DNA of 64,000 bases, from positions 4,605 through 68,604 of the forward strand of contig CALGTS010000058.1 in assembly GCA_937901925.1 (NCBI GenBank), written 5' to 3'. The stretch is from an uncultured Bacteroidales bacterium (GTDB taxonomy: Bacteria > Bacteroidota > Bacteroidia > Bacteroidales > WCHB1-69). The notes under the pieces were generated by a model. It did no database searches, was not told the origin of the DNA, and worked only from the letters and a program-made list of their open reading frames with translations. The position numbers and the translations under genes were made by a program. Of the stretch, positions 1 to 64,000 are shown piece after piece (the first letter of the stretch is position 1; each line of letters opens with the position of its first letter).

Positions 1-771
1 CCAATTGCTTGGATTGTTGTTATACCCCATCACTGCTTTCCACAATGCTTGGGTAATCTCAGTCTCACCCACATAATAATCAGAGAGAGTTACATAATGA
101 GAGGGGATTTCGTCACTGTCGCAAGATCCGCTACCATAGGTACAACCCAAATAGAGACCTCCGCCTTTTACAAACACCATCTTAAAAGTTACTCCATTGA
201 CGGTAAAATGCTTGTCGGTGCCTGGCACAGGAGAGCGGATGGGGGAAGTTGTTGTGTTTGGGGTACCAAGAAGTTGGCTAATTGCTTTTTCCACAGTGGG
301 ACGTACTTGAGACACCCCTCTATAGTTTGGTTCGTCTGCTTGACCTGACTCAAACGAAGTTTTTGTGGACACATCCACTATACGGGAAGCCACATACATA
401 TAACCATTTTCGATAACGATACTCACCACACATACTTTTTGAGCTCCAAAGTCTTCTCCTAAAACTGCAATCTGATTATCTGCTACATTTCCCGACAATT
501 GGATGGCTATTTCTTTATCTATCGCTTTCAAAAATTCAGTTGAGCGTTCTATCAACCGATAGTTTCCTTTGCCAGTCAAGTGTGTAATAGCTGTACTTTG
601 TGCTATCACCTTGATAGACGTCTCTATAGGTTTTCCATCCTGTAATCCCATAACATATACTGCCAAATTATAATGTTCATTACCATTTTGCGCCTGCAAC
701 AAACTAACACTCAAAAGTAATATTAGACATAGAGATGATAATGTCGCAAATCTATTCATTTTATTTTTCAT
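1..771 (-). CDS. Secreted protein with formylglycine-generating-enzyme (SUMF1/FGE-sulfatase) type domain; 3' end runs off the window
   Basis: Absent from the ORF track because it has no in-window stop. My translation of the minus strand from ATG 771 (alt. 759) stays open to base 1. It starts MKNKMNRFATLSSLCLILLLSVSLLQAQ (signal peptide). It ends FTVNGVTFKMVFVKGGGLYLGCTYGSGSCDSDEIPSHYVTLSDYYVGETEITQALWKAVMGYNNNPSNW, which fits the FGE-sulfatase pattern (E.P.H.V.L..YY.G..E.TQ..W..VMG.NPS). Confidence 0.6.
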   Translation of the reverse strand, partial: MKNKMNRFATLSSLCLILLLSVSLLQAQNGNEHYNLAVYVMGLQDGKPIETSIKVIAQSTAITHLTGKGNYRLIERSTEFLKAIDKEIAIQLSGNVADNQIAVLGEDFGAQKVCVVSIVIENGYMYVASRIVDVSTKTSFESGQADEPNYRGVSQVRPTVEKAISQLLGTPNTTTSPIRSPVPGTDKHFTVNGVTFKMVFVKGGGLYLGCTYGSGSCDSDEIPSHYVTLSDYYVGETEITQALWKAVMGYNNNPSNW

Positions 772-825
772 TTAGTCGAATTATTTATCCAAGGAACTGT
801 AATTTATCAGATTCTAAGAGTTATA

Positions 826-1410
826 CTATTGTCCTTCAAACTTCTTCATTTCTTCATCAAATATTTTAGTGAACATATATTCATCAAAATCCAACTTAAG
901 TTCAGCATTATTAGAAACTGAAGAACTCATTTTCTTGATTACCTGATCTTTCTCAGTTTCTAAGACTATCCAGTAGGTATATTGTCCATCACTACCCTTG
1001 AAACATTTTTCTCCTATCACATCAATATTTTGGGTAACCTGATTCACCACAATTCTAGCCATTTCTTCAAATTTTTTTTCAAAATTTACAGCATCTGCCA
1101 CATTGCGTTGGTTGGTATACTGGTTAGTAACTGCCTTCACGGTATTTTGGATTCGGGTTCCGATTTCGGTAATAGCATTGGCCATGGCTATCTTCTTGGC
1201 TGTAGCCATATCGGGACTCTTTCCTTGGTTTACTGCTCTGAAATAATTGCTATCCGACTTGTACTCTTTACCTGAAAACGGCAAAATAATTTCTGTTGAT
1301 TCTTCCACCTGACCATACAGTTTTCCAGCGTTTTGTTGTGAAGTTTTGCAGGAGGTACACAATAGGCATGCCATAAATACGAGGGCAGCAATAGATAAAG
1401 TTTTTTTCAT
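826..1410 (-). CDS. Hypothetical lipoprotein
   Basis: 194-aa ORF with a lipoprotein signal (MKKTLSIAALVFMACLLCTSCKT). I cannot name a family. Confidence 0.55.
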   Translation of the reverse strand: MKKTLSIAALVFMACLLCTSCKTSQQNAGKLYGQVEESTEIILPFSGKEYKSDSNYFRAVNQGKSPDMATAKKIAMANAITEIGTRIQNTVKAVTNQYTNQRNVADAVNFEKKFEEMARIVVNQVTQNIDVIGEKCFKGSDGQYTYWIVLETEKDQVIKKMSSSVSNNAELKLDFDEYMFTKIFDEEMKKFEGQ

Positions 1411-2052
1411 TTTGATATGTGTTTTTCTTTTTTTCTGCGGATTCCCTACGCAAAATTATTCAGTTAATTTCAAAAAAAACACAATAAAAAAGCGCAGGAA
1501 TCTAAACTCATCGCTCATCCCGCTTATTCAGGCTCTCGCATTGCCTTCCATCCGAGGATAAGCAATGCCGAAGCCCACGCTGTTGTATATCAAAATGGAT
1601 ATTTGGGACTATCCGATTGGTAGAGACACGTATAATAAGCCTCTAAAGGCGTGGACACAAAAAGTATTCCGCACCATAAATATACAAACCAATGGACATT
1701 GAACATTGCCTTACCGTGCGGATGGTTATTGAACTTGCGAGATTCGAATAAGCCGCAGATAAGACGTTGACTCAACGCCTAATATTATGTTTTGTTACCC
1801 GCCTTCCACCCATTCGGACTTCGGAACGAACAACGCTGCAAAAATAATGAAATATTTTTAACTTGAGTAATGGTGATTAAAAAAAATTCACAGGGAGGAA
1901 ACCCACAATACACTCTCCCAAAAAACAAAATAGGATTACATAGTTGTAGAAGTGCGAGATTTTGAAAGAGAGCTTACTCAATAAGCAGGATTTGATGGAG
2001 TAAAATTCTTCAACACAAGTAGCTTTTCAAGTCCCTAACCGACGCAGTGGTT

Positions 2053-2299
2053 GCGTGAGGGATTGCAGCGGTTATGAGCGCCGGATTTGGTGTTAGAATT
2101 TAGTGCTTAGAGTTTGGAACTTGAAATTAGGAAGAATTGAGGCGCGAGAAGGAGGCGCGAAATTTGAGCGGAAAGCCCGACGGCGAGCGCGCGGCAGAAA
2201 GGATAGCTCGAAAAATTAACGCGCTTATCACGGAATTAGCGAACGCAAGCAAACAACGTGAATGGTGAGTGTGCGCAGGAAAAGCCGGCACGCCCAAAT
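2053..2299 (+). repeat. Dispersed intergenic repeat, copy A (long form)
   Basis: Shares three blocks with copies at 5750-5932, 51985-52234 and 55772-55948. Blocks: GCGTnAGGGATTGCAGCGGTTATGAGCGCCGG, GGCGCGAAATTTGAGCGGAAAGCCCGACGGCGAGyGCGC, and GCCGnnACGCCCAAAT. Confidence 0.8.
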
Positions 2300-2350
2300 A
2301 ATCCTAAAAAGCATGAAGTTTCTCCCCCAAAGAAAGATTTAAAGGGCAGA

Positions 2351-3304
2351 CTAACGCCACGGTTCCGAAAAAATAAGCGTGTCTGTTGTTCCAGCATAAC
2401 CGCACCAAACGCCCAAAGCCTCTTCGCCACTGTCGCAGCGAATGTTCGACTGAATGGGAATAGGATTGGTAAACGGATTTTGCCCCATCATCATGTCGCT
2501 GTTGGCAGTGTTCCAAAAACGATATGCGTTGTAGTCGATCTGCGAGTAGTTGACTAAAACGGTATCGCCAACGTGATACGCAAGGCTGTTGTAAGCATTT
2601 ATGGTTTCTTCATCTTCAAAATTTGTGAACAACATTGATGGCGTAGCGCGTATCAAGTCGTACTCAAAGGTGGTTCCGCTGATGACAATATCATCAAAAA
2701 CAGCAGGTAGGGTGTTTACCCACATTCGGTCTTGAAATAAGCGATTGCGAACTTTTACCCGAAATTGGTAGTAGTTGGTTTGTGCGGGATTGTCGGTGAT
2801 AGCGAAACGAATATTTGCCGTTGAATCGTTGTAAAGTTCATTAATTTCAACAAAAAAGAGCGAATCCAAAGCAAAAGGTTCCAAAATGCGTGTTTCCGAA
2901 GTGTAAACCTTTCCATCTAACTCAATTTTTAAATGATATGTGGTGTTGGGTTGCCCTTTGAGTTGCGAACCTTTGTAAGCAAAAAAGAGCGGCGCATCTT
3001 CACTTTGTTGTAATGTCAACACTTCACTTTCCCCAAATTCAGAAGTTACGGTAACCACCGCATCGTCAATAAAAACGTCGTTCATCAAGGTGCTGAAGTT
3101 GATGTCCGAAAAGTAAGGCACACTGCGATGTATAGAAACTATCGGTTCTTTGCCAATTTCAATATATCCTTCAACTACAATTTTGTTGTAATAATCGGGC
3201 GGTGTTACCTCAATTTCTGTCTGACAACTATTAGTAACCAGCAGAGATAAAGAGATCAGCACTGAATATATTAAAGGTATGACAAATTTTCTCTTTTTAT
3301 TCAT
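2351..3304 (-). CDS. DUF4249-like lipoprotein (usual partner of CarboxypepD_reg TonB-dependent receptors)
   Basis: ORF 2351..3328; likely start is MNKKRKF at 3304, directly after the receptor stop codon (3307-3309). Lipoprotein signal ...LLVTNSCQ followed by KIVVEGYI. Position immediately downstream of the receptor is typical of the family. Confidence 0.6.
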   Translation of the reverse strand: MNKKRKFVIPLIYSVLISLSLLVTNSCQTEIEVTPPDYYNKIVVEGYIEIGKEPIVSIHRSVPYFSDINFSTLMNDVFIDDAVVTVTSEFGESEVLTLQQSEDAPLFFAYKGSQLKGQPNTTYHLKIELDGKVYTSETRILEPFALDSLFFVEINELYNDSTANIRFAITDNPAQTNYYQFRVKVRNRLFQDRMWVNTLPAVFDDIVISGTTFEYDLIRATPSMLFTNFEDEETINAYNSLAYHVGDTVLVNYSQIDYNAYRFWNTANSDMMMGQNPFTNPIPIQSNIRCDSGEEALGVWCGYAGTTDTLIFSEPWR

Positions 3305-3306
3305 AA

Positions 3307-5706
3307 CTATTTGATTTTGAAGTTCCAAGTTATTGTAGGTATAATAGGGAAAAGGCTGATTTGGTAGGCTGTAGTATTAAATTCGATGTGAGGAGGAATA
3401 ATATTGGTATCGAATTCTGTTTGAGTTTCGTAAAAGATATAGAATGGATTTTTGCGGTTGTAAACGTTGTAAATGGAGAGGCTGAGGCTGGTGTCGAAGT
3501 GCTTGCGTTTGGCAATGTTCCACGTTAGGGAAAGATCTAAGCGATGATACGGTGGCAAACGATATGCGTTGCGGTCGCTGTATTCTGTAATTAACGAGCC
3601 ATTAAAAAAGTAGAAACCGACAGGAATAGTCATTGTATTTCCAGTTGCATAAATCCATACGGCGCTGGCAGTCAGTTTGCTCGGTAAAATTTCGTAACTA
3701 AGGGTTATTGTCAGGTCGTGCCGACGGTCATACTTAGCATTGAACCATTCGCCGTTGTTTAGCGCATCGAATTGACGTTTAGAGTACGCCAATGTATAGC
3801 CGATAAATCCTGTAAATCGTCCGCGCGTTTTCTTTACAAAAAATTCAATTCCCCACGAGTAGCCTTTGCCAAAGGTGTATAGTTGATCCGCATTTATATT
3901 GACCGATGCCAAATCCAAACCTTCCTTATATTCCGCCAAATTTTTCATATTTTTGTAGTAGGCATCGATGTAGGTTTCAAACATATTATCGTAAAAGTTG
4001 CGATATACGCCCAACGAAACTTGATGTCCAATCTGAGGTTTGATAATGGAGGTAGAGGGCATCCAGATGTCGGTAGGCAGCGAGATATTTGCCATTGCAA
4101 TCTGATGAACATATTGGTGGTTCATCGTATAAGAGATTTTAATAGAGGTGTTTTTGTCTAACAGAAAGCGTGCCGAGAAGCGAGGTTCGACGTTGTTGTA
4201 CTGACTGATAATCTCTCCCGGCTTATAGGTTGTAGAATCACAGATATAGCCAAAATTGTCTAAATGGTAACGGGTAAATCTACCCACGTGCGAGAAGTGC
4301 GTGTACCGAAGGCCGATGTTTATCTTTAGCCATTTGGCAATATCGTATTCGTCGTTGGCATAAATTGCTAACTCGTTGGCATAAAATGGTTTCTGTTCAT
4401 TCAACGAAAACTCCTCATCTACGGCGCCTGTTTCCACCTCAAAACGCGAAGGAAAGAAAGCGTGGAAGGTGTAGTGTGCCCCAAAGTTCAAGGTGTGCTT
4501 TGGATTGGGAAGGAAGGTGAGTTGGCTCTTGAGGGAGTAGTCGCGAATGCCCGAAACAATGGCGGCAGAGTAAGCGTCAATGCCCATTTTTGTATCTAAA
4601 TTGTAGTTACTGAACGAAGCTGTGGTGTTCAAAAAGAGACGCGGTGCCAAAATCCATTGCCAACGCAAAGAAGCCGCCGCATTTCCCCACTGAAATTGCG
4701 TGTTCAGCGCGCCAGAGTTGGACTTAAAACCATAAACATCGTTGCCGTAATATCCGCTCGCTGTAAGGCGATGTTTATCGTTGATATTCCAGCTAATTTT
4801 TGCATTCAAATCGTAAAAGTAGAACTTACTCCCTTTCATCGGAGAATCTTTCTTCAAAAAGGGCTGAATCAGAAAGTCGGCATAGGTTCTTCTTGCAGAA
4901 ACAATTACAGCACATTTATCACGTTTCAAGGGACCTTGTACGGTAAAGCCCGAAAATACGAGTCCAATTCCTGCATCTAACTGCCACCGTTTCATATTAC
5001 CATCGTTCTGCGTTACATCAATAATCGATGCTAAACGCCCGCCATACTGCGCAGGCATCCCTGATTTAAAAATTTCTACATTTTTCACAGCATCAGCATT
5101 GAAAACGGAGAAGAAACCGAAAAGGTGACCTGCGTTATAAACTGTAGCGCCATCTAACAAGATGAGATTCTGGTCGCTATTACCACCACGCACAAAGAAG
5201 CCACTATTGCCTTCGCTACCCGACTGAATACCGGGCAGCAATTGTATCGACTTCAGCACATCAACCTCTCCCATAAAAGCAGGTAGCGACTTTATCGCTT
5301 CTATCTTCATATCCACTTTTCCCACATCAACAGCAGTCACATTTTTATCCTCTTTTTGCGCACTTATGGTTATCCCTTCCGCTTTAAAAACTTTCGGATT
5401 GAGGTCGAAATTTCGCGTTCGGTTGCTCTTCATTACTATTGTTTCTGCAATCTCCTCATATCCTAACGATTCTACTGTAAGTTTATAACTTCCTTGTTCA
5501 ATGGTAATTGAGTAAAATCCTGCGCTATTGGTTATGCTTCCTTGCGGAGTTCCACCACGCAATGTATCCCGCAGCATAACATACACGCCTGCCAAAGTTT
5601 CGCCGTTATTATTATCGCGCACGACACCCGAAAGGGTAACTTTCTGTCCCAACAACGAAAGCGGAATATTTAAGATAAGGATTAGAAAATATATAATTTT
5701 ACGCAT
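3307..5706 (-). CDS. TonB-dependent outer-membrane receptor with N-terminal carboxypeptidase-regulatory-like domain
   Basis: 799 aa with signal peptide. N-terminal GVVRDNNNGETLAGVYVML (CarboxypepD_reg-like), then a plug region (IQLLPGIQSGSEGNSGFFVRGG). Long beta-barrel ending in an aromatic C-terminus (WNFKIK). Confidence 0.85.
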   Translation of the reverse strand: MRKIIYFLILILNIPLSLLGQKVTLSGVVRDNNNGETLAGVYVMLRDTLRGGTPQGSITNSAGFYSITIEQGSYKLTVESLGYEEIAETIVMKSNRTRNFDLNPKVFKAEGITISAQKEDKNVTAVDVGKVDMKIEAIKSLPAFMGEVDVLKSIQLLPGIQSGSEGNSGFFVRGGNSDQNLILLDGATVYNAGHLFGFFSVFNADAVKNVEIFKSGMPAQYGGRLASIIDVTQNDGNMKRWQLDAGIGLVFSGFTVQGPLKRDKCAVIVSARRTYADFLIQPFLKKDSPMKGSKFYFYDLNAKISWNINDKHRLTASGYYGNDVYGFKSNSGALNTQFQWGNAAASLRWQWILAPRLFLNTTASFSNYNLDTKMGIDAYSAAIVSGIRDYSLKSQLTFLPNPKHTLNFGAHYTFHAFFPSRFEVETGAVDEEFSLNEQKPFYANELAIYANDEYDIAKWLKINIGLRYTHFSHVGRFTRYHLDNFGYICDSTTYKPGEIISQYNNVEPRFSARFLLDKNTSIKISYTMNHQYVHQIAMANISLPTDIWMPSTSIIKPQIGHQVSLGVYRNFYDNMFETYIDAYYKNMKNLAEYKEGLDLASVNINADQLYTFGKGYSWGIEFFVKKTRGRFTGFIGYTLAYSKRQFDALNNGEWFNAKYDRRHDLTITLSYEILPSKLTASAVWIYATGNTMTIPVGFYFFNGSLITEYSDRNAYRLPPYHRLDLSLTWNIAKRKHFDTSLSLSIYNVYNRKNPFYIFYETQTEFDTNIIPPHIEFNTTAYQISLFPIIPTITWNFKIK

Positions 5707-5749
5707 TGATTTATTGATATTTATGTTTTAAATCACGTTTCTTTTTTTT

Positions 5750-5932
5750 ATTTGGGCGTATCGGCTCTTTTCCGTCGCACAAAGCCTGCGCACTCGCCGT
5801 CGGGCTTTCCGCTCAAATTTCGCGCCTCTTTCTCTCGCTTCATTTTTTACAAAATTTAGACTTCAAGTTCCAAGTTCTTCATTCTAACTAAGTTCTTAAA
5901 CCGGCGCTCATAACCGCTGCAATCCCTTACGC
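5750..5932 (-). repeat. Dispersed intergenic repeat, copy B (short form, inverted relative to copy A)
   Basis: Reverse complement carries the same three blocks as copy A. Its CGCCCAAAT end faces the TonB receptor start. Confidence 0.8.
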
Positions 5933-5984
5933 ACCTCATCGCTTTTAGAACATCTCTTCGCACAAGTTGTCCCCTCTTCACACT

Positions 5985-7322
5985 CTAAACCTGCTTTTGT
6001 AACCACTTTGCAAACCGCATATAACACAACGAAACTACGCCTAATCCAGTATTATAAATAAACTCAGCACACCATACTTGTTGTAACGAAAATTGAAATA
6101 CAATTGTTGCGAGCAATGTGTAAACTAAATAGATTACCAAAACAATCAACTCCAAGTAGAGTGCGGCAAAGGTGTTTCCGGCACCCGATAGCGCTTCAAA
6201 ATAGACGGAAGAAATGGCTGAAATTATTGTAGTACAACAAATTATATAAATAACAGGTACAGTAGCTTGCGCCAACGAAATTTGGTCTGTGTAGATCGAC
6301 GCCACCGTTGTAGGGAAGAGTACACAAAGCAACGCCAACGGGATAGAGAATAAAATCGAAATTTTGGTAACTCTACGTAACATTGCAGGAATTTCCGCTT
6401 CCTGTCCACTTCCTAACATTCTTCCTGTTAATGTATTAGCAGTTGCCCCAAAGGCAAAACTTGGAATCAGAATCAACATATACACACTACGCACAATACC
6501 CGATACAGCCGACGATTGGTCGCCCAAACGTGAAATCATTGCCAAAAAGATAAACCACATACCAAATGAAATCAGGCGTTGAATCATCGTAGGAAAGGAG
6601 AGTTTTAGCGTCGATTTCATCAGTTTTACATCAAACTTAGGCAAGGAAAACATATTGTATTTCCGAATGGGTAGTCGCCATAAAGTATAGAAAATAAAGA
6701 AGATAAATGCCGAAATTTCTGCCATTACCGAAGCTGTTGCAGCACCCTCAATTTTCATCTCTGGCAGCCCAAATTTTCCAAAAATCAGTGCGTAGTCAAA
6801 AAAGATATTCACCGATGCCATCAGAAGTGTAGTAAAGGTAATCACTTTGGTATTGGAAAGCCCAATATAGAAAGAACGAAATAGATAATTAAAGCACACA
6901 AATATAATTCCGTAGTGTCTGTTATCCATATATTTCAAGGCCTCTTCGTAAAGTTCTGGCGATGGAATAAAAAGCTTTAGAATGGGCTCTGTAGCAAAGT
7001 GTAACAATAGAAACAGCAGCGCTCCTAATATCGCTACAAAATAGGTACCATGGTCAAAAACTTTGCCAATTTGCGGAAAATTCTGCTCACCAAAACGCCG
7101 CGCAATAATAATCTGAATTCCCACCGCAAATCCCCACGCCAAGGTTGAGAAAACGTAGTAATAAATTCCTGCCAACATCGAAGCGCCCAACTCCGTTGCG
7201 CCTACGTGCCCCATAAAGATGGTGTCAGTAAAAGTTATCAACGTTTGCGCCAAATTTCCAAAAATTATAGGGTATGCAATGTTGATGATCTCCCTGTTAG
7301 TGATGCTTTTCGTTGAATTCAT
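5985..7322 (-). CDS. MATE family efflux transporter
   Basis: Polytopic membrane protein. N-terminus ...REIINIAYPIIFGNLAQTLITFTDTIFMGHVG is typical of MATE/NorM. The ORF-track start (TTG 7373) is trimmed to the second in-frame ATG (MNSTKS). Confidence 0.85.
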   Translation of the reverse strand: MNSTKSITNREIINIAYPIIFGNLAQTLITFTDTIFMGHVGATELGASMLAGIYYYVFSTLAWGFAVGIQIIIARRFGEQNFPQIGKVFDHGTYFVAILGALLFLLLHFATEPILKLFIPSPELYEEALKYMDNRHYGIIFVCFNYLFRSFYIGLSNTKVITFTTLLMASVNIFFDYALIFGKFGLPEMKIEGAATASVMAEISAFIFFIFYTLWRLPIRKYNMFSLPKFDVKLMKSTLKLSFPTMIQRLISFGMWFIFLAMISRLGDQSSAVSGIVRSVYMLILIPSFAFGATANTLTGRMLGSGQEAEIPAMLRRVTKISILFSIPLALLCVLFPTTVASIYTDQISLAQATVPVIYIICCTTIISAISSVYFEALSGAGNTFAALYLELIVLVIYLVYTLLATIVFQFSLQQVWCAEFIYNTGLGVVSLCYMRFAKWLQKQV

Positions 7323-7620
7323 ATAGGATTTTTTTAAACTTGCAAAATTCGTATTTTTATCCCTATTTTTCAACTAAAAAATATTAACCTTGACTATAAG
7401 ACCGTCAGTGTTCTACTCGGGCACTCTAATATCAGCACAACCCTCAACCTCTATGTCCACCCAAATATGGAACAGAAGAAGCGATGTATCGAGCAGATGC
7501 TTAAAGCAATTCAGTAATTTTATTCCGCAAGTTTTTATCACAATTCAGTTTCCTTTGCAAAAGAAATTTAAGAACATTTAATTTTCCTATGAAAAGAGGT
7601 TTACCATACAACCATTTGCT

Positions 7621-7914
7621 TTATAGAAAGTCCAGAAATCCCACTATAGCGTTAATAAGTAGTTCATAATGTGCAAAAAGCAGGTAAACTATCACTATCG
7701 CTCCACCACTTCCCATCAATATCCAACGCACTACATCCAAGCGCATTACGAATCGTTCCAACATAGTATAACGCCTCAAACAAGATTCTAGCTTATTATT
7801 GGGCAAGGACAAAAGGTCGATTTGACGAATCACATCTTTCATAAACACCTCATTATCAGAAAATATAGGTGCATTTTCTTGTAAACGCTGTTTTATTTTA
7901 CTTTTTGTACTCAT
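7621..7914 (-). CDS. Small membrane protein, probable anti-sigma factor
   Basis: 97 aa with one C-terminal TM helix. Overlaps the 3' end of the ECF sigma gene, the standard sigma/anti-sigma arrangement. Confidence 0.4.
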   Translation of the reverse strand: MSTKSKIKQRLQENAPIFSDNEVFMKDVIRQIDLLSLPNNKLESCLRRYTMLERFVMRLDVVRWILMGSGGAIVIVYLLFAHYELLINAIVGFLDFL

Positions 7915-8401
7915 TAACTAAAATTGTTTTTAGCTGTTTTCTCGCCCTAAAGAGAGTTACAGCAATGGTTGTTTCTGATAATTGGGTGATTTGATGAATC
8001 TCCCGTATATTTTTCTCCTCTAAATAATACAATACTACAATGGCTTTTGCTTGCTTAGGTAGTTGGTCTATAGCTTGATATAGAGGCTCGTAGAGAAAAC
8101 TTCTATCCGCTTGATCATCAGCAATCATTGTCTTTGCCTTATCATTATCATCAATCGCATCCCGATTTCTTTTCCAATAGCAATTTTGCTCGTTAAGATA
8201 TTCGTTATACGCAATGCGAAAGATCCACGTTTGCAATTTTGCTCTACCATCAAAAGTACCACAATGCAAGTAGGCTTTAATAATGGCATTCTGTGCTAAA
8301 TCGTCTGTTAACTCTTTGTCGCCGTGTGTCAGTACGATCAGGAACCGGCGCACCGATTCCTGAAGAGTACCAATAACGGAAATAAATTGCGATTTATCCA
8401 T
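7898..8401 (-). CDS. ECF-type RNA polymerase sigma-70 factor
   Basis: 167 aa. Region-2-like TWIFRIAYNEYLN and region-4 HTH (EIHQITQLSETTIAVTLFRARKQL). Confidence 0.85.
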   Translation of the reverse strand: MDKSQFISVIGTLQESVRRFLIVLTHGDKELTDDLAQNAIIKAYLHCGTFDGRAKLQTWIFRIAYNEYLNEQNCYWKRNRDAIDDNDKAKTMIADDQADRSFLYEPLYQAIDQLPKQAKAIVVLYYLEEKNIREIHQITQLSETTIAVTLFRARKQLKTILVNEYKK

Positions 8402-8440
8402 ATAAAAGGCTACGATTAATCAGAGACGTGATAAACGCAA

Positions 8441-8887
8441 TTATTCTTTTTCAATAACCTCTTTTTCCTCCTTTTCTATCTCTTCTTGAAGAAACCTCTT
8501 GGATACAAAAAACATTATCAAAAATGCTATTCCAATGGTCAGCAACAATCCTCCGATCATAATTGGGTCGTTTTTCTGTTTACACAATCCATAAATTAGA
8601 AGAAACACGCCTACTAATGAAGATAATGCACCATATTGTAAATGTTTAAGCACTTTTCTCTTGGTGCTTTTCTTCTCGACATTAAATGCACTCAAAATTT
8701 CTGTTACTCGCTTAGAATCAACATTTTCTCCTTTTTCAATCGCCATTGCAATAAGTTCACTTTGCTTATCAATTTGATGACGACGAATTTTAAGTTTGGC
8801 AATAAAGCCCCATAAAATCATGGCAGGGATTCCTCCAAAAATAGCTACTATAGCTAAAATATCATCTAAATAAATTTCAGTCAACAT
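8441..8887 (-). CDS. Hypothetical membrane protein
   Basis: 148 aa, about 3 predicted TM helices. First gene of the sigma/anti-sigma cluster. Confidence 0.5.
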   Translation of the reverse strand: MLTEIYLDDILAIVAIFGGIPAMILWGFIAKLKIRRHQIDKQSELIAMAIEKGENVDSKRVTEILSAFNVEKKSTKRKVLKHLQYGALSSLVGVFLLIYGLCKQKNDPIMIGGLLLTIGIAFLIMFFVSKRFLQEEIEKEEKEVIEKE

Positions 8888-9143
8888 AATTCATTATTTT
8901 AATTAAACATTTATGTGAATTGTCAGAATTTAAGTCTAAAATCAGGCTTTTTATCCATTAAACAAATCAACAACACAAAATATTACATGTACTAAAAAAT
9001 ATTTGAAGAAAATTTTTTCTATCGTACATCAAAATGATAAGAGATTAGATGATTTTCACAAACCACTTTGTAGGCTGATTCAACATTGGATACACATATC
9101 ATGTGGAATAAAAATATTGAGGAGTAGATATTAAAAAAAAATG

Positions 9144-9151
9144 TACTTTTG
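9144..9151 (+). promoter_or_regulatory. Bacteroidetes-type -7 promoter box (TACTTTTG) for glyA
   Basis: Matches the TAnnTTTG consensus, 38 nt upstream of ATG 9189. Supports the shorter glyA start. Confidence 0.45.
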
Positions 9152-9188
9152 CCAACTGAAAATAAAGACACATAAAATACTTAGTATA

Positions 9189-10469
9189 ATGAAAAGAGAT
9201 ACACAAATTTTTGACCTTATCAAACAAGAACGTGAGCGTCAAACCAAAGGTATTGAGTTGATTGCTTCAGAAAACTTTGTTAGCGACCAAGTGATGGAAG
9301 CTATGGGTTCTGTATTAACAAACAAATATGCAGAAGGATATCCAACCAAACGTTATTACGGTGGATGTCAAATTGTTGACCAAACTGAACAATTGGCTAT
9401 TGACCGTGCTAAAGAACTTTTCGGAGCGGAATGGGCAAACGTACAACCACACTCTGGCGCACAAGCTAATATGGCTGTATTGATGGCTTGCCTCAAACCT
9501 GGCGACACTTTTATGGGCTTAGACCTTTCTCATGGTGGTCACCTTTCACATGGTTCTCCAGTAAACTCTTCCGGTCTTCTTTATAAAGCTGTTGCTTACA
9601 CCGTTGAAGAGGAAACTGGCGTTATCAACTACGACAAAATGGAAGAAGTTGCGCTTCGCACTCGTCCTAAATTGATTATTGGTGGTGCTTCTGCATACTC
9701 TCGCGATTGGGATTGGAAACGTATGCGCGAAATCGCAGACCAAGTAGGCGCAATTTTAATGGGCGACATTTCACACCCTGCAGGTCTTATTGCTCGCGGC
9801 CTCTTGAATAACCCTGTTCCTTACTGCCACATCGTTACTACAACTACACACAAAACTTTACGCGGTCCTCGCGGCGGTCTTATCCTTATGGGTAAAGATT
9901 TCGACAACCCTTGGGGTTATACCACTCCAAAAGGTGAAATCAAAAAGATGTCTCAAGTTCTCGATGGTATGGTATTCCCAGGAATCCAAGGTGGTCCACT
10001 TGAACACGTAATCGCTGCTAAAGCTGTTGCTTTCGGCGAAGCTCTTTCTGATGAATACTTACAATATATTAACCAAGTGAAGAAAAATGCTGAAGCTTTA
10101 GGAAAAGCTTTCATGAGCAGAGGTTACAAAGTAATCAGTGGCGGTACCGATAACCACTTATTACTCATCGACTTGAGAACAAAATTCCCTGATTTAACAG
10201 GTAAAAAAGTGGAAAACACTCTTGTTCAAGCTGACATCACTCTTAACAAAAATATGGTTCCATTCGATTCAAGAACTCCATTCTCAACTTCTGGTATCCG
10301 CGTAGGAACTCCTGCCGTTACTTCAAGAGGTTTGAAAGAAGAAGATATGGAAACTATCGTGGGCTTCATCGATGAAGTACTTTGCAATATCGACGACGCT
10401 GCCGTTATTGAAAGCGTTGCTAAGAGAGTAAATGCAATGATGGAAAACCGTCCACTTAACGTTTGGTAA
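9189..10469 (+). CDS. glyA: Serine hydroxymethyltransferase
   Basis: [30 protein letters not shown]..., the canonical SHMT N-terminus, and the [17 protein letters not shown]-lysine motif. Confidence 0.95.
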
Positions 10470-10492
10470 GATATCATTTACACCATAAAAAG

Positions 10493-10519
10493 GACCGGCA
10501 AAACCGGTCTTTTTTTTTT
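10493..10519 (+). terminator. Rho-independent terminator after glyA
   Basis: GACCGG-caaa-CCGGTC hairpin followed by a T10 run. Confidence 0.6.
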
Positions 10520-10587
10520 CAAAAAGTTCAGCATAATAATAACAAATAGACATCGTTTTGCAGATGAACAAATAAAAATCAAAAAAG

Positions 10588-11364
10588 ATGAAAAAACTAC
10601 TATTTTTTATTGTGGGTGTTATAACAATAATTTCATGCAACGAGCCCGACGAAATCAATTATGAACAGAAAATTTTAGGTCGCTGGGCTTGCGATTACAT
10701 CGACGGCAAAGCCAATTCTACACAATCATTTCATATTATCGATTTTCAAGACAACAACAAACTACAATGGTCTGAAGGTATTGAAGCGGAAAATGGAAAA
10801 ACCGATTGGCACAAACACCCTGCGTTCAGCTACAGAGTAACCGAAAACGTCATCACTTACGAAGGCCAAGACGCACAGGGAAATCTAATCAATGCAGAAC
10901 TTTCCATCAACTCCATTACAGAAACTTCCCTAACCTACTACATCAAGAAACTAACCATTAACAATACCAATGTCAGCGATAATAGATTATTCAAATTGAA
11001 AAAAATAAGTTCTGAAACGCCTCAATTAGAAGGAATTTGGTTTGGCAAAGAGGTAAGTCCTGGCACCCAAGCGCACGACTACTATTGGCAATTTTTCAAC
11101 GATGGAAAATTCGATTTCTACTACTACGATGAAGCAACAGGAAAATACAAAAAGGGCGATATGAACGGACGTTATACCCATTACGGAGAGATTATCATTA
11201 TGCACAGCAATGCGCCTATTATTGACAAAGAAAACTACAGTTACGACGCTTGGCATATCACAGAAAAAAGTGCAGAAAATATGAATTGGATGTGCAAAAC
11301 TTCCGATGGAACCAACGTTAGTTTTATGCTCACACACACAACTGAACTTCCAGAAATTGGGTAA
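10588..11364 (+). CDS. Hypothetical lipoprotein
   Basis: 258 aa with lipoprotein signal (MKKLLFFIVGVITIISCNE). No recognisable motif. Confidence 0.5.
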   Translation: MKKLLFFIVGVITIISCNEPDEINYEQKILGRWACDYIDGKANSTQSFHIIDFQDNNKLQWSEGIEAENGKTDWHKHPAFSYRVTENVITYEGQDAQGNLINAELSINSITETSLTYYIKKLTINNTNVSDNRLFKLKKISSETPQLEGIWFGKEVSPGTQAHDYYWQFFNDGKFDFYYYDEATGKYKKGDMNGRYTHYGEIIIMHSNAPIIDKENYSYDAWHITEKSAENMNWMCKTSDGTNVSFMLTHTTELPEIG

Positions 11365-11394
11365 AACTTTTACACATTACAATGCTTAAAAAAG

Positions 11395-11429
11395 TATGGA
11401 AAGATTTGATATTTTTCCATATTTTTTTA
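11395..11429 (+). terminator. Rho-independent terminator
   Basis: TATGGAAA...TTTCCATA hairpin followed by a T-run. Confidence 0.5.
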
Positions 11430-11609
11430 TATTTTCGCAAGTTAAAAGCAGTAAAAAAAACACCTTTTATAAAACTCACAACTCACTATAAACAAACTAC
11501 TTAAAATAGATTTACTTTTAACAAAAAAGAAGAAATAAAACAAAAGCTACCACTTCACAAAAAAAATTGGAGAAAAATCCAATTTTTACAACAACAAAAC
11601 AGATTTATT

Positions 11610-12440
11610 ATGTTAGTTATAAATAAAGTTCAAGAGTTAAAAGAGATTCAACGACGTCTTCACGAAGAGGGAAAAACAATAGGATTGGTTCCCACAATGG
11701 GGGCATTGCACAGCGGCCACTACTCATTATTGGAGCGTGCGCGTCAAGAAAACGACATTGTGGTGTGTTCCATTTTTGTCAACCCTGTTCAATTTAATAA
11801 TGCCGAAGATTTAGAGAAATATCCTCGCACGTTAGAACAAGATTTGGCGTACATCGAAAAGGTTGCCGATATTGTTTTTGCCCCTACTGTTGATGAGGTT
11901 TTTCCCACTCCACCTACCGAAAAATATGATTTTGGTACATTAGAAACGGTTATGGAAGGTGCATTCCGTCCAGGACATTTCAACGGCGTTGGCGTAATTG
12001 TAAAACGTCTTTTCGATTGGACAGAACCCCACAGAGCCTACTTCGGCGAGAAAGATTTCCAACAGTTAGCCATTATCCAAGAGTTAGTTCGCCAATATGC
12101 ACTCAACATCAAGATTATCCCCTGCCCTATTGTCCGCGAAGCCTCTGGATTAGCTCTTAGTTCCCGAAACGCGCGTTTGTCGGAAACTGACCGCAAAACA
12201 GCCGCAAAAATCCACCAAATATTGGAAAGTTCACGAAACTGCACTACACTTCAGGAAACACAACATTTTGTAGAAGAAGAGATTGCCAAAGTTCCTGAAT
12301 TTACGCTCGACTATTTCGCTATTGCCAACGCAAGAACACTACAACCTATAGAAAATTTTTCTGACGCAGAAACTGTTATCGGTTGTATTGCCGTTTTTAT
12401 CGGTGGAGTAAGACTTATCGACAATGTCAAATATAAATAA
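11610..12440 (+). CDS. panC: Pantoate--beta-alanine ligase
   Basis: [19 protein letters not shown] (HIGH-like motif) and overall PanC pattern. Adjacent to panD. Confidence 0.9.
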
Positions 12441-12453
12441 TAACATTCTAAAG

Positions 12454-12798
12454 ATGCAAATTGAAGTATTAAAATCAAAAATTCATCAGGCAGTAGTTAC
12501 TGAAGCAAACCTACAATATGTGGGTAGTATCACCATTGATGAAACATTGATGGAAGCCGCAAATCTTATTGAAAATGAGAAAGTTCAAGTGCTCAATATC
12601 AACAATGGTGAGCGTTTAGAAACTTACGTTATCAAAGGCAAAAAAGATTCTGGCGTAATCTGCCTCAATGGTCCTGCTGCCCGCAAAGCAGCAATTGGCG
12701 ATGTTGTAGTTATCATCTCCTACTGCGCAATGGATTTTGAAGAAGCTAAACATTTCAAACCTTGGATTGTTTTTCCGAAGAATAACAAATTAAAATAA
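12454..12798 (+). CDS. panD: Aspartate 1-decarboxylase
   Basis: [30 protein letters not shown] carries the Gly-Ser self-cleavage site. ORF-track start 12424 trimmed to the ATG matching PanD N-termini. Confidence 0.9.
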
Positions 12799-12805
12799 AG
12801 AAATT

Positions 12806-13552
12806 ATGTATAAACTCGTACTTATTAGACACGGACAAAGTGTTTGGAATCAAGAAAATAGATTTACAGGATGGACAGACGTTGATCTTTCTGAACGTGG
12901 TATTAACGAAGCTAAAGAAGCTGGAAAACGCCTCAAAGAAGCTGGATTAACATTTGAATTTGCCTACACTTCATACTTAAAAAGAGCTATCAAAACGCTT
13001 AATTATGTTTTGGAAGAGATGGATCTTCTTTGGATTCCGGTTGAAAAAACTTGGCGTTTAAATGAAAAACATTATGGTTTCTTGCAAGGAATGAACAAAA
13101 AAGAGATGGTTGATGAATATGGTAGCGAACAAGTTCAAATTTGGCGCCGCAGCTACGACATTGCTCCACCTGCACTTCCAGAAGATGACGAAAGACACCC
13201 TATCAACAACCCAAGATATAAAAACATTGAAGATCCACAAGGACACCCAGGTACTGAATCATTGGCAGATACTACCGCTCGTATCATTCCTTTGTGGGAA
13301 AATTCTATTCAAAAAGCATTACAAAAACACTCTCAAGTGTTAATCGCAGCACACGGAAATAGTTTGAGAAGTATTCTAAAATATTTAAAAGGAATCTCTG
13401 ACGAGGCAATTTCTCAAATCAATATTCCAACAGGTATTCCATACGTATTTGAATTAGATGAAAAATTCAATGTAATTAAAGACTACTATCTTGCTGATGA
13501 AGAAACACTTAAGAAATTGATGGAAGAGGTAGCCAACCAAACAAAAAAATAA
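12806..13552 (+). CDS. gpmA: 2,3-bisphosphoglycerate-dependent phosphoglycerate mutase
   Basis: LIRHGQSVWNQENRFTGW (RHG catalytic motif) and a later AHGNSLR motif. Confidence 0.9.
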   Translation: MYKLVLIRHGQSVWNQENRFTGWTDVDLSERGINEAKEAGKRLKEAGLTFEFAYTSYLKRAIKTLNYVLEEMDLLWIPVEKTWRLNEKHYGFLQGMNKKEMVDEYGSEQVQIWRRSYDIAPPALPEDDERHPINNPRYKNIEDPQGHPGTESLADTTARIIPLWENSIQKALQKHSQVLIAAHGNSLRSILKYLKGISDEAISQINIPTGIPYVFELDEKFNVIKDYYLADEETLKKLMEEVANQTKK

Positions 13553-13554
13553 TT

Positions 13555-16149
13555 ATGAATGTCAATTTTTCCGAAGAGATGAGCGCAGCAATGGAGGAAG
13601 CTCGTAAAATAGCCGCCTCCTACAATTATGGTCAACTCTCTGCTGACCATCTATTTTGTGCCATTCTAAAAGCTCCGAAGCCCAATTCCACAACATCTGT
13701 ATGGGAAAGATATGGTATTAATACAGATGTATTGCTGGAAAAGCTTGAAAAGATTATCAGTCAAAACGAAAATAAAGTACAAGTTGCTCCCGAAGAGATT
13801 TCTCTTAATGAGCAAACAAACAATATTATTCGTCTTGCTTACCTAATCTCTAAAAATTGCCGTAGCAAAGATTTAGGTATGTTGCACTTTATCATTGCAA
13901 TACTAAAAGAGAACAACAATAGTTATAATGTTTCCCAAACCTTACTTCGTCAAAGTGGCATCAATTATCAAGCCTTGATGAACGATACCAAAAGTAGTGA
14001 TATTGCTGAAAGGACCTCTCCTAAAGCAAAAACTTTTGACGATGACGAGGTGGAGGACGATGACGATTTTTCACGTTTTTCTTCCCAACAACCGCGCGGC
14101 AATACACAAAATAGCGCTACCCCGATGATCGATTCCTTCGGAAAAGACTTAACACGTTATGCTCTCGATGGAAAGTTAGACCCTATTGTCGGTCGAGATA
14201 AAGAGTTGGAACGAATCGCTCAAATTCTCTGTCGCCGCAAAAAGAACAATCCCGTGCTCATTGGAGAACCCGGAGTGGGAAAATCTGCTATCGCCGAGGG
14301 ATTAGCACTTCGCATTACGCAAGGCAAAGTTCCTCGCACACTAATGTCGAAGCGTATTATCAGCTTAGACATCTCCTCTCTTGTGGCGGGAACAAAATAT
14401 CGCGGACAGTTTGAAGAACGCGTGCGCACAATTTTGGAAGAGTTAGAAAAAAATCCTCAAATTATCCTCTTTATCGATGAACTTCACACCATTGTTGGCG
14501 CTGGAAGTTCTCCAGGTAGCTTAGACGCTTCCAATATGTTTAAACCCGCTTTGGCACGCGGCGAAATCCAATGTATCGGAGCTACAACCTTGGACGAATA
14601 TCGCCAATACATCGAAAAAGATGGCGCCTTGGAACGTCGTTTTCAAAAGGTTTTGATGGACCCAACCACCCCTGAAGAGACTTTGGAAATTCTTCAAAAT
14701 ATCAAAGATAGATATGAAGAACACCACTCCGTACGCTACACCGATGAAGCACTGCAAGCTTGCGTTACATTGTCGTCAAGATATATTTCAGACCGCTGTC
14801 TTCCTGATAAAGCTATCGACGCTCTTGATGAAGCTGGTTCACGCATCCATATCAAGAACATTAAAGTTCCTCAAGAGATGTTAGATGCTGAAAATCAAAT
14901 TGAACTATTAGAAAAACTTAAAAAAGAAGCAATCGCGAATAATGAGTTTAATGCAGCAGCAAACTATCGAGACGCTATTAAAACTGAAAACGAACGATTA
15001 GCAAAGATTCGCAAAGATTGGGAAACAGAAGAGCAAAATCGCCGAACTCCTGTTACCGAAGAGGACGTTGCTGAGGTAATTGCAATGATGACAGGCGTTC
15101 CCGTAAAGCGAATTGCCAAAAATGAAGGTGAAAAATTGATGCAGATGGCTACTGAATTGGAAGGTAAAGTTATCGGACAAGATGAAGCTATCGTAAAAAT
15201 TGCTAAAGCTATACGCAGAAATCGCGCCGGTCTTAAAGACCCAAACAAACCTATCGGTACATTTATCTTCCTCGGTCCTACTGGCGTCGGAAAAACATAT
15301 CTTGCTAAAGTATTAGCTGAATATCTTTTTGATTCTCAAGACGCTATGATTCGTATCGATATGAGCGAATATATGGAAAAACATACTATTTCTCGTCTTA
15401 TCGGTGCGCCTCCAGGATATGTTGGCTACGAAGAAGGTGGACAGCTAACCGAAAAAGTGCGCCGTAAGCCTTACTCTATCGTACTCCTTGACGAAATTGA
15501 AAAAGCTCACCAAGATGTTTACAATATCTTATTGCAAGTATTTGACGATGGGCAACTTACGGATGGAATCGGCAGAAAAGTTGACTTCAAAAATACCATT
15601 ATCATTATGACATCCAATATTGGCTCCCGAGAATTGAAAGATTTCGGAACAGGCGTTGGCTTTAGCACCGATGCGACCATTGCCAACAAGCGAAAATTGG
15701 AACATAGCGTAATTGATGCCGCTTTGAAGAAAAACTTCTCACCAGAATTTCTCAACCGTATCGATGATACAATCTTCTTTAATAGTCTTACTAAAGAGGA
15801 GATCAAGAAAATTATCGATATCGAACTTGTAAAGCTACTAAAACGCGTATCTGCATTAGGCTTAGAAGTTGAAATCACCGACAAAGCAAAAGATTTTCTT
15901 GTAGAAAAAGGATGGGACAGCAATTACGGCGCTCGCCCTCTGAAACGTGCTATTCAAAAATATGTCGAAGATGTGCTTGCTGAAGAGATTCTTCTCCAAA
16001 AATTGGACAACAACAATAGTGTCATTTTAGATTATAATGACATAAAAGAGGAGATGGAAGTGATAAGTAAAGAGAAAAATTCTGAATTAACAGAAGGAGA
16101 AAAAGCCAACGCTCTTCCGGAACATTCTGATAATCAAAACGATGATTAA
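13555..16149 (+). CDS. clpC: ClpC-type AAA+ chaperone (Clp protease ATP-binding subunit)
   Basis: 864 aa. Clp_N repeats, two Walker A sites ([17 protein letters not shown]). The short UVR-like linker ([15 protein letters not shown]) argues for ClpC rather than ClpB, which has a long M-domain. Confidence 0.8.
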
Positions 16150-16227
16150 TTTCAAAAAAAAGTCAAAATAGGTCTAAAAATTGAAAAAAAAATCATATTT
16201 TTGCACTCACATTTTTAGAGAGTGATT

Positions 16228-16301
16228 GGTCCCATAGCTCAGTTGGTTAGAGCAGCTGACTCATAATCAGCGGGTCCTTGGTTCGAGCCCGAGTGGGACC
16301 A
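16228..16301 (+). tRNA. tRNA with CAT anticodon (elongator Met; lysidine-modified Ile2 not excluded)
   Basis: GGTCCCA acceptor pairs with TGGGACC. D-arm AGCTCAGTTGGTTAGAGC, anticodon loop CTCATAA, T-arm GGTTCGAGCCC. CCA is not encoded. A TATTTTTG -7 box lies at 16196-16203. Confidence 0.85.
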
Positions 16302-16304
16302 CAA

Positions 16305-16334
16305 AAGCCCTTGCGTAAAACGTAAGGGCTTTTT
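16305..16334 (+). terminator. Terminator after the tRNA
   Basis: AAGCCCTTGCG-taaaa-CGTAAGGGCTT hairpin followed by TTTT. Confidence 0.65.
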
Positions 16335-16447
16335 AGTTTCATAAAACTTCTAAGAGTTTTTTACCAACTTATCAGAAAGAAAAGTTTCTTCGAAAAACAA
16401 CACCTCTTTTTTATTATCTTTGCACCTCGAAAAAGTTCCTTAGTATT

Positions 16448-16825
16448 ATGGGTAGAAACAAATTTTCACAACGAGAAATTGATATCATTCGCAAGTTGTT
16501 GCGACGTAAAATGGCGGGAAATCGCGGTGGGCAAAAAGTGGTAAGACACACACTACGTACTGTGTTCGACTTCAACATTTCAGACTTTAACGTACAAGGG
16601 AAAGCTTTCGGTCCGCACGACCTTGACGAATGTGTGCGCCGCGGCAGAATACAAGTGCTTGACGAAGCAACAATAGAAGCGATGAAACTGCGCTACGCCG
16701 AGAAGAAACAACACGAAGAGTCGCTTAAGCAAGCAGAAGCTATTGCTAACGGCGAAATTGAAGATTGGCAAGAGGTGCTGAAACAGTGGAACGAGTACTA
16801 CGGAAATAATCCGGAAGAGGCTTAA
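16448..16825 (+). CDS. Hypothetical protein
   Basis: 125-aa basic/acidic soluble ORF. A TATCTTTG -7 box at 16415-16422 sits 26 nt upstream of the ATG. Confidence 0.5.
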   Translation: MGRNKFSQREIDIIRKLLRRKMAGNRGGQKVVRHTLRTVFDFNISDFNVQGKAFGPHDLDECVRRGRIQVLDEATIEAMKLRYAEKKQHEESLKQAEAIANGEIEDWQEVLKQWNEYYGNNPEEA

Positions 16826-16884
16826 TTCATGTACATCATACAAAAGCAGATTTATAGCATAATCAACTTCAGCACATAAAAAAA

Positions 16885-16909
16885 GCTGCCCACTTTGTTA
16901 ATAGGCAGC
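16885..16909. terminator. Probable bidirectional terminator between convergent genes
   Basis: GCTGCC...GGCAGC hairpin flanked by an A-run and T-rich sequence. Confidence 0.45.
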
Positions 16910-16929
16910 CTTCAGCATTCTAATTACAA

Positions 16930-17466
16930 CTATTCAACTTTCTGTTCCACCCATATTAGTTTATCGGTATTATACCCGCGTTTTTCGGCACTTTTCACCA
17001 GATAATCGAGGTCGGCTTGTGTCAGTTGCGGCGTACGACTCAAAATCCAAAGATAACGATCGCTTTTGCTGCCCACCAACGCATAACGGTAATCCTCTGC
17101 CAACTCTAACACATTGTATTGGCTGTAGATATTCATAAAGAAGGAAACCTCCAGCATACCAGGCTTTGAAGCATCAGGACGACGTGCTTTTCCTACTGAC
17201 TGGTCAAATTTTCCGTCAAGCGTCTTTTTATAACCGGAATTAACGACCAGAATTGATCCATCGTCATTTAGGGAGTAATCAGCGGTACAACCCACCAATC
17301 CACGTTCAAAAGTGTGGTCAAAGCGAGCGATTTCGTACCAATGTCCGAGATAGCGTTCTAAATCCAGATTCTTAACAGGTTCGTTAGGAATGTCTTGCGC
17401 ATCGGAGCAACCGAAAAGGGTTAGCATAGTGATACCGCAAATTAAATGTAAAAATTTTCTGTTCAT
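16930..17466 (-). CDS. blc: Bacterial lipocalin (Blc-like outer-membrane lipoprotein)
   Basis: MNRKFLHLICGITMLTLFGCS lipobox, then GHWYEIARFDHTFERG, the lipocalin signature. ORF-track start 17616 trimmed. Confidence 0.8.
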   Translation of the reverse strand: MNRKFLHLICGITMLTLFGCSDAQDIPNEPVKNLDLERYLGHWYEIARFDHTFERGLVGCTADYSLNDDGSILVVNSGYKKTLDGKFDQSVGKARRPDASKPGMLEVSFFMNIYSQYNVLELAEDYRYALVGSKSDRYLWILSRTPQLTQADLDYLVKSAEKRGYNTDKLIWVEQKVE

Positions 17467-17790
17467 AATGTTTGATTTTAAAATGGTTAATGTTTGATGT
17501 AAAACTCTTGCGAGATTATAGAGTAAAAACATCGTGCTGCGGCAATTGTTCAGAAATAAAAAAAAAGAATATAGATAATGACAACAAACTCCTATCGGCA
17601 CAGCCATACTAAGCATACGGAAGAAAACAATATATCAGAAAATAGTAGTATAAGAAAAAAAAATCTTGCAAAAACTATCTTTGTCTAAAAAAATCACACA
17701 CTCTCCCCTACCATTAATGGAAAATTAATAGTAATTTTGCCAAATATATTTCACTATTCATCACGCATTTATTCATTAACCCAAAAAAAT

Positions 17791-18366
17791 ATGAAAAAGC
17801 TATTTATCACCCTTATTGCCACAATTTTATTGTCACCAATTTTTGCACAAAGCGAACATCTAACCTTCAAAGGCATTCCCATTGACGGCTCCTTAGCCGA
17901 CTTCTCCAACCAAATGAACCAAAAAGGCTTCACCCATATAGCAACTGAGGACGGCACTGCTGCTTTCGCCGGAGAGTTCGCATCATACAAAAATTGTACT
18001 ATTGGTGTTCTATGTTCTAAAAGCACAAAAATTGTCAATAAAGTGGGCGTAATCTTTCCAAAATGCGACACTTGGTCAAAACTATATAGCAACTATAGCC
18101 ATTTAAAAGAGATGTTAACCATTAAATATGGAGAACCCACAGAAAGTACAGAAAAGTTCCAAAGCATCATAGAACCTACAGATGACAACATGAAAATGCG
18201 CTATGTTGAATTAGACAACTGCAAATACACAACCTCGTGGGTAACAGAAAAGGGAACTATAGAACTTGAGATAACGCACCAAGATTACGATTGCCACGTC
18301 GTTTTACACTATTGGGATAAGATTAACACCGAGAAAGTTACCAGCTCAGCGATAGATGACTTATAA
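17791..18366 (+). CDS. Hypothetical secreted protein
   Basis: Signal peptide MKKLFITLIATILLSPIFAQ. No recognisable family. Confidence 0.5.
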   Translation: MKKLFITLIATILLSPIFAQSEHLTFKGIPIDGSLADFSNQMNQKGFTHIATEDGTAAFAGEFASYKNCTIGVLCSKSTKIVNKVGVIFPKCDTWSKLYSNYSHLKEMLTIKYGEPTESTEKFQSIIEPTDDNMKMRYVELDNCKYTTSWVTEKGTIELEITHQDYDCHVVLHYWDKINTEKVTSSAIDDL

Positions 18367-18456
18367 AAGGTGAACTCTCGCCAATATTCTATCTCAGTTA
18401 GTAACATTTTCTCTATCTTTGCCAAGATTTTAGTTTCACTATAAAACAGAAAAAAG

Positions 18457-18924
18457 ATGACCAAAGAGGAATTGATGCGCAGGGCAATTGCGCTGAGTGA
18501 AGAGAATGTAAAATTAGGATTAGGACCTTTTGGCTCCGTCATTGCCAAGGACGGCGAGATTATTGCGGAGGCAGGGAATACCGTAACGCGTGACAACGAC
18601 CCTACCGCGCACGCCGAAGTGAACTGCATCCGTGAAGCCACTCGTAAACTCGGAACATTCGACCTATCTGGCTGCGAAATCTACGCCTCCTGCGAACCTT
18701 GCCCAATGTGCTTAGCAGCCATCTATTGGGCGCATTTGGACAAAATCTACTACGCAAACACAAGAAAAGACGCCGCCGAAATTGGCTTCGACGACGACTT
18801 TATCTATAATGAGATTCCTTTAGAACCCTCGCAACGCCAAAAACAAATTGAGGAGTTGCTACCAGAAGAAGCAAAAAGAGCTTTTGAGATGTGGAAAACT
18901 TCTGAAAACAAGGTGGAATATTAA
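18457..18924 (+). CDS. Zinc-dependent nucleoside/nucleobase deaminase (CMP/dCMP deaminase fold, guanine-deaminase-like)
   Basis: HAEVNCI and CEPCPMC zinc-binding motifs; 155 aa. Confidence 0.8.
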   Translation: MTKEELMRRAIALSEENVKLGLGPFGSVIAKDGEIIAEAGNTVTRDNDPTAHAEVNCIREATRKLGTFDLSGCEIYASCEPCPMCLAAIYWAHLDKIYYANTRKDAAEIGFDDDFIYNEIPLEPSQRQKQIEELLPEEAKRAFEMWKTSENKVEY

Positions 18925-18925
18925 C

Positions 18926-20791
18926 CTACTGCTTTTTCAACAATTTCACCACTTTACCTCCTGAATTCAAGAGATAGAATCCATCTGCAAAGGTCGATAA
19001 ATCCAACACAAAGCGGCTGTCGCTGGCGATGCCTTGCCACAGAAGTTGTCCGTACGCATTATAGAGCGAGATTGGCGTATTGATTTTCAAATCAGATATT
19101 TGAACACTATTGCAACAAGGATTGGGGAACACCTTCCAGCAATCCACAGTGCTGTTTTCCTCCACGCCAACCGGCATCCATCCATTCATCACCGCTACGC
19201 CTGCCAAATCGAAGCCGCCACTGGCAAAATCTGTCGGGTACGGGTCATTTATCGCATTTCCGTTTCTATCGAAAGTTGCCCATTGTGCATCTATAGAACC
19301 GACAACATCCACTACTTTAATATGCGTAATTGCATTGAGATCCAAATTGGAATAACCGCTTAACTGCGCTAAATCGAAAGGTGTTCCCCAACCTACCTTA
19401 TACTTGCCCGCAAGATTACTCAAATTTTGAGCGTCAACGGTTCCCGTACTGCTGATTTGGAGTGCTGTAGGTGTTAAAGAAGTTGCCGGAAAACGGTAAA
19501 AATGAACGCCGTCAGAACTTACCTCTACGAATGCCAATTCCAGAAAAATGTCATTGAGAGCATTTTCAAAGACTGCGAAATCATACCCCACACCATTTTG
19601 AATGGGAGCGTCAAACGTCAGAAGTGCGGCACCACCATCGCCCAAACTCACCACTTCTACTGTAGAGTTGGTCACTTGGCCTACTGCATTGGCAGCTTCG
19701 CCATAAGTGACGGCAAGCATCTGATTTTCCATATTTTGCCAACCTCTATCCACCTCGCAAGTTGCCGCCCAGTCCACAATTTGCGGATCCTCACAACTAA
19801 TAGCTTGGCAATTCTCACTTCCCACTATCCCATCAAACTGCGTTTGCGGAGGCGTTGGCTTAGCAACGGGATTCACAACGGTCAACCAAGTATAATTAAA
19901 GTTCTCATCTGCATTTCCACAACTTTCATCTCCCCATTTCACCACATCACCATCATGTACATATTGGGTTGTAAATCCATTGACAGCTCCCTGACCATTA
20001 ATATTATACATCCACCAATCACCCGCCAACGCAAGCGAGTAGTTTCCATCGTTGAAAGTAATATCGCTCATCATTGAACCATTGGCCAGATAATCGAATC
20101 GTTCATCATAAATCGCAATTGTCCGCATCAGGTCAGCCACCAAGGCACTATCACCTGGGAAACGCACACCCCAAGCGAGACAGATTGCGGTATCGCACCA
20201 ATTCACAGCAACGATAGCATAACTTTCACCATTACCCACCCAATAATCTATCTCTTCAGCCATTATTGTAGCATCCTCATTTTCAGGGGGAAGGTTCGGA
20301 TTGACCGGATAGAAGATATTCTCATTCGGGAGTGTACAATCCGCATACTGGCACATTTCAAAATAATCTCCATCTGCAAGCGGGTCCGACAAACCCGAGG
20401 AGAATGAACCGTTAACGGTGTACATCAGCATACCGCTATCTTCCATATAGTTCAGGGAGCCGTTACTATAGCCAAAACCATTCACCCAACTTCCCAAATC
20501 GATGTAAAAATTGGAGTCTGCGGAGGCTATTGCGTTCAACATATCAGCAATGGTGGCAGAACCGCTAAACCGATAACCATAGGCGACGCCACCGGGTGTG
20601 CTACCACACCAAAAAAAGCCTGCCACAACGGAATTTTCGCCTTCGCCCACCCAGAATTGGATAGCAGAAGCGGGAATATCCGTCACTTCTTTTAACACGG
20701 AACCATTTGAGATCAAATCTCTTACATACTCATTTTGCGCACACAAAGTGAACGTTGAAAAAACAAGCAAAAAACACAAAACTCTTCTCAT
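18926..20791 (-). CDS. T9SS-sorted secreted protein with two transcobalamin-beta-like (DUF4430-like) repeats; predicted cobalamin-binding
   Basis: Signal peptide at the N-terminus. Two internal repeats end in LMYTVNGSFSSGLSDPLADGDYFEM and WMYNINGQGAVNGFTTQYVHDGDVVKW. C-terminal Por/T9SS sorting domain (VFPNPCCNSVQISDL...GFYLLNSGGKVVKLLKKQ). Sits directly downstream of a cobalamin riboswitch. Confidence 0.7.
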   Translation of the reverse strand: MRRVLCFLLVFSTFTLCAQNEYVRDLISNGSVLKEVTDIPASAIQFWVGEGENSVVAGFFWCGSTPGGVAYGYRFSGSATIADMLNAIASADSNFYIDLGSWVNGFGYSNGSLNYMEDSGMLMYTVNGSFSSGLSDPLADGDYFEMCQYADCTLPNENIFYPVNPNLPPENEDATIMAEEIDYWVGNGESYAIVAVNWCDTAICLAWGVRFPGDSALVADLMRTIAIYDERFDYLANGSMMSDITFNDGNYSLALAGDWWMYNINGQGAVNGFTTQYVHDGDVVKWGDESCGNADENFNYTWLTVVNPVAKPTPPQTQFDGIVGSENCQAISCEDPQIVDWAATCEVDRGWQNMENQMLAVTYGEAANAVGQVTNSTVEVVSLGDGGAALLTFDAPIQNGVGYDFAVFENALNDIFLELAFVEVSSDGVHFYRFPATSLTPTALQISSTGTVDAQNLSNLAGKYKVGWGTPFDLAQLSGYSNLDLNAITHIKVVDVVGSIDAQWATFDRNGNAINDPYPTDFASGGFDLAGVAVMNGWMPVGVEENSTVDCWKVFPNPCCNSVQISDLKINTPISLYNAYGQLLWQGIASDSRFVLDLSTFADGFYLLNSGGKVVKLLKKQ

Positions 20792-20894
20792 AATTTAAGT
20801 TTTAAGTTAAACAATAAGTTAATAATATATTGTGTTATTGCCCAGGGAAAAAGAAACGAAAGCTTAAAACAAGATCTCGTGTAAGCCTATCTCC

Positions 20895-21060
20895 CGAAGC
20901 TACTCACAAAAAGTTTACGGCAGGTTTTCTGACTTGTTTCCGAGTGCGCCTTCCCATTGACAAACAACAGTGGCTTTGAGCACTCGATATAATGAAACTT
21001 ACAGCAGCGGGTACTGTACAGGAGTCTCACCTGTTTCCCTCTCACAACTCAACAGAGTTG
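20895..21060 (-). promoter_or_regulatory. Cobalamin (B12) riboswitch
   Basis: Minus strand reads GAGAGGGAAACAGGTGAGACTCCTGTACAGTACCCGCTGCTGTAAG ... AAAGCCACTGTTG ... GGGAAGGCGCACTCGG ... AAGTCAGAAAACCTGCCG. All hallmark blocks are present: AGGGAA, GGTG..A.TCC, CCCGC.GCTGTAA, the B12 box GCCACTG, GGGAAGGC and AGTCAG.A.ACCTGCC. Boundaries are approximate. Confidence 0.8.
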
Positions 21061-21076
21061 CTCACCGAAAACGCGG

Positions 21077-21084
21077 CAAAGATA
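21077..21084 (-). promoter_or_regulatory. -7 promoter box (TATCTTTG) for the riboswitch transcript
   Basis: Reverse complement of CAAAGATA matches TAnnTTTG, just upstream of the riboswitch 5' end. Confidence 0.45.
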
Positions 21085-21206
21085 GTTCTTTTTTCTTTTG
21101 ATTCCACTTTGCAACTCATTTTTTTTTCAAACAAAATCAAATTCACAGAAAAGTCAAAACATTGCTCGGAGGTGATAATTTTTTTTGTATTTTCGCCGCC
21201 GCTTAC

Positions 21207-21294
21207 GGAGAGATGGCCGAGTGGTCGAAGGCGCACGCCTGGAAAGTGTGTAGGCGCCGAAAGCGTCTCGAGGGTTCGAATCCCTCTCTCTCCG
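21207..21294 (+). tRNA. tRNA-Ser (GGA)
   Basis: GGAGAGA acceptor pairs with TCTCTCC. GGCCGAGTGGTCGAAGGC D-arm, anticodon loop CTGGAAA, long variable arm, T-arm GGGTTCGAATCCC. 88 nt. Confidence 0.9.
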
Positions 21295-21301
21295 CAAAAG
21301 A

Positions 21302-21342
21302 GTGTAAATCAAGAAGTTGCAAGATTTACACTTTTTTTTTTT
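21302..21342 (+). terminator. Terminator after tRNA-Ser
   Basis: GTGTAAATC...GATTTACAC hairpin followed by a T11 run. Confidence 0.7.
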
Positions 21343-21539
21343 ACACATACCAAAACTCTACATTGGCAAAAGGCAATCACAACATTAGGAGTCGTAGTTT
21401 TTTTGCGGGTTTTCTGCCAAATTTTTCTCTTCTACGAACGCTTTTCGCAGAAATAGTCAACAATAAAACTTGTTTCTTAATAAAATCGCCCTTACTTTCC
21501 CTATTAAAAAAAATCACCAACAATTACCCCAAAATATAA

Positions 21540-22511
21540 TTAGAATAATGCATCAACAAACTCTTCTACGGAAATGTTAAGCAGATATTTCTCAACTTCA
21601 ATACTTTTCAGCAAGTTAGAAACCGAATTTTTCTCGTGAGGTACATGAATGAGACAATTTTCCAACTCAGAAATATCTTTAAATGCGAAGAAATCACCAA
21701 AAATCTTCACTGCTTCAATCACACCTTTTTCTATCTGAAGATGCACCTCAAGATTTCCCCCTTTCGTTCTTACTACTTTAGAAAAATCGTAGCGCGGAGA
21801 GGTTCCAAAATTCCAATTCCAAGTGGAATATTTGTTATCTCTTAAAAGTTTGATTTGAGTAATTTCCTCAGGCGTAAAGGGTTGCAGATAGGAATTGGAA
21901 CGGGTTTGCAAAATATAATTCATCAATAAATCTGCAAATTGGTCAACCGATAAAGGTTTAGGAAGATGCGAACTGATATTGGTTACACGTTTTCTAACCG
22001 ATTTCACCGCTTTATCCACAAACTTCAACGGATTTACTTTTAAGGCTTCTGACAAATCTGTCATCTCCGTAGAAAAAAGAAGCGTTCCGTGATGCATAAC
22101 ACGCTTACCATGTTTACATTGTGCATTTCCAGAAAACTTCTGACCGTCAATCATCAAATCATTTCTACCCTCAAAACGTGCATCCACTCCTAAACTACGG
22201 AGCAGTTCCAAAATAGGTTGGGTAAAGGTTCTAAAATCACCTTGGCCTTGATTATCAATAAAGGTAAAATTCAGATTTCCGAAGTCATGGAAAACAGCAC
22301 CACCTCCCGTTAATCTTCGTACCACTTTGATATCTTTTTCATTAACATAATCAAGATTTATTTCTGCTAACGAATTTTGAAATCTTCCTACAATTACGGA
22401 AGGCTCGTTTTTCCACAACATAAAAACGTTATCTTCCAGATTTTTAAGCAAGAATTCTTCCACTGCCAAATTAAAATAGGCATCTGTACTGGAATTAAAA
22501 ATGCAACGCAT
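21540..22511 (-). CDS. lplA: Lipoate--protein ligase
   Basis: YFNLAVEEFLL and RRLTGGGAVFHDFGNLNFTF motifs, plus the C-terminal LplA accessory domain. 323 aa. Confidence 0.85.
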   Translation of the reverse strand: MRCIFNSSTDAYFNLAVEEFLLKNLEDNVFMLWKNEPSVIVGRFQNSLAEINLDYVNEKDIKVVRRLTGGGAVFHDFGNLNFTFIDNQGQGDFRTFTQPILELLRSLGVDARFEGRNDLMIDGQKFSGNAQCKHGKRVMHHGTLLFSTEMTDLSEALKVNPLKFVDKAVKSVRKRVTNISSHLPKPLSVDQFADLLMNYILQTRSNSYLQPFTPEEITQIKLLRDNKYSTWNWNFGTSPRYDFSKVVRTKGGNLEVHLQIEKGVIEAVKIFGDFFAFKDISELENCLIHVPHEKNSVSNLLKSIEVEKYLLNISVEEFVDALF

Positions 22512-22529
22512 AAGTAGTTTTTGAGGATT

Positions 22530-23414
22530 TTAGTTTTCGGTTTCAAAATTTCTCAAATCGATTCCCCAGAGCAGTTTTTCTCTAATAACTGAGTAGAAAT
22601 CGGATTTTAGGAAACGCGTAGTTTTGATAGTAAAGTTCTCCTTAGAGATTGTCAAGGTTATTGGATTTTCAAGTGTAATACGCTCTGAATCAACGGTAAG
22701 CAAAAATTTTTCATTTCGTGATAGTACCTCAATTTTCAGCACATCGTTATTACTAATTACGATAGGCCGTACGGCAAGCGAATGGGAGGAGATTGGGGTA
22801 ATCACATTTACCTGCGTTTGGGGATGAATAATGGGACCTCCGCAACTCAAAGAATATGCAGTAGATCCAGTTGGCGTTGCCACGATGAGTCCATCAGCCC
22901 AATAAGTATTTGCAGGCAAATCATTTACCCAAAGTTTTACGCCTGTAATAGAATTGACCTCTGTATTGTGGATTGAGATATCATTCAGGGCAAAAGTATG
23001 TTGCAATGGCAACTTCACATCGGCATCGATATGCAAAAGTGAACGCTCCTCAATAGTATAGCAACCTGTTTCTAACAATTTCCAATACTCTTCAAAATTT
23101 TTCTTAGTAATAGAAGTTAGGAAACCGATTCTTCCTGTATTTACTCCTACAAGAGGTATTCCAAGGTCCGCCAGAACATTAGCGGCATCAATAAAAGAAC
23201 CGTCACCGCCGAATGAAAGCATAAAATCGACGGGAGCGGCATCTTTTAGGTCTTGATATGTCGAAAACCACACAACCTCCTCATCAACAACTACCGATTT
23301 AAAGTACTCGTGTAGAAGAAGTTCATGATTTCCTTTTTTTACGAGTTTCAGAGCTTTACGCACAAACTCAAGGTTGTCATCATTGACATTGCGGCAATAG
23401 GCAGCAATTTTCAT
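22530..23414 (-). CDS. nadK: NAD kinase
   Basis: GGDGSF motif and later TPTGSTAYSLSCGGPI motif. 294 aa. Confidence 0.85.
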   Translation of the reverse strand: MKIAAYCRNVNDDNLEFVRKALKLVKKGNHELLLHEYFKSVVVDEEVVWFSTYQDLKDAAPVDFMLSFGGDGSFIDAANVLADLGIPLVGVNTGRIGFLTSITKKNFEEYWKLLETGCYTIEERSLLHIDADVKLPLQHTFALNDISIHNTEVNSITGVKLWVNDLPANTYWADGLIVATPTGSTAYSLSCGGPIIHPQTQVNVITPISSHSLAVRPIVISNNDVLKIEVLSRNEKFLLTVDSERITLENPITLTISKENFTIKTTRFLKSDFYSVIREKLLWGIDLRNFETEN

Positions 23415-23431
23415 AGTAGTAAATTAACCAA

Positions 23432-24502
23432 CTATAGATACTCTTTAGGTTCCATTTCGCCATTGATGACCAACATTGCATTGAAAGCCATTGCCTTCAT
23501 TTCATCTTCGCCTGGGAACACTTCAACAGGAGCAATCCAATCGATTCTTTCGCGAATTTTAGCCACAATTGGTTTTCCGTAAGCAATACCACCAGTAATC
23601 AAAATAGCATCCACCTTACCTTTCAAAACGGTAGCATTTTCTCCGATACTTTTAGCCACTTGGTATGCCATAGCGGTTTCGAGAAGGTCAGCTTTTTCAT
23701 CACCTGCGAGGGCACGTTTTTCGATTTCGTATGCATCATTTACACCAAAATAGCCTACAAAACCGCCTTTACCAACCACCATTTTCTTCACTTCTTCTTT
23801 AGTATATTCACCGCTGAAGCAGCAATTAATTACTTGATTCATAGGCAAAGTACCTGAACGTTCTGGTGAGAATGGACCTTCACCATCAAGAGCTTGGTTT
23901 ACATCGATAACCTGACCTTTTTGGTGAGCGCCAACGCTAACGCCACCGCCCATGTGTGCAACAATCAAATTCAAATCTTCATACTTCTTACCCACTTTCA
24001 TTGCGTATGTTCTTGCAATTGCTTTTTGGTTAAGAGCGTGGAAAATAGATTTTCTTTCAAAAAGTGGATGACCAGCGATACGGGCCACTTCTGGAAATTC
24101 ATCTACCACAACGGGGTCAGCAATAAAAGACTCTTTTAAGCCGATTGACTGTGCAATACTATCTGCAATTAATCCGCCTAAGTTACAAGCGTGCTCGCCA
24201 TTATAACCCATACGAAGATGCTCTTTCATCAACTCATTTACGCGATACACTCCTGATTGAATAGGTTTAATAAGCCCACCACGACCAATAACAAAATCTA
24301 CAGAACTGATATCGATACCATTTTCTTTTAACTCATTAAGAATTACATTTTTACGAAACTCATATTGCTCAGCAATTGATTTGAATGGTTCCAATTCCTC
24401 AGTAGAGTGTTTTAAATTTTTCACAAACACCTGATTATCATCTTCAAAAACTGCAATTTTTGTTGAAGTTGAACCTGGATTGATAGCAAGAATTTTTTTC
24501 AT
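23432..24502 (-). CDS. buk: Butyrate kinase
   Basis: MKKILAINPGSTSTKIAVFED, the acetate/butyrate kinase N-terminus, then butyrate-kinase-like sequence throughout. ORF-track start 24625 trimmed. A TATATTTG -7 box lies at 24547-24554 on the minus strand. Confidence 0.85.
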   Translation of the reverse strand: MKKILAINPGSTSTKIAVFEDDNQVFVKNLKHSTEELEPFKSIAEQYEFRKNVILNELKENGIDISSVDFVIGRGGLIKPIQSGVYRVNELMKEHLRMGYNGEHACNLGGLIADSIAQSIGLKESFIADPVVVDEFPEVARIAGHPLFERKSIFHALNQKAIARTYAMKVGKKYEDLNLIVAHMGGGVSVGAHQKGQVIDVNQALDGEGPFSPERSGTLPMNQVINCCFSGEYTKEEVKKMVVGKGGFVGYFGVNDAYEIEKRALAGDEKADLLETAMAYQVAKSIGENATVLKGKVDAILITGGIAYGKPIVAKIRERIDWIAPVEVFPGEDEMKAMAFNAMLVINGEMEPKEYL

Positions 24503-24658
24503 ATTTCTATTTTTAATGATTATAATTATCTCTTCAAAATTTTGCGCAAATATACACATTTTTATGATACAAAAGTTGTCTTTTTTCAAATTAAAAGAAA
24601 GATTCAACGAACGACATATTTTCATAATTTTGCAACCCTAAATAAATAAAAAGAGGAA

Positions 24659-25651
24659 ATGTCGCAAAAAATTCTCAAAAACATTCTTACTACACTACAA
24701 GAAGCTATAGTAAAAAGTGGAAAAACGGTATGGTTACTTTTCAAAGTTATGTTTCCTATAGCGATAATAATCAGATTTTTTCAACTTTTAGGTTGGATGC
24801 CATACGTTGGTGATATTTTGGCACCATTAATGCAGTTGATGGGGCTACCAGGAGAGATGGGCATTGTTTGGGCTACCTCAATGTTAGTGAACATTTACGG
24901 TGGAATTTTTGCGTATGTAACGCTTCTTCCAGATTTAGCGCAACCGATGACTATAGCACAAATCACGATTCTTTCCACCATAATCTTATTGGCACACACA
25001 TTTCCTGCAGAGCTCACCGTTGCCAATCGTTGCGGAGTGCGCTGGTGGTTTGCTTTCGCTATCCGTTTTTTCCCAGCTCTACTCTCAGGCATTCTGCTCA
25101 ACGCCATCTATCGTTGGGGAAATTTCCTTACGGAACCTGCAGAGGTAATCATCAACCTGCAGATGCAAAACAGCACTTGGGGACTTTGGATGTTTAGTCA
25201 ACTAAAAAGTTTTGCTCTTATCTTCTTAATTATCTTCTTGATGGTAATACTTCTAAAAATATTAGATAGGTTAAAAATTCTGGACTTTATCAACCGACTT
25301 CTCCATCCGCTGGTAAAATTTTTAGGAATCAGCCCCAATGCTATACCTTCGGTGGTAGTTGGCTTAACAATGGGGTTGGCATACGGTGGAGGGTTAATCA
25401 TTGCAGAAGCAGAAGAACGACAACTTACCCCCCACGATCTACTCTACTCTATCGTTTTACTCAGTTTGTGTCATAGTATCATCGAAGACACACTGCTGAT
25501 GTTCTCGTGCGGGGCGCACTACAGCGGCATCGTTATCTTCAGAATCCTTTTTGCCCTTGTTTTATGCCGAATTTTTATTCTGATTACCCAAAAAACAGGA
25601 ATCAAACCACTTGTGGTCTCAAAAAAAGAGAAAAATCTTTCCCAAAAGTAA
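24659..25651 (+). CDS. Nucleoside-recognition (Gate) domain membrane protein
   Basis: 330-aa polytopic membrane protein whose pattern resembles Gate/SpmA-SpmB-like proteins. A TAATTTTG -7 box lies at 24625-24632. Confidence 0.5.
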   Translation: MSQKILKNILTTLQEAIVKSGKTVWLLFKVMFPIAIIIRFFQLLGWMPYVGDILAPLMQLMGLPGEMGIVWATSMLVNIYGGIFAYVTLLPDLAQPMTIAQITILSTIILLAHTFPAELTVANRCGVRWWFAFAIRFFPALLSGILLNAIYRWGNFLTEPAEVIINLQMQNSTWGLWMFSQLKSFALIFLIIFLMVILLKILDRLKILDFINRLLHPLVKFLGISPNAIPSVVVGLTMGLAYGGGLIIAEAEERQLTPHDLLYSIVLLSLCHSIIEDTLLMFSCGAHYSGIVIFRILFALVLCRIFILITQKTGIKPLVVSKKEKNLSQK

Positions 25652-25703
25652 TCCTGCATATCATTTTTTGATGTAATTTTGCATTTTTATTAATTGCATT
25701 TCT

Positions 25704-26714
25704 ATGTATAGAAATATCGAAGAATTAAAATCACAACTATCTGAACCTAAAGAGATTACAATAATAACTCATTATAACCCTGATGGTGATGCCTTGGGTT
25801 CCTCTTTAGCATTACGTCATTATTTAACAGGAAAGGGTCACAAAGTAACTTGTATTGTCCCCAATAACTTTCCCAATTATTTAGAGTGGATGCCGGGCAG
25901 CGACTCGGTAATCATTGCTAATAAACACCTTAACACAGCGCACAAACACATTCTGAATTGCGACATACTATTTGCCGTAGATATGAATGGCGCACACCGC
26001 AGTGGCAAAGAGTTGGAAGAGGTTATTGATCAATCAACAGCCTATCGCATTCATATTGACCACCATATTAACCCAATGTTTTCTTGCAACTTCTGCTTTT
26101 CTGAAACGACAACCACCTCTACTTGCGAAATGGTTTATCGATTTATTAATGAGTACTTAGACGACATCCAATCGTTGTCAAAAGAAGCTGCAGAATGTAT
26201 CTATAGTGGCATTATCACCGATACAGGCTCACTAAGTTATTCGTGCAATCACACCATCACCTATCGTATTTTGGAGCATCTTATCTCTTTGGGAGTAAAT
26301 GGCGAAGCAATACATCGATTGATTTACGACAACTACTCCACCAGTCGCTTGCGCTTATTGGGCGTTGCGCTCAACAATCTTAAGATTATGGAAGAGTTAG
26401 AAACTTCCTATATGTATCTTTCTAAAAAAGAGCTACAAGAAAATGAATTTAAAGATGGTGATACAGAAGGATTTGTAAACTATGGTTTGTCGCTCCGATG
26501 CGTAAAATTCACCGCTTTTTTCACAGAAAAGGAGAATCGAATCCGAATATCATTCCGTTCTAAAGGCGACTTTGATGTTAACACTTTTGCATCTACCTAT
26601 TTTTCTGGTGGCGGACATAAAAACGCTGCGGCTTCATACCATTATGACACATTAGAAAACACCATCAAATACTTTGAAGAGGTTGTACGTAACCACCCAG
26701 AATTGAAAAAATAG
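25704..26714 (+). CDS. nrnA: DHH-family phosphoesterase (NrnA-like oligoribonuclease/pAp phosphatase)
   Basis: HYNPDGDALGS, DHH (IDHHIN) and DHHA1 GGGHKNAAA motifs. Confidence 0.8.
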   Translation: MYRNIEELKSQLSEPKEITIITHYNPDGDALGSSLALRHYLTGKGHKVTCIVPNNFPNYLEWMPGSDSVIIANKHLNTAHKHILNCDILFAVDMNGAHRSGKELEEVIDQSTAYRIHIDHHINPMFSCNFCFSETTTTSTCEMVYRFINEYLDDIQSLSKEAAECIYSGIITDTGSLSYSCNHTITYRILEHLISLGVNGEAIHRLIYDNYSTSRLRLLGVALNNLKIMEELETSYMYLSKKELQENEFKDGDTEGFVNYGLSLRCVKFTAFFTEKENRIRISFRSKGDFDVNTFASTYFSGGGHKNAAASYHYDTLENTIKYFEEVVRNHPELKK

Positions 26715-26721
26715 AAGGCGA

Positions 26722-27252
26722 ATGAAAAAAATCTTCTACTTATTTATTACCTTAACATTATTTTCGTGTGGACAGAAAGAGGATAGCACGGGCACCATTC
26801 TTACTAATACAGAACAGGAAACAGAAGAGGAAGATCCATTTGTAGAACTCAACTCTCGAGCCATACTTTTAGAAAACGAAGAGATAGACCTTTACATAAA
26901 ACGTCACGAATGGGAGATGAAGAAAACAGGTTCTGGATTACGTTATATGATACTGCACGAAGGAGATGGAGAAGTTCCCACAGAAGGTACGACAGTGGCC
27001 CTCAGCTACAAAACCTATCTTCTTACTGGAGAAGAGATTGACAACTCTGAAAAAAGTGGTCTCATCCAATTTACCGTTAACAAATCGGAAGCGATACCTG
27101 CGCTGCACGAAGTAGTTCAGTTGATGAAACTTGGCAGTAAAGCACGTATTGTCATTCCAGCACATTTGGCATACGGCGTTTCTGGCGATGGCAATAAAGT
27201 TGGCATTGCTCAAAGTTTGATGATGGAATTTGAAACAATTTCAGAAAAATAA
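26722..27252 (+). CDS. FKBP-type peptidyl-prolyl isomerase (lipoprotein)
   Basis: Lipobox LFSCG. C-terminal FKBP domain (GLRYMILHEGDG...IPAHLAYG). Confidence 0.8.
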   Translation: MKKIFYLFITLTLFSCGQKEDSTGTILTNTEQETEEEDPFVELNSRAILLENEEIDLYIKRHEWEMKKTGSGLRYMILHEGDGEVPTEGTTVALSYKTYLLTGEEIDNSEKSGLIQFTVNKSEAIPALHEVVQLMKLGSKARIVIPAHLAYGVSGDGNKVGIAQSLMMEFETISEK

Positions 27253-27281
27253 TCATTATAAAAATCATTAACTACAAAAAA

Positions 27282-28157
27282 ATGAAAAAATCAACTCTAC
27301 TTATGCCTATTATGGCAATTATGGTACTTCTTGCCTGCGGATTTACCTCTTGTAACTCAAAACACAAAGGGTTTAAAAAAGATGACACAGGCTTTTACTA
27401 TAAATTTCACATTAACAACGACACTGCCGCTATGCCTCAAATGGGCGATGTTGTTGAGATGACCTACACCATGCGCATTGGAGACTCTATACTCATTCCA
27501 ACAGGAATTTATAACGATAGAATTATTGAATCTATCTATGAAGGAGACATTTACGACGCTTTAAGAACGATGCACGTAGGCGATAGTGCTACATTTATTT
27601 TTGAAGCTGATACCTTCTTCCACTACTTCCAAATGCCTTGGAGTTTTGAAGAAAAAGACCTTTATGTTGATGTTAAATTAAACCAACTCATTCCTAACAT
27701 TGAGGTTGAAAAAATGATCGAACAACGTCAAATTCAAGACTCACTTATGCGCGAACAACGCCGCATAATGGAAGATTCGCTCATTCAAGGATATAAAGCC
27801 ATTAATAAGATTAAAACGGCCCCAACTGAATCAGGTTTAATTCTTACTTTCAACAAAAAGGGAACGGGAGAACCCGCAGCCATTGGGGATACTGTAGTTT
27901 TCTCTTACAAAATGTTCTCCATTGAAAAACAGTTATTAGCAGAAAATCCTATCAACAAACCCGATACCATTGAATTGTCTGATGATATTATTCAAGGTTT
28001 AAAAGAGACTTTAAGCGCTTCTAACAAAGGCTCACGTGTAACGGCATTACTTCCATCTAACATCGCATTCGGTGAATATGGAACTCCAATTATTCCTCCT
28101 TACACTCCTATTATCATGGAAATTGAAGTAGTTGATATATTCTTCAAACAAAAATAA
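27282..28157 (+). CDS. FKBP-type peptidyl-prolyl isomerase family lipoprotein
   Basis: Lipobox LLACG. Two FKBP-like segments (GDVVEMTY..., GDTVVFSYKM...LPSNIAFGEYG). Confidence 0.65.
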   Translation: MKKSTLLMPIMAIMVLLACGFTSCNSKHKGFKKDDTGFYYKFHINNDTAAMPQMGDVVEMTYTMRIGDSILIPTGIYNDRIIESIYEGDIYDALRTMHVGDSATFIFEADTFFHYFQMPWSFEEKDLYVDVKLNQLIPNIEVEKMIEQRQIQDSLMREQRRIMEDSLIQGYKAINKIKTAPTESGLILTFNKKGTGEPAAIGDTVVFSYKMFSIEKQLLAENPINKPDTIELSDDIIQGLKETLSASNKGSRVTALLPSNIAFGEYGTPIIPPYTPIIMEIEVVDIFFKQK

Positions 28158-28158
28158 G

Positions 28159-28956
28159 ATGGAAAAGATAGAAAAAAGAAGAGAGCATTACGAACTGCTA
28201 CTCTCGCAAGCACAAGCCCTAATTTCTGCCGACAATGATCTAATTTCTAATATGGCAAACTTAGCGGCATTACTGAAAGAGGAACTTAAACATCTTTGGA
28301 TAGGATTTTATCTTGTTAAAGGGGAAACACTCCACTTAGGCCCATTTCAAGGATCGATAGCCTGCACACGAATTAGCAAAGGGAAAGGCGTTTGTGGTAC
28401 CGCTTGGGAACGCAACGAAGTTGTAATTGTTCCCAATGTACACGATTTTCCAGGGCATATTGCTTGCAACAGTGCTTCACAATCAGAAATTGTAATTCCT
28501 ATTAGTGATAAACAGGGCGTTTTTGCTGTATTAGACATCGACAGCGAACAACTTAACACTTTTGATAACGTAGATGCAGAATATCTCCAACAGATGGTTG
28601 CTCTACTAAAACGAGAACCCGAATCTATTGATTACTTCCGTGAAGCCCCATTTGCTGTCACCGTTTGCAATCAAGATGCTATCATTCTTAATATGAATGA
28701 GAAATCAGTAAAAACCTTTGTCAAAGATGGGAAAAGCATTATCGGAAACTCCCTTTTCGACTGCCATCCGGAGCGTGCCGCTCAAATGTTGCGGGGTATG
28801 TTAGCAAGTCACAACACCAACGCTTACACCATTGAGAAAAATGGCATCAAGAAACTGATTTACCAAGCTCCATGGTTTAAAAAAGAAGAATTTGCAGGTT
28901 ACATTGAACTTTCGATGGAGATTCCCTTTGAGATGAAACATTTTGTCAGAAAATAG
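28159..28956 (+). CDS. GAF-domain protein (free Met-R-sulfoxide reductase-like) fused to a PAS-like C-terminal domain
   Basis: N-terminal ~160 aa resemble YebR/fRMsr GAF proteins (GFYLVKGETLHLGPFQGSIACTRISKGKGVCGTAW). C-terminal ~100 aa look PAS-like. ORF-track start 28132 trimmed to MEKIEKRR. Confidence 0.65.
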   Translation: MEKIEKRREHYELLLSQAQALISADNDLISNMANLAALLKEELKHLWIGFYLVKGETLHLGPFQGSIACTRISKGKGVCGTAWERNEVVIVPNVHDFPGHIACNSASQSEIVIPISDKQGVFAVLDIDSEQLNTFDNVDAEYLQQMVALLKREPESIDYFREAPFAVTVCNQDAIILNMNEKSVKTFVKDGKSIIGNSLFDCHPERAAQMLRGMLASHNTNAYTIEKNGIKKLIYQAPWFKKEEFAGYIELSMEIPFEMKHFVRK

Positions 28957-28972
28957 AAAACTTCTATAAAGA

Positions 28973-29003
28973 AAGCCGTTTACATAACGTGAACGGCTTT
29001 TTT
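28973..29003 (+). terminator. Terminator at the left edge of the CRISPR-Cas island
   Basis: AAGCCGTT...AACGGCTT hairpin followed by a T-run. It lies between convergent genes. Confidence 0.55.
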
Positions 29004-29048
29004 ATTAACAATCTCAAAATAGGATTCTACTTTACCAAGCGTTTCATC

Positions 29049-30212
29049 TCACTTCGCCAGTTTACGCATATCTTGAATTACCTGCACCAACTCTTTCTGC
29101 GAATTTATCATCTCCCCATCCACAAACTGAATATCCATATTCGCGGCGATACGTTTCAAATCCTCTTTGTGGTCTTTCTTAAGCGAAAAGATATAGCTGT
29201 AGCAGGAGATTCCCAGCATCATCTCACGAAGAGCGCACACCTTATAGACAATTTCGTTAAACATTCTTTTTCCTTGCACTCCTGATTTGCATTCAATCAC
29301 AAAGAGTTTGTTATTCTTGATGCACACCACATCCAACTCGTTATTGAGACTAACGCCTTCACGACCGATATGGGGACCTATTAGCGCTTCGTCGGGTTGC
29401 AGATTCTCAATCACTTGATAATAGACATACTCCTCGAACCAGCCGCCTGTCAGATACTCCAACTCAGGTTTTAGCAAAACGCCTTTCTTGATAGGAAAGA
29501 AACATATACTATCCAAAAAAGCAGAAAGATTCGGAATTGGTGGTTCTTTTTTATCTCCACCACGTTCCACATTTCCGATATCGATTCGTTTTTCATCGCG
29601 ATAGGAGTTTCGAAGGATCTCCAGCACATCATAATCAGCATTTGTCAATTGGCCGCTGGTAAAAATAGTGAGGAATCGTTCTGCATCCTTCCTTGAGCGG
29701 ATTGGTTCGAAATCCTTTAGATTTTTGATATCATGTTTCACGGAATGAATCCGCAGATATTCCGCCACCGACATCCGATATTTGACAAGAAAGAAATGGT
29801 CATCATCATCATAGATACTATCGTCGAACACTGACTTTACGATTACATTTTTCTCCACGTCGAGGTAGTAGTAGTCGGCGTGAAACTTCTCGAACACCTG
29901 TTGCACAGCGAGAGCCATATAGTGGGTTCCGCCGGCGAGGTTCACGCAGTAGCGGACGCCAGGAACGAGGCGTGCGCGCACAGTACGGCAAATCTTCTCG
30001 TAGGTAATCTCGTCCATATCGTGTTTCAGCACCACCTCATCAATTAGGTTCGATGGAACGTCAAATTGTTCTGCCAGGGCGTCCAGATCCTCCTCAGTAT
30101 CCTTCGCGGAGATAAAGAGCAATCTATCGCCAGATTCATACATCTCCTTAATAAAGAGATATGCGGGCACAGGATTATCTTCGGTAACAATATTTACAAT
30201 AGTTTTGGGCAT
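29049..30212 (-). CDS. Can2/Card1-like cOA effector #1: N-terminal CARF + C-terminal PD-(D/E)xK nuclease
   Basis: 387 aa. CARF-like Rossmann N-terminus (IVNIVTEDNPVPAYLF...VNLAGGTHYMALAV). LTGGWFEEYVYY, then ELDVVCIKNNKLFVIECKSG (D-x13-E-x-K). Confidence 0.7.
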   Translation of the reverse strand: MPKTIVNIVTEDNPVPAYLFIKEMYESGDRLLFISAKDTEEDLDALAEQFDVPSNLIDEVVLKHDMDEITYEKICRTVRARLVPGVRYCVNLAGGTHYMALAVQQVFEKFHADYYYLDVEKNVIVKSVFDDSIYDDDDHFFLVKYRMSVAEYLRIHSVKHDIKNLKDFEPIRSRKDAERFLTIFTSGQLTNADYDVLEILRNSYRDEKRIDIGNVERGGDKKEPPIPNLSAFLDSICFFPIKKGVLLKPELEYLTGGWFEEYVYYQVIENLQPDEALIGPHIGREGVSLNNELDVVCIKNNKLFVIECKSGVQGKRMFNEIVYKVCALREMMLGISCYSYIFSLKKDHKEDLKRIAANMDIQFVDGEMINSQKELVQVIQDMRKLAK

Positions 30213-30231
30213 AAGGAATTAATTGAGGTTG

Positions 30232-30239
30232 CAAAGGTA
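30232..30239 (-). promoter_or_regulatory. -7 promoter box (TACCTTTG) for Can2-like #1
   Basis: Reverse complement of CAAAGGTA, 20-27 nt upstream of ATG 30212. Suggests this gene is its own transcription unit. Confidence 0.4.
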
Positions 30240-30305
30240 TGAAAAAATCCTTTGAACAACAAGATTGAATACTCATTAAATTTTTATAGCTGCCCTATCC
30301 AGCCC

Positions 30306-30671
30306 TCACTCATAATATCTAAATCTTTCAAATTGGAAGACAACCTCTTTTTTCTGACCAGAACTATCCATATTAACAATGCGTTTGGTTGTTGAAGCAA
30401 CACAATTTATATTCCTATTTTTCAACCTCTTAACCAAAGAATATGCAAAAGTTTGCTCTCCCATCAAATGTACAACCACATTTTCTCTTTCTGCTATGAG
30501 TAGAATTTTTTGTAAATATTCATCAGCTAACTTTGAAATATAATTTTCATCGGCAGACTCGTCAATATGAGGGAATGGCATATCTACGACTTTGCCGAAA
30601 AGTTGTATTGCTGTTCTTTTTTGCTTCTCGCTCCAAATATTTGACGGATGATTCGTAAAATTAAGTAACAT
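30306..30671 (-). CDS. 121-aa orphan Rossmann-like CRISPR-linked protein, paralog of the N-terminal domain of helicase 44707..46755
   Basis: MLLNFTNHPSNIWSEKQ...VVHLMGEQTFAYSLVKRL...NCVASTTKR...FERFRYYE. The start ATG overlaps the upstream stop (TAATG at 30669-30673). ORF-track start 30704 trimmed. I cannot assign a named family from memory. Confidence 0.5.
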   Translation of the reverse strand: MLLNFTNHPSNIWSEKQKRTAIQLFGKVVDMPFPHIDESADENYISKLADEYLQKILLIAERENVVVHLMGEQTFAYSLVKRLKNRNINCVASTTKRIVNMDSSGQKKEVVFQFERFRYYE

Positions 30672-31906
30672 TACAATATTTTTTTTAACTGTTCTGATCC
30701 ACAAATCAATTTTTTGTCTAAAATCTTTATTCTCGAAAGGGAAGCTCTATTAAGCAAGCCCTGCATTTTCTTTAATTTATTACTATCACTTCCTATATAT
30801 TCTTTAAAATCTGTCAAAGTAAAAATATAGGATTTTGCAAACAACCCAAATTTTGTTTTCAAAGCATCTGATTTATAAATAGTTTCACCTAATATTTCAA
30901 CTGGTTTTTCAATTAAAATTGGATTATTATTTTCATCAAAACAAAGTTTCCCCTTCTTATCCTTCTTCTGTTTTTGCTCTATATTTATGATTGACGTTTT
31001 ACATTCAATTATATGAAATTCGCCATTTTTCATAAACATCACATCAATTTCATTGGGTGTATAGTCTTCGCTTGTATCTTTAATTCCAAAATCTGCAATA
31101 GGATTAAGGTCTTTTTTGTCAGCAATTTCTTTTCTAATCTGTGCTCCAATTAAAATATCACCATCACCCAATTCTAATTCTTTTTTCAAACGCTCTCCAA
31201 CATATTCTTCAAACCATTCACCTGTAAGATATTTAACCTCCAATTTATCTAGACAATTTTGCTTTTTGGGAGTATAACCTATTGCGTTCAGAAATTCATT
31301 AACTCGAGAACAATCTCTTAAACCATCTTTTCTTTTCTCTCTCAGTATCTTAAGTTCCTCCTTATAGGTATCAAATACACCATTGCAAAAATGGTTAAAA
31401 ATAGAATTTGTAACATCAAATTCAACTCCGCTTGATTCTGTGGTCTCAAAATCAAACCCATACGCATATAAGTACTCTCTAATACCGATATGGGCACTTA
31501 ATTTTAACTCTTCGTACGGAGACTTCATATTCAAGCGACAATCATTTCTTCCTGTAAGGTAGTAAATTTCCGTATTACTTTTATTAACGAAATAATCATA
31601 TACTGCCAGCGACATTATCTTTGTTCCTCCAGTAATGTTCACAATTATTCTTTCGTAATTATCATACTTAATACTATTCAATTTCTGCTCAATATCACAT
31701 TGTGAATATTCATCAACTACAATTTTATAAATAGGACAATTCGTGATATTTGCAGATTTTTCAACCCATTTACACACACCTTTTCGCTCCATACTTTGTG
31801 TTGAAACAAAGAGATAATCAGGTTTCACGGACTTGTATTCCTTAATAAGTTGCACATTAGGTAAAGTCTGATCACTTACCAATGAAACCAACAATATTTT
31901 TCCCAT
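30671..31906 (-). CDS. Can2/Card1-like cOA effector #2: CARF + PD-(D/E)xK nuclease
   Basis: 411 aa. MGKILLVSLVSDQTLPNV...VNITGGTKIMSLAVY (CARF). LTGEWFEEYVGERL, then EIDVMFMKNGEFHIIECKTS (D-x13-E-x-K), with a Lys-rich insertion after the ExK. Confidence 0.7.
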   Translation of the reverse strand: MGKILLVSLVSDQTLPNVQLIKEYKSVKPDYLFVSTQSMERKGVCKWVEKSANITNCPIYKIVVDEYSQCDIEQKLNSIKYDNYERIIVNITGGTKIMSLAVYDYFVNKSNTEIYYLTGRNDCRLNMKSPYEELKLSAHIGIREYLYAYGFDFETTESSGVEFDVTNSIFNHFCNGVFDTYKEELKILREKRKDGLRDCSRVNEFLNAIGYTPKKQNCLDKLEVKYLTGEWFEEYVGERLKKELELGDGDILIGAQIRKEIADKKDLNPIADFGIKDTSEDYTPNEIDVMFMKNGEFHIIECKTSIINIEQKQKKDKKGKLCFDENNNPILIEKPVEILGETIYKSDALKTKFGLFAKSYIFTLTDFKEYIGSDSNKLKKMQGLLNRASLSRIKILDKKLICGSEQLKKIL

Positions 31907-31908
31907 AA

Positions 31909-33048
31909 TTATTTTGTATTAATGTTAAACAACTCGCTTTCCAACAAAAATTGAAGAGCCTTTTCTTCTGTTAAACCTAAATGGCTATCTTGCAACGAGA
32001 ACGACAAAATACCGTGCTCCTCGCATTTTGCTTTTGCAATATCCGTCATCTTTGCATCTGTGACAAACACCCCCTTACTACCCATGCCTCCATAGTTTTT
32101 AATAACACTACGAAATTTATCAATATCTGTTATGTTATTAATCTGCGTCTTGCACTCTACAAACAGCACTTTAGAACCTGTATTTACAACTATATCTGCT
32201 TCGTTTTTATCTACGTCTTTTTTGTACGGAAATTTGCAATTCATACAAATCTCCTTGCTTCTACTCCACGTACTGAGATATTTTGCCACTTTAAATTCAA
32301 ACCAACCACTATTAAACGCCAAATCCACTGCATTAGTAGACTCTAACTTGACCTCTTTTGACTTTCCGTTCTTTTTTATCAGAAAAACACGCACAAAGCC
32401 ATCTTGTTGTTCTGTAGTCTTTTCCCACTCCACATAAGAGCCCGAAATATGTTCAAACTTACCATATTTACAATTCTTTAAAATGTGCTGTTTTTGTTTA
32501 TCTAAAACGGTCAACAATGCATTAAATGTCTGAACAGCAAAATTTCTAATCTCCTCAATTTTCTTCATTGCTTCAACATCTGCTTCGGTGTAATCTGAGA
32601 ACTTTTTATAATTATTCTCTATAGAATTGCCATAAAGCCGAAAGTGGGTATGCATATCAAACTCAAACTCTTGCAATCCTTGCATTGTTCTATAATTCCA
32701 CAATACATTATTCTGGTCCATATAGACTATAGTAGCATTTTCCTTAGATTGGAACATTACACCAAATAGATGAGACCACGACTTCGGACCACTTGAAATA
32801 TTGACAACAACTTCATCTTTCGCGTATTGTTCTGCCAACTTTTTAACCACCTTTTGTATTTCTACGGCTTCCGTAGGCGATAATTGAACCGACTCATAAG
32901 GAACATTTATCTCCTTGATTAACGCATTCAAAGCCTTAAGACTATCTATCGAATGCACAAATACAACTTTATCTGGATTTGTTGCCTTTATCCCATTATA
33001 CACTGGAGCTGGCTGTCCTCCTACTAATGTTATGTGTATTTTACTCAT
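31909..33048 (-). CDS. Can2/Card1-like cOA effector #3: divergent CARF + PD-(D/E)xK nuclease
   Basis: MSKIHITLVGGQPAPVYNGI...VNISSGPKSWSHLF (CARF-like, with the GGT motif replaced by SGP). NSGWFEFKVAKYL, then EADIVVNTGSKVLFVECKTQ (D-x13-E-x-K). ORF-track start 33066 trimmed. Confidence 0.65.
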   Translation of the reverse strand: MSKIHITLVGGQPAPVYNGIKATNPDKVVFVHSIDSLKALNALIKEINVPYESVQLSPTEAVEIQKVVKKLAEQYAKDEVVVNISSGPKSWSHLFGVMFQSKENATIVYMDQNNVLWNYRTMQGLQEFEFDMHTHFRLYGNSIENNYKKFSDYTEADVEAMKKIEEIRNFAVQTFNALLTVLDKQKQHILKNCKYGKFEHISGSYVEWEKTTEQQDGFVRVFLIKKNGKSKEVKLESTNAVDLAFNSGWFEFKVAKYLSTWSRSKEICMNCKFPYKKDVDKNEADIVVNTGSKVLFVECKTQINNITDIDKFRSVIKNYGGMGSKGVFVTDAKMTDIAKAKCEEHGILSFSLQDSHLGLTEEKALQFLLESELFNINTK

Positions 33049-33052
33049 AAGC

Positions 33053-33631
33053 TTACATTTTTTCACACAACCTCAATGCCAACCCAGACCACAACTCAAA
33101 TTTTTCCAAATTTAGTTCTTTCGGATTTTCCCATTGGGGCAAACCGATTTCTGCGTCAAATCTCATCTGTCCCACTGCTACATTCACTCGAAAAACTACT
33201 CCGGTATGACAATGTCCTACCGATGTCTCCTCTTCGTTTATCATGCCCAACAACTCCACATCGCTATCATGCAAGGAAACGCCTACCTCCTCTCTAAACT
33301 CTCGCTTCAAACCTTGCAAAAGGGTGTTGTAAGGTGTTAACTGTTTATCTCCGTCTGTCACATGTCCGCCAATGCCTGCCGAACGGATTCCCTTCAATCG
33401 TTTTTCACTACCACATCTCTGATAGGTTAACACTTGCCCCTTTGCATTAAACACCAATGCATACGCTATCAATTGCTTGTATGTATAATCCTGCTCTAAA
33501 AATGCTCTTTTCTCAAAACACTGTGGCAATCTATTTAATTCCTCTACGGTTATTTGCCATGAGCACAAATTTAAATCAAATGCCAGCCGCATCTGCTCAA
33601 CTGGTACACATAATACATTTTCGTCTTTCAT
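33053..33631 (-). CDS. NUDIX hydrolase, translationally coupled to the CARF-adenosine deaminase
   Basis: 192 aa with a Nudix-box core ...GIGGHV...LLQGLKREFREEVGV. Its ATG overlaps the deaminase stop (ATGA at 33628-33631). Confidence 0.75.
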   Translation of the reverse strand: MKDENVLCVPVEQMRLAFDLNLCSWQITVEELNRLPQCFEKRAFLEQDYTYKQLIAYALVFNAKGQVLTYQRCGSEKRLKGIRSAGIGGHVTDGDKQLTPYNTLLQGLKREFREEVGVSLHDSDVELLGMINEEETSVGHCHTGVVFRVNVAVGQMRFDAEIGLPQWENPKELNLEKFELWSGLALRLCEKM

Positions 33632-35664
33632 AACAAATCCTGTTTTATCAATTCACTAATTTTTTCCTCAACCCTTCTTATCAACTGTTTCTTCTGCTCA
33701 TAGGGATAGAATGCTGTTCGAAAACCGTTACACGTCAATTGCAACAAATCCCACTTGGACAGACCACCTCGTGTTAGGCGTGCCGCCCTATGCAACTCTT
33801 GGGTTGGGGTTGTTAAGGAAATCCCCGGATTATCTGTATTCACTGATACCTTCAATTCGCAGTCAAGATATTTTTTCAACGGATAATCTGGCATGTTTTG
33901 AGTTCCAGAAAAATAATTATCTCTATATCCTACAATCTGATAATTACTGCTCGGGCACATCTCTATACCAATACCCCGCTCCAAAAACTTAACCATCAAA
34001 TCCTCTTTTTCTATCAACTTCAATCCATGTCCAATACGTTCTGCTGTCAAATAATAAACTGCCTCCCAAATATTTTCTGCCGGAGCTGTTTCGCCTGCGT
34101 GTATTGTGATGTTGTAACAATCTTTCATTATCTCCAGGAATTGTTCTCGCACCTCCTTAGGTGATTTGGCACTTTCATCTCCAGCCAAGTCAAAACCTCT
34201 GAAATACTTCTTAAATAAAGCATCATCCTTCAACTGTTTTGTCAGCTCTATACTCTGCAGGATTTTATCATCTCCACCATGACGAGAGGCTATCATTATA
34301 ACAGAAGTTTCCACCTCCGGTTCTCTTTCCAATTCTTCAAATATAGCTTGCAGAACTTGATTCGGGCTTAATATTGATGTCTGATAATTAATTGGAGAGC
34401 AGCGTATCTCTAGGTATGCAATATTCTCTTTTTTACACTTTGATAAGAGAATTTGGACAGTTTTCCTTATGGCAGTTTCATTACATAATAGAGCCGAACC
34501 CTGTAAATCGCCTAAACTCTCGTATGCATTAATACCTATTGACTTATAATCTGACTCTTGAATGTAATTTCCGAATATTATTTGCTCTAGTGCTCTTGGG
34601 TTATCTTCATATTCCAAAATAAATCTTGACGCAATTAATCCTTTATGAACACCTAAATGGTTTTCCAAAGCTTTATACCAATCTTTTATTGGCAACTTCT
34701 TATCATACTTACAATCCCATTTACTATAGAGTAAGTTTTGCTTTTTTTCCTTTTCAATCAAAGGTAGATAACACTTAGCTACCTCTATCATCTCTTCTGC
34801 TGTCAATACACCACCAAGATGACAATGAAGGTCTGACTTAGGCAATCGTTGCAAATACTCTAATTCCTCTTTTTGTTTTGATGGGTCGATTCCTAAATAA
34901 TCCGTTTTCAGTTCCTTAATTTTTGATGGAGGCAATGTGTAAAGGATATAAAAATTGGAACGAGTCTCTTTTTCATCCAAATAATATGTTGTATAAAAGT
35001 GTTGCGCATTTCTTTTTTGATTCTGAATATCTGTCAAAAAATCTGTATCCGGTGTACATTTTACAACAACACCTTCGTCAAAATAAAGATCCTTCACTTT
35101 CAAAACCTCATTTTTCTTGATTGCTCCTAAATTCAATGGAAAAGCCTCTTCTTTCCTATCTCCTAAAACATGTATGAGTGCATCGCACCCAAAGCAATAG
35201 GCTGCCTCCTGAAAATCAGCACTCATCGTTTTTCGTCCGCATGCCAATGATAAATACAATCTTCCGCCATCACATTGCTGTCTTGCATAAGCAATCACTT
35301 TATAAGCAAGGTCTCTGTATTGAAAAGCTTCATCATCATTAGTAATATCATTTACACCTTGCAGAACAAACAAACGAATACGTTTTACATACTTACTACA
35401 ACTTTCTTCTATCTGTTTAAAATCTTCAAAAGTTGATTTAATATCTCTGAAACTCCCTTTTTTACCTTCCCTATCGGTTGCAACAAGCCATAGTTCATCA
35501 ATAGGGAAAGAGGAAAAATCAGCCTCTTCTCTACTCGTTTGTATGCTCTGAAAGGAGACTAATTTTTCATAAAAATCAATCTCCTTAAAATTAATATACC
35601 CAACCGTCTCTTCAATAATATCAGGTTGTGCACCTAATGCCGAAACCAATATATTTTTGACCAT
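33628..35664 (-). CDS. cad1: Cad1/CAAD-type CRISPR-associated adenosine deaminase (N-terminal CARF + C-terminal ADA domain)
   Basis: 678 aa. N-terminus MVKNILVSALGAQPDIIEETVGY (CARF-like Rossmann). C-terminal ADA motifs LPKSDLHCHLGG (HxH), ITIHAGE and SVNTDNPG. Confidence 0.85.
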   Translation of the reverse strand: MVKNILVSALGAQPDIIEETVGYINFKEIDFYEKLVSFQSIQTSREEADFSSFPIDELWLVATDREGKKGSFRDIKSTFEDFKQIEESCSKYVKRIRLFVLQGVNDITNDDEAFQYRDLAYKVIAYARQQCDGGRLYLSLACGRKTMSADFQEAAYCFGCDALIHVLGDRKEEAFPLNLGAIKKNEVLKVKDLYFDEGVVVKCTPDTDFLTDIQNQKRNAQHFYTTYYLDEKETRSNFYILYTLPPSKIKELKTDYLGIDPSKQKEELEYLQRLPKSDLHCHLGGVLTAEEMIEVAKCYLPLIEKEKKQNLLYSKWDCKYDKKLPIKDWYKALENHLGVHKGLIASRFILEYEDNPRALEQIIFGNYIQESDYKSIGINAYESLGDLQGSALLCNETAIRKTVQILLSKCKKENIAYLEIRCSPINYQTSILSPNQVLQAIFEELEREPEVETSVIMIASRHGGDDKILQSIELTKQLKDDALFKKYFRGFDLAGDESAKSPKEVREQFLEIMKDCYNITIHAGETAPAENIWEAVYYLTAERIGHGLKLIEKEDLMVKFLERGIGIEMCPSSNYQIVGYRDNYFSGTQNMPDYPLKKYLDCELKVSVNTDNPGISLTTPTQELHRAARLTRGGLSKWDLLQLTCNGFRTAFYPYEQKKQLIRRVEEKISELIKQDLL

Positions 35665-35693
35665 AAATCTGCTTTAAAACACTTATTACTATC

Positions 35694-35993
35694 CTACAAC
35701 TCCATTACCTTTGGACAAGTTACTTTCAATATCTCCTTGCGAATATCATCAGGTACAACTCCGCCTCCATAATACCTCAAACTTACAACATTGGTTACAT
35801 TCTGTACCGTAAAATGCTTTTGTCTTATTTTAAATGAGCCACAACTTAATTCTACTTTTTTCCAAAACTGGTTACGTATATCGGTATAGAACACGTAAAA
35901 TATTGCAATATTAGCCATTGCTCTAACAGCTGATATAAAAACAACATAACTATTGAACCACTCCGAAATTACATCAAGAATATCTTTTTCCAT
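35694..35993 (-). CDS. Hypothetical 99-aa protein with one predicted TM helix
   Basis: ORF only. Hydrophobic segment YVVFISAVRAMANIAIFYVFY. Ends 29 nt upstream of the cad1 start. Confidence 0.35.
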   Translation of the reverse strand: MEKDILDVISEWFNSYVVFISAVRAMANIAIFYVFYTDIRNQFWKKVELSCGSFKIRQKHFTVQNVTNVVSLRYYGGGVVPDDIRKEILKVTCPKVMEL

Positions 35994-36030
35994 AACTTTA
36001 TTTTTTAAATCAAAATTCTATGCACATTCA

Positions 36031-37371
36031 TCATAACTCTTTCTCTAATATTCGCTCAATCTGTCCGACATAATAAAACGGAACATTAATCAACTTAAAT
36101 TGTTTTCCTTTGAAAGTTGTCACATTATCAACAGAATAAGGATTAGACCAAACTCTGATTGCGATGGCGTGCGGAGCTTTCTCCATAAAAAGATGCAACG
36201 ATTTGAGTTTAGCATTATGCCCAGACTTTACCTCTATTGGAACTACTAAATTTCTGAACTGATATAGAAAATCGACCTCGGCATCCGAGCCATCCTTATC
36301 TCTGCGCCAATAGTTATGACGAAGTGACACATCGTTGTCATACGCCACAAGCTCTTGGGCAACTATATGTTCTGCTATTCTACCTCTCCACACTTCACAT
36401 ATATCTTTTGCCGAAAAAACATCATCCTGAACCTTTGAGGCATAATTGACAATACCCGTATCCACCCACAACAATTTAGGGCGTTTCTTAAAATTAGGTA
36501 ATATCGGTATGTGAGTATCTGATGTGGGATAGACCAATTCTGTCAGCATGGCTTTTTCAATAATTTGGAAAGCCTCGCTCATTTCTCGCGACCGATAGTT
36601 AGAACCTCCAAAGCCTTCGAACGAAATGGTCTCTGCAGCGCACTGCCACCCATAAGTCATTATTGTACGTATCACCTTCACCATTGTTTTGCTACTTGTA
36701 TATTTCTCTACATCATCTTTGTAGGCTTGCAACAATGAATTGAACACGCTTGAACACGACAAGAGATCTCTTCGCTTTGCATATTGCATAATCACAGCAG
36801 GCATTCCGCCTACCAGAATATACTCGCGAAAAAGCTGCATTACTCGGTGATGTACAACAGAATCAACGTTGAAACTCGTTACAAGATTTCTATCAAAATC
36901 TTCGCCAATACCGTCCAAAAACTCCCAAAAAGAACATGGCCGTAAAGACATAAACTGCACTCGTCCTACAGGGAATGAAATTTTACGAACATCCATCACC
37001 GTCTCTAACAAAGAACCTGCCACTATTACATGAATATCCTTTGCCTCTTCGTAAAAATAGCGAAGAATTGCCACCGCTTTCTTAGAGTTTTGTATCTCAT
37101 CAATAAAAAGTAGCACAGAACCATCGATTTGTTCCTGTTTTTTATAGAAATAGATAGATTTCAACAATTGATGCACATCATCTGTCTGCTCAAACAATTC
37201 AGAATCTCGACTTCGTTCAAGATTAAGATACAAAAAAGTATCAAAATCCTTTGCAAACTCTTTCACCAAGGTTGTTTTACCAACTTGACGAACGCCCCTG
37301 ATTATTAAAGGTTTTCTATCTTCAGAACTTCTCCATTCTTTTAGTTTATTTATTGCCAATCTTCTTATCAT
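36031..37371 (-). CDS. AAA+ ATPase with C-terminal DUF4143 (PD-(D/E)xK-like) domain
   Basis: Walker A GVRQVGKTT, Walker B LLFIDEIQ, C-terminal DAEVDFLYQFRNLVVPIEVKSG. 446 aa. Confidence 0.8.
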   Translation of the reverse strand: MIRRLAINKLKEWRSSEDRKPLIIRGVRQVGKTTLVKEFAKDFDTFLYLNLERSRDSELFEQTDDVHQLLKSIYFYKKQEQIDGSVLLFIDEIQNSKKAVAILRYFYEEAKDIHVIVAGSLLETVMDVRKISFPVGRVQFMSLRPCSFWEFLDGIGEDFDRNLVTSFNVDSVVHHRVMQLFREYILVGGMPAVIMQYAKRRDLLSCSSVFNSLLQAYKDDVEKYTSSKTMVKVIRTIMTYGWQCAAETISFEGFGGSNYRSREMSEAFQIIEKAMLTELVYPTSDTHIPILPNFKKRPKLLWVDTGIVNYASKVQDDVFSAKDICEVWRGRIAEHIVAQELVAYDNDVSLRHNYWRRDKDGSDAEVDFLYQFRNLVVPIEVKSGHNAKLKSLHLFMEKAPHAIAIRVWSNPYSVDNVTTFKGKQFKLINVPFYYVGQIERILEKEL

Positions 37372-37381
37372 ACGCCATAAC

Positions 37382-37461
37382 TTTTGTAATAAAACGACGG
37401 TGCAAAGATAGTATTTTTTGTAATAAAACGACGGTATAATTATGATTTTTTTGTAATAAAA
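37382..37461. repeat. Three direct repeats of TTTTGTAATAAAACGACGGT (third partial) in the ATPase promoter region
   Basis: Copies at 37382-37401, 37416-37435 and a partial one at 37449-37461. Spacing is 34 and 33 bp. Confidence 0.7.
37403..37410 (-). promoter_or_regulatory. -7 promoter box (TATCTTTG) for the AAA-ATPase gene
   Basis: Reverse complement of CAAAGATA, 32 nt upstream of ATG 37371, sitting between direct repeats 1 and 2. Confidence 0.45.
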
Positions 37462-37641
37462 AGGGGTTAAATCAACAATATTTGTAAAGAAATTACGGCT
37501 AAAAACATTTTCTCAATACAAAAAATCGTAAACAATCATTTAACATAATAAAACAATAGATTTTGCGAACGAAAGAATAATATTTTCTTGCATAAATTTG
37601 AAGAATTTTCCCTGCCGATGTGGCAGGGAAAATAAGGACTA

Positions 37642-38766
37642 TTATTCCTGTAATGATAATTTTACAAATCCCAATAACTCACAAACATCATCAACTCTTC
37701 TTGTCTTTGGAAAATCATACTCACTATAGTTTTGGTTATTTGGTCGAGACACTGGAACTACAAGGCTTTCAAAATTATCTAAGTCTCTTGCCCATCCTCC
37801 AGTTATGAAGTTCCAACCAGAGCCATGACCTATGCGCAACACACACTCTTTCCCTTTGCCACAGTTCTGAGCTTCGTTCTTTATTGATTCAATCTTCTCC
37901 AAATAACACTCTACTTTATCTGAATCATCTCTATCTGACCGTTCTTTCCAATATTCCAATTCAAAATCTAATAAACGAATTGTGTGGTTATTAATTGCTT
38001 CGAATAAAGATTCATAGGATGACATAATATTAGGCAAATCGCCAATTGTAGACCATTTCTCTTTCGATTTATTATAACCTTCTACATTAAGCTTCATCTC
38101 AAACCTTGTTATATCTTCGGAAGGTAAAGCTTCAATCATTTGAGATTTACTTTTATCCCAAAAAATTTTTGATGTTCGCTCATTTATATTCACCATTCGC
38201 AAAGATACTGTATAACATTCCCCAAAATAAGCATCACCAACTTGCAGAAATCTGAAAACATCATTATTTGGGTCACTACCAAACAACTCCTTTTCTACCT
38301 TATTGGCATTTGTTTTTTTCTTACCATTGGCAGAAACATCTATTTTTCTTTCTGCATCATTGACATTCTCAGCAAGAGATGCAAGTATTGCTGTCCTAAT
38401 CGCTCCTTTTATCGAACTACCAGGTATGTACGGTTTACCCTGTCCGTTATGAATATGTTCCTTCAATGTGTCTCTCTCATGAGCTTCTGACCATTCCAGA
38501 ACTATACGTTTCGCATAATCTTCAACTTTAGCATTGGGAGCAAATCGTTTAACCACATTACCTGTGGATTCCTTACGTTCAATCGCCACCACCCAATCTT
38601 GAAGATGTTCTTCACCAATCAAATCCAACACTTTTTCAGGAGAAACTACCGCCAACACATAATTGTTGCCCATCTTTCCTTTCACAAAGTCAGAACCTAT
38701 TTGCAAAACCTCACCGGAGCCTATATGCACAGATGTCAAAGTTTTTATCTTAACTATTTTTTTCAT
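37642..38766 (-). CDS. csm5: Type III-A RAMP protein Csm5
   Basis: MKKIVKIKTLTSVHIGSGE... and KPYIPGSSIKGAIRTAI RAMP motifs. Last gene of the csm operon. ATGA overlap with the csm4 stop. ORF-track start 38841 trimmed. Confidence 0.8.
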   Translation of the reverse strand: MKKIVKIKTLTSVHIGSGEVLQIGSDFVKGKMGNNYVLAVVSPEKVLDLIGEEHLQDWVVAIERKESTGNVVKRFAPNAKVEDYAKRIVLEWSEAHERDTLKEHIHNGQGKPYIPGSSIKGAIRTAILASLAENVNDAERKIDVSANGKKKTNANKVEKELFGSDPNNDVFRFLQVGDAYFGECYTVSLRMVNINERTSKIFWDKSKSQMIEALPSEDITRFEMKLNVEGYNKSKEKWSTIGDLPNIMSSYESLFEAINNHTIRLLDFELEYWKERSDRDDSDKVECYLEKIESIKNEAQNCGKGKECVLRIGHGSGWNFITGGWARDLDNFESLVVPVSRPNNQNYSEYDFPKTRRVDDVCELLGFVKLSLQE

Positions 38767-39758
38767 ACTATATTCTTCTTTATAGGTACAACAAAAGGTT
38801 TCCCACTCCTGTAAATTGCATGCATCTTTTCGTTGTTCCACTCAGGCTTCAAGTTAACAATTGCACCTTCAAGATTTTTTGACGAAGTTATGACAGAGCC
38901 TACGTTAAACATATATACAGATTTTTTTCTCAAATGACGAAATCTTACCTCTTCACTACCCGAAATAAAACCTCCTCTAAGCAAAAGTTCATAACTCGAA
39001 TTTTCCAAATCTATACACTTCAACTCTTCTTCTGTTGGAACATATAAAGATAACAACATAAAGGAGTCCGCATCTTGCACATCCTGAACAATCTGCTTAT
39101 CAACTTTTTCTACCTCAAAACGTCCTCCTCCCACACTTCTGTCTGTCCCGATACCAATTTCTCCTAACTCCTCAAATAGAGTTTTCAATTCTATTTCAAG
39201 GTCATCTGGTGCGTCCAAGATACAATAAAGCCCCGCATTTTCACGAAAATAGGTCCAATCAAAAAAGAACGGTTCGGTCTTTCCATCTCCTCTCGGCACG
39301 CTCACTCGTTGATTCACTTGCGATTTTGAGGGCGAATCGAATTTCTCAAAAGCGCCTGCCGAAAGCAGATAATCTCCTTGCAACTGTTCTTCTTTAACTT
39401 CTATTTCTTTGCCTCTGATCAAATCTTGCCACAACAAGGAATCCACGAACTTCACCTTTTTCAGTTTTTTTCGATAAGCATGCTCTTCTTGACCTTTTAC
39501 ACGCACATTTAACCGACCTTGCACTTTTGGCAAAAAATAAAACTCGCCAAAATATGGGAAAGCAGAACTTACCACAAAAGACATCAAGAACGATTCTATA
39601 TCAGAAGATTTTCCCTTCTGAGCTCTTAAAGAAGCTAACGCAGACGACAAAGTATCGCTATGAAACACAGAAGAGGAGAAATCGTAATTCTCCTTTCCTG
39701 TACCGATATGCAGAGGAGTAAGATTCTTAAATTTTATTATAAATCTACTCATAATCAA
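38763..39758 (-). CDS. csm4: Type III-A Csm4 (Cas5-like RAMP)
   Basis: FKNLTPLHIGTGKENYDFSSSVFHSDTLSSALAS, a typical Csm4 N-terminus. Position between csm3 and csm5 with ATGA overlaps on both sides. Confidence 0.8.
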   Translation of the reverse strand: MIMSRFIIKFKNLTPLHIGTGKENYDFSSSVFHSDTLSSALASLRAQKGKSSDIESFLMSFVVSSAFPYFGEFYFLPKVQGRLNVRVKGQEEHAYRKKLKKVKFVDSLLWQDLIRGKEIEVKEEQLQGDYLLSAGAFEKFDSPSKSQVNQRVSVPRGDGKTEPFFFDWTYFRENAGLYCILDAPDDLEIELKTLFEELGEIGIGTDRSVGGGRFEVEKVDKQIVQDVQDADSFMLLSLYVPTEEELKCIDLENSSYELLLRGGFISGSEEVRFRHLRKKSVYMFNVGSVITSSKNLEGAIVNLKPEWNNEKMHAIYRSGKPFVVPIKKNIV

Positions 39759-40402
39759 TACTCTTTTACAACACCATTATCAATGTCAAGTCCTTCAAAC
39801 TTAATCTGACCATATCCACGTGAGCCATGACCACCCAAATAGTCGTCTTCTAACAATTCAATTGCCTGTTTAAGCGTCTTCTTCAGTTCTTTTTCATCTT
39901 CACCTTCAAATACATTCAACACCATGTTTAATTTAAACTTAGCCCCAGCCGGAACACGTTCAAACGTACGCGGATTTGCCTTAGCCGTTACTCTATCAAT
40001 TGCAACTTCCGTCTTACTTTCTGTATAAGGCAAGTCTGTATTACTAAAATCACAAGCATCAACATCCAACTCTGCATCTCTAACAATCAGACGAGATGGT
40101 CTGTTATTATCAGAACCTGTTGCAACACCAAACAACTTTCCAGAAACCGAATCTGGATCCTTACTTGGTCCTACTTTTCCTCTGTCAACTTCGACGCAAC
40201 CATTTGCAATCTCTACCAACGCACGCATCTTACCCTTCAAAGAACTGCCCGGAATATAGGGAATATTGTTAATAGGATTTCTAACCACAAACTTGTCCGG
40301 ACCTCCAATATTCAACGCTGCATTTGTACCTCCAATATGCAAACCTGTTTTTAGCACTATTGTGCCTGTATATAATATTTTCTTTACTAATTTCGTAGCC
40401 AT
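39755..40402 (-). CDS. csm3: Type III-A backbone RAMP Csm3 (Cas7), with Asn at the catalytic Asp position
   Basis: TGLHIGGTNAALNIGGPDKFVVRNPINNIPYIPGSSLKGKMRAL and C-terminal DDYLGGHGSRGYG. Collinear with S. epidermidis Csm3 as I recall it. Confidence 0.9.
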   Translation of the reverse strand: MATKLVKKILYTGTIVLKTGLHIGGTNAALNIGGPDKFVVRNPINNIPYIPGSSLKGKMRALVEIANGCVEVDRGKVGPSKDPDSVSGKLFGVATGSDNNRPSRLIVRDAELDVDACDFSNTDLPYTESKTEVAIDRVTAKANPRTFERVPAGAKFKLNMVLNVFEGEDEKELKKTLKQAIELLEDDYLGGHGSRGYGQIKFEGLDIDNGVVKEY

Positions 40403-40442
40403 ATTTTTACTTTTTATGATTTAACAAATTAAATAAAATAGA

Positions 40443-40928
40443 TTAATCTTTACCTCCGTTAGCTTTATGATAAGCCAAAACCGCCTCCATAAGATTGCAA
40501 AAATTCAAATAAGATTTCTGATTCGTAACATAAACAAAACACTCATCAAATAATTTTTTAAAAAGTTTGAGCCCTTCATTTTTTTCATCTCTTCCTAGTG
40601 CATAAGCAACTTTCGGTTTCAACAAATAAAAAGAGGACTTCTCCTTTTCAAATTCACCCATTTGAATTCTCTTTATTTCGCCGTACACATTACGAATTTT
40701 AGAGTTTGTAAGACCATTTTTTGCCATAAACTCGCCAACTTTTTCTGCAAAATCAACCAAATCTGGCGTTGCTCCATTTATAATCCACTCACGATTATAT
40801 GCAGGGTCTAATTTACTCCAAAACGTATCTGACTTAGACGATCTATCGCTTGAAGCAAAACCGCCCCCATTGTTACCTCCGTGAGGTCTGTCATTTCGTC
40901 TGTTTGTATTAAAATTCATATTACTCAT
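40443..40928 (-). CDS. csm2: Type III-A small subunit Csm2 (Cas11)
   Basis: 161 aa, helical, located between cas10 and csm3. Has a Gly/Asn-rich N-terminal extension. Confidence 0.7.
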   Translation of the reverse strand: MSNMNFNTNRRNDRPHGGNNGGGFASSDRSSKSDTFWSKLDPAYNREWIINGATPDLVDFAEKVGEFMAKNGLTNSKIRNVYGEIKRIQMGEFEKEKSSFYLLKPKVAYALGRDEKNEGLKLFKKLFDECFVYVTNQKSYLNFCNLMEAVLAYHKANGGKD

Positions 40929-40955
40929 AATATCTTTATTTAATTGATTAATACT

Positions 40956-43478
40956 CTATTTACTTCTATATTCTAACTCCGCCCAACGTGAAGCAAAAGC
41001 CCACAACTCAAGCGGATGATAATCTGAAACTATCGGTTCACCATTGAGTTTACCCTTGTTTTTGTCGCACACCTCTTTTATGCAATTGTCAATCATGTTA
41101 TTAACCTCCTCGCCCGCACTACGGGTCTTCATTCTGCTCAAATCATACGTCAACATCCAATATGTCTTCGTTCTGGTAATTTGATGTTTTTTCATTTCTG
41201 AATTTGCATAATGAGACATCACTTTTGAAATAAAAGACTTTGGCAATTTGTTTGAATCGAGCAACTTTACAATCTCTCCTTTCAGTTTCTCAACCGTTGT
41301 GAATTCCAAATCCCAATTCAACGGAAAATCCATAAAAGACAGTGCATTCTTATCAACTCCTTTTACAGAGTGACCTTTTGCCGCTTTCTCTTCTGTATCA
41401 CTCTCTTCCGCTCCTTTCATTATAGGATACGATGGAGAAATAATTGCGATTCCTCCAGACACAGAAAAGGCTTTGTTTTCACATGTAAACTCTCTAAAAT
41501 CCTCCTTTATTCGTTTTGCTATTTTTATTGTCACATCCCAACTTCCGACAACAAAGACATCATCACCTCCGCTATACACGATAAACGATTTCTCTGGAGC
41601 AACCTCTTTCCATATCGTATTAAGATAACCTGAGAAAAAGAAGTCGAAAGAACGGCTCAACGCCGCGTATCTCGACAGTGTTGCACGCTCAGACGGAATA
41701 CCTTGCTGGAAAATATGGCCTAGATTATCTACGTCCATCCTTAACACTCCCATTCTTGAAAAACGCCCTTCTTCATTTTTTGCGTCACACATCTCTTCAA
41801 AAGTGGAATTGTTAAACTCGTTTCCTCCATAAAAATCCAACGCATATATATTATTAATACCGTCCACTGTGTGCATAAAGTCACAATTTCCGTTCTTACC
41901 ATTCAGCGTAATTACCGTAACCTTGTCTGCCGAGGCTTTTAATTCCTCTTTCTTAGACTTCAAATCGTTATCATTTAGGAAATAATATGTAAAACCTAAT
42001 CCTAATGGCTCAATCTTAGTCATATTGCTCCAATATGACAAAGGTTCTCCATCTTTCACCACTAATAAATCTACATCTCTCAGTTTCTCTCCTATTTCTA
42101 TCTGTTTAGCTGTTGTTGGTTTCAGTATCAAAGAGTCTTTTTTTATCGGCTTTTCTGTTGCCAAAAACTCTTCTCCTGTTATAGTGTCTCTTTGTGCATC
42201 TCCTCCCTGCATCAATGGTTTAAAGAATTGCGAATAATTATCCTTAATCAACTGAGAAAACTTCGTATTCTTTTTTCGGTCTCTTAATTGGAACAACTTG
42301 CCCCAAACTTCTCCAAGCCCACCATTCTTGTGCATCAATGCATCCTCAGACAAACCTACACTATCTATCGCAACAAACAAAGATGTTCCGTGCGATTCAA
42401 ACAGCTTCTTTTCAATTGTCGAAACAGCCTCTTTAAGTTGTTCTTTTACATACTTAGTATTAGGAGCAAGAAGATAAAAGCCTCCGCCTGAATTATATAT
42501 AATATTTGCCTGAAACAAATTAAGTTGTTTCAACAAATACCTTACAACTGTATCAGATAACAATCTCAAATAGAACGACCTACCTTTCAGATTCTTACCT
42601 GCATATTTTGATACAATCTGGTATATATACGGCTGAATGCCACTAAAATCGGCTCCAACAAGCAAAAACGGCTCATCTCCTGCTTTTTCTCCTTTTTCAT
42701 AATCATACAAGCAAACAGAGAGCGCTGCAGTTGTTTTCAAATGATCATACAACGACACATCAGGGAAATTTATTGTACTTGCCGGAACACAACTCGTATA
42801 TTTCTGCAACAAATTCAACAATGTCTCAGCAAACGCTTTATAAGTATTTGCCTGTATAAATTTAAACTCTCCTATAAAAGCATTCCACAACGATAAATAA
42901 TCCGCCTCCTTCTCAAACTTTTCTTTGGGAAAACAATCTTTCGTCAGAGTGAGTTTTTCTATCGGTATATGTTGCCAATTTGTTTTACTCTCCAGCTCTG
43001 CATCTGACAATGATATTGTTTCCAATATCGACGTCATTCTTTTCTTCTTAAAAGAATCCCAACCGCTCTCTTCCTCATCTTGCGCATCTTTCATCGCAAC
43101 ATCAGAACTACGATCCATACCTGATGAAAGACAATCTGCCTTCTTAATCAATCTCCCCAAATCGGAAATTTGCTCTTCTGACAAATGATGTCCTGCTGCT
43201 AAATTAATAAGATTGTTCTTATCAGTCAAATCAGCAAAATTCGAACCTACAAGATTACGAAAAACAGCCATGTTATCTTCAATAAACTGGGCCGTCCATA
43301 ATACATGCTTATGAGAATAAGAACCTTTATAAAGAGGACAAAAAGTTGATTCTGTTTTGCAATATTCACTCAAAAACCGACTCTTGCTAACAGACCCCTT
43401 ATCCGCCCTCTGATAAAACTTACCGATATCATGCAACAGCGCCGCTAAATAAATATGTTCTCTAATTTTATCTTCCAT
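40956..43478 (-). CDS. cas10: Cas10/Csm1 with HD nuclease and cyclase (GGDD) domains
   Basis: 840 aa. N-terminal HD motif YLAALLHDIGKFY. Palm motif IVYSGGDDVFVVGSWD. Confidence 0.9.
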   Translation of the reverse strand: MEDKIREHIYLAALLHDIGKFYQRADKGSVSKSRFLSEYCKTESTFCPLYKGSYSHKHVLWTAQFIEDNMAVFRNLVGSNFADLTDKNNLINLAAGHHLSEEQISDLGRLIKKADCLSSGMDRSSDVAMKDAQDEEESGWDSFKKKRMTSILETISLSDAELESKTNWQHIPIEKLTLTKDCFPKEKFEKEADYLSLWNAFIGEFKFIQANTYKAFAETLLNLLQKYTSCVPASTINFPDVSLYDHLKTTAALSVCLYDYEKGEKAGDEPFLLVGADFSGIQPYIYQIVSKYAGKNLKGRSFYLRLLSDTVVRYLLKQLNLFQANIIYNSGGGFYLLAPNTKYVKEQLKEAVSTIEKKLFESHGTSLFVAIDSVGLSEDALMHKNGGLGEVWGKLFQLRDRKKNTKFSQLIKDNYSQFFKPLMQGGDAQRDTITGEEFLATEKPIKKDSLILKPTTAKQIEIGEKLRDVDLLVVKDGEPLSYWSNMTKIEPLGLGFTYYFLNDNDLKSKKEELKASADKVTVITLNGKNGNCDFMHTVDGINNIYALDFYGGNEFNNSTFEEMCDAKNEEGRFSRMGVLRMDVDNLGHIFQQGIPSERATLSRYAALSRSFDFFFSGYLNTIWKEVAPEKSFIVYSGGDDVFVVGSWDVTIKIAKRIKEDFREFTCENKAFSVSGGIAIISPSYPIMKGAEESDTEEKAAKGHSVKGVDKNALSFMDFPLNWDLEFTTVEKLKGEIVKLLDSNKLPKSFISKVMSHYANSEMKKHQITRTKTYWMLTYDLSRMKTRSAGEEVNNMIDNCIKEVCDKNKGKLNGEPIVSDYHPLELWAFASRWAELEYRSK

Positions 43479-43486
43479 ATTTTATA

Positions 43487-44179
43487 TCATTTTTTTACAT
43501 TTCTCTTCATCATTTTCACCATTCCCATGCCGAGGCTGGTACCTTTTCCCAGTCCGCAGAAGTCGGGTAAGGAGACGTTGGTCTTGAATTCCACGTCGAA
43601 ACTCATCATCTTGACACCCTTATAGAGTTCCAGACGGGGTTCCTCCATTTTTAAAATCTCACAAGTAATGTCTCGTTCAAGGCGTATGCCCAGACCTTTA
43701 CACATTGAGAGTATATTGCCCACCAAAATCCGCTGCAGGAACTCTGCCCGCGCAGCCAACCCTTCTAATTGTAAAAACTCATTGTAATTGTTAGAGTTAA
43801 AAGGTAACCATTTACGCAGGGTGTAACGAAAAGTGTCGTCCCACGCCTGCACTAAAATTTGCTTGGCATCTACACTGTCAATCTCAAAACGCTCCTGCTC
43901 TCGGTTGCCAATCTGCAAGTCGAAGTCGCACGACGAGAAGAACTCACCAATCGCCTCAACCCCATCACCAATACAAACTATTGCCGCCTTCCCACCAATC
44001 CGCTTATATTGTATCAGCGGATATGAGTAGCGCAAACCCTCTTCAGTATGACCACTAAAGAACTCATCGTGCGGAGTACCACAAACACGATCCAAAACTG
44101 CGCCACGGAAGAATCTAATCTCAGTTTGCCGTAATGGATTTTTAAATCTCACAACCAACAATTTAATTCTTGCACCCAT
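43487..44179 (-). CDS. cas6: Cas6-like crRNA endoribonuclease
   Basis: 230-aa RAMP-like protein with a C-terminal glycine-rich loop CGLGKGTSLGMGMV. First gene of the interference operon. Confidence 0.65.
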   Translation of the reverse strand: MGARIKLLVVRFKNPLRQTEIRFFRGAVLDRVCGTPHDEFFSGHTEEGLRYSYPLIQYKRIGGKAAIVCIGDGVEAIGEFFSSCDFDLQIGNREQERFEIDSVDAKQILVQAWDDTFRYTLRKWLPFNSNNYNEFLQLEGLAARAEFLQRILVGNILSMCKGLGIRLERDITCEILKMEEPRLELYKGVKMMSFDVEFKTNVSLPDFCGLGKGTSLGMGMVKMMKRNVKK

Positions 44180-44218
44180 ATCGTTCTAAAACTTTTTCAA
44201 AATAAATCTAACCATCTG

Positions 44219-44226
44219 CAAAAATA
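44219..44226 (-). promoter_or_regulatory. -7 promoter box (TATTTTTG) for the cas6-cas10-csm operon
   Basis: Reverse complement of CAAAAATA, 40-47 nt upstream of ATG 44179. Confidence 0.4.
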
Positions 44227-44706
44227 TAGTTTTTTTTACAAATCTGAGTAAAATTTGAAATTTTCCAAAAAAAATCATAATTTTTAAAGCCAAATCTTTT
44301 CCCCAAAAAAACATTGATATTTTTTTGCAAAAGTTAGAAATAGGTCTCCACAGCAAAACGGAATTGGTCAATGAAAATTTGTTTAAATGCTGAGATCTTA
44401 TTTTGCTCATAAAATAGCAGCATAGCTTTAATACTTTCAACATTTAATTTTTGCAATAAATCGACTCGCAAGAATAGCCAAATCGACTTAATTGCGCAAT
44501 AAAAATGAGCCGATCATTTAAAAATGAGCTGATTGTATTTTTTTCACACTTTCCTTTCTTTAATCAAAAAAATTGTAACAATTCTATGATAATTTCGCTT
44601 TTTTTATAAATTTGCAACTTTGTTTAAAATTTCCAAATAATGATGGAAACTCTTATTCATATAGAAAATCTATTTGTGGTATTGTATTAAGAAATAATAT
44701 TTTACA

Positions 44707-46755
44707 ATGTTAATAAACTTCTCTAATTATCCTTCCCAAAAGTGGAGCGCCGAACAATTAGCTCAAGCAAAGAAACAATTTGGCGGCGTAACAGACCTAA
44801 AATTTCCCAATGTAAATCCCAATTGCACAGAATCTGATATTGCAAACCTGACCAATATCTTCTATCAGAAAATTCAGAAAATTGTAAAAAACATAAAAAG
44901 AACGGAAGAGATTACCGTTCTTATTATGGGCGAAAGCACGCTCACCTTTACCCTACTCACACGACTTTTAGGTTCAGGTATTCCTTGCGTGGCTTCTTGT
45001 TACCAAATCGATACAATTAAAAATGAGAATGGTAAAAAAGAGAGTATTAGGAAATTTGTAAAATTCAGATACTACAATAGTTATACTCAACCGAAGGCGG
45101 ATTCTAACATTATAAAAGCGGTTTGTCCCCAGCTGACACCTCCTATTGTAAAGGGAAAGATTGACCTTGATACATTAAAACAGGAGACAAGGCCGATCAA
45201 GAAGAGTCAGCAGCCACCTATTACTCCCCCTTTGCCCACTCTTCCTAAAAGCCTAAAAGATATAAAACTCACCGCCCATCAAAAAGAGGCGTTAGATAGT
45301 ATAAAGCGATTTATTAACGATGATAGTAAACGCATTTTTATTCTGAAGGGATTTGCGGGTACAGGAAAAACTACACTTACACGTTTTCTTTTAGAACATC
45401 TTAAAAAGGAGAAAATTGATGTTTCTCTTATGGCACCTACTGGACGAGCAGCCAAGATTCTATCTAACCTTAGCAATTATCCAGCGGCTACCATTCACTC
45501 TAGTATTTATAAGTTCAACGATTTAAACAAAGATTTACCAGAGGAAAAATTAGAGGAGTTAACTGCCGACCAAACTGGACAGTTGTATCTTACTTTCTAC
45601 CCTACTCGAACAACTTTTGATGATCAGTATAAAGGGAAAATCTATATTATTGATGAAGCCTCAATGATTTCTGACATAGAAGAGCTTTTGATATCGCAAG
45701 CAAAATATGGTAGTGGCAAGTTACTCACTGAACTATTGGAATATGACAAACACCCCAAAAGCAAATTTATCTTTATTGGAGACCCGTGTCAATTGCCACC
45801 CATACGCGGGCTTGAATCTCCCGCATTATCACCAAGTTACTTGCAAAAACATTTTAATTGCAGTGCCGATGAGTTCACGTTAACTGAAATTATGCGACAA
45901 GCAGGCGATAGCGACTTGATTATGGCGACAAAAAAAATCCGCGAACTCCGAGAAAATGCCCCTTTGGAAGAGGATTCATTTTCTGACTCCTGGGCACGAC
46001 TACCGTTAAGAGACTGCAAAGAAACCCATATTTATCCTGACATTGATTCTATGTTAGGAAAACATATCGAATTGATCAAAAGTAATGGCTATAATGATTC
46101 TATATTTATTTGCGGAAGCAATAGGAGGAGAAACCAATATTCTGCAAAAATCAGAAGAAGTTTGGGATTTTCCTCCCCACAAGTTGAAAAAGGCGATTTA
46201 CTGATGGTAATTCAAAACAATATACCTACGGGATTACTTAATGGTGATATGGTTGAGGTTCTTCGTGTCGATTCTCAACGCACCTATAGAGCCAATTGCA
46301 CATTTATCAATATTCACGTCAGAGAACTATTTACCCCAAAAGAACACAATGTACTACTAATGGAACAGCCCTTAAACCACAACTCTCTCAATATCAGCAC
46401 CGATATGCAAACAAACCTATTTATAGACTTTGCTCAAAGGATGAATAAAAATGGAATCACCCAAAATAAACATCCAAAAGAGTTTCAGAAAGCCTTAATG
46501 GAAGACCCCTATTTAAATGCTTTACGTTGCCACTACGGATACGCCATAACGTGCCATAAAGCGCAAGGGGGCGAATGGAACAATGTGTTTATTGATTTTG
46601 GACTAAATATAAAAAATCCAACCCAAGAGAAATACCAATGGATCTATACTGCAGTTACAAGAGCCAGAACGGGACTACACGTATTAGACAAACCTTATAT
46701 TTGCAACTTGGACGGAACCTTAGGAACTCCTTTTTACGAAACGATTTTTTTATAA
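44707..46755 (+). CDS. SF1 RecD/Dda-like helicase (AAA_30 + UvrD_C_2-like) with N-terminal orphan domain paralogous to ORF 30306..30671
   Basis: Residues 1-125 run MLINFSNYPSQKWSAEQ...IMGESTLTFTLLTRL...PCVASC...FVKFRYYN. A Pro-rich linker follows. Helicase motifs: GFAGTGKTT (Walker A), MAPTGRAAKIL, IYIIDEASMIS, FIFIGDPCQLPPI, GYAITCHKAQGGEW, YTAVTRAR. Confidence 0.8.
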   Translation: MLINFSNYPSQKWSAEQLAQAKKQFGGVTDLKFPNVNPNCTESDIANLTNIFYQKIQKIVKNIKRTEEITVLIMGESTLTFTLLTRLLGSGIPCVASCYQIDTIKNENGKKESIRKFVKFRYYNSYTQPKADSNIIKAVCPQLTPPIVKGKIDLDTLKQETRPIKKSQQPPITPPLPTLPKSLKDIKLTAHQKEALDSIKRFINDDSKRIFILKGFAGTGKTTLTRFLLEHLKKEKIDVSLMAPTGRAAKILSNLSNYPAATIHSSIYKFNDLNKDLPEEKLEELTADQTGQLYLTFYPTRTTFDDQYKGKIYIIDEASMISDIEELLISQAKYGSGKLLTELLEYDKHPKSKFIFIGDPCQLPPIRGLESPALSPSYLQKHFNCSADEFTLTEIMRQAGDSDLIMATKKIRELRENAPLEEDSFSDSWARLPLRDCKETHIYPDIDSMLGKHIELIKSNGYNDSIFICGSNRRRNQYSAKIRRSLGFSSPQVEKGDLLMVIQNNIPTGLLNGDMVEVLRVDSQRTYRANCTFINIHVRELFTPKEHNVLLMEQPLNHNSLNISTDMQTNLFIDFAQRMNKNGITQNKHPKEFQKALMEDPYLNALRCHYGYAITCHKAQGGEWNNVFIDFGLNIKNPTQEKYQWIYTAVTRARTGLHVLDKPYICNLDGTLGTPFYETIFL

Positions 46756-46764
46756 AAATAGATT

Positions 46765-47748
46765 ATGGAACTTATAATCAGCACTTTTGGCACATCACTC
46801 AACCGTGAAAATGAAGGTTTTGTCATCACTACAACAGAAGGAAGACAGCGCATTCCGGCAGAAGGAATTACCTCGATTCAAATTAGTCGTGGCGCGCAAA
46901 TCTCTTCCGATGCGGTAATGTTAGCAATGGAAAAAGAGATTGAGGTGCTATTTATGGATAAAAATGGCAATGTAACAGGCAGAATCTGGAGCCCCAAATA
47001 TGGTTCTGTTTCCACAATACGCAAAGGGCAGCTCAATTTCTCATTCTCTACAGAAGCTATCCGATGGATCAAAGAGGTTATCTGCCAAAAAATTGAAAAC
47101 CAACAAGCCCTGCTGCTCACTTTTGAGAGTTCTGACATTATGATTCAGAATCACGTTCAGAAATCGATACGCAGGCTAGAAGATTACCGCACGAAAGTTT
47201 CCACCATCAACGGAGAGGTAATCTCGGATATAGCCTCCACTTTAAGAGGTTGGGAGGGATTATCGTCGAAAATCTATTTTGAAACGCTAAACCTTTTTCT
47301 TCCAGAACAATACCGTTTTGAAAAAAGAAGTCAACATCCTGCTACCGATGTTGCAAATGCATTTCTGAACTACGGCTACGGCGTTCTATACGGGAAAGTA
47401 GAGGGCGCACTCATCAAAGCAGGCATTGACCCATATATTGGAGTTTTACACCGCGACGACTACAACCGCCCCGTATTGGTGTATGACGTCATCGAACTCT
47501 ATCGCGTTTGGGTTGATTATGTAGTTTTTACCCTTTTAACCCAAAATGTAATTACTGATGAATTCTATTCTGTACAATCAGATGGCTCCTATTGGTTAGA
47601 ATCTTTAGGAAGACGAGTACTGATACAATCGCTAAACGATTATTTGGAAGAAACTATTGAAGTAAATGGAAATAGTCGTTCTCGTGCCTATCAAATTTTT
47701 CTATATGCTCAGAAGCTAGCACAACAATTTAAAAAAGCAGAACGATGA
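46765..47748 (+). CDS. cas1: Cas1 integrase
   Basis: 327 aa. NAFLNYGYGVLYGKVEGALIKAGIDPYIGVLHRDDYNRPVLVYDVIELYR, the Cas1 C-terminal catalytic region. Confidence 0.9.
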   Translation: MELIISTFGTSLNRENEGFVITTTEGRQRIPAEGITSIQISRGAQISSDAVMLAMEKEIEVLFMDKNGNVTGRIWSPKYGSVSTIRKGQLNFSFSTEAIRWIKEVICQKIENQQALLLTFESSDIMIQNHVQKSIRRLEDYRTKVSTINGEVISDIASTLRGWEGLSSKIYFETLNLFLPEQYRFEKRSQHPATDVANAFLNYGYGVLYGKVEGALIKAGIDPYIGVLHRDDYNRPVLVYDVIELYRVWVDYVVFTLLTQNVITDEFYSVQSDGSYWLESLGRRVLIQSLNDYLEETIEVNGNSRSRAYQIFLYAQKLAQQFKKAER

Positions 47749-48761
47749 TACTATTTGGCAAAAACATAATTTCTTCGGGAGATGTTTTGACCAAAGTTCC
47801 TATTGTCAAAATCTTCCATGCGCTTAAAAATCCCAAAAGCGAAACGATTGCTCAAATTCGGCAACTCCGGATTGTTAGAAAGATAGATATCAAACGATAT
47901 AATACTCTCAAACGGCAACTTCCCTACTTCGTTTGTGGAATCTTCACACCACCACTTCGAAAAAGTGAAAACTTTGCCTACATTGAATATTTCATTCTAG
48001 ATATTGATAAAATTACCGAAAAAGGTCTCAGTGTTCAAGATTTACGCCAAAAGATAGAGAAAGATAATCGTGTTTTGCTCTGTTTCATTTCACCAAGTGA
48101 AGATGGTATTAAAATCCTATTCAAATTAAAAGAACGTTGCTACGACAAAGGTATTTTCTCGTTGTTTTACAAAACATTTGCCCAGCAATTTGCTCGACAA
48201 TACAACATTGAGCAGGTAATTGATAATCAAACTTGCGATGTAACGCGCGCTTGCTTTGTTAGCATTGACCCTCAAGCCTACTACAATCCTAATGCAGCAA
48301 CGATAGAAATTGAAAAATTCTTACAAATTAACAATCCTACAGAGATGTTTGATATCAAACATCAATTTGAAATTCAAGAAAAAGAACATAGAAAAGAGAT
48401 TGTAACTCCTGTTTCAGAAAAAGTTGATGTGGACGATGAGGTGATTCGGAATGTCAAGATGATTTTAAACCCCAAACTAGCACAGAAAGAGGAGAAAAAA
48501 GTATATATCCCCGAGCAGCTAACGGATATTATGGAAGAGTTGCAGAAATATATCACGGCAACAGGCATTCAGATTACAGAAATCATCAACATATCATACG
48601 GAAAAAAGATACGAATGAAATCACGCACCAAGCAGGCAGAGGTAAATGTTTTCTATGGAAAGAGAGGATTTTCTGTAGTAAAATCTCCACGAAGTGGAAC
48701 TAATGAAGAACTTAACGAACTGATGGCATCGCTTATACAATCATTTTTTGACCAAAACTAA
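47745..48761 (+). CDS. CRISPR-associated Prim-Pol (CAPP-like; archaeo-eukaryotic primase superfamily, BT4734/VirE-N-like)
   Basis: AEP-like motifs YFILDIDK (DxD), FISPSEDGIKILFKL and CDVTRACFVSIDPQAYYN. Its ATG overlaps the cas1 stop (ATGA), and its stop lies 4 nt before the cas2 ATG. Confidence 0.65.
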   Translation: MILFGKNIISSGDVLTKVPIVKIFHALKNPKSETIAQIRQLRIVRKIDIKRYNTLKRQLPYFVCGIFTPPLRKSENFAYIEYFILDIDKITEKGLSVQDLRQKIEKDNRVLLCFISPSEDGIKILFKLKERCYDKGIFSLFYKTFAQQFARQYNIEQVIDNQTCDVTRACFVSIDPQAYYNPNAATIEIEKFLQINNPTEMFDIKHQFEIQEKEHRKEIVTPVSEKVDVDDEVIRNVKMILNPKLAQKEEKKVYIPEQLTDIMEELQKYITATGIQITEIINISYGKKIRMKSRTKQAEVNVFYGKRGFSVVKSPRSGTNEELNELMASLIQSFFDQN

Positions 48762-48765
48762 CACA

Positions 48766-49257
48766 ATGCCGAGAAAAAAGAAACCGCCACTTACTTTTGT
48801 GGAGAAGATGAAAAAACTATATGCCGCAGGATTAAAACCGACGGAAGTTTCGGAGATTGCATCTGATGACATTGACTCCAACCAATCGTTACTTCCGTTA
48901 GAGAAAAGAGTTGAGCTATTATTTAATATTGTAAAGAATAAAAAAAGGGCAGCCACACAGATGTTATTTTTTGTAATGTATGATATAGAGAGCAATCGAG
49001 TTCGTCGGCAGATTGTCAAATATTTAGAGCGGCAAGGATGCACCCGGGTGCAGAAATCTATTTTTCTTGCAGACTTACCGATTTCGCAGTACGAACAGAT
49101 AAAATCGGATTTAGCGGAAGTGCAAGCTTGTTATGAAAACTTTGATAGTATTTTGGTAGTACCTATTTCAACTGATTACCTCAAAGCGATGAAAGTTATC
49201 GGGCAAAGCATCAATGTAGATGTAATTACCAAAAGTTCCAATACACTATTTTTCTAA
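48766..49257 (+). CDS. cas2: Cas2 with ~65-aa N-terminal extension
   Basis: Cas2 core MLFFVMYDIESNRVRRQIVKYLERQGCTRVQKSIFLADL. Preceded by MPRKKKPPLTFVEKMKKLYAAGLKPTEVSEIA... (HTH-like). The TTG at 48748 is an alternative start. Confidence 0.8.
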   Translation: MPRKKKPPLTFVEKMKKLYAAGLKPTEVSEIASDDIDSNQSLLPLEKRVELLFNIVKNKKRAATQMLFFVMYDIESNRVRRQIVKYLERQGCTRVQKSIFLADLPISQYEQIKSDLAEVQACYENFDSILVVPISTDYLKAMKVIGQSINVDVITKSSNTLFF

Positions 49258-49410
49258 AAAAAACGTTGCATTTGCAACAAAACAAAATATATTACGTTCT
49301 TTGCTTATTGAAAAAATAAAATTTAGGTACATAAAAAAGGGAAAAAACGAGAAAAAAAACGGATATTACACTTATAACACATTAATAATCAACAGGGTCT
49401 ATTTTTTGCT
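49258..49410 (+). promoter_or_regulatory. CRISPR leader
   Basis: AT-rich 153 nt between cas2 and the first intact repeat. The degenerate repeat lies at the opposite end of the array. Confidence 0.6.
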
Positions 49411-51826
49411 CTCCAAGAGCAACTTCCACTAAAATAAGGATTAAGACTTCTGCGCAAATCGTGATTGCTACGCTCGAATCCTTTACTCCAAGAGCAACTT
49501 CCACTAAAATAAGGATTAAGACCCCCACCATAAAAAACACTAAAAATGGAAAAAAACGAGAAGCTCCAAGAGCAACTTCCACTAAAATAAGGATTAAGAC
49601 TGTTCATTTCGTTTGCGTTTGCGGTGCTGTTTACAGCTCCAAGAGCAACTTCCACTAAAATAAGGATTAAGACCATTTAGTCCTAAGTATAATGTGTGTT
49701 TTTTCATAACCTCCAAGAGCAACTTCCACTAAAATAAGGATTAAGACTTCATAAAAATGGCACTATCCTTTACATCTTGTTGTCTCCAAGAGCAACTTCC
49801 ACTAAAATAAGGATTAAGACTCTTATAAATGTATTGTTCCGCATAGAATAGACACCTCCAAGAGCAACTTCCACTAAAATAAGGATTAAGACTTCAATTC
49901 TCAGTGTTTTTTCGAAAACAACTGTACCGTCTCCAAGAGCAACTTCCACTAAAATAAGGATTAAGACTTTTTTTATTGTTTTATTAAGGTTGATCACAGC
50001 AATTCTCCAAGAGCAACTTCCACTAAAATAAGGATTAAGACTGTTATTATTAAGGTCGATCACATTCATCTTGTAGTCTCCAAGAGCAACTTCCACTAAA
50101 ATAAGGATTAAGACCCACCTCTGCCAACGTGGAATAGAAAATGTTTTTCTTGCTCCAAGAGCAACTTCCACTAAAATAAGGATTAAGACTGTGAACTTAC
50201 TATAATTATTTTCATAATATAATACGACTCCAAGAGCAACTTCCACTAAAATAAGGATTAAGACTCTATCTCTCTTTCTATCAATCTTTTAGCCAAAGTC
50301 TCCAAGAGCAACTTCCACTAAAATAAGGATTAAGACAGGGTAAGCATTTACCACCCCTAATTTTATTAGTCTTCTCCAAGAGCAACTTCCACTAAAAAAA
50401 GGATTAAGACCTTACGGGAATTTCCCGAACAGACAGATTTTTCTGCCTCCAAGAGCAACTTCCACTAAAAAAAGGATTAAGACTTCGTAAGTTTTTTTAT
50501 CTGGCACTCCGCCATTACCTCCAAGAGCAACTTCCACTAAAAAAAGGATTAAGACTATGTCGTTATAAGTACAAAATTCAAAATCGTTTAAGCTCCAAGA
50601 GCAACTTCCACTAAAAAAAGGATTAAGACTGCTCGGTCAAAACCTCGTGCCAGCTTGGATCAGTATATTCTCCAAGAGCAACTTCCACTAAAATAAGGAT
50701 TAAGACGAGAAGTATATTTTAAAAAATCATTCATAAATTAATAAGGCTCCAAGAGCAACTTCCACTAAAATAAGGATTAAGACGTAACACACAAACGTCC
50801 ATCCTTGATGCTCCCTTGCAGACTCCAAGAGCAACTTCCACTAAAATAAGGATTAAGACCTATATTTTGATAAGTCATTCATATTAATATGGCAAACCCT
50901 CCAAGAGCAACTTCCACTAAAATAAGGATTAAGACGTTCAAATCTTTTGATGTAATAAACCACCTGCACAAGCCTCCAAGAGCAACTTCCACTAAAATAA
51001 GGATTAAGACATTGATTTTGCTATCGAATTGTTTGAAAATGTTACCTCCAAGAGCAACTTCCACTAAAATAAGGATTAAGACATTTCATAGTTACGATTT
51101 AATACCATAAAATCAAGCGTCTCCAAGAGCAACTTCCACTAAAATAAGGATTAAGACAAGCAATATTCGCCGTGCTGGCGAACTGATGCACCTTTTAACT
51201 CCAAGAGCAACTTCCACTAAAATAAGGATTAAGACGGGTCTATGTATGTTGTAAAGTCCTTAATCGGTAGTCTCCAAGAGCAACTTCCACTAAAACAAGG
51301 ATTAAGACGTTGTTATTATTGTTGTTTTTTTACACTGCAAAGATCTCCAAGAGCAACTTCCACTAAAATAAGGATTAAGACTATTATTTTTCTTTATATT
51401 TTTGATAAGTTCCGTCTTCTCCAAGAGCAACTTCCACTAAAATAAGGATTAAGACTTCATCAAACATATAACTCATATCAGTGATATCTCCAACCTCCAA
51501 GAGCAACTTCCACTAAAACAAGGATTAAGACTGCTTATATCGTCAGTTATATACCATCGACCCATCGCTCCAAGAGCAACTTCCACTAAAATAAGGATTA
51601 AGACCCTTGTATCCATAGGTTCTACCTTTAAATACGATAACTCCAAGAGCAACTTCCACTAAAACAAGGATTAAGACTCTTGCGTATTTGCATAATAATT
51701 TTTGAATATGTCGTCTCCAAGAGCAACTTCCATTAAAACAAGGATTAAGACAATAACAAATCTTTTTCGTTCTGTGTCATAATTAATGCCTCCAAGAGCA
51801 ACTTCCACTAAAATAGATATTTAGGA
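49411..51826 (+). CRISPR. CRISPR array: 33 repeats of 37 nt, 32 spacers of 35-41 nt
   Basis: Repeat is CTCCAAGAGCAACTTCCACTAAAATAAGGATTAAGAC. First repeat at 49411-49447. The last (51790-51826) is degenerate in its 3' half. The 3' octamer ATTAAGAC resembles the type III crRNA 5' tag. I enumerated all repeat starts by hand. Confidence 0.97.
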
Positions 51827-51984
51827 AAATTTCAATTGATTGATAGTAGATTCAAATTAATAGTTATGGTGCGAGATTTACATTTTTTTCTCAACACAAT
51901 ACTGTTATAGGGCGGCGCGACGAAAACGTGAAGCGGAAGATGAAGTGTGCCTCCGCCGCCTTGACGATAAATAGTATGCGGCGC

Positions 51985-52234
51985 GCGTAAGGGATTGAAG
52001 CGGTTATGAGCCCGCAAACTCGATTTTAGAATACTCGCTGACGAACGAATAGAAAGTGAATTTTAGGTAAAAATAACGCGAATGATTGAGCGGGCGAAAT
52101 TTGAGCGGAAAGCCCGACGGCGAGTGCGCGGCAGAAAGAGCACTGCCATAAGAAACAATTGCCCTAAACGAATAAAAGTTCGTAAAAAATGACACGGAAG
52201 TGGGAGGCGCGCAGATGAGCCGATACGCCCAAAT
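51985..52234 (+). repeat. Dispersed intergenic repeat, copy C (long form)
   Basis: GCGTAAGGGATTGAAGCGGTTATGAGCCCGC ... GGGCGAAATTTGAGCGGAAAGCCCGACGGCGAGTGCGCGG ... GCCGATACGCCCAAAT. Same orientation as copy A. Confidence 0.8.
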
Positions 52235-52286
52235 CAAAAAAAATAAAATCAGAGAAAAAGCAACACAAAATATCCATTTTTTTGAT

Positions 52287-52294
52287 TATCTTTG
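52287..52294 (+). promoter_or_regulatory. -7 promoter box (TATCTTTG) for alaS
   Basis: TAnnTTTG match 29 nt upstream of ATG 52323. Supports the shorter alaS start. Confidence 0.45.
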
Positions 52295-52322
52295 CAAATT
52301 ATCTATAAACAATCATAAGTAT

Positions 52323-54935
52323 ATGAACTGCAACGAAATACGTACAAAATTTTTAGATTTTTTTGCCTCTAAACAGCATACAATCCTACCATCTGCTCCG
52401 ATGGTGATAAAAAATGACCCCACACTGATGTTTACCAATGCGGGAATGAACCAATTTAAAGATATTTTTTTGGGAAATACCCCGCGCACAACCCCGCGCG
52501 CTGCCGATAGTCAGAAATGTCTGCGCGTTTCAGGTAAACATAACGACTTGGAAGAGGTGGGACGCGATACCTACCACCACACAATGTTCGAAATGCTTGG
52601 AAATTGGTCGTTTGGCGATTATTTCAAACGTGAAGCTATTGACTACGCTTGGGAGTTTCTTACCCAAGTGATGGGCTTGAATCCTGAGAGAATGTACTCC
52701 ACCGTGTTCCAAGGCGATGAGAAAGATGGCACCGCTTTCGATCAAGAAGCTTTCGATTTCTGGAAAGCACATCTTCCAGAAGATCGTATTTTAAGAGGAA
52801 ATAAAAAGGATAATTTCTGGGAAATGGGCGATACGGGGCCTTGTGGTCCTTGCTCTGAAATTCATATCGACTTGCGCGACGACAGCGAGCGCGAAAAGAT
52901 TAAAGGTCAGGAGCTTGTAAATAAAGACAACCCGTTAGTAATTGAGATTTGGAACCTTGTATTTATGCAATACAACCGTTTAGCTTCGGGAGAATTGGTA
53001 CCGCTTGCAGCTAAACACGTGGATACAGGAATGGGATTTGAACGCCTTTGCATGGCCGTTCAAAACAAGAAATCGAACTACGATACCGACATTTTCCAAC
53101 CCATAATTCAGAAGATTGCGCACAATGCAAAAGTAAACTACGGCGACAGCACAGAGGTTGACATTGCATTGCGCGTTATTGCCGACCACTTGCGCGCAGT
53201 AAGTTTTGCCATTGCCGACGGTCAACTACCTTCAAACAATGGCGCTGGATACGTCATCCGCCGCATTTTGCGCCGCGCTATCCGCTACGGTTTCACTTTC
53301 CTCAACTTCAAAGAACCTTTTATGTTCCAATTGGTGGAAGACCTCGTAGGTCAAATGGGGCATCAATTCCCAGAATTGAAAGCACAACAGGTTTTAATCG
53401 AGAAGGTTATCCAAGAGGAGGAAAACTCTTTCCTGAAAACTTTAGATTCTGGTATTCTCAAATTTGAAAACTATTGCAAAAAACTACAAAATAGCACCGT
53501 AGTTGATGGTGAATTTGCCTTTGAACTCTTTGATACTTACGGATTTCCTATCGATTTAACACAACTGCTCGCTTCTGAAAAGTCGCTAACTGTCGATATG
53601 GAAGGTTTCCAACAAGGTTTGGCAGAACAGAAACAGCGTTCCCGTGCAGCTGCCGCCATGGAAACTGAAGATTGGGTTGAACTGATTTCAGATTGCGCAA
53701 CTCCCGAATTTGTGGGCTACGACTCATTAACTTGCGAAACCCATATTGTAAAATATCGCTGTGTTAAGACCAAAGGTAAAAAGTTCTACCAAATTGTTCT
53801 TAACAAAACTCCATTCTACGCAGAATCAGGCGGACAAGCTGGAGATACCGGCGTATTGGAAAGTATTAACGAAAAAGTTAACATTATTAATACCGTTAAG
53901 GAGAACAATTTAACCATTCACTTAGCACAAGAGTTACCCGAAAATCTCACAACAGAATTTACCGCTAAAGTAAATCGAGAAGCACGCTTGGCAACCCAAA
54001 ACAATCACAGTGCAACCCACCTAATCCACAATGCTTTGCGAGAAATTCTCGGCACACACGTTGAGCAAAAAGGTTCTTCAGTAACCCCAGACCGTTTGCG
54101 CTTCGACTTCTCCCATTTTTCTAAACTCACTGCTGACGAGTTGCGACAAGTGGAATTGAAGGTAAACCAAGCCATTCGCGAAAATTATCCGTTGGAAGAG
54201 TTCCGCAACTTGCCTATCGAAGAAGCAAAAACAATGGGCGCAATGGCTCTTTTCGGCGAAAAGTATGGCGATTTTGTCCGCGTGATTAAGTTTGGGCACT
54301 CTATTGAACTTTGCGGCGGTACGCACACGCCCGCAACAGGCAACATCGGAATGCTAAAGATTGTTTCTGAAGGTGCAATTGCCGCTGGTATCCGCAGAAT
54401 TGAAGCGGTAACAGGCGCAGCAGCCGAACAATATATTAACGAAATGCAAGACGCTTTCGACCAAGCCAAACAACTACTCAATGCTCCAAACATCATCCAA
54501 GCTATCCAGAAATTGATGGCTGATAACGAGAAAGCCAAAAAAGAGATTGAAGAGTTCAACAAAGAGCGCGCAAACAATTTTGCAAAAGAGGCACTGAACC
54601 AAGTGGAAAATCGCAACGGCGTAAATATCATCTCAGCAGTGAACCAGTTTGCACCAGATTTGCTCAAACAAGCAGCTTACGACATTCGCAACCAGAAAGA
54701 GCAATTGCTGGTCGTTTTCGGAACCACAAATGGTGAAAAGCCTAACATTGTAGTTGCTCTCTCCGATGATTTGGCAGCTCAAGGTTTAAATGCTGGACAG
54801 ATGGTTCGCGAAGGTGCCAAGCTGATACAAGGCGGTGGCGGCGGACAACCCACATTGGCAACAGCAGGCGGTAAAAATTGCGCAGGCATCAACGACGCTA
54901 TCCAGAAAATTATTGAAATCGCTACAAATCGCTAA
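52323..54935 (+). CDS. alaS: Alanine--tRNA ligase
   Basis: [28 protein letters not shown]..., the canonical AlaRS N-terminus, and the editing-domain HSATHL motif. ORF-track start 52200 lies inside repeat copy C and was trimmed. Confidence 0.95.
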
Positions 54936-54940
54936 TCAAA

Positions 54941-55405
54941 ATGGGAAAATTTAAACAACCCAACATATCAATCAAGAATAGAAAAGCTGAGTTTGAGTAT
55001 TTTCTTCTCACTTCTTACTCAGCAGGAATCGTCCTTTCCGGTACCGAAATCAAGTCGATTCGTGCCGGAAAGGCTAATATTACCGACGCATACTGCTCGT
55101 TCGAAAATGGCGAATTGTGGGTTCATAATATGCACATCAGCGAATACGCCAATGGAAGCTACAACAATCACGAACCTAAACGCGACCGCAAGCTATTACT
55201 GACTGCAAAAGAACTCAAGAAGTTGTTAATCAAGCTCAACGAGCGCGGAATGACCATCATCCCTACCCTACTCTGGATTAACGAAAAGGGATTTGCCAAG
55301 TTAGACATTGCGTTGGCGCGCGGTAAAAAGATGTACGACAAGCGCGAAAGCATAAAAGCCAAAGATAACAGACGAGAAATGGCGCGCGGAGAGATAAATG
55401 ACTAA
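54941..55405 (+). CDS. smpB: SsrA-binding protein
   Basis: [11 protein letters not shown]...[13 protein letters not shown]...[11 protein letters not shown], typical of SmpB. 154 aa. Confidence 0.9.
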
Positions 55406-55408
55406 ACT

Positions 55409-55735
55409 ATGAAAGAGGAGATTGAAAAACTTTACTTCAGCATCGGCGAAACAGCAGAGATGTTCAATGTAAACCCATCATTACTAAGATATTGGGAGAA
55501 GGAGTTTGACATTATTCAACCTCGAAAAAACAAAAAAGGAACCCGCTTTTTCACTAAAAAAGACATTGAAAACATCCGCACTATCCACTACCTAACCAAA
55601 GTGAAGGGCTATACCTTACAAGGCGCCAAAGACGCACTCCAACACAACTACCTCAAGGTAACCGGCATTGCCGAAATGGTGGACTCGCTCAACCGCATCA
55701 AAGGTTTTCTCCTGCAAATCAAAGAGGAACTATAG
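55409..55735 (+). CDS. MerR-family transcriptional regulator
   Basis: YFSIGETAEMFNVNPSLLRYWEKEF, the MerR-type HTH. Confidence 0.8.
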   Translation: MKEEIEKLYFSIGETAEMFNVNPSLLRYWEKEFDIIQPRKNKKGTRFFTKKDIENIRTIHYLTKVKGYTLQGAKDALQHNYLKVTGIAEMVDSLNRIKGFLLQIKEEL

Positions 55736-55771
55736 TTAAAATTCAGAAATAGAAATAGATTTTGATTATGG

Positions 55772-55948
55772 ATTTGGGCGTTCCGGCTATCTCTCCGCAC
55801 AAAGCCGCCCACTCGCCGTCGGGCTTTCCGCTCAAATTTCGCGCCTTTTTCCCTCGCACCAATTCCTCCCAAAATCCAATTTCTAAGTTCCAAACTCTTA
55901 TTTCTAAGTTCGAAAACCGGCGCTCATAACCGCTGCAATCCCTAACGC
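55772..55948 (-). repeat. Dispersed intergenic repeat, copy D (short form, inverted relative to copy C)
   Basis: Reverse complement carries GCGTTAGGGATTGCAGCGGTTATGAGCGCCGG ... GGCGCGAAATTTGAGCGGAAAGCCCGACGGCGAGTGGGCGG ... GCCGGAACGCCCAAAT. Confidence 0.8.
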
Positions 55949-56024
55949 AACCCGACTGCACACACAATAACCTTGACCGTCAATGTTGCCCATTTCAAAA
56001 AAAATCTCCCAATTTCCCAACCCC

Positions 56025-56606
56025 CTATTCATCAACAAACGCTTTCTCCTTCCGCAAAGGATAACGCTCTAATACACGATAAATCGGTCCTTGTGGCGTG
56101 AGACGACTCTGAATTAACAATAATGAATCAACACGAACAACTTGGCTTTCTTTCGGTTGCAAAGCAGTTACCAATTCCCAAAATCGTTTCTTGTTTTGAA
56201 TCTGCTTGATTCTTCCTAAGGTGAGATGGGGAACGAAATTGCCATAATTAGGTTCAAAACCTATGGCTAATAGTTGGGGTTCCAATTGGAGGAAAAGCTG
56301 TCGAAAAGGTTCAAAATCTTGAAAACCAAGCCATATCACTTGTGGCGAATGTTTTGAGCCAAAAACGCCCAAACTATTCATCTCCATCGAAAAAGCATCA
56401 TTGTCAGCGGTAAGCTTCGCCAATGCTTGCTTTAACGGAGGAATATAAGGCTCGGGAGTTTGTCCGAGAAAACGAAGTGTTAGGTGGTGTAATTTATCGT
56501 CAACCCAAACTACCTTATCCAAGCACAATGTCTGTTTCAAATTCATCAACAATGCTTGAAAAGATTCAGAAATCTGAACCTCAACCGCAACAAAAAGACG
56601 CTTCAT
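56025..56606 (-). CDS. thpR: RNA 2',3'-cyclic phosphodiesterase (2H phosphoesterase, ThpR/LigT)
   Basis: Two HxT motifs (HHLTLRFLG and PHLTLGR). 193 aa. Confidence 0.8.
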   Translation of the reverse strand: MKRLFVAVEVQISESFQALLMNLKQTLCLDKVVWVDDKLHHLTLRFLGQTPEPYIPPLKQALAKLTADNDAFSMEMNSLGVFGSKHSPQVIWLGFQDFEPFRQLFLQLEPQLLAIGFEPNYGNFVPHLTLGRIKQIQNKKRFWELVTALQPKESQVVRVDSLLLIQSRLTPQGPIYRVLERYPLRKEKAFVDE

Positions 56607-57491
56607 CTATGCCTCTCTTTCGTATGAAATTTCGGAGATAAGACGCAGATTTTCAGGGTCAACTTCATCTAAAGCGTAGTTCATCATTTTAGAATCTCTC
56701 CCCTGCTCATCAACAAAAAAATCAGTACGTGCCACAATTTTCTCCTCTTTATTATATTGTGTTACAGATGCAAGATGATTTTCTTCGTACTGATACACCA
56801 TTTTTTGATAGGAATCCAAATCTTCCTCTTCCGCCTCAATCAGACGCCCTTTCTCATCGTAAACAAAATATTTTGCAGCAATCAAGGTGTCTGAATAGTT
56901 GTAAATCAGCTCCTTCACTTTCTTTCCATCTTCGTAAGTATATAGAAATGTACGACGATCTTTATCTTTCACTTCATCTCTAACGTAAGAGGTCATCTCT
57001 CTATTCTCGTTATAAGTATATTGATGAATATACTGTTTTTCACCGAAATCGTCGTAATCTACCTGTTTTACTAACAAACCATCTTGATACTCCATCTCCT
57101 TCTCTGTGTATGAAAATTCGTCATCATCATAAGCATCTTGGCGAATAGGAAGATGATTTTCATAAACAAATCGAGAGGTATAAGCCATTCCCTCTTCACC
57201 ATAGAAATCGGAACGTTCGCATAAATCACCTTCACTATCATACTGACAGATAGTCTTTTTCGATATTTCACCCTCTTCATCATACAGCAAAGAGTTGACT
57301 AACTTATTTTTTTCATCATACTCGTTTACCAAACGACTCAAACATTGATTTTCGGGGGAAAAATGGGTTTCTTCCAGCACATCTTTATTATCGTTATAGA
57401 TAACTTCAGCCTCTTTATAATCGATTTCTTGGATATCATCTTTTGCATATCCAACTCTTGCATAGTTCTTTACAAATACAGTAATTTTCAT
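56607..57491 (-). CDS. Hypothetical acidic cytoplasmic protein with YD-like repeats
   Basis: 294 aa, no signal peptide. Recurring Y-D/E-x-x-G segments (YDEEGEI, YDSEGDL, YDEKGRL). Abuts the thpR start. Confidence 0.45.
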   Translation of the reverse strand: MKITVFVKNYARVGYAKDDIQEIDYKEAEVIYNDNKDVLEETHFSPENQCLSRLVNEYDEKNKLVNSLLYDEEGEISKKTICQYDSEGDLCERSDFYGEEGMAYTSRFVYENHLPIRQDAYDDDEFSYTEKEMEYQDGLLVKQVDYDDFGEKQYIHQYTYNENREMTSYVRDEVKDKDRRTFLYTYEDGKKVKELIYNYSDTLIAAKYFVYDEKGRLIEAEEEDLDSYQKMVYQYEENHLASVTQYNKEEKIVARTDFFVDEQGRDSKMMNYALDEVDPENLRLISEISYEREA

Positions 57492-57497
57492 AACTAA

Positions 57498-59555
57498 CTA
57501 TTTTAATGTTGAATATTCATGAGCGTAGCGCATCATCTGGTCAACGTATGTTTCTGAATAATCCAACTTAATATCAGTAATATTTCCATCATTATCTTTC
57601 TCAACTACAAATTTCGGATTAACAAAACCACCATACGGAGCAATATCCAATTTAGCGAAACGTTCGAGTACCTCTTGGTGTAAGGTTGGATTGACTTTCA
57701 CACCATATTTCTCTACCAAATCTGCAGCTGCTTTGTAATTACCTGTAGATTTAATCTCTTGAACGTAGGCTAACAATTTCCCGAAAAGTTCACGAAGTTT
57801 CTGATAATCATTAACTTTTACGTAAGTTTTTCCATCTCGAGTAACCATTTCGATTACATTATCAGCACGACCATTTTCATAACACCAATTGGCAATGATA
57901 GCACGATTACGCATGTGTGCTTCCGTAATCTGCTCACCTGGGTTGATACGATTCAATTGAAGCATTAAGCCATTAACGATAAAACGATAGTAACCGGCTT
58001 GGTAGGCATCTTCTTCCGGAAGAAGTTCCAGTTCAACCAATTTAGGGTCAGCCAAGAAGTAGAGCGAAAAGAGGTCTGCACGAGTTTCTTCAATCACGGA
58101 GTGATAATTTTTCAGTAAATCATCACTTACGCCTGGCAACATCTGTCCAGAACCATGTCCCAAACACTCGTGCATATCAGTAAGAAGATTATCGGCGATA
58201 TAGCCATACTTTTCATTCATACTAATCTCATATTCAGAAAAATAGAATTCATCAGCAGTTCCATTTTTCATTCTTGCTTGCGCGTATGCATACACTATAT
58301 TCTCCATCGTTACCGATTTAGAACCATGCTCCTTACGAATCCAATTAGCATTAGGAAGGTTGATACCGATTGGTGTTGCTGGAAAACAATCACCGCCGAG
58401 ATGAGCCACAGTAATTACCTTTGCAGTAACGCCTTTCACATTTTCCTTTTTGAACTTATCCGCAATCGGGGAATTGTTCTCAAACCATTGAGCATTCTGA
58501 CTGATAATCTCTGTACGTCTCGAATTTTTCAAATCTTTATAATCCACAACAGCTTCCCAGGTAGCTTTTCTTCCCATTGGGTCGTTATACACTTCAATAA
58601 ATCCATTCACGTAATCCACAAATGATTGAGTATCTTCTACCCACTGCACATTGTATCTGTCCCACGTAAAAAGGTCTCCAGTTTTGTAATAATCTATTAA
58701 TGTTGTAATATGTTCCTTTTGAGCATCATTTTCTGCCACTTCTGCAGCTTTCTGCAACCAGAAAACCACCTTTTGCAAAGGTTGTGCATACAATCCTTCC
58801 GTGCAATAGACACGTTCATAAACTTTATTGATTTCCAAATCTTTAACCAACTGTGAATTAAGCCCTAAGGATATTGGTTTCTCTGGATCGTAAGCTTTGC
58901 CCAAACTGGTTCTATAATATTCGTAATACTCTTCCACCTCTTGTTGAGTTACATTTCTGTAAAAGTTGACAGCTGAACTTTGTACCAAATCTGCATTGGG
59001 GTCTTGACTCACTTTCAGAGAAACTTTCGTAGTGTCAAAAATAACATTAGCAATCAGATCCATAACTATTTTCTGTTGAAGTTGATCGCCAGCAAAAATT
59101 TTATTTTTATCGGAACCATTCATCAGCGAAAAGAAATACTCTTTCGAGATTTCTGGATAGAATTTGGCGTAAGAGTAGTGGTGATGGATTCCGTTAGAGA
59201 ACCAAAAACGTTTCACATACTCCATAAACTTTTCCCAATCTTGGGTTGACTTATCGCCTGAATAAGTATCAACTATTGCTTCTAAAGCATTCTTAATCAA
59301 AATATTATAAGCACAATTTTGATCGAATATAATATCTCTTCCGCAGAGAGCGGCTTCACTTAGGTAATAAACTAATTTCTTTTGATTTAGTGAGAGCGAA
59401 TCCCAATTATCCACCTGATAGCGCATAATTTCGACATCTGCAAAGTGATCTACAACATAATTAAATGATTGTGCTGATTCTTTCACCTCTTCTTCTGTTT
59501 TACAACCTGCCAAAAGTGCAGCAATTCCGAACATAAGAACAAAAATTTTTTTCAT
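57498..59555 (-). CDS. Dipeptidyl-peptidase III (peptidase M49) lipoprotein
   Basis: Lipobox LLAGCK. Zinc motifs HECLGHGSG and EETRADL, characteristic of M49. Confidence 0.8.
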   Translation of the reverse strand: MKKIFVLMFGIAALLAGCKTEEEVKESAQSFNYVVDHFADVEIMRYQVDNWDSLSLNQKKLVYYLSEAALCGRDIIFDQNCAYNILIKNALEAIVDTYSGDKSTQDWEKFMEYVKRFWFSNGIHHHYSYAKFYPEISKEYFFSLMNGSDKNKIFAGDQLQQKIVMDLIANVIFDTTKVSLKVSQDPNADLVQSSAVNFYRNVTQQEVEEYYEYYRTSLGKAYDPEKPISLGLNSQLVKDLEINKVYERVYCTEGLYAQPLQKVVFWLQKAAEVAENDAQKEHITTLIDYYKTGDLFTWDRYNVQWVEDTQSFVDYVNGFIEVYNDPMGRKATWEAVVDYKDLKNSRRTEIISQNAQWFENNSPIADKFKKENVKGVTAKVITVAHLGGDCFPATPIGINLPNANWIRKEHGSKSVTMENIVYAYAQARMKNGTADEFYFSEYEISMNEKYGYIADNLLTDMHECLGHGSGQMLPGVSDDLLKNYHSVIEETRADLFSLYFLADPKLVELELLPEEDAYQAGYYRFIVNGLMLQLNRINPGEQITEAHMRNRAIIANWCYENGRADNVIEMVTRDGKTYVKVNDYQKLRELFGKLLAYVQEIKSTGNYKAAADLVEKYGVKVNPTLHQEVLERFAKLDIAPYGGFVNPKFVVEKDNDGNITDIKLDYSETYVDQMMRYAHEYSTLK

Positions 59556-59577
59556 TATATATCAATTATAGTTTCTA

Positions 59578-60234
59578 TTAAAAAGCTACAAAGCCTATTC
59601 CCAATTTCAATCCAATGCAGTAATTCTCCAGCACTCTTGTTTTTGCGTTTTCAACCGCATCATAATGAAAATCAAAGAATTTATATCCTGACATTGTGGC
59701 GCCAAGGAAAAAGCCGTAATTCAATTTCAAGCGTTGGCAAAGTACAAAATCACGACCATATTCCAACTTCACTCCAAAACTATTTTCTCTTTCCGAAGGT
59801 AGAGCATTCTCCACATCTTGGAGTTTGTAATTAAAAGAAAACCAATCGAATTGCACGCGGAAATATCTTCCTAACGGAGCCACTGCGTTTTTTCCAAGAT
59901 AGATTTTAAAAAAAGCTCCAGCACCCATTGCCGTCAAATCATAATAAGCAAATCTGCCCGAATCATCTTTACTACGAAATGCTGTGGTAAAGAAATTAAA
60001 ATAGGGCCCTACAGTAATTTTCTGTCCTGCAATAATCTCAAAACCTGGAGAAAAGTTGTAGTTAAAGTGCCAATATTTACCTTCATTACTAATAAAATTG
60101 GGTAAGGTAAAAGCGGGAGACAGGCTCAAATCGGCATTCACAATAAAGCGGCGACCTATAAAACCGACATTTTGCGCTTCAGATGCTGTTCCCAAGCAGA
60201 GAACGAACAAACAAACAGTTAAAAACTTTCTCAT
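59578..60234 (-). CDS. Hypothetical outer-membrane beta-barrel protein
   Basis: Signal peptide, alternating beta-strand pattern and a C-terminal aromatic residue (GFVAF). Confidence 0.45.
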   Translation of the reverse strand: MRKFLTVCLFVLCLGTASEAQNVGFIGRRFIVNADLSLSPAFTLPNFISNEGKYWHFNYNFSPGFEIIAGQKITVGPYFNFFTTAFRSKDDSGRFAYYDLTAMGAGAFFKIYLGKNAVAPLGRYFRVQFDWFSFNYKLQDVENALPSERENSFGVKLEYGRDFVLCQRLKLNYGFFLGATMSGYKFFDFHYDAVENAKTRVLENYCIGLKLGIGFVAF

Positions 60235-62324
60235 TTTCCACCTCCTTTCTTTGGGGTAATATTATGATAAAAGCGATAAATCGCATTTTCTATCTCTGCA
60301 CGGGGCACTAACGTAGATGCCGTATAATTATCCATAATAAGCGGTTCTGATTCAACCATATCATACAACATAAAGACACATTCCACATCGTGATAATACA
60401 ATATTGAATTGAAGACTGCAAAGGGCGTTGCGACGGGCAGCAAAGCAATCGTATAGATAGCTCCAAACCAAGCTGAAGAGAATGATATTCTGTCTGGCAC
60501 AGAAACGGCGTAGAGCAGATTCAGATATTGGGTACCCAAGGCATCGCAAGTGGGTTGGATTCCGCTTGACTGATAGAGAAACATCTTAGCGTCACCCATT
60601 CGAAGGAAATCGTAACTCCAGAGTTGTAATTTGCAATAATGGTTGTACATCTCATCTGACACAAACATATCTTTTGCAATCAGCAGTGATGCGTTCAGGT
60701 CTTGTTTTTTTAGTGAAATTTCTACAACATTATCGAGCACCTTATCTTTATCTTTAGGGACATCTTTTCCCCAGCGGAAACGGTAAAATTGAGGATGCCA
60801 AACAATAAAACGCTCAGACATTGCATTTTTCTCTCCTATCAACTTCTCATCCTCCTCTTCATCTAAAGCATCGTAATACAATTTCCAAAACTCATCATCG
60901 GCACGTAAATCCACCAACATATAGTTTTTGGTTTCAAAATCCTCGTTAGGGAGCACCTTTTCACGTTCATTTCCTTGCTGACTTTTAATTTTATCATACT
61001 TCCCCTTCTTTTCGGTTTCTGTTTTCTTAACCGTTGTATCTACAGGAATTGTCGAAGGGTCAATACCCATAGCATAGTCGGAATAGTTCTGATATTTCAT
61101 CTTTCCTTTTTCAGACAACACCTCAATAATTTCACCTGCAACTTGTTTAAAGTAGCTATTTTCGGGGAATATTTTTGCATAGTTCCAAGCAAAGCGTAAT
61201 GCTAACAAAGCGCATTCATCGCGGGAAATTTTTGACAGAAAATGACTCAGTCGTTGTTGTTCACCTTCAACCAAATCAGACTTCGTGATGTAGTCATTTC
61301 CATTTCCCTCTAACTTATGCATTGCAAATCCATAAATTCCAGCAACCCAAGCTTGACAAAGAAAAGGATCGTTAGGATTTTCATCTAACAGAACGTATGT
61401 ATTATACAAAGCTGCATCATACTGATGGAAAGTAAGATCGATATTGATGGTTTCACATCGTGCTTGATGGCGGAGTTTATAAAACAGTTCTTCAGATTGA
61501 AGAAAACGAGAACGATTTTCATCACTTTTTCGTTCCACTTGATTGGCAATCCATTCGCGACGTTTTGCCAAGTTTGGGTGTGTCAATAGTGTATCTACAT
61601 AATCTTCACGACTACGAATAGGTGTTACTGCCGAAATAAAATACTTATCGGGGAAAGTATAATATTCAGACTCAACAAATGCTCTTTCAAACTCAACTTC
61701 ATCAAAAGGAAGGTATGAATATTGAAGCACATCAAAAACACCATCAAGAGCTTCGTAGCTATATTTAGAATTTTGATAATAGCGTTCAAAGGCGATACGG
61801 TCGGCTTCGGTTTCCTGTTCGCGGCTCCGAACCATACGCAAAAAACCACCCACATCATATTTCTTATCCTTTTTCTTGACTTTCTTCTCTTTTTCCAAAT
61901 GTTTTTCAGCATAATGTGCTATTTCGTGCGCCAATATAAAGGCCAATTCGCTTTCATTCTGCAGTTGCGCAAGCAGCCCCGTTGTTACCACTATCATTCC
62001 ATTAGCGTAACTATAAGCGTTCACATCAGAACGACGTAAAATATAAAAACGCAACTCCTGACGCAAAGTGCGATAATGACTTTCTAGAAGATTGTCAGCT
62101 ACTTTCTCCACATATTTATTCATTGGAGAGCCATAAACCAACAAGCCACTTTCTACCAAATACTTATAAACGCCATCTTCCTCATTAGCACCTTTATCCA
62201 AGTAATAAGCAAAGTCAGCGGGCACAGGACCAGCCGACTGTAACGCTTCATAAACAAACTTAGATTGTGCTTGTGTAGTAAGTAGCGTAAAAAAAACAAA
62301 AAACAATAAAAAAACTCTTTTCAT
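60231..62324 (-). CDS. M48-family zinc metallopeptidase domain protein
   Basis: Signal peptide and HEIAH (HExxH) within LAFILAHEIAHYAEKH. 697 aa. Confidence 0.7.
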   Translation of the reverse strand: MKRVFLLFFVFFTLLTTQAQSKFVYEALQSAGPVPADFAYYLDKGANEEDGVYKYLVESGLLVYGSPMNKYVEKVADNLLESHYRTLRQELRFYILRRSDVNAYSYANGMIVVTTGLLAQLQNESELAFILAHEIAHYAEKHLEKEKKVKKKDKKYDVGGFLRMVRSREQETEADRIAFERYYQNSKYSYEALDGVFDVLQYSYLPFDEVEFERAFVESEYYTFPDKYFISAVTPIRSREDYVDTLLTHPNLAKRREWIANQVERKSDENRSRFLQSEELFYKLRHQARCETINIDLTFHQYDAALYNTYVLLDENPNDPFLCQAWVAGIYGFAMHKLEGNGNDYITKSDLVEGEQQRLSHFLSKISRDECALLALRFAWNYAKIFPENSYFKQVAGEIIEVLSEKGKMKYQNYSDYAMGIDPSTIPVDTTVKKTETEKKGKYDKIKSQQGNEREKVLPNEDFETKNYMLVDLRADDEFWKLYYDALDEEEDEKLIGEKNAMSERFIVWHPQFYRFRWGKDVPKDKDKVLDNVVEISLKKQDLNASLLIAKDMFVSDEMYNHYCKLQLWSYDFLRMGDAKMFLYQSSGIQPTCDALGTQYLNLLYAVSVPDRISFSSAWFGAIYTIALLPVATPFAVFNSILYYHDVECVFMLYDMVESEPLIMDNYTASTLVPRAEIENAIYRFYHNITPKKGGGK

Positions 62325-62334
62325 AGTTCAAAAA

Positions 62335-63951
62335 TTAATCCCAACTCCATTGTCCATCAAGATCAAAATGGTAGATACTATAATTCTTGCCGAAAGTACC
62401 GAAGTAAACGCGGTCACCATCTACATTCCAAACCGTGTTAAAACTCTCTTTCAGTTTGGTTGGAAGCATTACCACTTTACGTTCTACATCGCCCAAATTG
62501 GCAAATTTTGCCATTACAACGCAAGTTTGTTTGGTCTGCGCAACGTTGATACTCAATCTTTCTGGCTTTTTATTTTTGCCATTAAAATTCTTAATGTTAT
62601 CAGTATAAATAAAATAGATATCGCTACCTTTAATTATAGGGTAGAACGAAACGCCACCATTAGGGTATTGATATACAGGTTCTCCGGCTCCAGCATTTAC
62701 ATTAAATCCTAAGATTCTAATTGCAGTTCTACGTTCACCAGAATTGCGCTCTCCCATCTGCACACCATTGGAAAGAAGTTGTCTTTTATGTATCACTTCA
62801 GTACCCACATTTTCACCATCCTTAGCAATTAAAGTGCAAAGGATATTACCTAAACGATGAGAATAGCTTTTTTGACCCGTTCGTTGATCAACATATATAA
62901 TAGTCTGTCTTTGCTCACCTAATAAAGCAATATATTCATTATCCAATTGATACAAACCTCTACATTCAGTTATTTCGTTTGGATTAATATCGTTTTGCCC
63001 AATATTTTTAGTTTTCACATCAAAAGGCACCACTGTTGAATGCTCTAACTCCTCTTCTCGTTCATTGAAAATTGCGGTAAAGTAACCTGCTGTCAACAAC
63101 TTTTTCTCTCCATAATAACCGCCCACCATATAATTTCCATTGGGCAGAATCATCATCTTCATAGATGAAATCGTTCCAAATTCAGCAGGCATCTCCATCG
63201 AAATTACATCATTTTCGTTGAATGAAAGAAGCTGTGCCATAGGATTTAGGACTTTCCTTTTTTCATTAGTTGCTGTAGAAAGTAGCATCACAACTTTTCC
63301 TTTATCAGAGAATTTCATATCCTCAATAGAGAATGAATTTCCCTTAATTTGAGGTTGATAGATATTGCTCCACAACTCGGTAGCACTATTATCGTATGCA
63401 GCAATATAAATCCCTTTCAAAACATCTTTTCCATCTAATAATGCCACAGCAAAAGCATATTTAGAACCATCAGGCGATTGAGAAGCATAGCTCCAAACTT
63501 CCGCTTTTTTCCCAACATTTTGGACAAAAATCTCTTCAGGTTTTAGCTCTTGAATACCATTAGAAGACCTTGACAAGGAGGCAGTTGCACTATAAATTGT
63601 ACATTTTTGAGTTTTATTATCAATAAGATAATAGTAGAGATTCACAACTTCGCCAACTACGTGAGAATGAATATAGCGAAATCCTACAGGCAAACTTAAA
63701 TTCTCTTCATATACCGATTTTCTAGATTTATCATAATAAACAAGCGAATGATGCTCATTTTTCTTTCCATTGCCATAAGAAAGATGATAATTTACAAATT
63801 GATCCTCATCTTCATAAACAGGATATTGTTCAGAATACATAAAATTATACTCTGGAACAACCGCTCCAGTTCCTTGAACAAGAGGTGTTTGTGCAAATAA
63901 ACTCATTGAAACACAAATCACAAAAGCGACAAAAAGGTAAACTTTCTTCAT
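62335..63951 (-). CDS. Hypothetical secreted protein
   Basis: Signal peptide MKKVYLFVAFVICVSMSLFAQ. Beta-rich, no recognisable motif. ORF-track start 63975 trimmed. Confidence 0.5.
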   Translation of the reverse strand: MKKVYLFVAFVICVSMSLFAQTPLVQGTGAVVPEYNFMYSEQYPVYEDEDQFVNYHLSYGNGKKNEHHSLVYYDKSRKSVYEENLSLPVGFRYIHSHVVGEVVNLYYYLIDNKTQKCTIYSATASLSRSSNGIQELKPEEIFVQNVGKKAEVWSYASQSPDGSKYAFAVALLDGKDVLKGIYIAAYDNSATELWSNIYQPQIKGNSFSIEDMKFSDKGKVVMLLSTATNEKRKVLNPMAQLLSFNENDVISMEMPAEFGTISSMKMMILPNGNYMVGGYYGEKKLLTAGYFTAIFNEREEELEHSTVVPFDVKTKNIGQNDINPNEITECRGLYQLDNEYIALLGEQRQTIIYVDQRTGQKSYSHRLGNILCTLIAKDGENVGTEVIHKRQLLSNGVQMGERNSGERRTAIRILGFNVNAGAGEPVYQYPNGGVSFYPIIKGSDIYFIYTDNIKNFNGKNKKPERLSINVAQTKQTCVVMAKFANLGDVERKVVMLPTKLKESFNTVWNVDGDRVYFGTFGKNYSIYHFDLDGQWSWD

Positions 63952-64000
63952 AATATTATTTTTAAAATTAAACATTCAAAATTAAGGTGCAAATATACGA

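Follow-up and report, generated by a model that had tools for sequence, protein, structure and literature searches.

Gut and rumen microbes compete for cobamides, and this competition shapes their communities and, in ruminants, affects the B12 supply of the host; known extracellular cobamide capture is almost wholly that of the Bacteroides thetaiotaomicron lipoproteins BtuG, BtuH, BtuJ, and BtuK. The window analyzed here, i.e., the whole stretch of 64,000 nucleotides from an uncultured Bacteroidales bacterium, contains a cobalamin riboswitch followed by a gene for a 621-amino-acid (aa) protein with a type IX secretion system (T9SS) sorting domain. A sequence-only reading of the window had proposed a secreted or surface-anchored corrinoid-capture protein. 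We found no paper in the literature on this DUF4430-like, T9SS-linked, and cobalamin riboswitch-linked family.

The riboswitch, its gene, and the host genome

The coordinates of the identified features are given in Table 1. The RF00174 match covered the whole covariance model (E, 2.4e-22; gathering score of the model, 31.5) and confirmed the complete B12 riboswitch that had been placed at about positions 20895 to 21060, with the 5' end shifted ~24 nt upstream. In the RF00174 alignment, positions 20968 to 20974 form the B12 box GCCACUG. The riboswitch also has its own −7 promoter box, as had been proposed; it occupies the unpaired 5' margin of the RF00174 match. Among 68 related riboswitch loci, 62 have a TAnnTTTG box at the equivalent place (background, 2.4% per 65-nt window). 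The ATG codon of the 621-aa open reading frame (ORF) is 110 nt past the aptamer end, close to the distance of ~100 nt read earlier. A consensus scan of the leader between them found no consensus intrinsic terminator, and upon folding, the stability of the leader hairpin was not above that of shuffled sequence (z = −1.2) and no clear sequestering helix was seen.

Table 1. Features of the riboswitch-controlled locus in the window
Feature	Positions	Strand	Basis
Coding sequence of the 621-aa T9SS cargo protein (P0001), stop codon included	18926..20791	-	ORF list and translation
Type-A T9SS C-terminal sorting domain, residues ~551-621	18929..19141	-	TIGR04183
Family-defining central domain, residues 312-548 (237 aa), beta-jelly-roll	19148..19858	-	AF2, hhalign
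Repeat 2, residues ~172-312, transcobalamin-like SLBB/DUF4430	19856..20278	-	PF14478, AF2
Repeat 1, residues ~38-166, transcobalamin-like SLBB/DUF4430-like beta-grasp	20294..20680	-	Internal repeat, AF2
Sec (signal peptidase I) signal peptide, residues 1-18, predicted cleavage between LCA and QNE	20738..20791	-	Read from sequence
Putative expression platform/5' leader	20792..20901	-	Between aptamer and ATG
Cobalamin riboswitch aptamer RF00174	20902..21084	-	cmscan, 94.9 bits, model positions 1-189 of 189
Bacteroidota-type −7 promoter box TATCTTTG (TAnnTTTG)	21077..21084	-	Read from sequence

The earlier observation that no btuB gene adjoins the 621-aa gene was also borne out: its neighbors are a divergently oriented tRNA-Ser gene upstream and a convergent deaminase gene downstream, both on the plus strand. 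The host genome contains three cobalamin riboswitches, including the one described here. Another controls a gene pair for a DUF5074 (BtuG-like) lipoprotein and a TonB receptor, which is the sole riboswitch-linked pair of this kind in the genome and is located on a different contig. The remaining riboswitch controls the B12-independent enzyme pair nrdD-nrdG. Three host proteins have a B12-binding domain, and neither CbiD nor CobS was found in the genome (completeness, 98.6%). The host organism needs cobamides, and two of the marker genes for their synthesis are missing. Neither a DUF4465 gene nor a second copy of the central domain was found in the host genome.

Export signals and transcobalamin-like repeats

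From the N to the C terminus, the protein consists of a Sec signal peptide, two repeats of ~135 aa, a central domain of 237 aa, and a type-A T9SS sorting domain. Across 45 homologs, the signal peptide region shows an invariant Q19, flanked by A18 and N20 with at least 90% conservation. Cys17 is not conserved, and the site is therefore not a lipobox. The glutamine following the cleavage site presumably reflects the Bacteroidetes Q-rule. The proposed sorting domain was recognized by TIGR04183 (28.7; cut-off, 23). PF18962 scored 26.8 with hmmscan and 30.4 in a six-frame genome search (cut-off, 27) and matched all 45 aligned homologs, and the family profile matched the solved sorting domains 7pzj, 8glj_D, and 8glk_D in the PDB. 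The host genome encodes a full-length PorU (1216 bits), and a six-frame search detected 54 T9SS sorting-domain matches in it; a control search of B. thetaiotaomicron gave zero. Based on the sorting domain, the signal peptide, and the host PorU, the protein is predicted to be exported as a type-A T9SS cargo.

The two transcobalamin-beta-like repeats of the sequence-only reading were recovered. Both motifs are present (MLMYTVNG...DGD at residues 121 to 142 and WWMYNINGQ...DGD at residues 259 to 282), and the repeats align to each other with 34% identity (E, 4e-13). DUF4430 (PF14478) matched repeat 2 only (residues 257 to 286), with 22.8 bits, just below the cut-off of 23.8. Among the aligned homologs, all 45 matched DUF4430 at an E value of ≤0.01, and the equivalent repeat in the close homologs P0005, P0013, and P0069 scored 51.9, 49.3, and 38.9 bits, respectively (profile positions 15 to 68 of 72). 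In the AF2 model, the secondary-structure elements of both repeats follow the order strand-strand-helix-hairpin-three strands (pLDDT, 80 to 93), which is the topology of the transcobalamin-like clade described by Burroughs et al. in 2007 (PMC1796856). At the family level, the repeats are predicted to belong to DUF4430. Among the PDB sequences, the protein and the family profile matched T9SS sorting domains only, and the repeat profile matched nothing. A Foldseek search of the PDB with the whole-protein model yielded jelly-roll plus Ig matches of low TM only (beta-glucuronidase and Endo-A); with several domains in the model (pTM, 0.39), this search was not informative.

The central domain and its relation to BtuH

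More than 2252 homologs of the 621-aa protein were found, and it is the central domain, rather than the repeats, that defines the family. This domain is represented by 1859 clusters at 50% identity (representatives) and is modeled confidently (pLDDT, 92.8; pTM, 0.91), and Pfam and NCBIfam searches returned no model for it. A weak, sub-threshold NCBIfam match to the Leptospira LIC_13355 lipoproteins was observed over the core motif.

The suggestion that the central ~200 aa may be a further binding domain turned out to be the most informative guess of the sequence-only reading. With hhalign, the central domain aligned to the B12-binding domain of BtuH (PDB 7BIZ) over 141 columns (Prob, 95.1%; P, 3.5e-8), while reversed or unrelated controls gave P values of 0.05 to 0.19. 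An intermediate family was connected to the central domain (hhalign probability, 99.8%) as well as to BtuH (97.3%), and 7 of its 10 loci have a same-strand upstream cobalamin riboswitch. The central-domain HMM scored ~27 bits on BtuH proteins. The confident part of the alignment is the N-terminal half only. Neither phmmer with the protein nor the family profile retrieved 7BIZ or 8BLW from the PDB at an E value of ≤1, and the central domain falls outside the BLAST limit by which homology to the BtuH family was defined (E, ≤0.03; PMC8941943). Foldseek with the central-domain model gave weak matches to CBM32/F5-8-type-C structures (best E, 4e-3; 5zu6, 4a44, and 4lpl), and 7BIZ was absent from the best 50 of 658 matches. 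For this reason, the claim made here for the central domain is one of remote homology to the BtuH B12-binding domain at the sequence level only. For BtuH2 itself, a weak structural likeness was reported only to an alginate-lyase protein (PMC8941943). We also considered whether the domain could be a BtuJ-type DUF4465 domain (PF14717), but the protein gave no match at an E value of ≤1 and this identity was rejected.

Six residues of BtuH2 contact B12 (Q333, N399, H476, Y510, W511, and W577), and among them, Asn399 contacts the B12 phosphate (PMC8941943). Asn399 aligns with N410 of the central domain, which is 99% conserved, and is the only one of the six with a conserved equivalent. The position of Gln333 is variable in the family, and His476, Tyr510, Trp511, and Trp577 fall in the unreliably aligned C-terminal half. 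The central-domain region has no invariant His or Trp that matches those four contacts, and W341 is upstream of N410.

The CBM32 structures as best structural neighbors bear on the possibility that the gene is B12 regulated and serves another function, for example as a surface adhesin, a glycan-binding protein, or a B12-independent substitute that is off when B12 is plentiful. The nrdD-nrdG pair is a riboswitch-controlled B12-independent enzyme pair in the same genome, and Burroughs et al. and their reviewers cautioned that other ligands are possible for SLBB domains (PMC1796856). However, no enzyme domain was identified in the protein, a B12-dependent extracellular function that it could replace is hard to name, and members of the family share operons with BtuB, BtuG-like, and DUF4465 genes across several Bacteroidota classes. 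Taken together, another function appears highly improbable.

Related loci in other Bacteroidota

A same-strand upstream cobalamin riboswitch was identified by Rfam at the homolog in all 11 loci searched and by an nhmmer profile in 70 of 80 related loci (about 88% of those sampled); about 6 of the 10 negative loci have <3 kb of upstream sequence present. The gene described here is a single-gene riboswitch unit, as had been read, but this is one of several arrangements: of 68 loci, 20 have the riboswitch immediately before the gene, and in the others, the two are separated by a BtuG-like gene or an entire btuB operon. In rumen relatives, the gene placed between the riboswitch and the homolog encodes a DUF5074 (BtuG-type) lipoprotein. 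In addition, the central and sorting domains occur as a separate gene of ~325 aa inside riboswitch-BtuB operons, where it adjoins genes for DUF4465-plus-sorting-domain proteins (as in loci L071, L075, and L078) or DUF5074 proteins. Mesonia ostreae also has the operon (locus L080). In 47 ORFs, 1 to 5 copies of the repeat module are joined to the central domain in one protein, and in 20 loci, the module has an ORF of its own just upstream of the central-domain gene.

In its placement between DUF4465 and DUF5074 genes, the central-domain gene resembles BT1955, the gene for BtuL of B. thetaiotaomicron, and orthology to BtuL was therefore suspected. This was rejected: BT1955, the sequence of which was recovered from human-gut contigs via the published primer sequences, is an unrelated Recep_L_domain repeat protein.

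The central domain is almost always accompanied by another putative binder, namely SLBB repeats, DUF4465, or DUF5074; it may for that reason act as a shared adaptor and not as a binder. The protein might serve B12 uptake as an accessory without binding the vitamin itself, with the central domain docking the interchangeable partners, fused or adjacent, onto BtuG-BtuB, onto the surface, or onto vesicles, or promoting vesicle release, as proposed for BtuL. Such a role would fit with the single BtuH2 ligand contact of six that is kept, with the generic CBM32-like jelly rolls as the only structural matches (best 50 of 658), and with the precedent of BtuL, a surface protein of the B12 operon that is B12 regulated yet does not bind B12 (PMC12751083). 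BtuL is unrelated, however, and the central domain is homologous to a domain for which B12 binding has been shown crystallographically, with the phosphate-contacting Asn invariant. Moreover, even then this protein would remain a binder as a whole by virtue of its fused SLBB repeats. We consider a purely accessory role unlikely.

Most relatives derive from metagenome-assembled genomes (MAGs) of the rumen or hindgut. In such a dense and competitive habitat, a released protein might also sequester cobamides without efficient hand-off and starve competitors. T9SS export can release cargo, and the protein has several putative binding modules, with up to five repeats in relatives. The predicted repression by B12 nevertheless speaks for acquisition when the cell itself is short of B12, and the BtuG-like/BtuB linkage in relatives points to delivery. 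Sequestration as the main role is improbable, and it overlaps with capture for uptake instead of excluding it.

A putative extracellular corrinoid-capture protein

The comparative data strongly support the predicted secreted or surface corrinoid-capture protein, since the riboswitch is kept in 70 of 80 loci, the genomic neighbors are BtuB, BtuG-like, and DUF4465 genes, and the host lacks CbiD and CobS. A B12 riboswitch, a T9SS tail, transcobalamin-like modules, and a BtuH relative in one gene together suggest a protein that probably catches B12 outside the cell in a B12-dependent gut or rumen bacterium. Our preferred explanation, which we regard as probable, is that the locus is a single-gene, B12-repressed unit encoding a putative extracellular corrinoid-capture protein that feeds BtuG-BtuB.

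According to this explanation, the riboswitch would leave the gene on when the cobamide pool is low, and expression would fall when cobamide occupies the aptamer, which is itself identified from its sequence. Sec would carry the protein over the inner membrane, with cleavage before Gln19, and the type-A C-terminal domain would route it via the T9SS. By analogy with the family, PorU would then remove the sorting domain, and the protein would be anchored to the surface or released. Outside the cell, the two beta-grasp repeats and the BtuH-superfamily jelly-roll domain may bind cobamides, which would be handed to the BtuG-like propeller lipoprotein capping the BtuB-type TonB-dependent transporter, encoded behind the second riboswitch on the other contig. 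A T9SS-delivered protein would in this way do the job of the lipoproteins BtuH, BtuJ, and BtuK in Bacteroides, which lacks T9SS cargo.

The data are also compatible with a broader proposal, which we put forward tentatively and consider possible rather than probable. T9SS-bearing Bacteroidota may have a modular secreted "corrinophore" system, in which a BtuH-superfamily domain and a T9SS tail are constant and fused or adjacent SLBB repeats, DUF4465, or a BtuG-like propeller are interchangeable, with the rumen form described here having up to six binding modules. The proteins would be released or displayed under B12 starvation and retaken at BtuG-BtuB, in the manner of hemophores and siderophores. 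No paper describing such a system was found in the literature. If the proposal is true, transcobalamin-type B12 binding would be placed in Gram-negative gut bacteria.

Likely, this large unnamed family does in T9SS-bearing Bacteroidota the same job as the known lipoproteins, with different parts, namely a compact offshoot of the BtuH domain and bacterial transcobalamin-like modules. If binding is confirmed, a new domain family of Pfam scale would be named, the cobamide uptake relay model would extend beyond Bacteroides, and compact multi-module B12-binding scaffolds would be gained. If only one of the two module types binds, the catcher could be told from the adaptor.

Comparison with known systems

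The closest known counterpart is BtuH of B. thetaiotaomicron (BtuH1, BtuH2, and the BtuGH fusion), in which the C-terminal domain binds B12 (PDB 7BIZ and 8BLW_B; PMC8941943 and PMC10404256). Both are surface-exposed accessories (predicted in our case) of riboswitch-controlled B12 uptake loci, and both have a modular N-terminal part followed by a jelly-roll-like domain. The central domain appears homologous to the first ~110 to 140 residues of the BtuH domain, with which it shares the motif VSLG-GG...F...I.N..G.DF.V..NAF...EP..V.VS.D and the phosphate-contacting Asn. However, there is no BLAST or phmmer similarity between them, the central domain has 237 aa and the BtuH domain ~281 aa, and only one of the six ligand contacts is conserved. 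At the N terminus, the protein has SLBB/DUF4430 repeats, whereas BtuH has PKD or propeller domains. Predicted delivery by the T9SS replaces the lipid anchor, and a one-gene riboswitch unit is frequent in the family.

The repeats resemble the beta-domain of transcobalamin and intrinsic factor and the corresponding SLBB clade (PF14478) in having a beta-grasp fold with a hairpin inserted after the helix. As in the transcobalamin-like SLBB clade (PMC1796856), the protein is predicted to be extracellular and to scavenge B12 for a host without B12 synthesis. B12 binding by the bacterial members is a prediction of Burroughs et al. from 2007 (PMC1796856), for which a literature search retrieved no test. 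Unlike transcobalamin and intrinsic factor, the 621-aa protein has no alpha/alpha-toroid partner domain. The modules also occur as tandem copies (2 here and 1 to 5 in relatives) of ~135 aa each, compared to the Pfam core of 72 positions, and they occur in Bacteroidota, alongside a T9SS tail and a riboswitch, whereas the clade members are found in Firmicutes and Archaea with CbiO/CbiQ-type transporters.

BtuJ1, BtuJ2, and other DUF4465 (IPR027828) binders share with the protein, putatively, the extracellular high-affinity capture of cobamides ahead of BtuG-BtuB (PMC12751083 and PMC13398666). The T9SS sorting domain IPR026444 is present in 229 of 824 DUF4465 proteins (PMC12751083 and PMC13398666), and T9SS-tagged B12 binders have thus already been noted. 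DUF4465 is, however, another fold family with other motifs, and it is matched neither in the 621-aa protein nor in the host genome. BtuG, a DUF5074 beta-propeller lipoprotein, together with BtuB (PMC6143338 and PMC10404256) is the presumed receiving end of the relay; the 621-aa protein differs from BtuG in having no propeller and in not being adjacent to BtuB here. Compared with these systems, what is new is a large family defined by an unnamed central domain, along with its riboswitch association, its remote homology to BtuH, and its fusion or adjacency to the repeats.

Riboswitch, promoter and gene neighborhood

The cobalamin riboswitch that the sequence-only reading had placed on the minus strand, complete and with its B12 box, was recovered over the entire RF00174 model (gathering score, 31.5). 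The -7 promoter box noted at its 5' side, TATCTTTG, falls within the unpaired 5' margin of the RF00174 alignment. Among 68 related loci, 62 have a box at this position before the riboswitch, whereas the background rate is 2.4% of 65-nt windows; the box is no chance match. A leader of 110 nt separates the aptamer from the ATG of the 621-aa ORF, near the earlier estimate of ~100 nt. In this leader, no consensus terminator was found, and hairpin stability was not above that of shuffled sequence. Because the upstream tRNA gene is read in the opposite direction and the downstream deaminase-type gene is convergent, the riboswitch controls the 621-aa gene alone, which agrees with its description as a stand-alone gene with no btuB beside it. 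The genes for a lipocalin and for a secreted protein without a family match lie 1 to 2 kb downstream; no connection to B12 was seen for either.

Features of the riboswitch-controlled gene, its product and its neighbors (nucleotides of the window; residues of the 621-aa protein)
Feature	Position	Strand	Details
-7 promoter box	21077-21084	-	TATCTTTG; fits Bacteroidota consensus TAnnTTTG
Cobalamin riboswitch aptamer, complete	20902-21084	-	cmscan RF00174, 94.9 bits, model 1-189/189
B12 box	20968-20974	-	GCCACUG; inside RF00174 match
621-aa ORF	18926-20791	-	ATG 110 nt after aptamer
tRNA-Ser(GGA) gene	Upstream of riboswitch gene	+	Reads opposite way
Cytidine/guanine-deaminase-type gene	At 3' end of 621-aa ORF	+	Convergent
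209-aa secreted protein gene	17737-18366	+	No family match
Bacterial lipocalin gene	16930-17616	-	Blc-type, Lipocalin_2, 146 bits
Predicted signal peptide	Residues 1-18		Predicted cleavage LCA|QNE
Two copies of one repeat unit	Residues ~38-166, ~172-312		34% identity, E 4e-13
Central domain	Residues 312-548		GYDFAVFEN...FLELAFVEVSSDG...NLAGKY...GFDL
Type-A T9SS sorting domain	Residues ~551-621		TIGR04183 28.7, cut-off 23

Domain organization of the 621-aa protein

Gln19 is invariant among 45 homologues. Cys17 is not conserved, and the protein is therefore a signal peptidase I substrate and not a lipoprotein. The T9SS sorting domain anticipated at its C terminus scored above the model cut-off, and the family profile matched the solved sorting domains 7pzj, 8glj_D, and 8glk_D. 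The motifs previously read as two transcobalamin-beta-like repeats were found in both copies of the repeat unit. Repeat 2 reached 22.8 bits with Pfam DUF4430, slightly below the cut-off of 23.8, and DUF4430 was matched by all 45 aligned homologues, with 39 to 52 bits in the close ones (profile positions 15 to 68 of 72). Both repeats are confident in the AlphaFold model (pLDDT, 80 to 93) and have the same order of elements, namely, strand, strand, helix, hairpin, and three strands, which is exactly the topology described by Burroughs et al. for the transcobalamin-like clade of the SLBB beta-grasp superfamily, a clade predicted in 2007 to scavenge B12 on bacterial surfaces (PMC1796856).

The central domain is the most conserved region of the protein and matched no Pfam or NCBIfam model. 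A search with this domain alone retrieved 1859 clusters (representatives at 50% identity) with an E cut-off of 1e-3 and 776 with a cut-off of 1e-30; the proteins carrying it are 245 to 2235 aa long. It is 46 to 64% identical across 80 loci of GTDB species genomes, even for those of Flavobacteriales, Sphingobacteriaceae, Cytophagales, and one Chlorobiota bin. A strong copy was present in 12 of 401 genomes sampled across the phylum, including the host. Relatives come overwhelmingly from rumen and hindgut Bacteroidales MAGs. A model of the domain alone was highly confident (79 sequences; pLDDT, 92.8; pTM, 0.91), and Foldseek with this model gave weak matches to CBM32 and F5/8-type-C jelly rolls (best E, 4e-3), such as 5zu6, the CBM32 of an alginate lyase.

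Relationship of the central domain to BtuH

Like BT1955 (BtuL) in B. thetaiotaomicron, the central-domain gene is found between DUF4465 and DUF5074 genes, and these flanks raised the suspicion that it is a BtuL ortholog. The BT1955 locus was retrieved from human-gut contigs via published primer sequences; BtuL is an unrelated Recep_L_domain protein, and the candidate was rejected. On one human-gut contig (L084:2648-4184), the btuL frame exists as two overlapping ORFs (2648-3733 and 3720-4184), suggesting a frameshift or an assembly error of the metagenome contig.

BtuH2 (PDB 7BIZ), the neighbor of BtuL, has a striking motif in common with the central domain (HVSLGSFGGYIIVGFDHSIPNSGNQYDFCVQGNAFD in BtuH2 and VVSLGDGGAALLTFDAPIQNGVGYDFAVFENALN in the 621-aa protein). 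The first profiles of the central and BtuH domains aligned over 72 columns (probability, 89%; P, 2e-6), and those built from 225 and 223 sequences aligned over 141 columns (95.1%; 3.5e-8), while the controls gave <= 1% (P, 0.05 to 0.11) with reversed profiles and <= 0.5% (P, 0.11 to 0.19) with the SLBB repeat profile. An intermediate family matched both the central domain (99.8%; 3e-29) and the BtuH domain (97.3%; 2e-11). Its members, proteins of roughly 260 to 370 aa from other classes of the phylum, are mostly T9SS tailed, have no Pfam model, and contain the core motif LSIG-GG-I..F....I.DG.G.DF.VFENAF...AEPA.VSVS.DG; a same-strand cobalamin riboswitch lies upstream at 7 of 10 loci (L204 to L213, in genomes G182, G237, G094, G277, G049, G297, G118, G249, G205, and G020). 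The core motif region also had weak, sub-threshold NCBIfam matches to the Leptospira LIC_13355 lipoprotein family (NF033170; cut-off, 120), in an ORF of locus L207 (5767-6714, residues 75 to 130; 20.2 bits) and in L071:5947-6918 (residues 88 to 148; 14.7 bits), and the fold may, to judge from these, reach beyond Bacteroidota.

Asn399 of BtuH2, a contact of the B12 phosphate (PMC8941943), has its aligned counterpart in Asn410, a residue conserved at 99% among proteins of the central-domain family, whereas the other five ligand contacts of BtuH2 are without conserved equivalents. With one contact retained and five unmatched, the main rival reading is that the central domain, or the whole protein, serves as a non-binding adaptor. 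Because the confident alignment covers the first ~110 to 140 residues only, the five contacts are unmatched, and 7BIZ was neither found by phmmer or hmmsearch against PDB nor present among the best 50 Foldseek matches to the central-domain model, we place the central domain, as a compact and divergent branch, in the BtuH superfamily but not in the BtuH family itself. On this homology, it is a putative B12 binder.

Genomic context of the homologues

By Rfam, a same-strand cobalamin riboswitch lies upstream in 11 of 11 full-length relatives, and one was also detected upstream in 7 of 12 loci with the central and sorting domains only. With an nhmmer profile built from the Rfam hits at related loci, 70 of 80 loci were positive, the riboswitch being on the strand of the gene in every case; about six of the 10 negative loci have <3 kb of upstream sequence. 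Among 68 loci, the riboswitch directly precedes the central-domain gene in 20, one gene intervenes in 31, and a larger operon does so in 17. The single intervening gene usually encodes a ~355- to 385-aa lipoprotein, and in five inspected loci these are homologues of the host DUF5074 protein on contig C55; DUF5074 (PF16819) is a BtuG-type propeller (PMC13398666). The typical non-rumen order (loci L071, L075, and L078) is riboswitch, BtuB-like TonB-dependent receptor, DUF4465 with T9SS tail, central domain with T9SS tail, and DUF5074 lipoprotein. The Mesonia ostreae isolate (L080) has a BtuB-like receptor, a DUF5074 lipoprotein, DUF5074 with T9SS tail, and the central domain with T9SS tail.

In 47 ORFs, the central domain carries one to five fused copies of the repeat module, and in 20 further loci (e.g., L050, L029, and L061) the module has an ORF of its own directly before the central-domain gene, a pattern that argues for joint action of the two. 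In the riboswitch operon of L050, a gene between those for the repeat protein and the central domain (3783-5936) encodes a 717-aa protein with an unassigned ~450-aa N-terminal region, FN3, two PKD domains (also present in BtuH and BtuK), and a T9SS tail; this protein, too, may assist B12 capture. There, nrdD-nrdG follow the central-domain gene, possibly in the same operon.

Cobamide-related genes of the host

The host assembly (2.4 Mb, 58 contigs, 98.6% complete) has three cobalamin riboswitches, including that of the 621-aa gene. The second (92.7 bits; C53:6673-9477, locus L002) precedes nrdD-nrdG, the genes for the anaerobic class III ribonucleotide reductase, which does not need B12; this implies that the cell, given B12, favors a B12-dependent reductase. 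The third (C55:13374-16693, locus L003) controls a gene pair for a 348-aa lipoprotein of the DUF5074 (BtuG) type and a TonB-dependent receptor of 671 aa; btuFCD genes are not adjacent, and a gene for a 582-aa membrane transporter-like protein comes next. The B12-binding domain PF02310 occurs in three host proteins, and neither CbiD nor CobS was found in the genome; judged by gene content, the host probably depends wholly on imported, finished cobamides. Neither a DUF4465 protein nor a second central-domain copy was found in the host genome, and, apart from the BtuG-like lipoprotein, the 621-aa protein is its sole candidate accessory binder. T9SS is represented by 54 sorting-domain hits and a full-length PorU (1216 bits); the B. 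thetaiotaomicron control had no sorting-domain hits.

Proposed function and comparison with known B12 binders

Building on the observed aptamer, promoter box, domain architecture, T9SS context, conserved B12 regulon membership, and homologies, we propose that B12 would repress the 621-aa gene and that its product would be exported by Sec and then by T9SS, with processing by PorU. Cobamide capture would fall to the SLBB repeats, to the BtuH-like domain, or to both, and the cobamide would be handed on to the BtuG-like lid of BtuB. We consider it fairly likely that the protein is such a B12-repressed, T9SS-exported cobamide catcher feeding BtuG-BtuB.

We found no paper on the central-domain family or its relationship to BtuH, nor on SLBB repeat proteins that have a T9SS tag and whose genes follow a B12 riboswitch. 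The known extracellular B12 binders of Bacteroidota are BtuG, BtuH, BtuJ, and BtuK (PMC6143338, PMC8941943, PMC12751083, PMC13616437), and 229 of 824 DUF4465 proteins carry a T9SS sorting domain (PMC12751083). Genuine BtuH-type domains are also found with this sorting domain (P0421, P0428, P0430, P0433, P0434, P0492, and P0502), in ~370- to 390-aa proteins of Bacteroidales MAGs that form a group separate from the central-domain family and whose B12-binding domains share 51 to 59% identity with the BtuGH domain; it follows that BtuH itself also exists in T9SS-delivered forms.

Follow-up and report, generated by a model that had tools for sequence, protein, structure and literature searches.

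How does a locus that sets one Cas10 beside a series of CARF effectors switch off its own signal? The question was raised by a 64,000-nt stretch of contig CALGTS010000058.1 from an uncultured Bacteroidales bacterium (the whole stretch is called the window here), in which a sequence-only reading had seen a candidate novel type III-A system with no recognisable ring nuclease. We believe that the locus is very probably a chromosomal, apparently functional type III-A (Csm) CRISPR-Cas system, built of known modules, with Csx20 as its predicted off-switch.

Csm genes and effector cassette

The cluster on the minus strand runs from 44179 to 29049 and holds cas6, cas10, csm2, csm3, csm4, csm5 and the effector genes, as the sequence-only reading had laid it out. 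The locus further includes a divergently oriented adaptation operon and an array of 33 repeats. Domain assignments throughout rest on strong E-values in profile and PDB sequence searches, and motif location found the catalytic and ligand-binding motifs intact in Cas10, Cad1, the NUDIX protein and all three nucleases. The features of the cluster are as follows.

43487..44179, minus strand: cas6, Cas6b-like crRNA endonuclease, 230 aa (Pfam Cas6b_C E=1e-33, Cas6b_N E=4e-20)
40956..43478, minus strand: cas10/csm1, 840 aa (TIGR02578 E=1.5e-183, above cut-off)
40443..40928, minus strand: csm2, small subunit (Pfam Csm2_III-A E=2e-22)
39755..40402, minus strand: csm3, RAMP (Pfam RAMPs E=5e-24)
38763..39758, minus strand: csm4 (Pfam Csm4_C E=9e-20)
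37642..38841, minus strand: csm5, RAMP (Pfam RAMPs E=4e-19)
37372..37641, minus strand: 270-bp gap between csm5 and the ATPase gene, with two ACCGTCGTTTTATTACAAAA copies and a TAnnTTTG motif, correctly oriented
36031..37371, minus strand: AAA_14/DUF4143 ATPase, PADLOC candidate family PDC-S01 (profile searches)
35694..35993, minus strand: orf99, conserved 99-aa protein with an N-terminal hydrophobic helix, function unassigned
33628..35664, minus strand: cad1/CAAD, CARF-adenosine deaminase, 678 aa (PADLOC CARF_ADA E=2e-192; Pfam A_deaminase E=7e-47)
33053..33631, minus strand: NUDIX hydrolase, Cad1 partner (Nudix box core REFREEVGV at residue 110)
31909..33066, minus strand: nuclease 1, Can2 family (PDLC01889 E=8e-147; closest solved structure 8BAO E=5e-73)
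30671..31906, minus strand: nuclease 2, Card1-like CARF domain (Pfam CARF_Card1 E=3e-36; Card1 6WXW E=3e-25)
30306..30671, minus strand: csx20, predicted canonical ring nuclease, 121 aa (PADLOC PDLC01397 E=4.7e-38, full length; Pfam PF27247)
29049..30212, minus strand: nuclease 3, Card1-like over its full length (Pfam CARF_Card1 and Card1_endonuc, motifs)

Both the HD motif (LHDIGK, residues 16-17) and the cyclase motif (SGGDDVFVVG, GGDD at 637-640) of Cas10 are kept, in agreement with the earlier reading. The true start of csm5 is probably an internal Met near 38766, since strain contig L003 calls the gene at 374 aa. The 270-bp gap is a possible internal promoter that would drive the effector cassette; it also adjoins the breakpoint (~37523) of a Csm cassette that is swapped between strains of the species. 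Further differences between these strains are a Cad1-NUDIX indel and the loss of 21 kb from the locus by deletion. Several metagenome assemblies contain the effector cassette again, at 98-99% identity.

The CARF-adenosine deaminase with its NUDIX partner and the three CARF-PD-(D/E)xK nucleases, all proposed earlier, were confirmed. Cad1 has the CARF Lys (GRKT, 143-146) and the deaminase motifs HCH280, HAGE522 and NTD609, and its gene overlaps the NUDIX gene by 4 bp. Each nuclease matches both Pfam CARF_Card1 and Card1_endonuc and carries an intact D...ECK motif. One Cas10 with both motifs intact adjoins four CARF sensor-effectors with two outputs, ATP deamination and nucleic-acid cleavage, as had been stated. 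The ATPase gene and the 99-aa ORF, both within the effector cassette, had been overlooked; the ATPase gene recurs within the effector region of sister loci.

The effector number had also been judged to exceed the usual. The four CARF effector genes here top the counts from the 35 sister loci that we surveyed. In the 16 loci whose upstream sequence spans 9 kb or more, Can2/Card1-like genes number 0, 1 or 2 per locus and Cad1 is found once. The judgement holds for genes but not for effector classes, which number only two here (Cad1 and Can1-2). Three classes per locus are rare in published surveys (PMC11229360), and one sister MAG has three plus Csx20. Sister Bacteroidales MAGs show related architectures, one of them combining Cad1, NUDIX, ATPase, Can2-like, Csx1 and Csx20.

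Pairwise identity among the three nucleases is only 20-27%, and they could therefore differ in ligand. One tentative reading is that they are non-redundant and tuned to different cOA species or substrates (DNA or RNA), so that the response would run over several channels and withstand phage ring nucleases or sponges. Their nearest solved relatives differ (8BAO, Card1 and Card1/Can2), as do their CARF loops (GPK in nuclease 1 versus GGT in nucleases 2 and 3), and all three are kept across strains at ~99% identity. However, the characterised Can1, Can2 and Card1 enzymes are all activated by cA4, and surveys find that one cOA species is generally used per locus (PMC11229360), so we hold such tuning to be possible but not the likelier case.

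The 121-aa protein and signal termination

The 121-aa protein had been described as an orphan-domain protein. Its gene is indeed present, overlapping the stop codon of nuclease 2 by 1 nt, but the orphan assignment was rejected on the full-length Csx20 profile match and on membership of PF27247, a precomputed Pfam family. The protein also matches the Csx1-Csx20 fusion model PDLC01843 (E=1e-22). Csx20 as a ring nuclease is reportedly a prediction made by Makarova in 2020. The AF2 model of the protein has a pLDDT of 96, and Foldseek places it near PDB structures that are for the most part CARF/SAVED domains binding cOA. The Crn1 ring nucleases 7YGH, 3QYF and 7PQ3 are among them, and each match is weak by itself (best E=7e-4, TM 0.35-0.5). 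In an alignment it retains all conserved polar residues of the family. Against the NCBIfam Csx20 equivalog model it scores 28 bits (cut-off 70) and therefore falls in a different Csx20 subfamily.

Profile searches of island ORFs of at least 85 aa gave no match to HEPN, Crn1, Crn2 or Crn3, and Csm6 or any other HEPN protein is absent from the island, as had been noted. Together with the missing match of the 121-aa protein in the local Pfam copy and its score below the NCBIfam cut-off, these results are what speak for a novel multi-effector type III system without a ring nuclease, in which shut-off would be unexplained or would proceed only via the effectors or further genes. We consider this very improbable in view of the Csx20 match, the PF27247 membership, the conserved residues and the CARF-like fold. 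Moreover, one Csx20 family member degrades cA4 in vitro and is thus an experimentally confirmed cA4 ring nuclease (PMC12409355), and the remaining modules have all been published. The claim that Crn1, Crn2 and Crn3 are missing stands; the claims that no ring nuclease is recognisable and that the off-switch is open do not, a canonical csx20 lying within the cassette.

Ring nucleases co-occur with cA4 effectors only, and one is found in 66% of Can1-2 loci because Can1-2 effectors are not themselves ring nucleases and leave their activator undegraded (PMC12409355). Cad1 converts ATP to ITP upon binding cA4 or cA6 (PMC11645235), and its CARF domain cleaves cA4 in TaqCad1 but not in BbaCad1 (PMC12993439; PMC12669630). 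If judged solely by the families of the effectors and of the ring nuclease, the main signal of the locus would most likely be cA4, Cad1 responding to cA6 too.

A Csx20 domain on the adaptation helicase

The adaptation operon, called unusual by the sequence-only reading, is a published CAPP_B operon (PMC8211822). Its features and those of the array are as follows.

44707..46755, plus strand: fusion protein, 682 aa (Csx20 domain 1-123, Pro-rich linker 124-185, RecD2-like SF1B helicase 186-682)
46765..47748, plus strand: cas1 (Pfam Cas_Cas1 E=3e-67)
47745..48761, plus strand: CAPP_B, CRISPR-associated primase-polymerase type B (NCBIfam NF040562 E=7e-130, above cut-off)
48748..49257, plus strand: cas2 with an N-terminal extension of ~70 aa (Pfam CRISPR_Cas2 E=2e-13 over residues 72-146)
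49258..49410, plus strand: probable CRISPR leader, inferred (degenerate terminal repeat at the far end of the array)
49411..51826, plus strand: CRISPR array of 33 37-bp repeats (repeat CTCCAAGAGCAACTTCCACTAAAATAAGGATTAAGAC, 3' tag ATTAAGAC)

The array ends where the earlier reading had placed its end, and its 32 spacers (35-41 bp) are all unique; an exact-match search of IMG/VR with three spacer cores found nothing.

The helicase matches Csx20 over residues 1-123 (PADLOC, E=1.8e-23), a domain that the earlier reader had overlooked. This copy lacks five otherwise conserved polar residues, having Y8, L68, C94, Y95 and I97 where at least 22 other Csx20 sequences have H, H, T, T/S and R, and it is probably no longer a nuclease. 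All structural core residues are kept, and a dN/dS of 0.25 over 123 codons indicates that the domain is still under purifying selection. The fusion persists in relatives down to 76% identity, and a separate, deeply diverged Csx20-RecD fusion (P0350, 37% identity) retains all canonical residues. In sister loci csx20 directly adjoins recD in 16 of the 18 that have both genes, even in the rearranged loci L025 and L026, and in L021, L025 and L030 the gene immediately upstream of recD encodes a Csx1-Csx20 fusion.

The fused domain may be a cOA sensor that binds cA4 without cleaving it and activates or recruits the RecD-like helicase, tying Cas10 signalling to spacer acquisition by Cas1-CAPP-Cas2; this would complement our main explanation rather than replace it. 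The recurrent adjacency, the two separate fusions, the replaced residues and the selection on the domain all agree with such a role, the canonical stand-alone Csx20 could take over the nuclease function, and RecD of the CAPP_B operon interacts with Cas1 (DbRecD is bound by DbCas1; PMC8211822). We nevertheless regard it as improbable. Loss of catalysis is a guess, and the lost residues might equally well abolish binding; P0350 keeps them all. A simpler cause of the adjacency is that csx20 comes last in the effector module, often after or fused to Csx1, and recD first in the adaptation module.

Alternatively, the fusion could be a neutral accident in which overlapping neighbours were merged by stop-codon loss, leaving an N-terminal domain that serves only for dimerisation or as a structural add-on, or that still acts as a weak ring nuclease. 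The overlap of csx20 and recD in sister loci is 4-8 bp, and a single mutation could therefore fuse them; the Pro-rich linker looks unstructured, and the fused copy evolves faster (32-45% identity to other Csx20 sequences, versus 40-61% for the stand-alone copy). The low dN/dS, the intact core and the persistence of the fusion, P0350 included, argue against an accident, which we think somewhat unlikely.

Under the explanation that we prefer, which follows homology, Cas6 would process crRNAs from the array, and binding of target RNA by the Csm complex would activate Cas10 to make cyclic oligoadenylate. The signal would reach the CARF domains of the four effectors: Cad1 would convert ATP to ITP, to be handled by the NUDIX partner, and the three deeply diverged Can2/Card1-family nucleases would cleave nucleic acids. 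Csx20 would then switch the signal off. Spacers would be acquired by the CAPP_B module (RecD-like helicase, Cas1, primase-polymerase and Cas2), and in the lineage of the window a neighbouring csx20 would have merged with the N-terminus of the helicase, its domain being maintained by selection.

Comparison with known systems

All modules of the locus have already been published, namely Cad1 of Bacteroidales III-A loci (PMC11645235), CAAD-Nudix and CAAD with Card1 or Csx1 (PMC12993439), Can2/Card1, and the RecD-Cas1-CAPP_B-Cas2 operon (PMC8211822), and the proposal of a novel system was dropped. As far as the searchable literature shows, the csx20-recD adjacency and fusion are new, as are the strain differences.

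The Bacteroidales Cad1 locus (Baca et al. 2024, PMC11645235; PDB 9C67) shares the order Bacteroidales, subtype III-A and a cad1 gene 3' of cas10-csm. PDB 9C67 is the top PDB sequence match of our Cad1 (E=4e-54), with the same CARF, linker and adenosine deaminase architecture; conservation extends to the CARF Lys and to the metal and catalytic motifs of the deaminase, but the two are distant orthologues that align only in part (678 aa versus a 600-aa PDB chain). Unlike that locus, ours has the ATPase and orf99 between csm5 and cad1, and NUDIX, three nucleases and Csx20 after cad1. In the CAAD-Nudix and CAAD + Csx1 systems (Li et al. 2024 Science via PMC12993439; PMC12669630), the Nudix likewise directly follows the deaminase, and further CARF effectors obey one common signal; in our locus these additional effectors are three Can2/Card1 paralogues, with Csx1 absent. 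At least one further CARF effector occurs in 76% of 121 CAAD systems, Card1 among them (PMC12993439).

The nucleases share with Card1/Can2 (PDB 6WXW, 7BDV, 8BAO) the CARF_Card1 and Card1_endonuc domains, GGWFEEYVY, D...ECK and a length of ~385-411 aa. They differ in that one operon holds three divergent copies, versus 0-2 in the surveyed sister loci, and in a ~40-aa insertion after the ECK motif of nuclease 2. The 121-aa protein and the Csx20 of Hoikkala et al. 2025 (PMC12409355) are both ~120 aa with a CARF-like fold, in type III loci with cA4-type effectors; the window protein is of another subfamily than the NCBIfam equivalog, and the experimentally tested Csx20 may differ in subfamily. Our locus also has the second Csx20 domain, on the helicase, and more than one ring nuclease is found in only ~4% of ring-nuclease-positive loci (PMC12409355). 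That survey limited ring nucleases to at most 250 aa, and fusions of the helicase type were therefore undetectable there.

The CAPP_B operon is confined to Bacteroidota (PMC8211822), and that of a Dysgonomonadaceae bacterium (Zabrady et al. 2021, PMC8211822) has the same order of RecD-like helicase, Cas1, CAPP_B and Cas2 beside a type III locus. In contrast to it, our helicase carries the N-terminal Csx20 domain and our operon is divergent from the csm genes; Csx20 is unmentioned in that paper, yet most sister loci have a csx20 gene ahead of recD. Fusions of effectors with ring nucleases (Csx1-Crn2, 'fuse to defuse'; Csx1-Csx20, PDLC01843) likewise join a ring nuclease domain covalently to a CRISPR-associated enzyme. 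In the window, however, the partner is an adaptation helicase rather than a cOA-activated effector, and the ring nuclease domain sits at the N-terminus and no longer has five of the conserved polar residues.

Organization of the type III-A locus

The gene order and positions of the island were recovered as claimed in an earlier, sequence-only reading of the window. Its features are as follows.

Features of the type III-A island (window coordinates, strand, identity)
43487-44179, minus strand: cas6, with Cas6b_N and Cas6b_C domains
40956-43478, minus strand: cas10/csm1 (TIGR02578)
40443-40928, minus strand: csm2 (Pfam Csm2_III-A)
39755-40402, minus strand: csm3 (Pfam RAMPs)
38763-39758, minus strand: csm4 (Pfam Csm4_C)
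37642-38841, minus strand: csm5 (Pfam RAMPs)
36031-37371, minus strand: AAA_14/DUF4143 ATPase
35694-35993, minus strand: orf99 (99 aa)
33628-35664, minus strand: CARF-adenosine deaminase (Cad1/CAAD)
33053-33631, minus strand: NUDIX gene
31909-33066, 30671-31906 and 29049-30212, minus strand: three CARF-PD-(D/E)xK nucleases (nucleases 1, 2 and 3)
30306-30671, minus strand: gene for a 121-aa protein (csx20), between nucleases 2 and 3
44707-46755, plus strand: 682-aa helicase, followed by cas1, a primase-polymerase and cas2 (divergent operon)
49411-51826: CRISPR array, 33 repeats of 37 bp and 32 unique spacers

Cas10/Csm1 matched TIGR02578 at E=1.5e-183 (model cut-off 170 bits), and its HD (HD16-17) and cyclase (GGDD637-640) motifs are intact, as had been noted from the sequence. 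Judged by Pfam matches, gene order and gaps, one operon holds Csm2 together with the RAMP proteins Csm3, Csm4 and Csm5. Cas6 and an adjacent CRISPR array are present too, as expected of a type III-A locus. Because a degenerate repeat lies at the far end of the array, the leader probably adjoins cas2. Single-base repeat variants are common to blocks, with AAAAAAAGG in repeats 14-17 (window 50374-50629) and AAAACAAGG in several leader-distal repeats (window 51272-51751), a pattern that fits the array's age structure. Exact matches in IMG/VR were found for none of the three spacer cores tested (26 nt each), and no spacer matched the rest of the window at up to 6 mismatches.

The Bacteroidota -7 promoter consensus is TAnnTTTG. 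One correctly oriented copy was present in each of four gaps, at 30232, 37403, 44219 (minus) and 44607 (plus), upstream of nuclease 3, the ATPase, cas6 and the helicase, respectively; the gap upstream of the ATPase (37372-37641) also contains two copies of ACCGTCGTTTTATTACAAAA. These sites weakly suggest four transcription units, ~0.5-1 match being expected by chance. Scans for sigma-70 promoters and intrinsic terminators, which are ill-suited to Bacteroidota, gave matches no commoner than in shuffled sequence. A dispersed intergenic repeat of ~150 bp was found at ~2044-2201, 5750-5933, 51985-52132 and 55804-55948 (copies 72-82% identical), one copy lying between the CRISPR array and alaS.

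The effector battery and Csx20

The large, multi-output CARF battery attributed to a single Cas10 is real: Cad1 and three nucleases all have profile-matched CARF domains. Cad1 matched PDLC01908 (CARF_ADA) over its full length at E=2e-192 and has a CARF domain at its N-terminus and an adenosine deaminase domain at its C-terminus (Cas_NE0113 and A_deaminase matches). Its PDB matches 9C67, 9EBT and 8Z3K had E-values of 1e-46 to 4e-54, with 9C67 the best; the ligand-binding lysine of the CARF domain is kept (GRKT aligned to GIKS of 9C67), and the metal-binding and catalytic residues of the deaminase are present (HCH280 as the HxH motif, HAGE522 and NTD609). The NUDIX gene (Pfam NUDIX, E=5e-7) overlaps cad1 by 4 bp and has an intact REFREEVGV motif. 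The same pairing is the published CAAD-Nudix arrangement (PMC12993439, PMC12669630), and we also found it in the sister MAG L013-15. Cad1 has been characterised from the type III-A locus of a Bacteroidales bacterium, where, once bound to cA4 or cA6, it converts ATP to ITP and leaves the ligands uncleaved (PMC11645235). The CARF domains of some Cad1 proteins are themselves cA4 ring nucleases, and at least one further CARF effector, such as Csm6, Card1 or Csx1, accompanies 76% of 121 CAAD systems (PMC12993439, PMC12669630).

All three nucleases matched CARF_Card1 and Card1_endonuc in Pfam and CARF_PDDEXK in PADLOC (E=1e-47 to 8e-147), and the catalytic D...ECK residues are intact in each. They also matched Card1 and Can2 structures, and a full-length alignment to Card1 was made; a literature search for PDB 8BAO returned unrelated papers only. 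Pairwise identity among the three is only 20-27%, and they are old, distinct subfamilies rather than recent duplicates.

In order to place this effector count, we compared the window with a sister set of 35 CAPP_B loci from reference genomes, all Bacteroidota, annotated with HMMs built for this analysis; the best reference-genome match to the window CAPP was 65% identical. For 16 of the loci, 9 kb or more of upstream sequence was available. Of these, 3 had no Can2/Card1-like gene, 11 had one and 2 had two, and Cad1 occurred in 1, all of these being lower bounds since single-sequence HMMs miss other effector types. With three Can2/Card1-like nucleases and Cad1, the window has the highest effector gene count in the set, so the view that its battery exceeds the usual size holds for gene number; counted by effector class, the window has two (Cad1 and Can1-2). 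The sister MAG L013-15 has three classes, with Cad1, NUDIX, an ATPase of the same kind, a Can2-like nuclease, Csx1 and Csx20. Published surveys find loci with two effector classes fairly often among cA4 systems, and describe those with three as rare (PMC11229360).

Two further genes lie in the effector region. The AAA_14/DUF4143 ATPase (PADLOC candidate family PDC-S01) is found there in the window and in at least five sister loci. The product of orf99 (~98 aa) is conserved, and its 26 clusters all come from type III loci of Bacteroidales and Paludibacteraceae. It begins with a hydrophobic helix and contains an invariant core (SCG..F.I...FT.QNVTN.VSL); in loci L017 and L019 it sits between csx20 and recD. 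It gave no family match, and its AlphaFold2 model was of low confidence (pLDDT 73, pTM 0.37). PHROGs contained no match for orf99, for Csx20 or for the 85-aa ORF at 44186-44443.

The sequence-only reading found no HEPN protein and no Crn1, Crn2 or Crn3 in the island, and our searches of the island ORFs likewise gave no match to any of these. It also regarded the 121-aa protein as an orphan domain and the locus as one with no recognisable ring nuclease; both views have to be given up. Residues 1-120 of this protein matched the whole of the PADLOC Csx20 profile PDLC01397 (1-114/114) at E=4.7e-38, it matched PDLC01843, a model of Csx1-Csx20 fusions, in its Csx20 portion (E=1e-22), and precomputed annotation assigns it to Pfam PF27247. 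The local Pfam search was empty because PF27247 is newer than the copy used. The NCBIfam Csx20 equivalog NF040559 was missed, at 28.1 bits against a cut-off of 70 (E=2e-6, C-terminal two thirds only), and the protein therefore belongs to a Csx20 subfamily other than that of the model. The conserved polar residues H8, H68, T94, T/S95 and R97 (its own numbering) are all kept. Family membership predicts ring nuclease activity for this protein. For Csx20 as a family, such a role was proposed in 2020, cA4 degradation by one representative was demonstrated in 2025, and it is the commonest ring nuclease of type III loci (PMC12409355).

No sequence in the PDB matched the 121-aa protein at E<=1, and there is no solved Csx20 structure. 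An AlphaFold2 model built with 30 homologues had a pLDDT of 96.1. Its Foldseek matches in the PDB were individually weak (best E=7e-4, TM 0.35-0.5), and almost all of these neighbours were cOA-binding CARF or SAVED domains, including the Crn1 ring nucleases Sso2081, Sso1393 and Sis0811. The modelled fold thus appears to agree with the published derived CARF-like fold of Csx20. The csx20 start and the nuclease 2 stop codon share 1 nt, so that the predicted off-switch lies in the interior of the effector cassette.

We propose that binding of target RNA would switch on Cas10, which would then make cOA, most likely cA4. The cOA would turn on the three nucleases as well as Cad1, the latter converting ATP to ITP for processing by the NUDIX protein, and degradation of cA4 by Csx20 would reset the system. 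We believe cA4 to be the probable messenger because Can1-2 enzymes are activated by cA4, cA4 effectors are the only ones with which ring nucleases co-occur, the Csx20 representative assayed is cA4-specific and one cOA species is generally used per locus (PMC12409355, PMC11229360). The gene content and motifs behind this scheme are observed directly in the window, while the identity of the ligand and every enzymatic step are extrapolated from family members that have been characterised.

The island is flanked by a DHH/DHHA1 (NrnA-like) phosphoesterase at 25704-26714 (plus) and a LigT/2H phosphoesterase at 56025-56606 (minus). Both are core genes, shared with the CRISPR-less strains; they could in principle process the linear A2>p products of a ring nuclease, and nothing ties them to the system.

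Csx20 and the adaptation helicase

The adaptation operon, described as unusual in the sequence-only reading, is the published CAPP_B operon of Bacteroidota type III systems, in which Cas1 and RecD interact (PMC8211822); the window CAPP_B matched NF040562 at E=7e-130 (model cut-off 200 bits). The order RecD-like helicase, cas1, CAPP_B, cas2 is the same in 19 of 24 sister loci. A second Csx20 domain (PADLOC E=1.8e-23) occupies residues 1-123 of the window helicase and is connected by a Pro-rich linker to the RecD2-like core. This domain is 38% identical to the stand-alone protein, and at that identity, with no DNA similarity, we rejected the two copies as a recent duplication or as recombination drivers.

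Of the best 120 helicase homologues, just three carry the Csx20 domain, all of them close relatives (76-97% identity). One further Csx20-RecD fusion, P0350, emerged when 1.8 billion representative proteins were searched exhaustively; it is 37% identical to the window helicase. In sister loci csx20 is a separate gene immediately upstream of recD, whose start it overlaps by 4-8 bp. Where upstream sequence was sufficient (24 loci), csx20 was present in 20, recD in 19 and both in 18; the two genes were adjacent in 16 of these 18 and fused in none of the 24. The pair is kept together even in the rearranged loci L025 and L026. Csx20 in connection with helicases or adaptation is not mentioned in the searchable literature, and since the ring nuclease survey limited its candidates to 250 aa or less (PMC12409355), Csx20-helicase fusions were undetectable there. 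Eight other proteins with an N-terminal Csx20 domain were found in the database search (P0302, P0317, P0329, P0371, P0411, P0431, P0435 and P0405); after the domain come 380-450 aa without a Pfam match, and one of the proteins has a glycosyltransferase domain.

On the ordinary reading of this arrangement, csx20 merely ends the effector module and has merged with its downstream neighbour. In favor of this, csx20 comes after Csx1 in the sister locus L013 and is fused to Csx1 in L021, L025 and L030. A second reading takes account of the residues of the fused domain. H8, H68, T94, T/S95 and R97 are kept in P0350 and in at least 22 stand-alone or C-terminally fused Csx20 sequences, whereas the helicase-fused domain of the window lineage has Y8, L68, C94, Y95 and I97; the relative at 76% identity is intermediate at these five positions. 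The fused domain evolves faster than the stand-alone copy and has a dN/dS of 0.25, compared with 0.14 for the helicase core, and it is still under purifying selection. Such a degenerate Csx20 might act as a cOA sensor that turns on or recruits the adaptation helicase upon Cas10 signalling, which we consider unlikely. If this were true, the type III system would gain spacers preferentially from an invader under current detection, a second-messenger-driven analogue of primed adaptation, and the widespread csx20-recD pair of Bacteroidota CAPP_B loci would reflect a physical and functional partnership beyond module neighbourhood. A ring nuclease domain and an adaptation helicase are genetically tied, as neighbours in most sister loci and as one protein in the window. 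This allows a connection of cOA signalling to spacer acquisition to be tested, and we regard it as a lead worth testing in an otherwise known kind of locus.

Strain variation and relation to known systems

In strain contigs L001 and L002 there is no nucleotide similarity to window ~43399-37523, and both flanks are 96-99% identical. These strains carry a distant homologous cas10-csm5 set (Cas10 ~860 aa, Csm5 570 aa) and keep cas6, the adaptation genes and the effector cassette unchanged; the swap looks like an allelic replacement of the interference complex. Strain contigs L004 and L005 have a ~21-kb deletion (window 30779-51715), in which the penultimate CRISPR repeat (51715-51751) is joined to ~30779 inside nuclease 2 with no clear microhomology at the junction. 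The array, adaptation genes, csm genes, Cad1, NUDIX and nuclease 1 are removed, and csx20 and nuclease 3 stay intact as orphans. These CRISPR-less strains do not represent an ancestral empty site, since the 3' end of nuclease 2 is still there along with two CRISPR repeats. In the related locus L010 (84-88% nucleotide identity), orf99 is followed directly by nuclease 1 (L010:526-691), without Cad1-NUDIX (window 33053-35664); the pair therefore behaves as a two-gene indel module. Swapped Cas10-Csm, the Cad1-NUDIX indel and full locus deletion within one species provide a natural series for the contribution of each module.

The main value of the analysis is corrective, in that the locus does carry a probable off-switch. 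The proposal that it is a candidate novel system is not supported, the Cad1, CAAD-Nudix, Card1/Can2 and CAPP_B modules being all known already. The locus is instead a clear natural example of a large cA4-type battery, with a deaminase and Nudix pair and three divergent Can2/Card1 nucleases, that has a dedicated Csx20. Can1-2 effectors leave their own activator undegraded, and a ring nuclease is found in 66% of Can1-2 loci (PMC12409355); the Csx20 pairing fits the published rule that effectors without self-limiting activity travel with a ring nuclease.

Follow-up and report, generated by a model that had tools for sequence, protein, structure and literature searches.

Three Can2/Card1-family effectors of apparently ancient divergence in one type III-A CRISPR-Cas operon of a Paludibacteraceae-like bacterium

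The window analysed here, a stretch of 64 kb, contains three minus-strand ORFs, designated A, B and C, which lie at the downstream end of one type III-A (Csm) CRISPR-Cas operon in a Paludibacteraceae-like, gut-type Bacteroidales bacterium. They were recovered exactly where the initial annotation had placed them. All 14 genes of the operon run in the same direction, and from Cad1 to Csx20 neighbouring genes overlap, or lie apart, by no more than 4 nt according to the ORF coordinates. Beyond the Csm genes and A, B and C, it carries Cad1, a NUDIX hydrolase and a Csx20 ring nuclease. It thus encodes four CARF effectors, three of the same class (Can2/Card1) and Cad1 as the fourth. The features of the locus are as follows:

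28972..29000, minus: terminator-like hairpin, AAAGCCGTT / AACGGCTTT, with an 11-nt loop and a T-rich tail (read from the sequence)
29049..30212, minus: paralog A, A-type Can2/Card1-family effector, 387 aa (Pfam PF23400 and PF09002)
30213-30305: 93-nt spacer between Csx20 and A
30232..30239, minus: TACCTTTG, a match to the Bacteroidetes -7 element TAnnTTTG (motif match only, read from the sequence)
30306..30671, minus: Csx20-family small CARF-like protein, 121 aa, predicted cA4 ring nuclease (PADLOC PDLC01397)
30671..31906, minus: paralog B, B-type Card1-like Can2 effector, 411 aa (Pfam PF23400 and PF09002)
31909..33048, minus: paralog C, C-type Can2 effector, 379 aa (Pfam PF23400 and PF09002)
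33053..33631, minus: NUDIX hydrolase, 192 aa (Pfam NUDIX, E = 4.6e-07)
33628..35664, minus: Cad1, CARF-adenosine deaminase effector, 678 aa (Pfam A_deaminase, 6.9e-47; Cas_NE0113 CARF, 4.8e-08)
35694..35993, minus: conserved 99-aa ORF between the ATPase and Cad1 (gene call in L001, L002, L004, L011 and L174)
36031..37371, minus: AAA_14/DUF4143 ATPase, 446 aa (Pfam; PADLOC PDC-S01, E = 4.2e-178)
37642..44179, minus: type III-A interference module of Csm5, Csm4, Csm3 (39755-40402), Csm2 (40443-40928), Cas10/Csm1 (40956-43478) and Cas6 (43487-44179)
44707..49257, plus: adaptation module (Pfam) of a RecD/PIF1-like helicase (44707-46755) whose N-terminal domain resembles Csx20, Cas1 (46765-47748), a CAPP-type primase-polymerase (47745-48761) and Cas2 (48748-49257)
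49560..51751, no strand assigned: CRISPR array, period ~73 nt, ~29 repeats (Tandem Repeats Finder)

The interference module was assigned from ORF translations together with the Pfam labels of identical genes in contig L001, and the translated Cas10/Csm1 contains both an HD motif ('LHDIGKF') and a GGDD motif ('SGGDDVF'). CAPP has been described previously (PMC8211822), and the function of Cad1 is taken from published work (PMC11645235). The N-terminus of the helicase matches the standalone Csx20 at 38% identity (E = 6e-23). The Cad1 and NUDIX genes share 4 nt where the first ends and the second starts, and the same Cad1-NUDIX pair is found in the related loci L011 and L014. PDC-S01, the model matched by the ATPase, is a PADLOC candidate defence family; the 99-aa ORF was without a match in Pfam or PADLOC searches. 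The hairpin sits between the convergent ends of A and a GAF-domain gene and, as a putative terminator, marks the end of the operon; a consensus terminator scan passes over it because its loop exceeds 8 nt.

By homology, A, B and C are ordinary members of the Can2/Card1 family, each predicted to combine a CARF sensor (CARF4 clade) with a PD-(D/E)xK nuclease. This assignment, already made in the initial annotation, was confirmed by Pfam, by sequence matches in the PDB, by AF2 models searched with Foldseek and by PADLOC. The curated cut-offs of the Pfam models CARF_Card1 (PF23400) and Card1_endonuc (PF09002) were both exceeded by A (E = 1.9e-12 and 8.4e-18, respectively), B (2.6e-36 and 1.3e-09) and C (4.2e-06 and 1.7e-06). 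The top Foldseek matches of the AF2 models are Card1, Can2, Cdn1 and VC1899, and PADLOC CARF4--CARF_PDDEXK models match the paralogs. The proteins are indeed highly divergent elsewhere, with pairwise identities of 20-23%, while W-F-E and N-E-x-D...E-C-K are invariant in the three-way alignment and, inside each subfamily (~120 members), reach a conservation of 90% or more. The catalytic motif is therefore kept in all three, as had been claimed, and the quoted segments DVVCIKNNKLFVIECK, DVMFMKNGEFHIIECK and DIVVNTGSKVLFVECK are all present, but the spacing is D-x12-E-x-K (12 residues between D and E) rather than D-x13-ExK. Likewise, WFE is common to the three, but the proposed '(G/S)GWFE(E/F)' does not hold literally for B, which reads GEWFEE. 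The genes stand in a row, but the tandem is not contiguous, a 121-aa Csx20 gene and a 93-nt spacer splitting B from A.

Paralog C has the CARF residues G10-G-Q12-P, S33, S85-S-G-P-K89-S-W and Y109, with G replacing T9, and the catalytic residues E251, E283, D285, E298 and K300. It aligns over its full length with PDB 8BAO, a Can2 from a Dysgonamonadaceae bacterium (E = 1.6e-72), matches PADLOC PDLC01889 (E = 7.7e-147), and its stop codon is followed after 2 nt by the start of B. Paralog B has canonical CARF residues (S11-D-Q13-T14, T36, G93-G-T-K96, Y116) and the catalytic residues E233, E286, D288, E301 and K303. It matches Card1 at E = 2.9e-25 as a single protein and 1.7e-45 as a subfamily profile, and its AF2 model (pLDDT 91.3, pTM 0.86) matches Card1 in Foldseek at E = 6e-28 with TM 0.70-0.76. 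The Lys-rich insertion reported after its ExK is real, with ~33 residues following ECK; in the AF2 model it is a beta-hairpin (304-337; strands 307-313 and 331-337), and across the B subfamily its length ranges from 13 to 39 residues. The ATG of Csx20 overlaps the B stop codon by 1 nt. Its product covers the full-length PADLOC model (E = 4.7e-38), carries the precomputed Pfam annotation MJ1673 and scores under the cut-off of NCBIfam Csx20 (E = 2.6e-06).

Paralog A has the CARF loops T10-E-D-N-P, S35-A-K-D-T and G94-G-T-H97 and the catalytic residues E260, E292, D294, E307 and K309. It matches Card1 6WXW at E = 1.2e-16 (single protein) and 4.8e-25 (subfamily profile) and PADLOC CARF4--CARF_PDDEXK at E = 1.4e-49; the top Foldseek matches of its AF2 model (pLDDT 83.8) are Card1 6XL1/6WXW (E ~1e-22). 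The A-type replaces two of five residues reported conserved across Can2 clades (Q by D-N, T by A), and its first ligand loop is, with D-N for Q, one residue longer. Because of these replacements, and because most A-type genes are not beside CRISPR loci, the A-type ligand could differ. The loop strings cited as evidence of divergent sensors (AGGTHY, TGGTKI, SSGPKS) are present and differ in their residues, but AGGTHY is no subfamily trait: the remaining A-type proteins have AGGTRY in 119/119 cases, among them this gene on near-identical contigs, and the window's version arises from a private CGC>CAC change. Together with P142L, likewise private, this R97H falls at otherwise invariant positions, and the window's A allele may be impaired through the two. 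Promoters of Bacteroides have the -7 element consensus TAnnTTTG; the match to it in the 93-nt spacer lies 20 nt upstream of the A start codon.

The initial annotation implied tandem paralogs that had sub-functionalised in place, a history which the comparative data contradict, as the divergence long predates the genome. Each paralog has hundreds of outside relatives at 40-60% identity, as against 20-23% between the paralogs, and GC content differs sharply (A 43.8%, B 30.3%, C 35.4%); on these grounds the three are not local duplicates, but orthologues of three anciently separated, widespread subfamilies, which form three deep clades in a neighbour-joining (NJ) tree. A second Can2-family gene lies directly upstream of the B-type gene in 29/66 assessable species-level loci, with the catalytic motif kept in both, and Csx20 directly follows the B-type gene in 39/70. 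To judge from gene order, C-B-Csx20 is a conserved, pre-existing cassette, common in Bacteroidota. A-type genes elsewhere are solo, 8/40 assessable cases being in CorA-Cmr loci and 32/40 without nearby cas genes, and the closest relatives of A outside this lineage belong to CorA/Cmr type III-B loci. The A+B+C triple is confined to one narrow lineage, in which it also occurs in L174 and L175/L176 (72-85% identity, two chromosomal contexts). Within this lineage, purifying selection acts on each of the three (dN/dS: C 0.06-0.08, B 0.18-0.30, A 0.13). Simple redundancy, which had been doubted from the start, is indeed unlikely, since each gene is the orthologue of a distinct ancient subfamily under such selection.

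In a comparison of the ligand pockets using the residue list for Can2 clades of PMC12825302, the equivalents of K104 and Y124 are kept in the three subfamilies (with R for K in the A-type), and Q11 is kept in B and C. Csx20 is a cA4-specific ring nuclease with minor cA3 activity and none on cA6, and ring nucleases associate with cA4 effectors only (bioRxiv 10.1101/2024.09.24.614671). Effectors within one locus typically share an activator (PMC11229360). The characterised Can2, Card1 and Cdn1 are all cA4-activated (PMC12825302, PMC7969007); Card1 binds cA6 without being activated, and Cad1-type effectors respond to cA4 and cA6 (PMC12825302). This context, in which Cad1 stands beside a cA4-specific Csx20, points to cA4 as a common signal rather than to several ring sizes. 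The earlier suggestion of different cOA ring sizes found no positive evidence and runs counter to a Csx20 in mid-array, to loci that generally use one signal and to a family whose characterised members are all cA4-activated.

We consider it probable that three Can2/Card1 effectors have been joined here by shuffling, with one shared signal (cA4) and non-identical outputs. The C-B-Csx20 module would have existed first, and the A-type gene would have been added at its end, preceded by a spacer of its own that carries a promoter-like motif. This reading builds on observed features, namely the family to which the proteins belong, their conserved residues at the catalytic site and in the ligand loops, the order of the genes, their conservation and the selection acting on them; for the activating ligand, homodimerisation and substrates, the mechanism is drawn by homology. 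The Csm complex would bind a complementary phage transcript, whereupon the Cas10 palm domain, in which GGDD is present, would make cyclic oligoadenylates. The signal, most likely cA4 for A, B and C, would bind at the two-fold axis of each CARF homodimer and close the nuclease dimer, leading to metal-dependent, non-specific ssRNA cutting and DNA nicking or cutting. Cad1 would deaminate ATP in parallel, and Csx20, encoded between B and A, would degrade cA4 and so reset the system. Given the retention of all three genes under purifying selection, non-identical outputs are most likely; these may differ in substrate preference, sensitivity, kinetics or robustness to phage counter-measures, and specialisation in substrate or sensitivity is plausible.

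That the CARFs instead read different messengers (cA4 as against cA6, cA3 or cA5, with the A-type perhaps responding to a non-cOA ligand), so that the locus decodes several Cas10 products, we regard as unlikely. The loop signatures are invariant within each subfamily (S-D-Q-T, T36 and GGTK in B; G-G-Q-P, S33 and SG(L/P)KSW in C; T-E-D-N-P, S-A-K-D-T and GGTR in A), and the A-type lacks the Q and T reported conserved in all clades (PMC12825302). Its invariant D67-E68 aligns weakly, with a domain E-value that is not significant, with E72-E73 of Cdn1, a pair linked to dual cA4/cA6 activation (PMC12825302). The CorA-Cmr loci that house the closest outside relatives of A represent a class signalling with SAM-AMP in Bacteroides, and Cad1 of the same operon belongs to a cA4- or cA6-activated class. 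However, the core cA4-site residues K/R and Y are preserved in A, B and C alike, and Q in B and C, the sole ring nuclease of the operon is the cA4-specific Csx20, and cA4 activates every characterised family member.

It is more doubtful still that the conserved, translationally coupled C-B pair acts as a heterodimer resembling an unfused Can1 pseudo-dimer, its cOA site asymmetric and its two nuclease halves different, with A as a separate homodimer. The diverged gene found upstream of B-type in those 29/66 loci usually overlaps or abuts it, as does C here with its 2-nt gap; the partner is C-type in Bacteroidales and of a Card1-like clade in Cytophagales and others (NJ tree), and in Can1 the family has a working example of a fused pseudo-dimer (PMC7969007). 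Yet catalytic and ligand motifs are complete in both partners, neither half being degenerate as in Can1; B-type stands without any partner in 37/66 loci, and in Parabacteroides and Paludibacteraceae a Csx1 (CARF-HEPN) gene replaces B beside C-type. The C-type relative 8BAO crystallised alone, as two chains of one sequence, and the C and B interfaces are unlikely to be interchangeable because identity is only ~20%. Least probable in our estimate is partial decay or redundancy, in which A in this strain is a recent acquisition that is dispensable or impaired in function, and the array reflects transient gene flux in a defence island instead of a selected three-part system. Of 139 positions with a conservation of 97% or more, the window's A deviates at two (R97H, within the ligand loop, and P142L), B and C at none; A has its own GC (43.8%), spacer and promoter-like motif, and its synonymous divergence from the otherwise near-identical contig L001 is 0.10 against 0.00 in C, which indicates recombination at A. 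The restriction of the triple to one narrow lineage and the frequent effector swapping in related loci fit such flux. Nevertheless, A is intact with dN/dS ~0.13 across the lineage, R97 is kept in sister contigs, H is a semi-conservative replacement for R that may preserve the phosphate contact, and two different chromosomal contexts retain the triple at 72-85% identity.

Among known systems, Card1 of Treponema succinifaciens (PDB 6WXW/6WXX/6XL1), a cA4-activated CARF-PD-(D/E)xK nuclease (PMC12825302), is the best sequence and structure match of A and B and shares their two-domain architecture, fold and type III association. Its CARF signature (S-x-Q-T-x-P, S-T, GGTK, Y) is kept in B and its NE-x-D...ECK in all three, but identity is only 21-25%; B differs by the Lys-rich beta-hairpin of 33 residues that follows its ExK and by a disordered insert (~261-285), and A by its altered first loop (TEDNP), A for T39 and R/H for K102. 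The 8BAO protein (released 2022), for whose activity a literature search found no publication, is encoded in the type III locus with CAPP, RecD, Cas1 and Cas2 described in PMC8211822, the same locus type as here (RecD-like helicase, Cas1, CAPP, Cas2), but has GGTK where C and its subfamily have SG(P/L)K. Can2 of Sulfobacillus thermosulfidooxidans (7BDV) and Thermoanaerobacter brockii (8Q3Y-8Q44) belongs to the same family, with an E-x-D/E-x-K site and a cA4-binding CARF dimer (Foldseek 1e-17 to 1e-18), but to different clades at 15-20% identity, TbrCan2 being ~50 residues longer. [quoted passage not shown] Can1 of Thermus thermophilus (6SCE), matched in Foldseek by B only (E = 1.7e-12), is a fused monomer of two CARF and two nuclease-like domains from a duplicated Can2-like ancestor and is conceptually akin to the C-B pair, whereas A, B and C are separate genes, each of which encodes a single CARF and a single complete nuclease domain.

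Multi-effector type III loci (PMC11229360) likewise combine several cA4-type effectors and a ring nuclease per operon, presumably with one activator. In that survey Can1 and Can2 count as one class and co-occurrence of three effectors is rare; the present operon has four CARF effectors, and such a survey would collapse the three that share a class. What is new is thus further family members and the combination of three Can2/Card1 subfamilies in one operon. Why a cell should maintain three long-diverged forms of a single signal-activated CRISPR back-up nuclease becomes a testable question.

The initial annotation placed three CARF nuclease genes, here termed A, B and C, within the window, and all three open reading frames (ORFs) are present on the minus strand:

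29049-30212, minus strand, A, ORF of 387 aa
30671-31906, minus strand, B, ORF of 411 aa
31909-33048, minus strand, C, ORF of 379 aa; start codon taken as the ATG at 33048, as in the solved homologue

Fourteen genes run in the same direction here, with the three nucleases towards the 3' end, in the order cas6, cas10/csm1 (whose translation shows HD and GGDD motifs), csm2-csm5, an AAA_14/DUF4143 ATPase that matches PADLOC PDC-S01, a 99-aa ORF, the CARF-adenosine deaminase Cad1, a NUDIX hydrolase, C, B, a small gene and A; the nucleases thus share strand and operon with csm2-5, cas10 and cas6. Each junction from Cad1 to the small gene is an overlap or a gap of no more than 4 nt. C and B are separate ORFs, divided by a stop codon and a 2-nt gap, while the stop codon of B overlaps the ATG of the small gene. 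Strict adjacency of the three nucleases fails between B and A, where the small gene (30306-30671, minus strand, 121 aa) and a 93-nt spacer intervene. Upstream of A lies TACCTTTG, a match at the motif level to the Bacteroidetes -7 element, the consensus used being that of Bacteroides promoters, and a hairpin with a T-rich tail lies downstream of A. A scan for sigma-70 promoters and terminators, a method unsuited to Bacteroidetes, returned background level only. The opposite strand carries, in order, a RecD-like helicase, cas1, a CAPP primase-polymerase, cas2 and a CRISPR array of about 29 repeats. Judged by the source names of close homologues, the host is a Paludibacteraceae-like bacterium of the order Bacteroidales.

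Several other features of the region merit a record. The intergenic region between csm5 and the AAA_14 ATPase holds an imperfect 34-nt direct repeat (37382-37461; 2.4 copies, 85% match), unrelated to the CRISPR repeat, which may be a regulatory site. The 99-aa ORF (35694-35993, minus strand), with neither a Pfam nor a PADLOC match, is kept between the ATPase and Cad1 in all related contigs. Cad1 and the NUDIX hydrolase (33053-35664, minus strand) are a conserved pair with a 4-nt overlap, found also at the related loci L011 and L014; as the NUDIX enzyme adjoins an ATP-to-ITP deaminase, the pairing suggests clearance or processing of ITP/IDP. A term search of two Cad1 papers (PMC11645235 and PMC12669630) found no mention of NUDIX, and a literature search on Cad1 with Nudix in Bacteroidales found nothing. 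The Cad1 locus of PMC11645235 differs from that of the window, and Can2 neighbours are not described there. A cobalamin riboswitch and two tRNA genes are unrelated to the nuclease array:

20902-21084, minus strand, cobalamin riboswitch (94.9 bits)
16228-16301, plus strand, tRNA gene
21207-21294, plus strand, tRNA gene

Sequence comparison assigns A, B and C to the known Can2/Card1 family, as members of three subfamilies (A-type, B-type and C-type). Each scores above the curated cut-offs for Pfam CARF_Card1 (PF23400) and Card1_endonuc (PF09002), and PADLOC CARF4--CARF_PDDEXK models match all three. The best solved relative of A (phmmer 1.2e-16; subfamily profile 4.8e-25) and of B (phmmer 2.9e-25; subfamily profile 1.7e-45) is Card1. 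C matches PDB 8BAO, labelled 'Dysgonamonadaceae bacterium CRISPR ancillary nuclease 2' in the Foldseek library, over its full length (1.6e-72). AF2 models of A and B (pLDDT 83.8 and 91.3) superpose on Card1 and Can2, and in Foldseek searches with these models Card1, VC1899, Can2, Cdn1 and 8BAO make up the top 15-20 matches. An identity with Can1, a single polypeptide of two CARF domains plus nuclease and nuclease-like domains, was rejected, each ORF here encoding one CARF and one nuclease domain only. Sequence matches to Cdn1 (8Z4I) are weak. A has an invariant D67-E68 at a position similar to that of the clade-specific E72-E73 pair of Cdn1, in a CARF-region alignment that is not significant, and no equivalent of Cdn1 F39 was identified.

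Pairwise identity among the three is 20-23%, which bears out their description as highly divergent outside the motifs. Their alignment retains 32 invariant columns, including W-F-E and N-E-x-D...E-C-K. Within these, E292, D294, E307 and K309 (A numbering) are invariant in A, B and C and conserved within each subfamily, so the claim that all three keep the catalytic motif holds, and the motif strings quoted for them are all found in the sequence. The spacing is D-x12-E-x-K rather than D-x13-E-x-K. The (G/S)GWFE motif survives in its W-F-E portion, B reading GEWFEE, and the Lys-rich insert of B after ExK is real, though its length varies from 13 to 39 residues across the B subfamily. AF2 models the Lys-rich stretch that follows ECK in B with confidence as a beta-hairpin, its strands at 307-313 and 331-337; another insert, near 261-285, is modelled with low confidence. 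Homology predicts that all three proteins are dimeric, metal-dependent nucleases gated by cOA. A literature search found no publication on the activity of 8BAO, the solved C-type structure.

The initial annotation treated the nucleases as tandem paralogs. Recent tandem duplication is ruled out by subfamily structure, tree topology and GC content. Searches at E <= 0.001 retrieved 1053 database proteins for A, 680 for B and 759 for C, and the best 120 listed outside the window's lineage are 56-62%, 40-53% and 57-65% identical, respectively; the relatives of each paralog are much closer to it than A, B and C are to one another. A neighbour-joining tree built from Card1, 8BAO and 137 family members of the sampled loci resolves three deep clades; 8BAO falls within the C clade and Card1 close to the base of the broad B clade. 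The GC content (GC3 in parentheses) is 43.8% (50%) for A, 30.3% (25%) for B and 35.4% (35%) for C.

A scan with the B-subfamily alignment, limited to one genome per species, yielded 80 loci that were then searched with subfamily HMMs. A second Can2-family ORF lies directly upstream of the B-type gene at 29 of the 66 assessable loci, usually abutting or overlapping it, and both partners nearly always keep E-x-D...E-x-K. This partner is C-type among the closer relatives of B and of the Card1-like clade in Cytophagales and others. A Csx20-like ORF directly follows B in 39 of 70 loci, the usual order being csm genes, a C-type or Card1-like gene, B, csx20, helicase, cas1, CAPP and cas2. The effector slots are exchangeable between loci. 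Parabacteroides and some Paludibacteraceae have C followed by a Csx1 (CARF2-HEPN) gene in place of B; the 436-aa gene after the C-type gene in Parabacteroides was considered as a B-type homologue and proved to be this Csx1 protein. L011 and L014 read Cad1, NUDIX, a Csx1-like gene, B, Csx20 and helicase, without C. At three further loci (L015, L029 and L056) the Can2-Can2 pair has one of its genes broken into two ORFs, probably a frameshift or pseudogene, so members of the pair can be lost.

The adaptation genes at the end of this order show features of their own. The RecD/PIF1-like helicase of the window (44707-46755, plus strand) carries at its N-terminus a Csx20-like domain (38% identity to the standalone Csx20, E = 6e-23); in related loci a distinct csx20-like gene stands immediately before the helicase gene or overlaps it. 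The coupling of an adaptation helicase to a domain for ring-nuclease activity or cOA binding hints that signalling and spacer acquisition are connected. Between cas1 and cas2, a gene (47745-48761, plus strand) joins a BT4734-like/VirE_N primase-polymerase domain to a TOTE-type TBP-like C-terminus and corresponds to the CAPP_B class of CRISPR-associated primase-polymerases (PMC8211822).

The full order C-B-Csx20-A recurs on contig L174, with B 75% identical, at the same chromosomal site and without Cad1 and NUDIX, and on L175/L176, with B 72% identical, in a different chromosomal context. Nei-Gojobori dN/dS against L174 and L175/L176 is 0.06-0.08 for C, 0.18-0.30 for B, 0.13 for A and 0.12-0.15 for Csx20, and the triple is retained under selection in its lineage. 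Relative to the near-identical contig L001, synonymous divergence is 0.00 in C, 0.026 in B, 0.10 in A and 0.012 in Cad1. Such unevenness suggests that the A end of the array has recently recombined or exchanged alleles. The A allele of the window is itself unusual, carrying H97 (codon 97, 29922-29924, CGC>CAC) in the CARF ligand loop, where 119 of 119 other members have R, and L142, where 117 of 119 other A-type members have P. The AGGTHY given as the loop motif of A is accordingly private to the window strain, other A-type members reading AGGTR. Decay of A in this strain is one of the rival explanations. Sister contigs L001-L003 and a 99%-identical cluster representative keep both R97 and P142, and B and C show no deviations at highly conserved positions.

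Outside the window, A-type genes occupy quite different settings. Among 80 A-type metagenomic loci the triple was seen at L094 only, from the window's own lineage. With a limited set of cas seeds, 8 of the 40 loci with enough flank are CorA-Cmr type III-B loci that end in the A-type gene and have no other Can2, and 32 have no cas gene nearby; in roughly 30 of the 80 the same housekeeping genes stand next to it, encoding phosphoglycerate kinase, a diacylglycerol-kinase-like protein and LD-carboxypeptidase. Beyond its own lineage, the A of the window has its nearest relatives (57-62%) in a set of loci that includes those of CorA-Cmr type. An A-type gene is the sole CARF effector ending the CorA-Cmr III-B loci L009, L010, L095, L097, L099, L106, L108, L109, L112, L113 and L116, loci that contain cas6, CorA, a 136-aa ORF, a 492-aa ORF, a short 478-aa Cas10, Cmr3 and further genes. 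CorA loci of Bacteroides use SAM-AMP as signal. At L100-L173 (for example L140, L150 and L160-L165) most A-type genes, 45-59% identical, lie far from detectable cas genes, between a DAGK/YegS-like kinase, phosphoglycerate kinase and a Por-tail protein upstream and LD-carboxypeptidase and a MORN-repeat protein downstream; such orphan Can2-like genes are reminiscent of VC1899. Four genes beyond A in the window is a DHH/DHHA1 phosphoesterase gene (about 25700-26715, listed as minus strand; L001 counterpart 16333-17343). It is described as opposite in strand to A and belongs to a block of housekeeping genes that every related contig keeps. Enzymes of this class degrade SAM-AMP in CorA systems; the gene is probably a housekeeping NrnA, and could in principle encode a SAM-AMP nuclease.

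The ligand loops had been described as differing between the three proteins, and the differences are indeed conserved and subfamily-specific, as computed within each subfamily on about 120 sequences. B-type loops read S11-D-Q13-T14, T36, T-G-G-T-K96 and Y116, which is the Card1 signature. C-type loops read G10-G-Q12-P, S33, S-S-G-(L/P)-K89-S-W and Y109-M-D-Q-N-N, and A-type loops T10-E-D12-N13-P, S35-A36-K-D-T, A-G-G-T-R97-Y and Y116. Five cA4-binding residues, T9, Q11, T37, K104 and Y124 in Cdn1 numbering, are listed in the Cdn1 paper as conserved across all Can2 clades (PMC12825302). With the positions of K104 and Y124 taken from the Cdn1 alignment and those of the N-terminal residues from Card1 (for C, from the three-way alignment only), B has S, Q, T, K and Y, five of five counting S for T; C has G, Q, S, K and Y, keeping Q, K and Y; and A has T, D/N, A, R (H in the window) and Y, keeping T and Y. 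The first loop of A is one residue longer, with D-N for Q, and elsewhere A replaces T and R replaces K. Judged from these alignments, the basic and aromatic core of the cA4 site appears to be kept in all three subfamilies.

Further information on the signal comes from the small gene, a Csx20 by its profile matches and hence a predicted ring nuclease. It covers model positions 1-114 of 114 of PADLOC Csx20 PDLC01397 (E = 4.7e-38) and scores 27.8 bits against the NCBIfam Csx20 equivalog, below its 70-bit cut-off. The local Pfam search gave no match, the family being seen only through PADLOC and NCBIfam, and a PDB sequence search found nothing for Csx20. Its size, CARF-like character and position in a type III locus beside a predicted cA4 effector are those of Csx20, a cA4-specific ring nuclease (bioRxiv 10.1101/2024.09.24.614671). 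On several grounds cA4 is favoured as the signal shared by A, B and C: the gene for a predicted cA4-specific ring nuclease lies inside the array, ring nucleases occur only alongside cA4 effectors (same preprint), effectors within one locus typically share an activator (PMC11229360), and every characterised Can2/Card1 family member is cA4-activated.

Why, then, would one operon maintain three nucleases of the same chemistry? We propose that they would give different outputs, through substrate choice, sensitivity or resistance to counter-defence, and not act as pure duplicates of one another, because the genes are ancient, compositionally distinct and each under constraint; simple redundancy, already doubted in the initial annotation, is on these grounds the less likely reading. 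One rival to different outputs from one signal is divergence in the ligand itself, above all in A. On the boldest reading the array would be a multi-channel sensor, in which the A-type messenger differs from that of the B/C pair and C-B is a specialised two-nuclease unit. The invariant TEDNP / SAKDT / GGTR pocket of the A-type proteins, the presence of their closest outside relatives in loci of the SAM-AMP class and the many subfamily members far from any CRISPR locus speak for such a messenger, the candidates being cA6, read in the dual manner of Cdn1, and nucleotides outside the cOA class, for instance SAM-AMP; the C-B pair, for its part, is conserved and translationally coupled. We nonetheless regard the multi-channel reading as improbable. 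Were it true, nucleases obeying different ligand rules would work in parallel downstream of a single Cas10. A heteromer of C and B is a weakened alternative, given that B is found without C and C without B and that both keep complete sites; the occurrence of each without the other disfavours an obligate heterodimer in particular, and a literature search on Can2 heterodimers or paralogs found nothing relevant.

Can2/Card1 proteins are an established class of type III CRISPR effectors and are not in themselves new, and the subfamilies are already catalogued, since PADLOC has many CARF4--CARF_PDDEXK sub-models, one of them specific for C. The arrangement is another matter. A locus survey that describes three effectors in one locus as rare puts Can1 and Can2 in a single class (PMC11229360), which renders both Can2-Can2-Csx20 and the four-CARF operon invisible to it; Can2 and Csx20 are absent from the 2025 CRISPR classification paper, and in a searchable literature that is incomplete we found no paper describing either the widespread Can2-Can2-Csx20 arrangement or a four-CARF operon. 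In Bacteroidota loci it is routine for a pair of neighbouring, diverged Can2-family genes to stand ahead of a Csx20 ring-nuclease gene, and in one lineage a third Can2 has been stacked onto these, giving four CARF effectors in a single operon. The locus is consistent with current understanding, nothing in it being contradictory, and makes the question of why several effectors coexist directly testable. Three uncharacterised subfamilies with hundreds of members each, together with the solved, unpublished structure 8BAO, permit a side-by-side comparison. The locus offers a natural and compact test bed for asking why several effectors of the same chemistry are kept under one signalling system, the candidate answers being partitioning of substrates (DNA versus RNA), graded sensitivity, resistance to phage inhibitors and different ligands.
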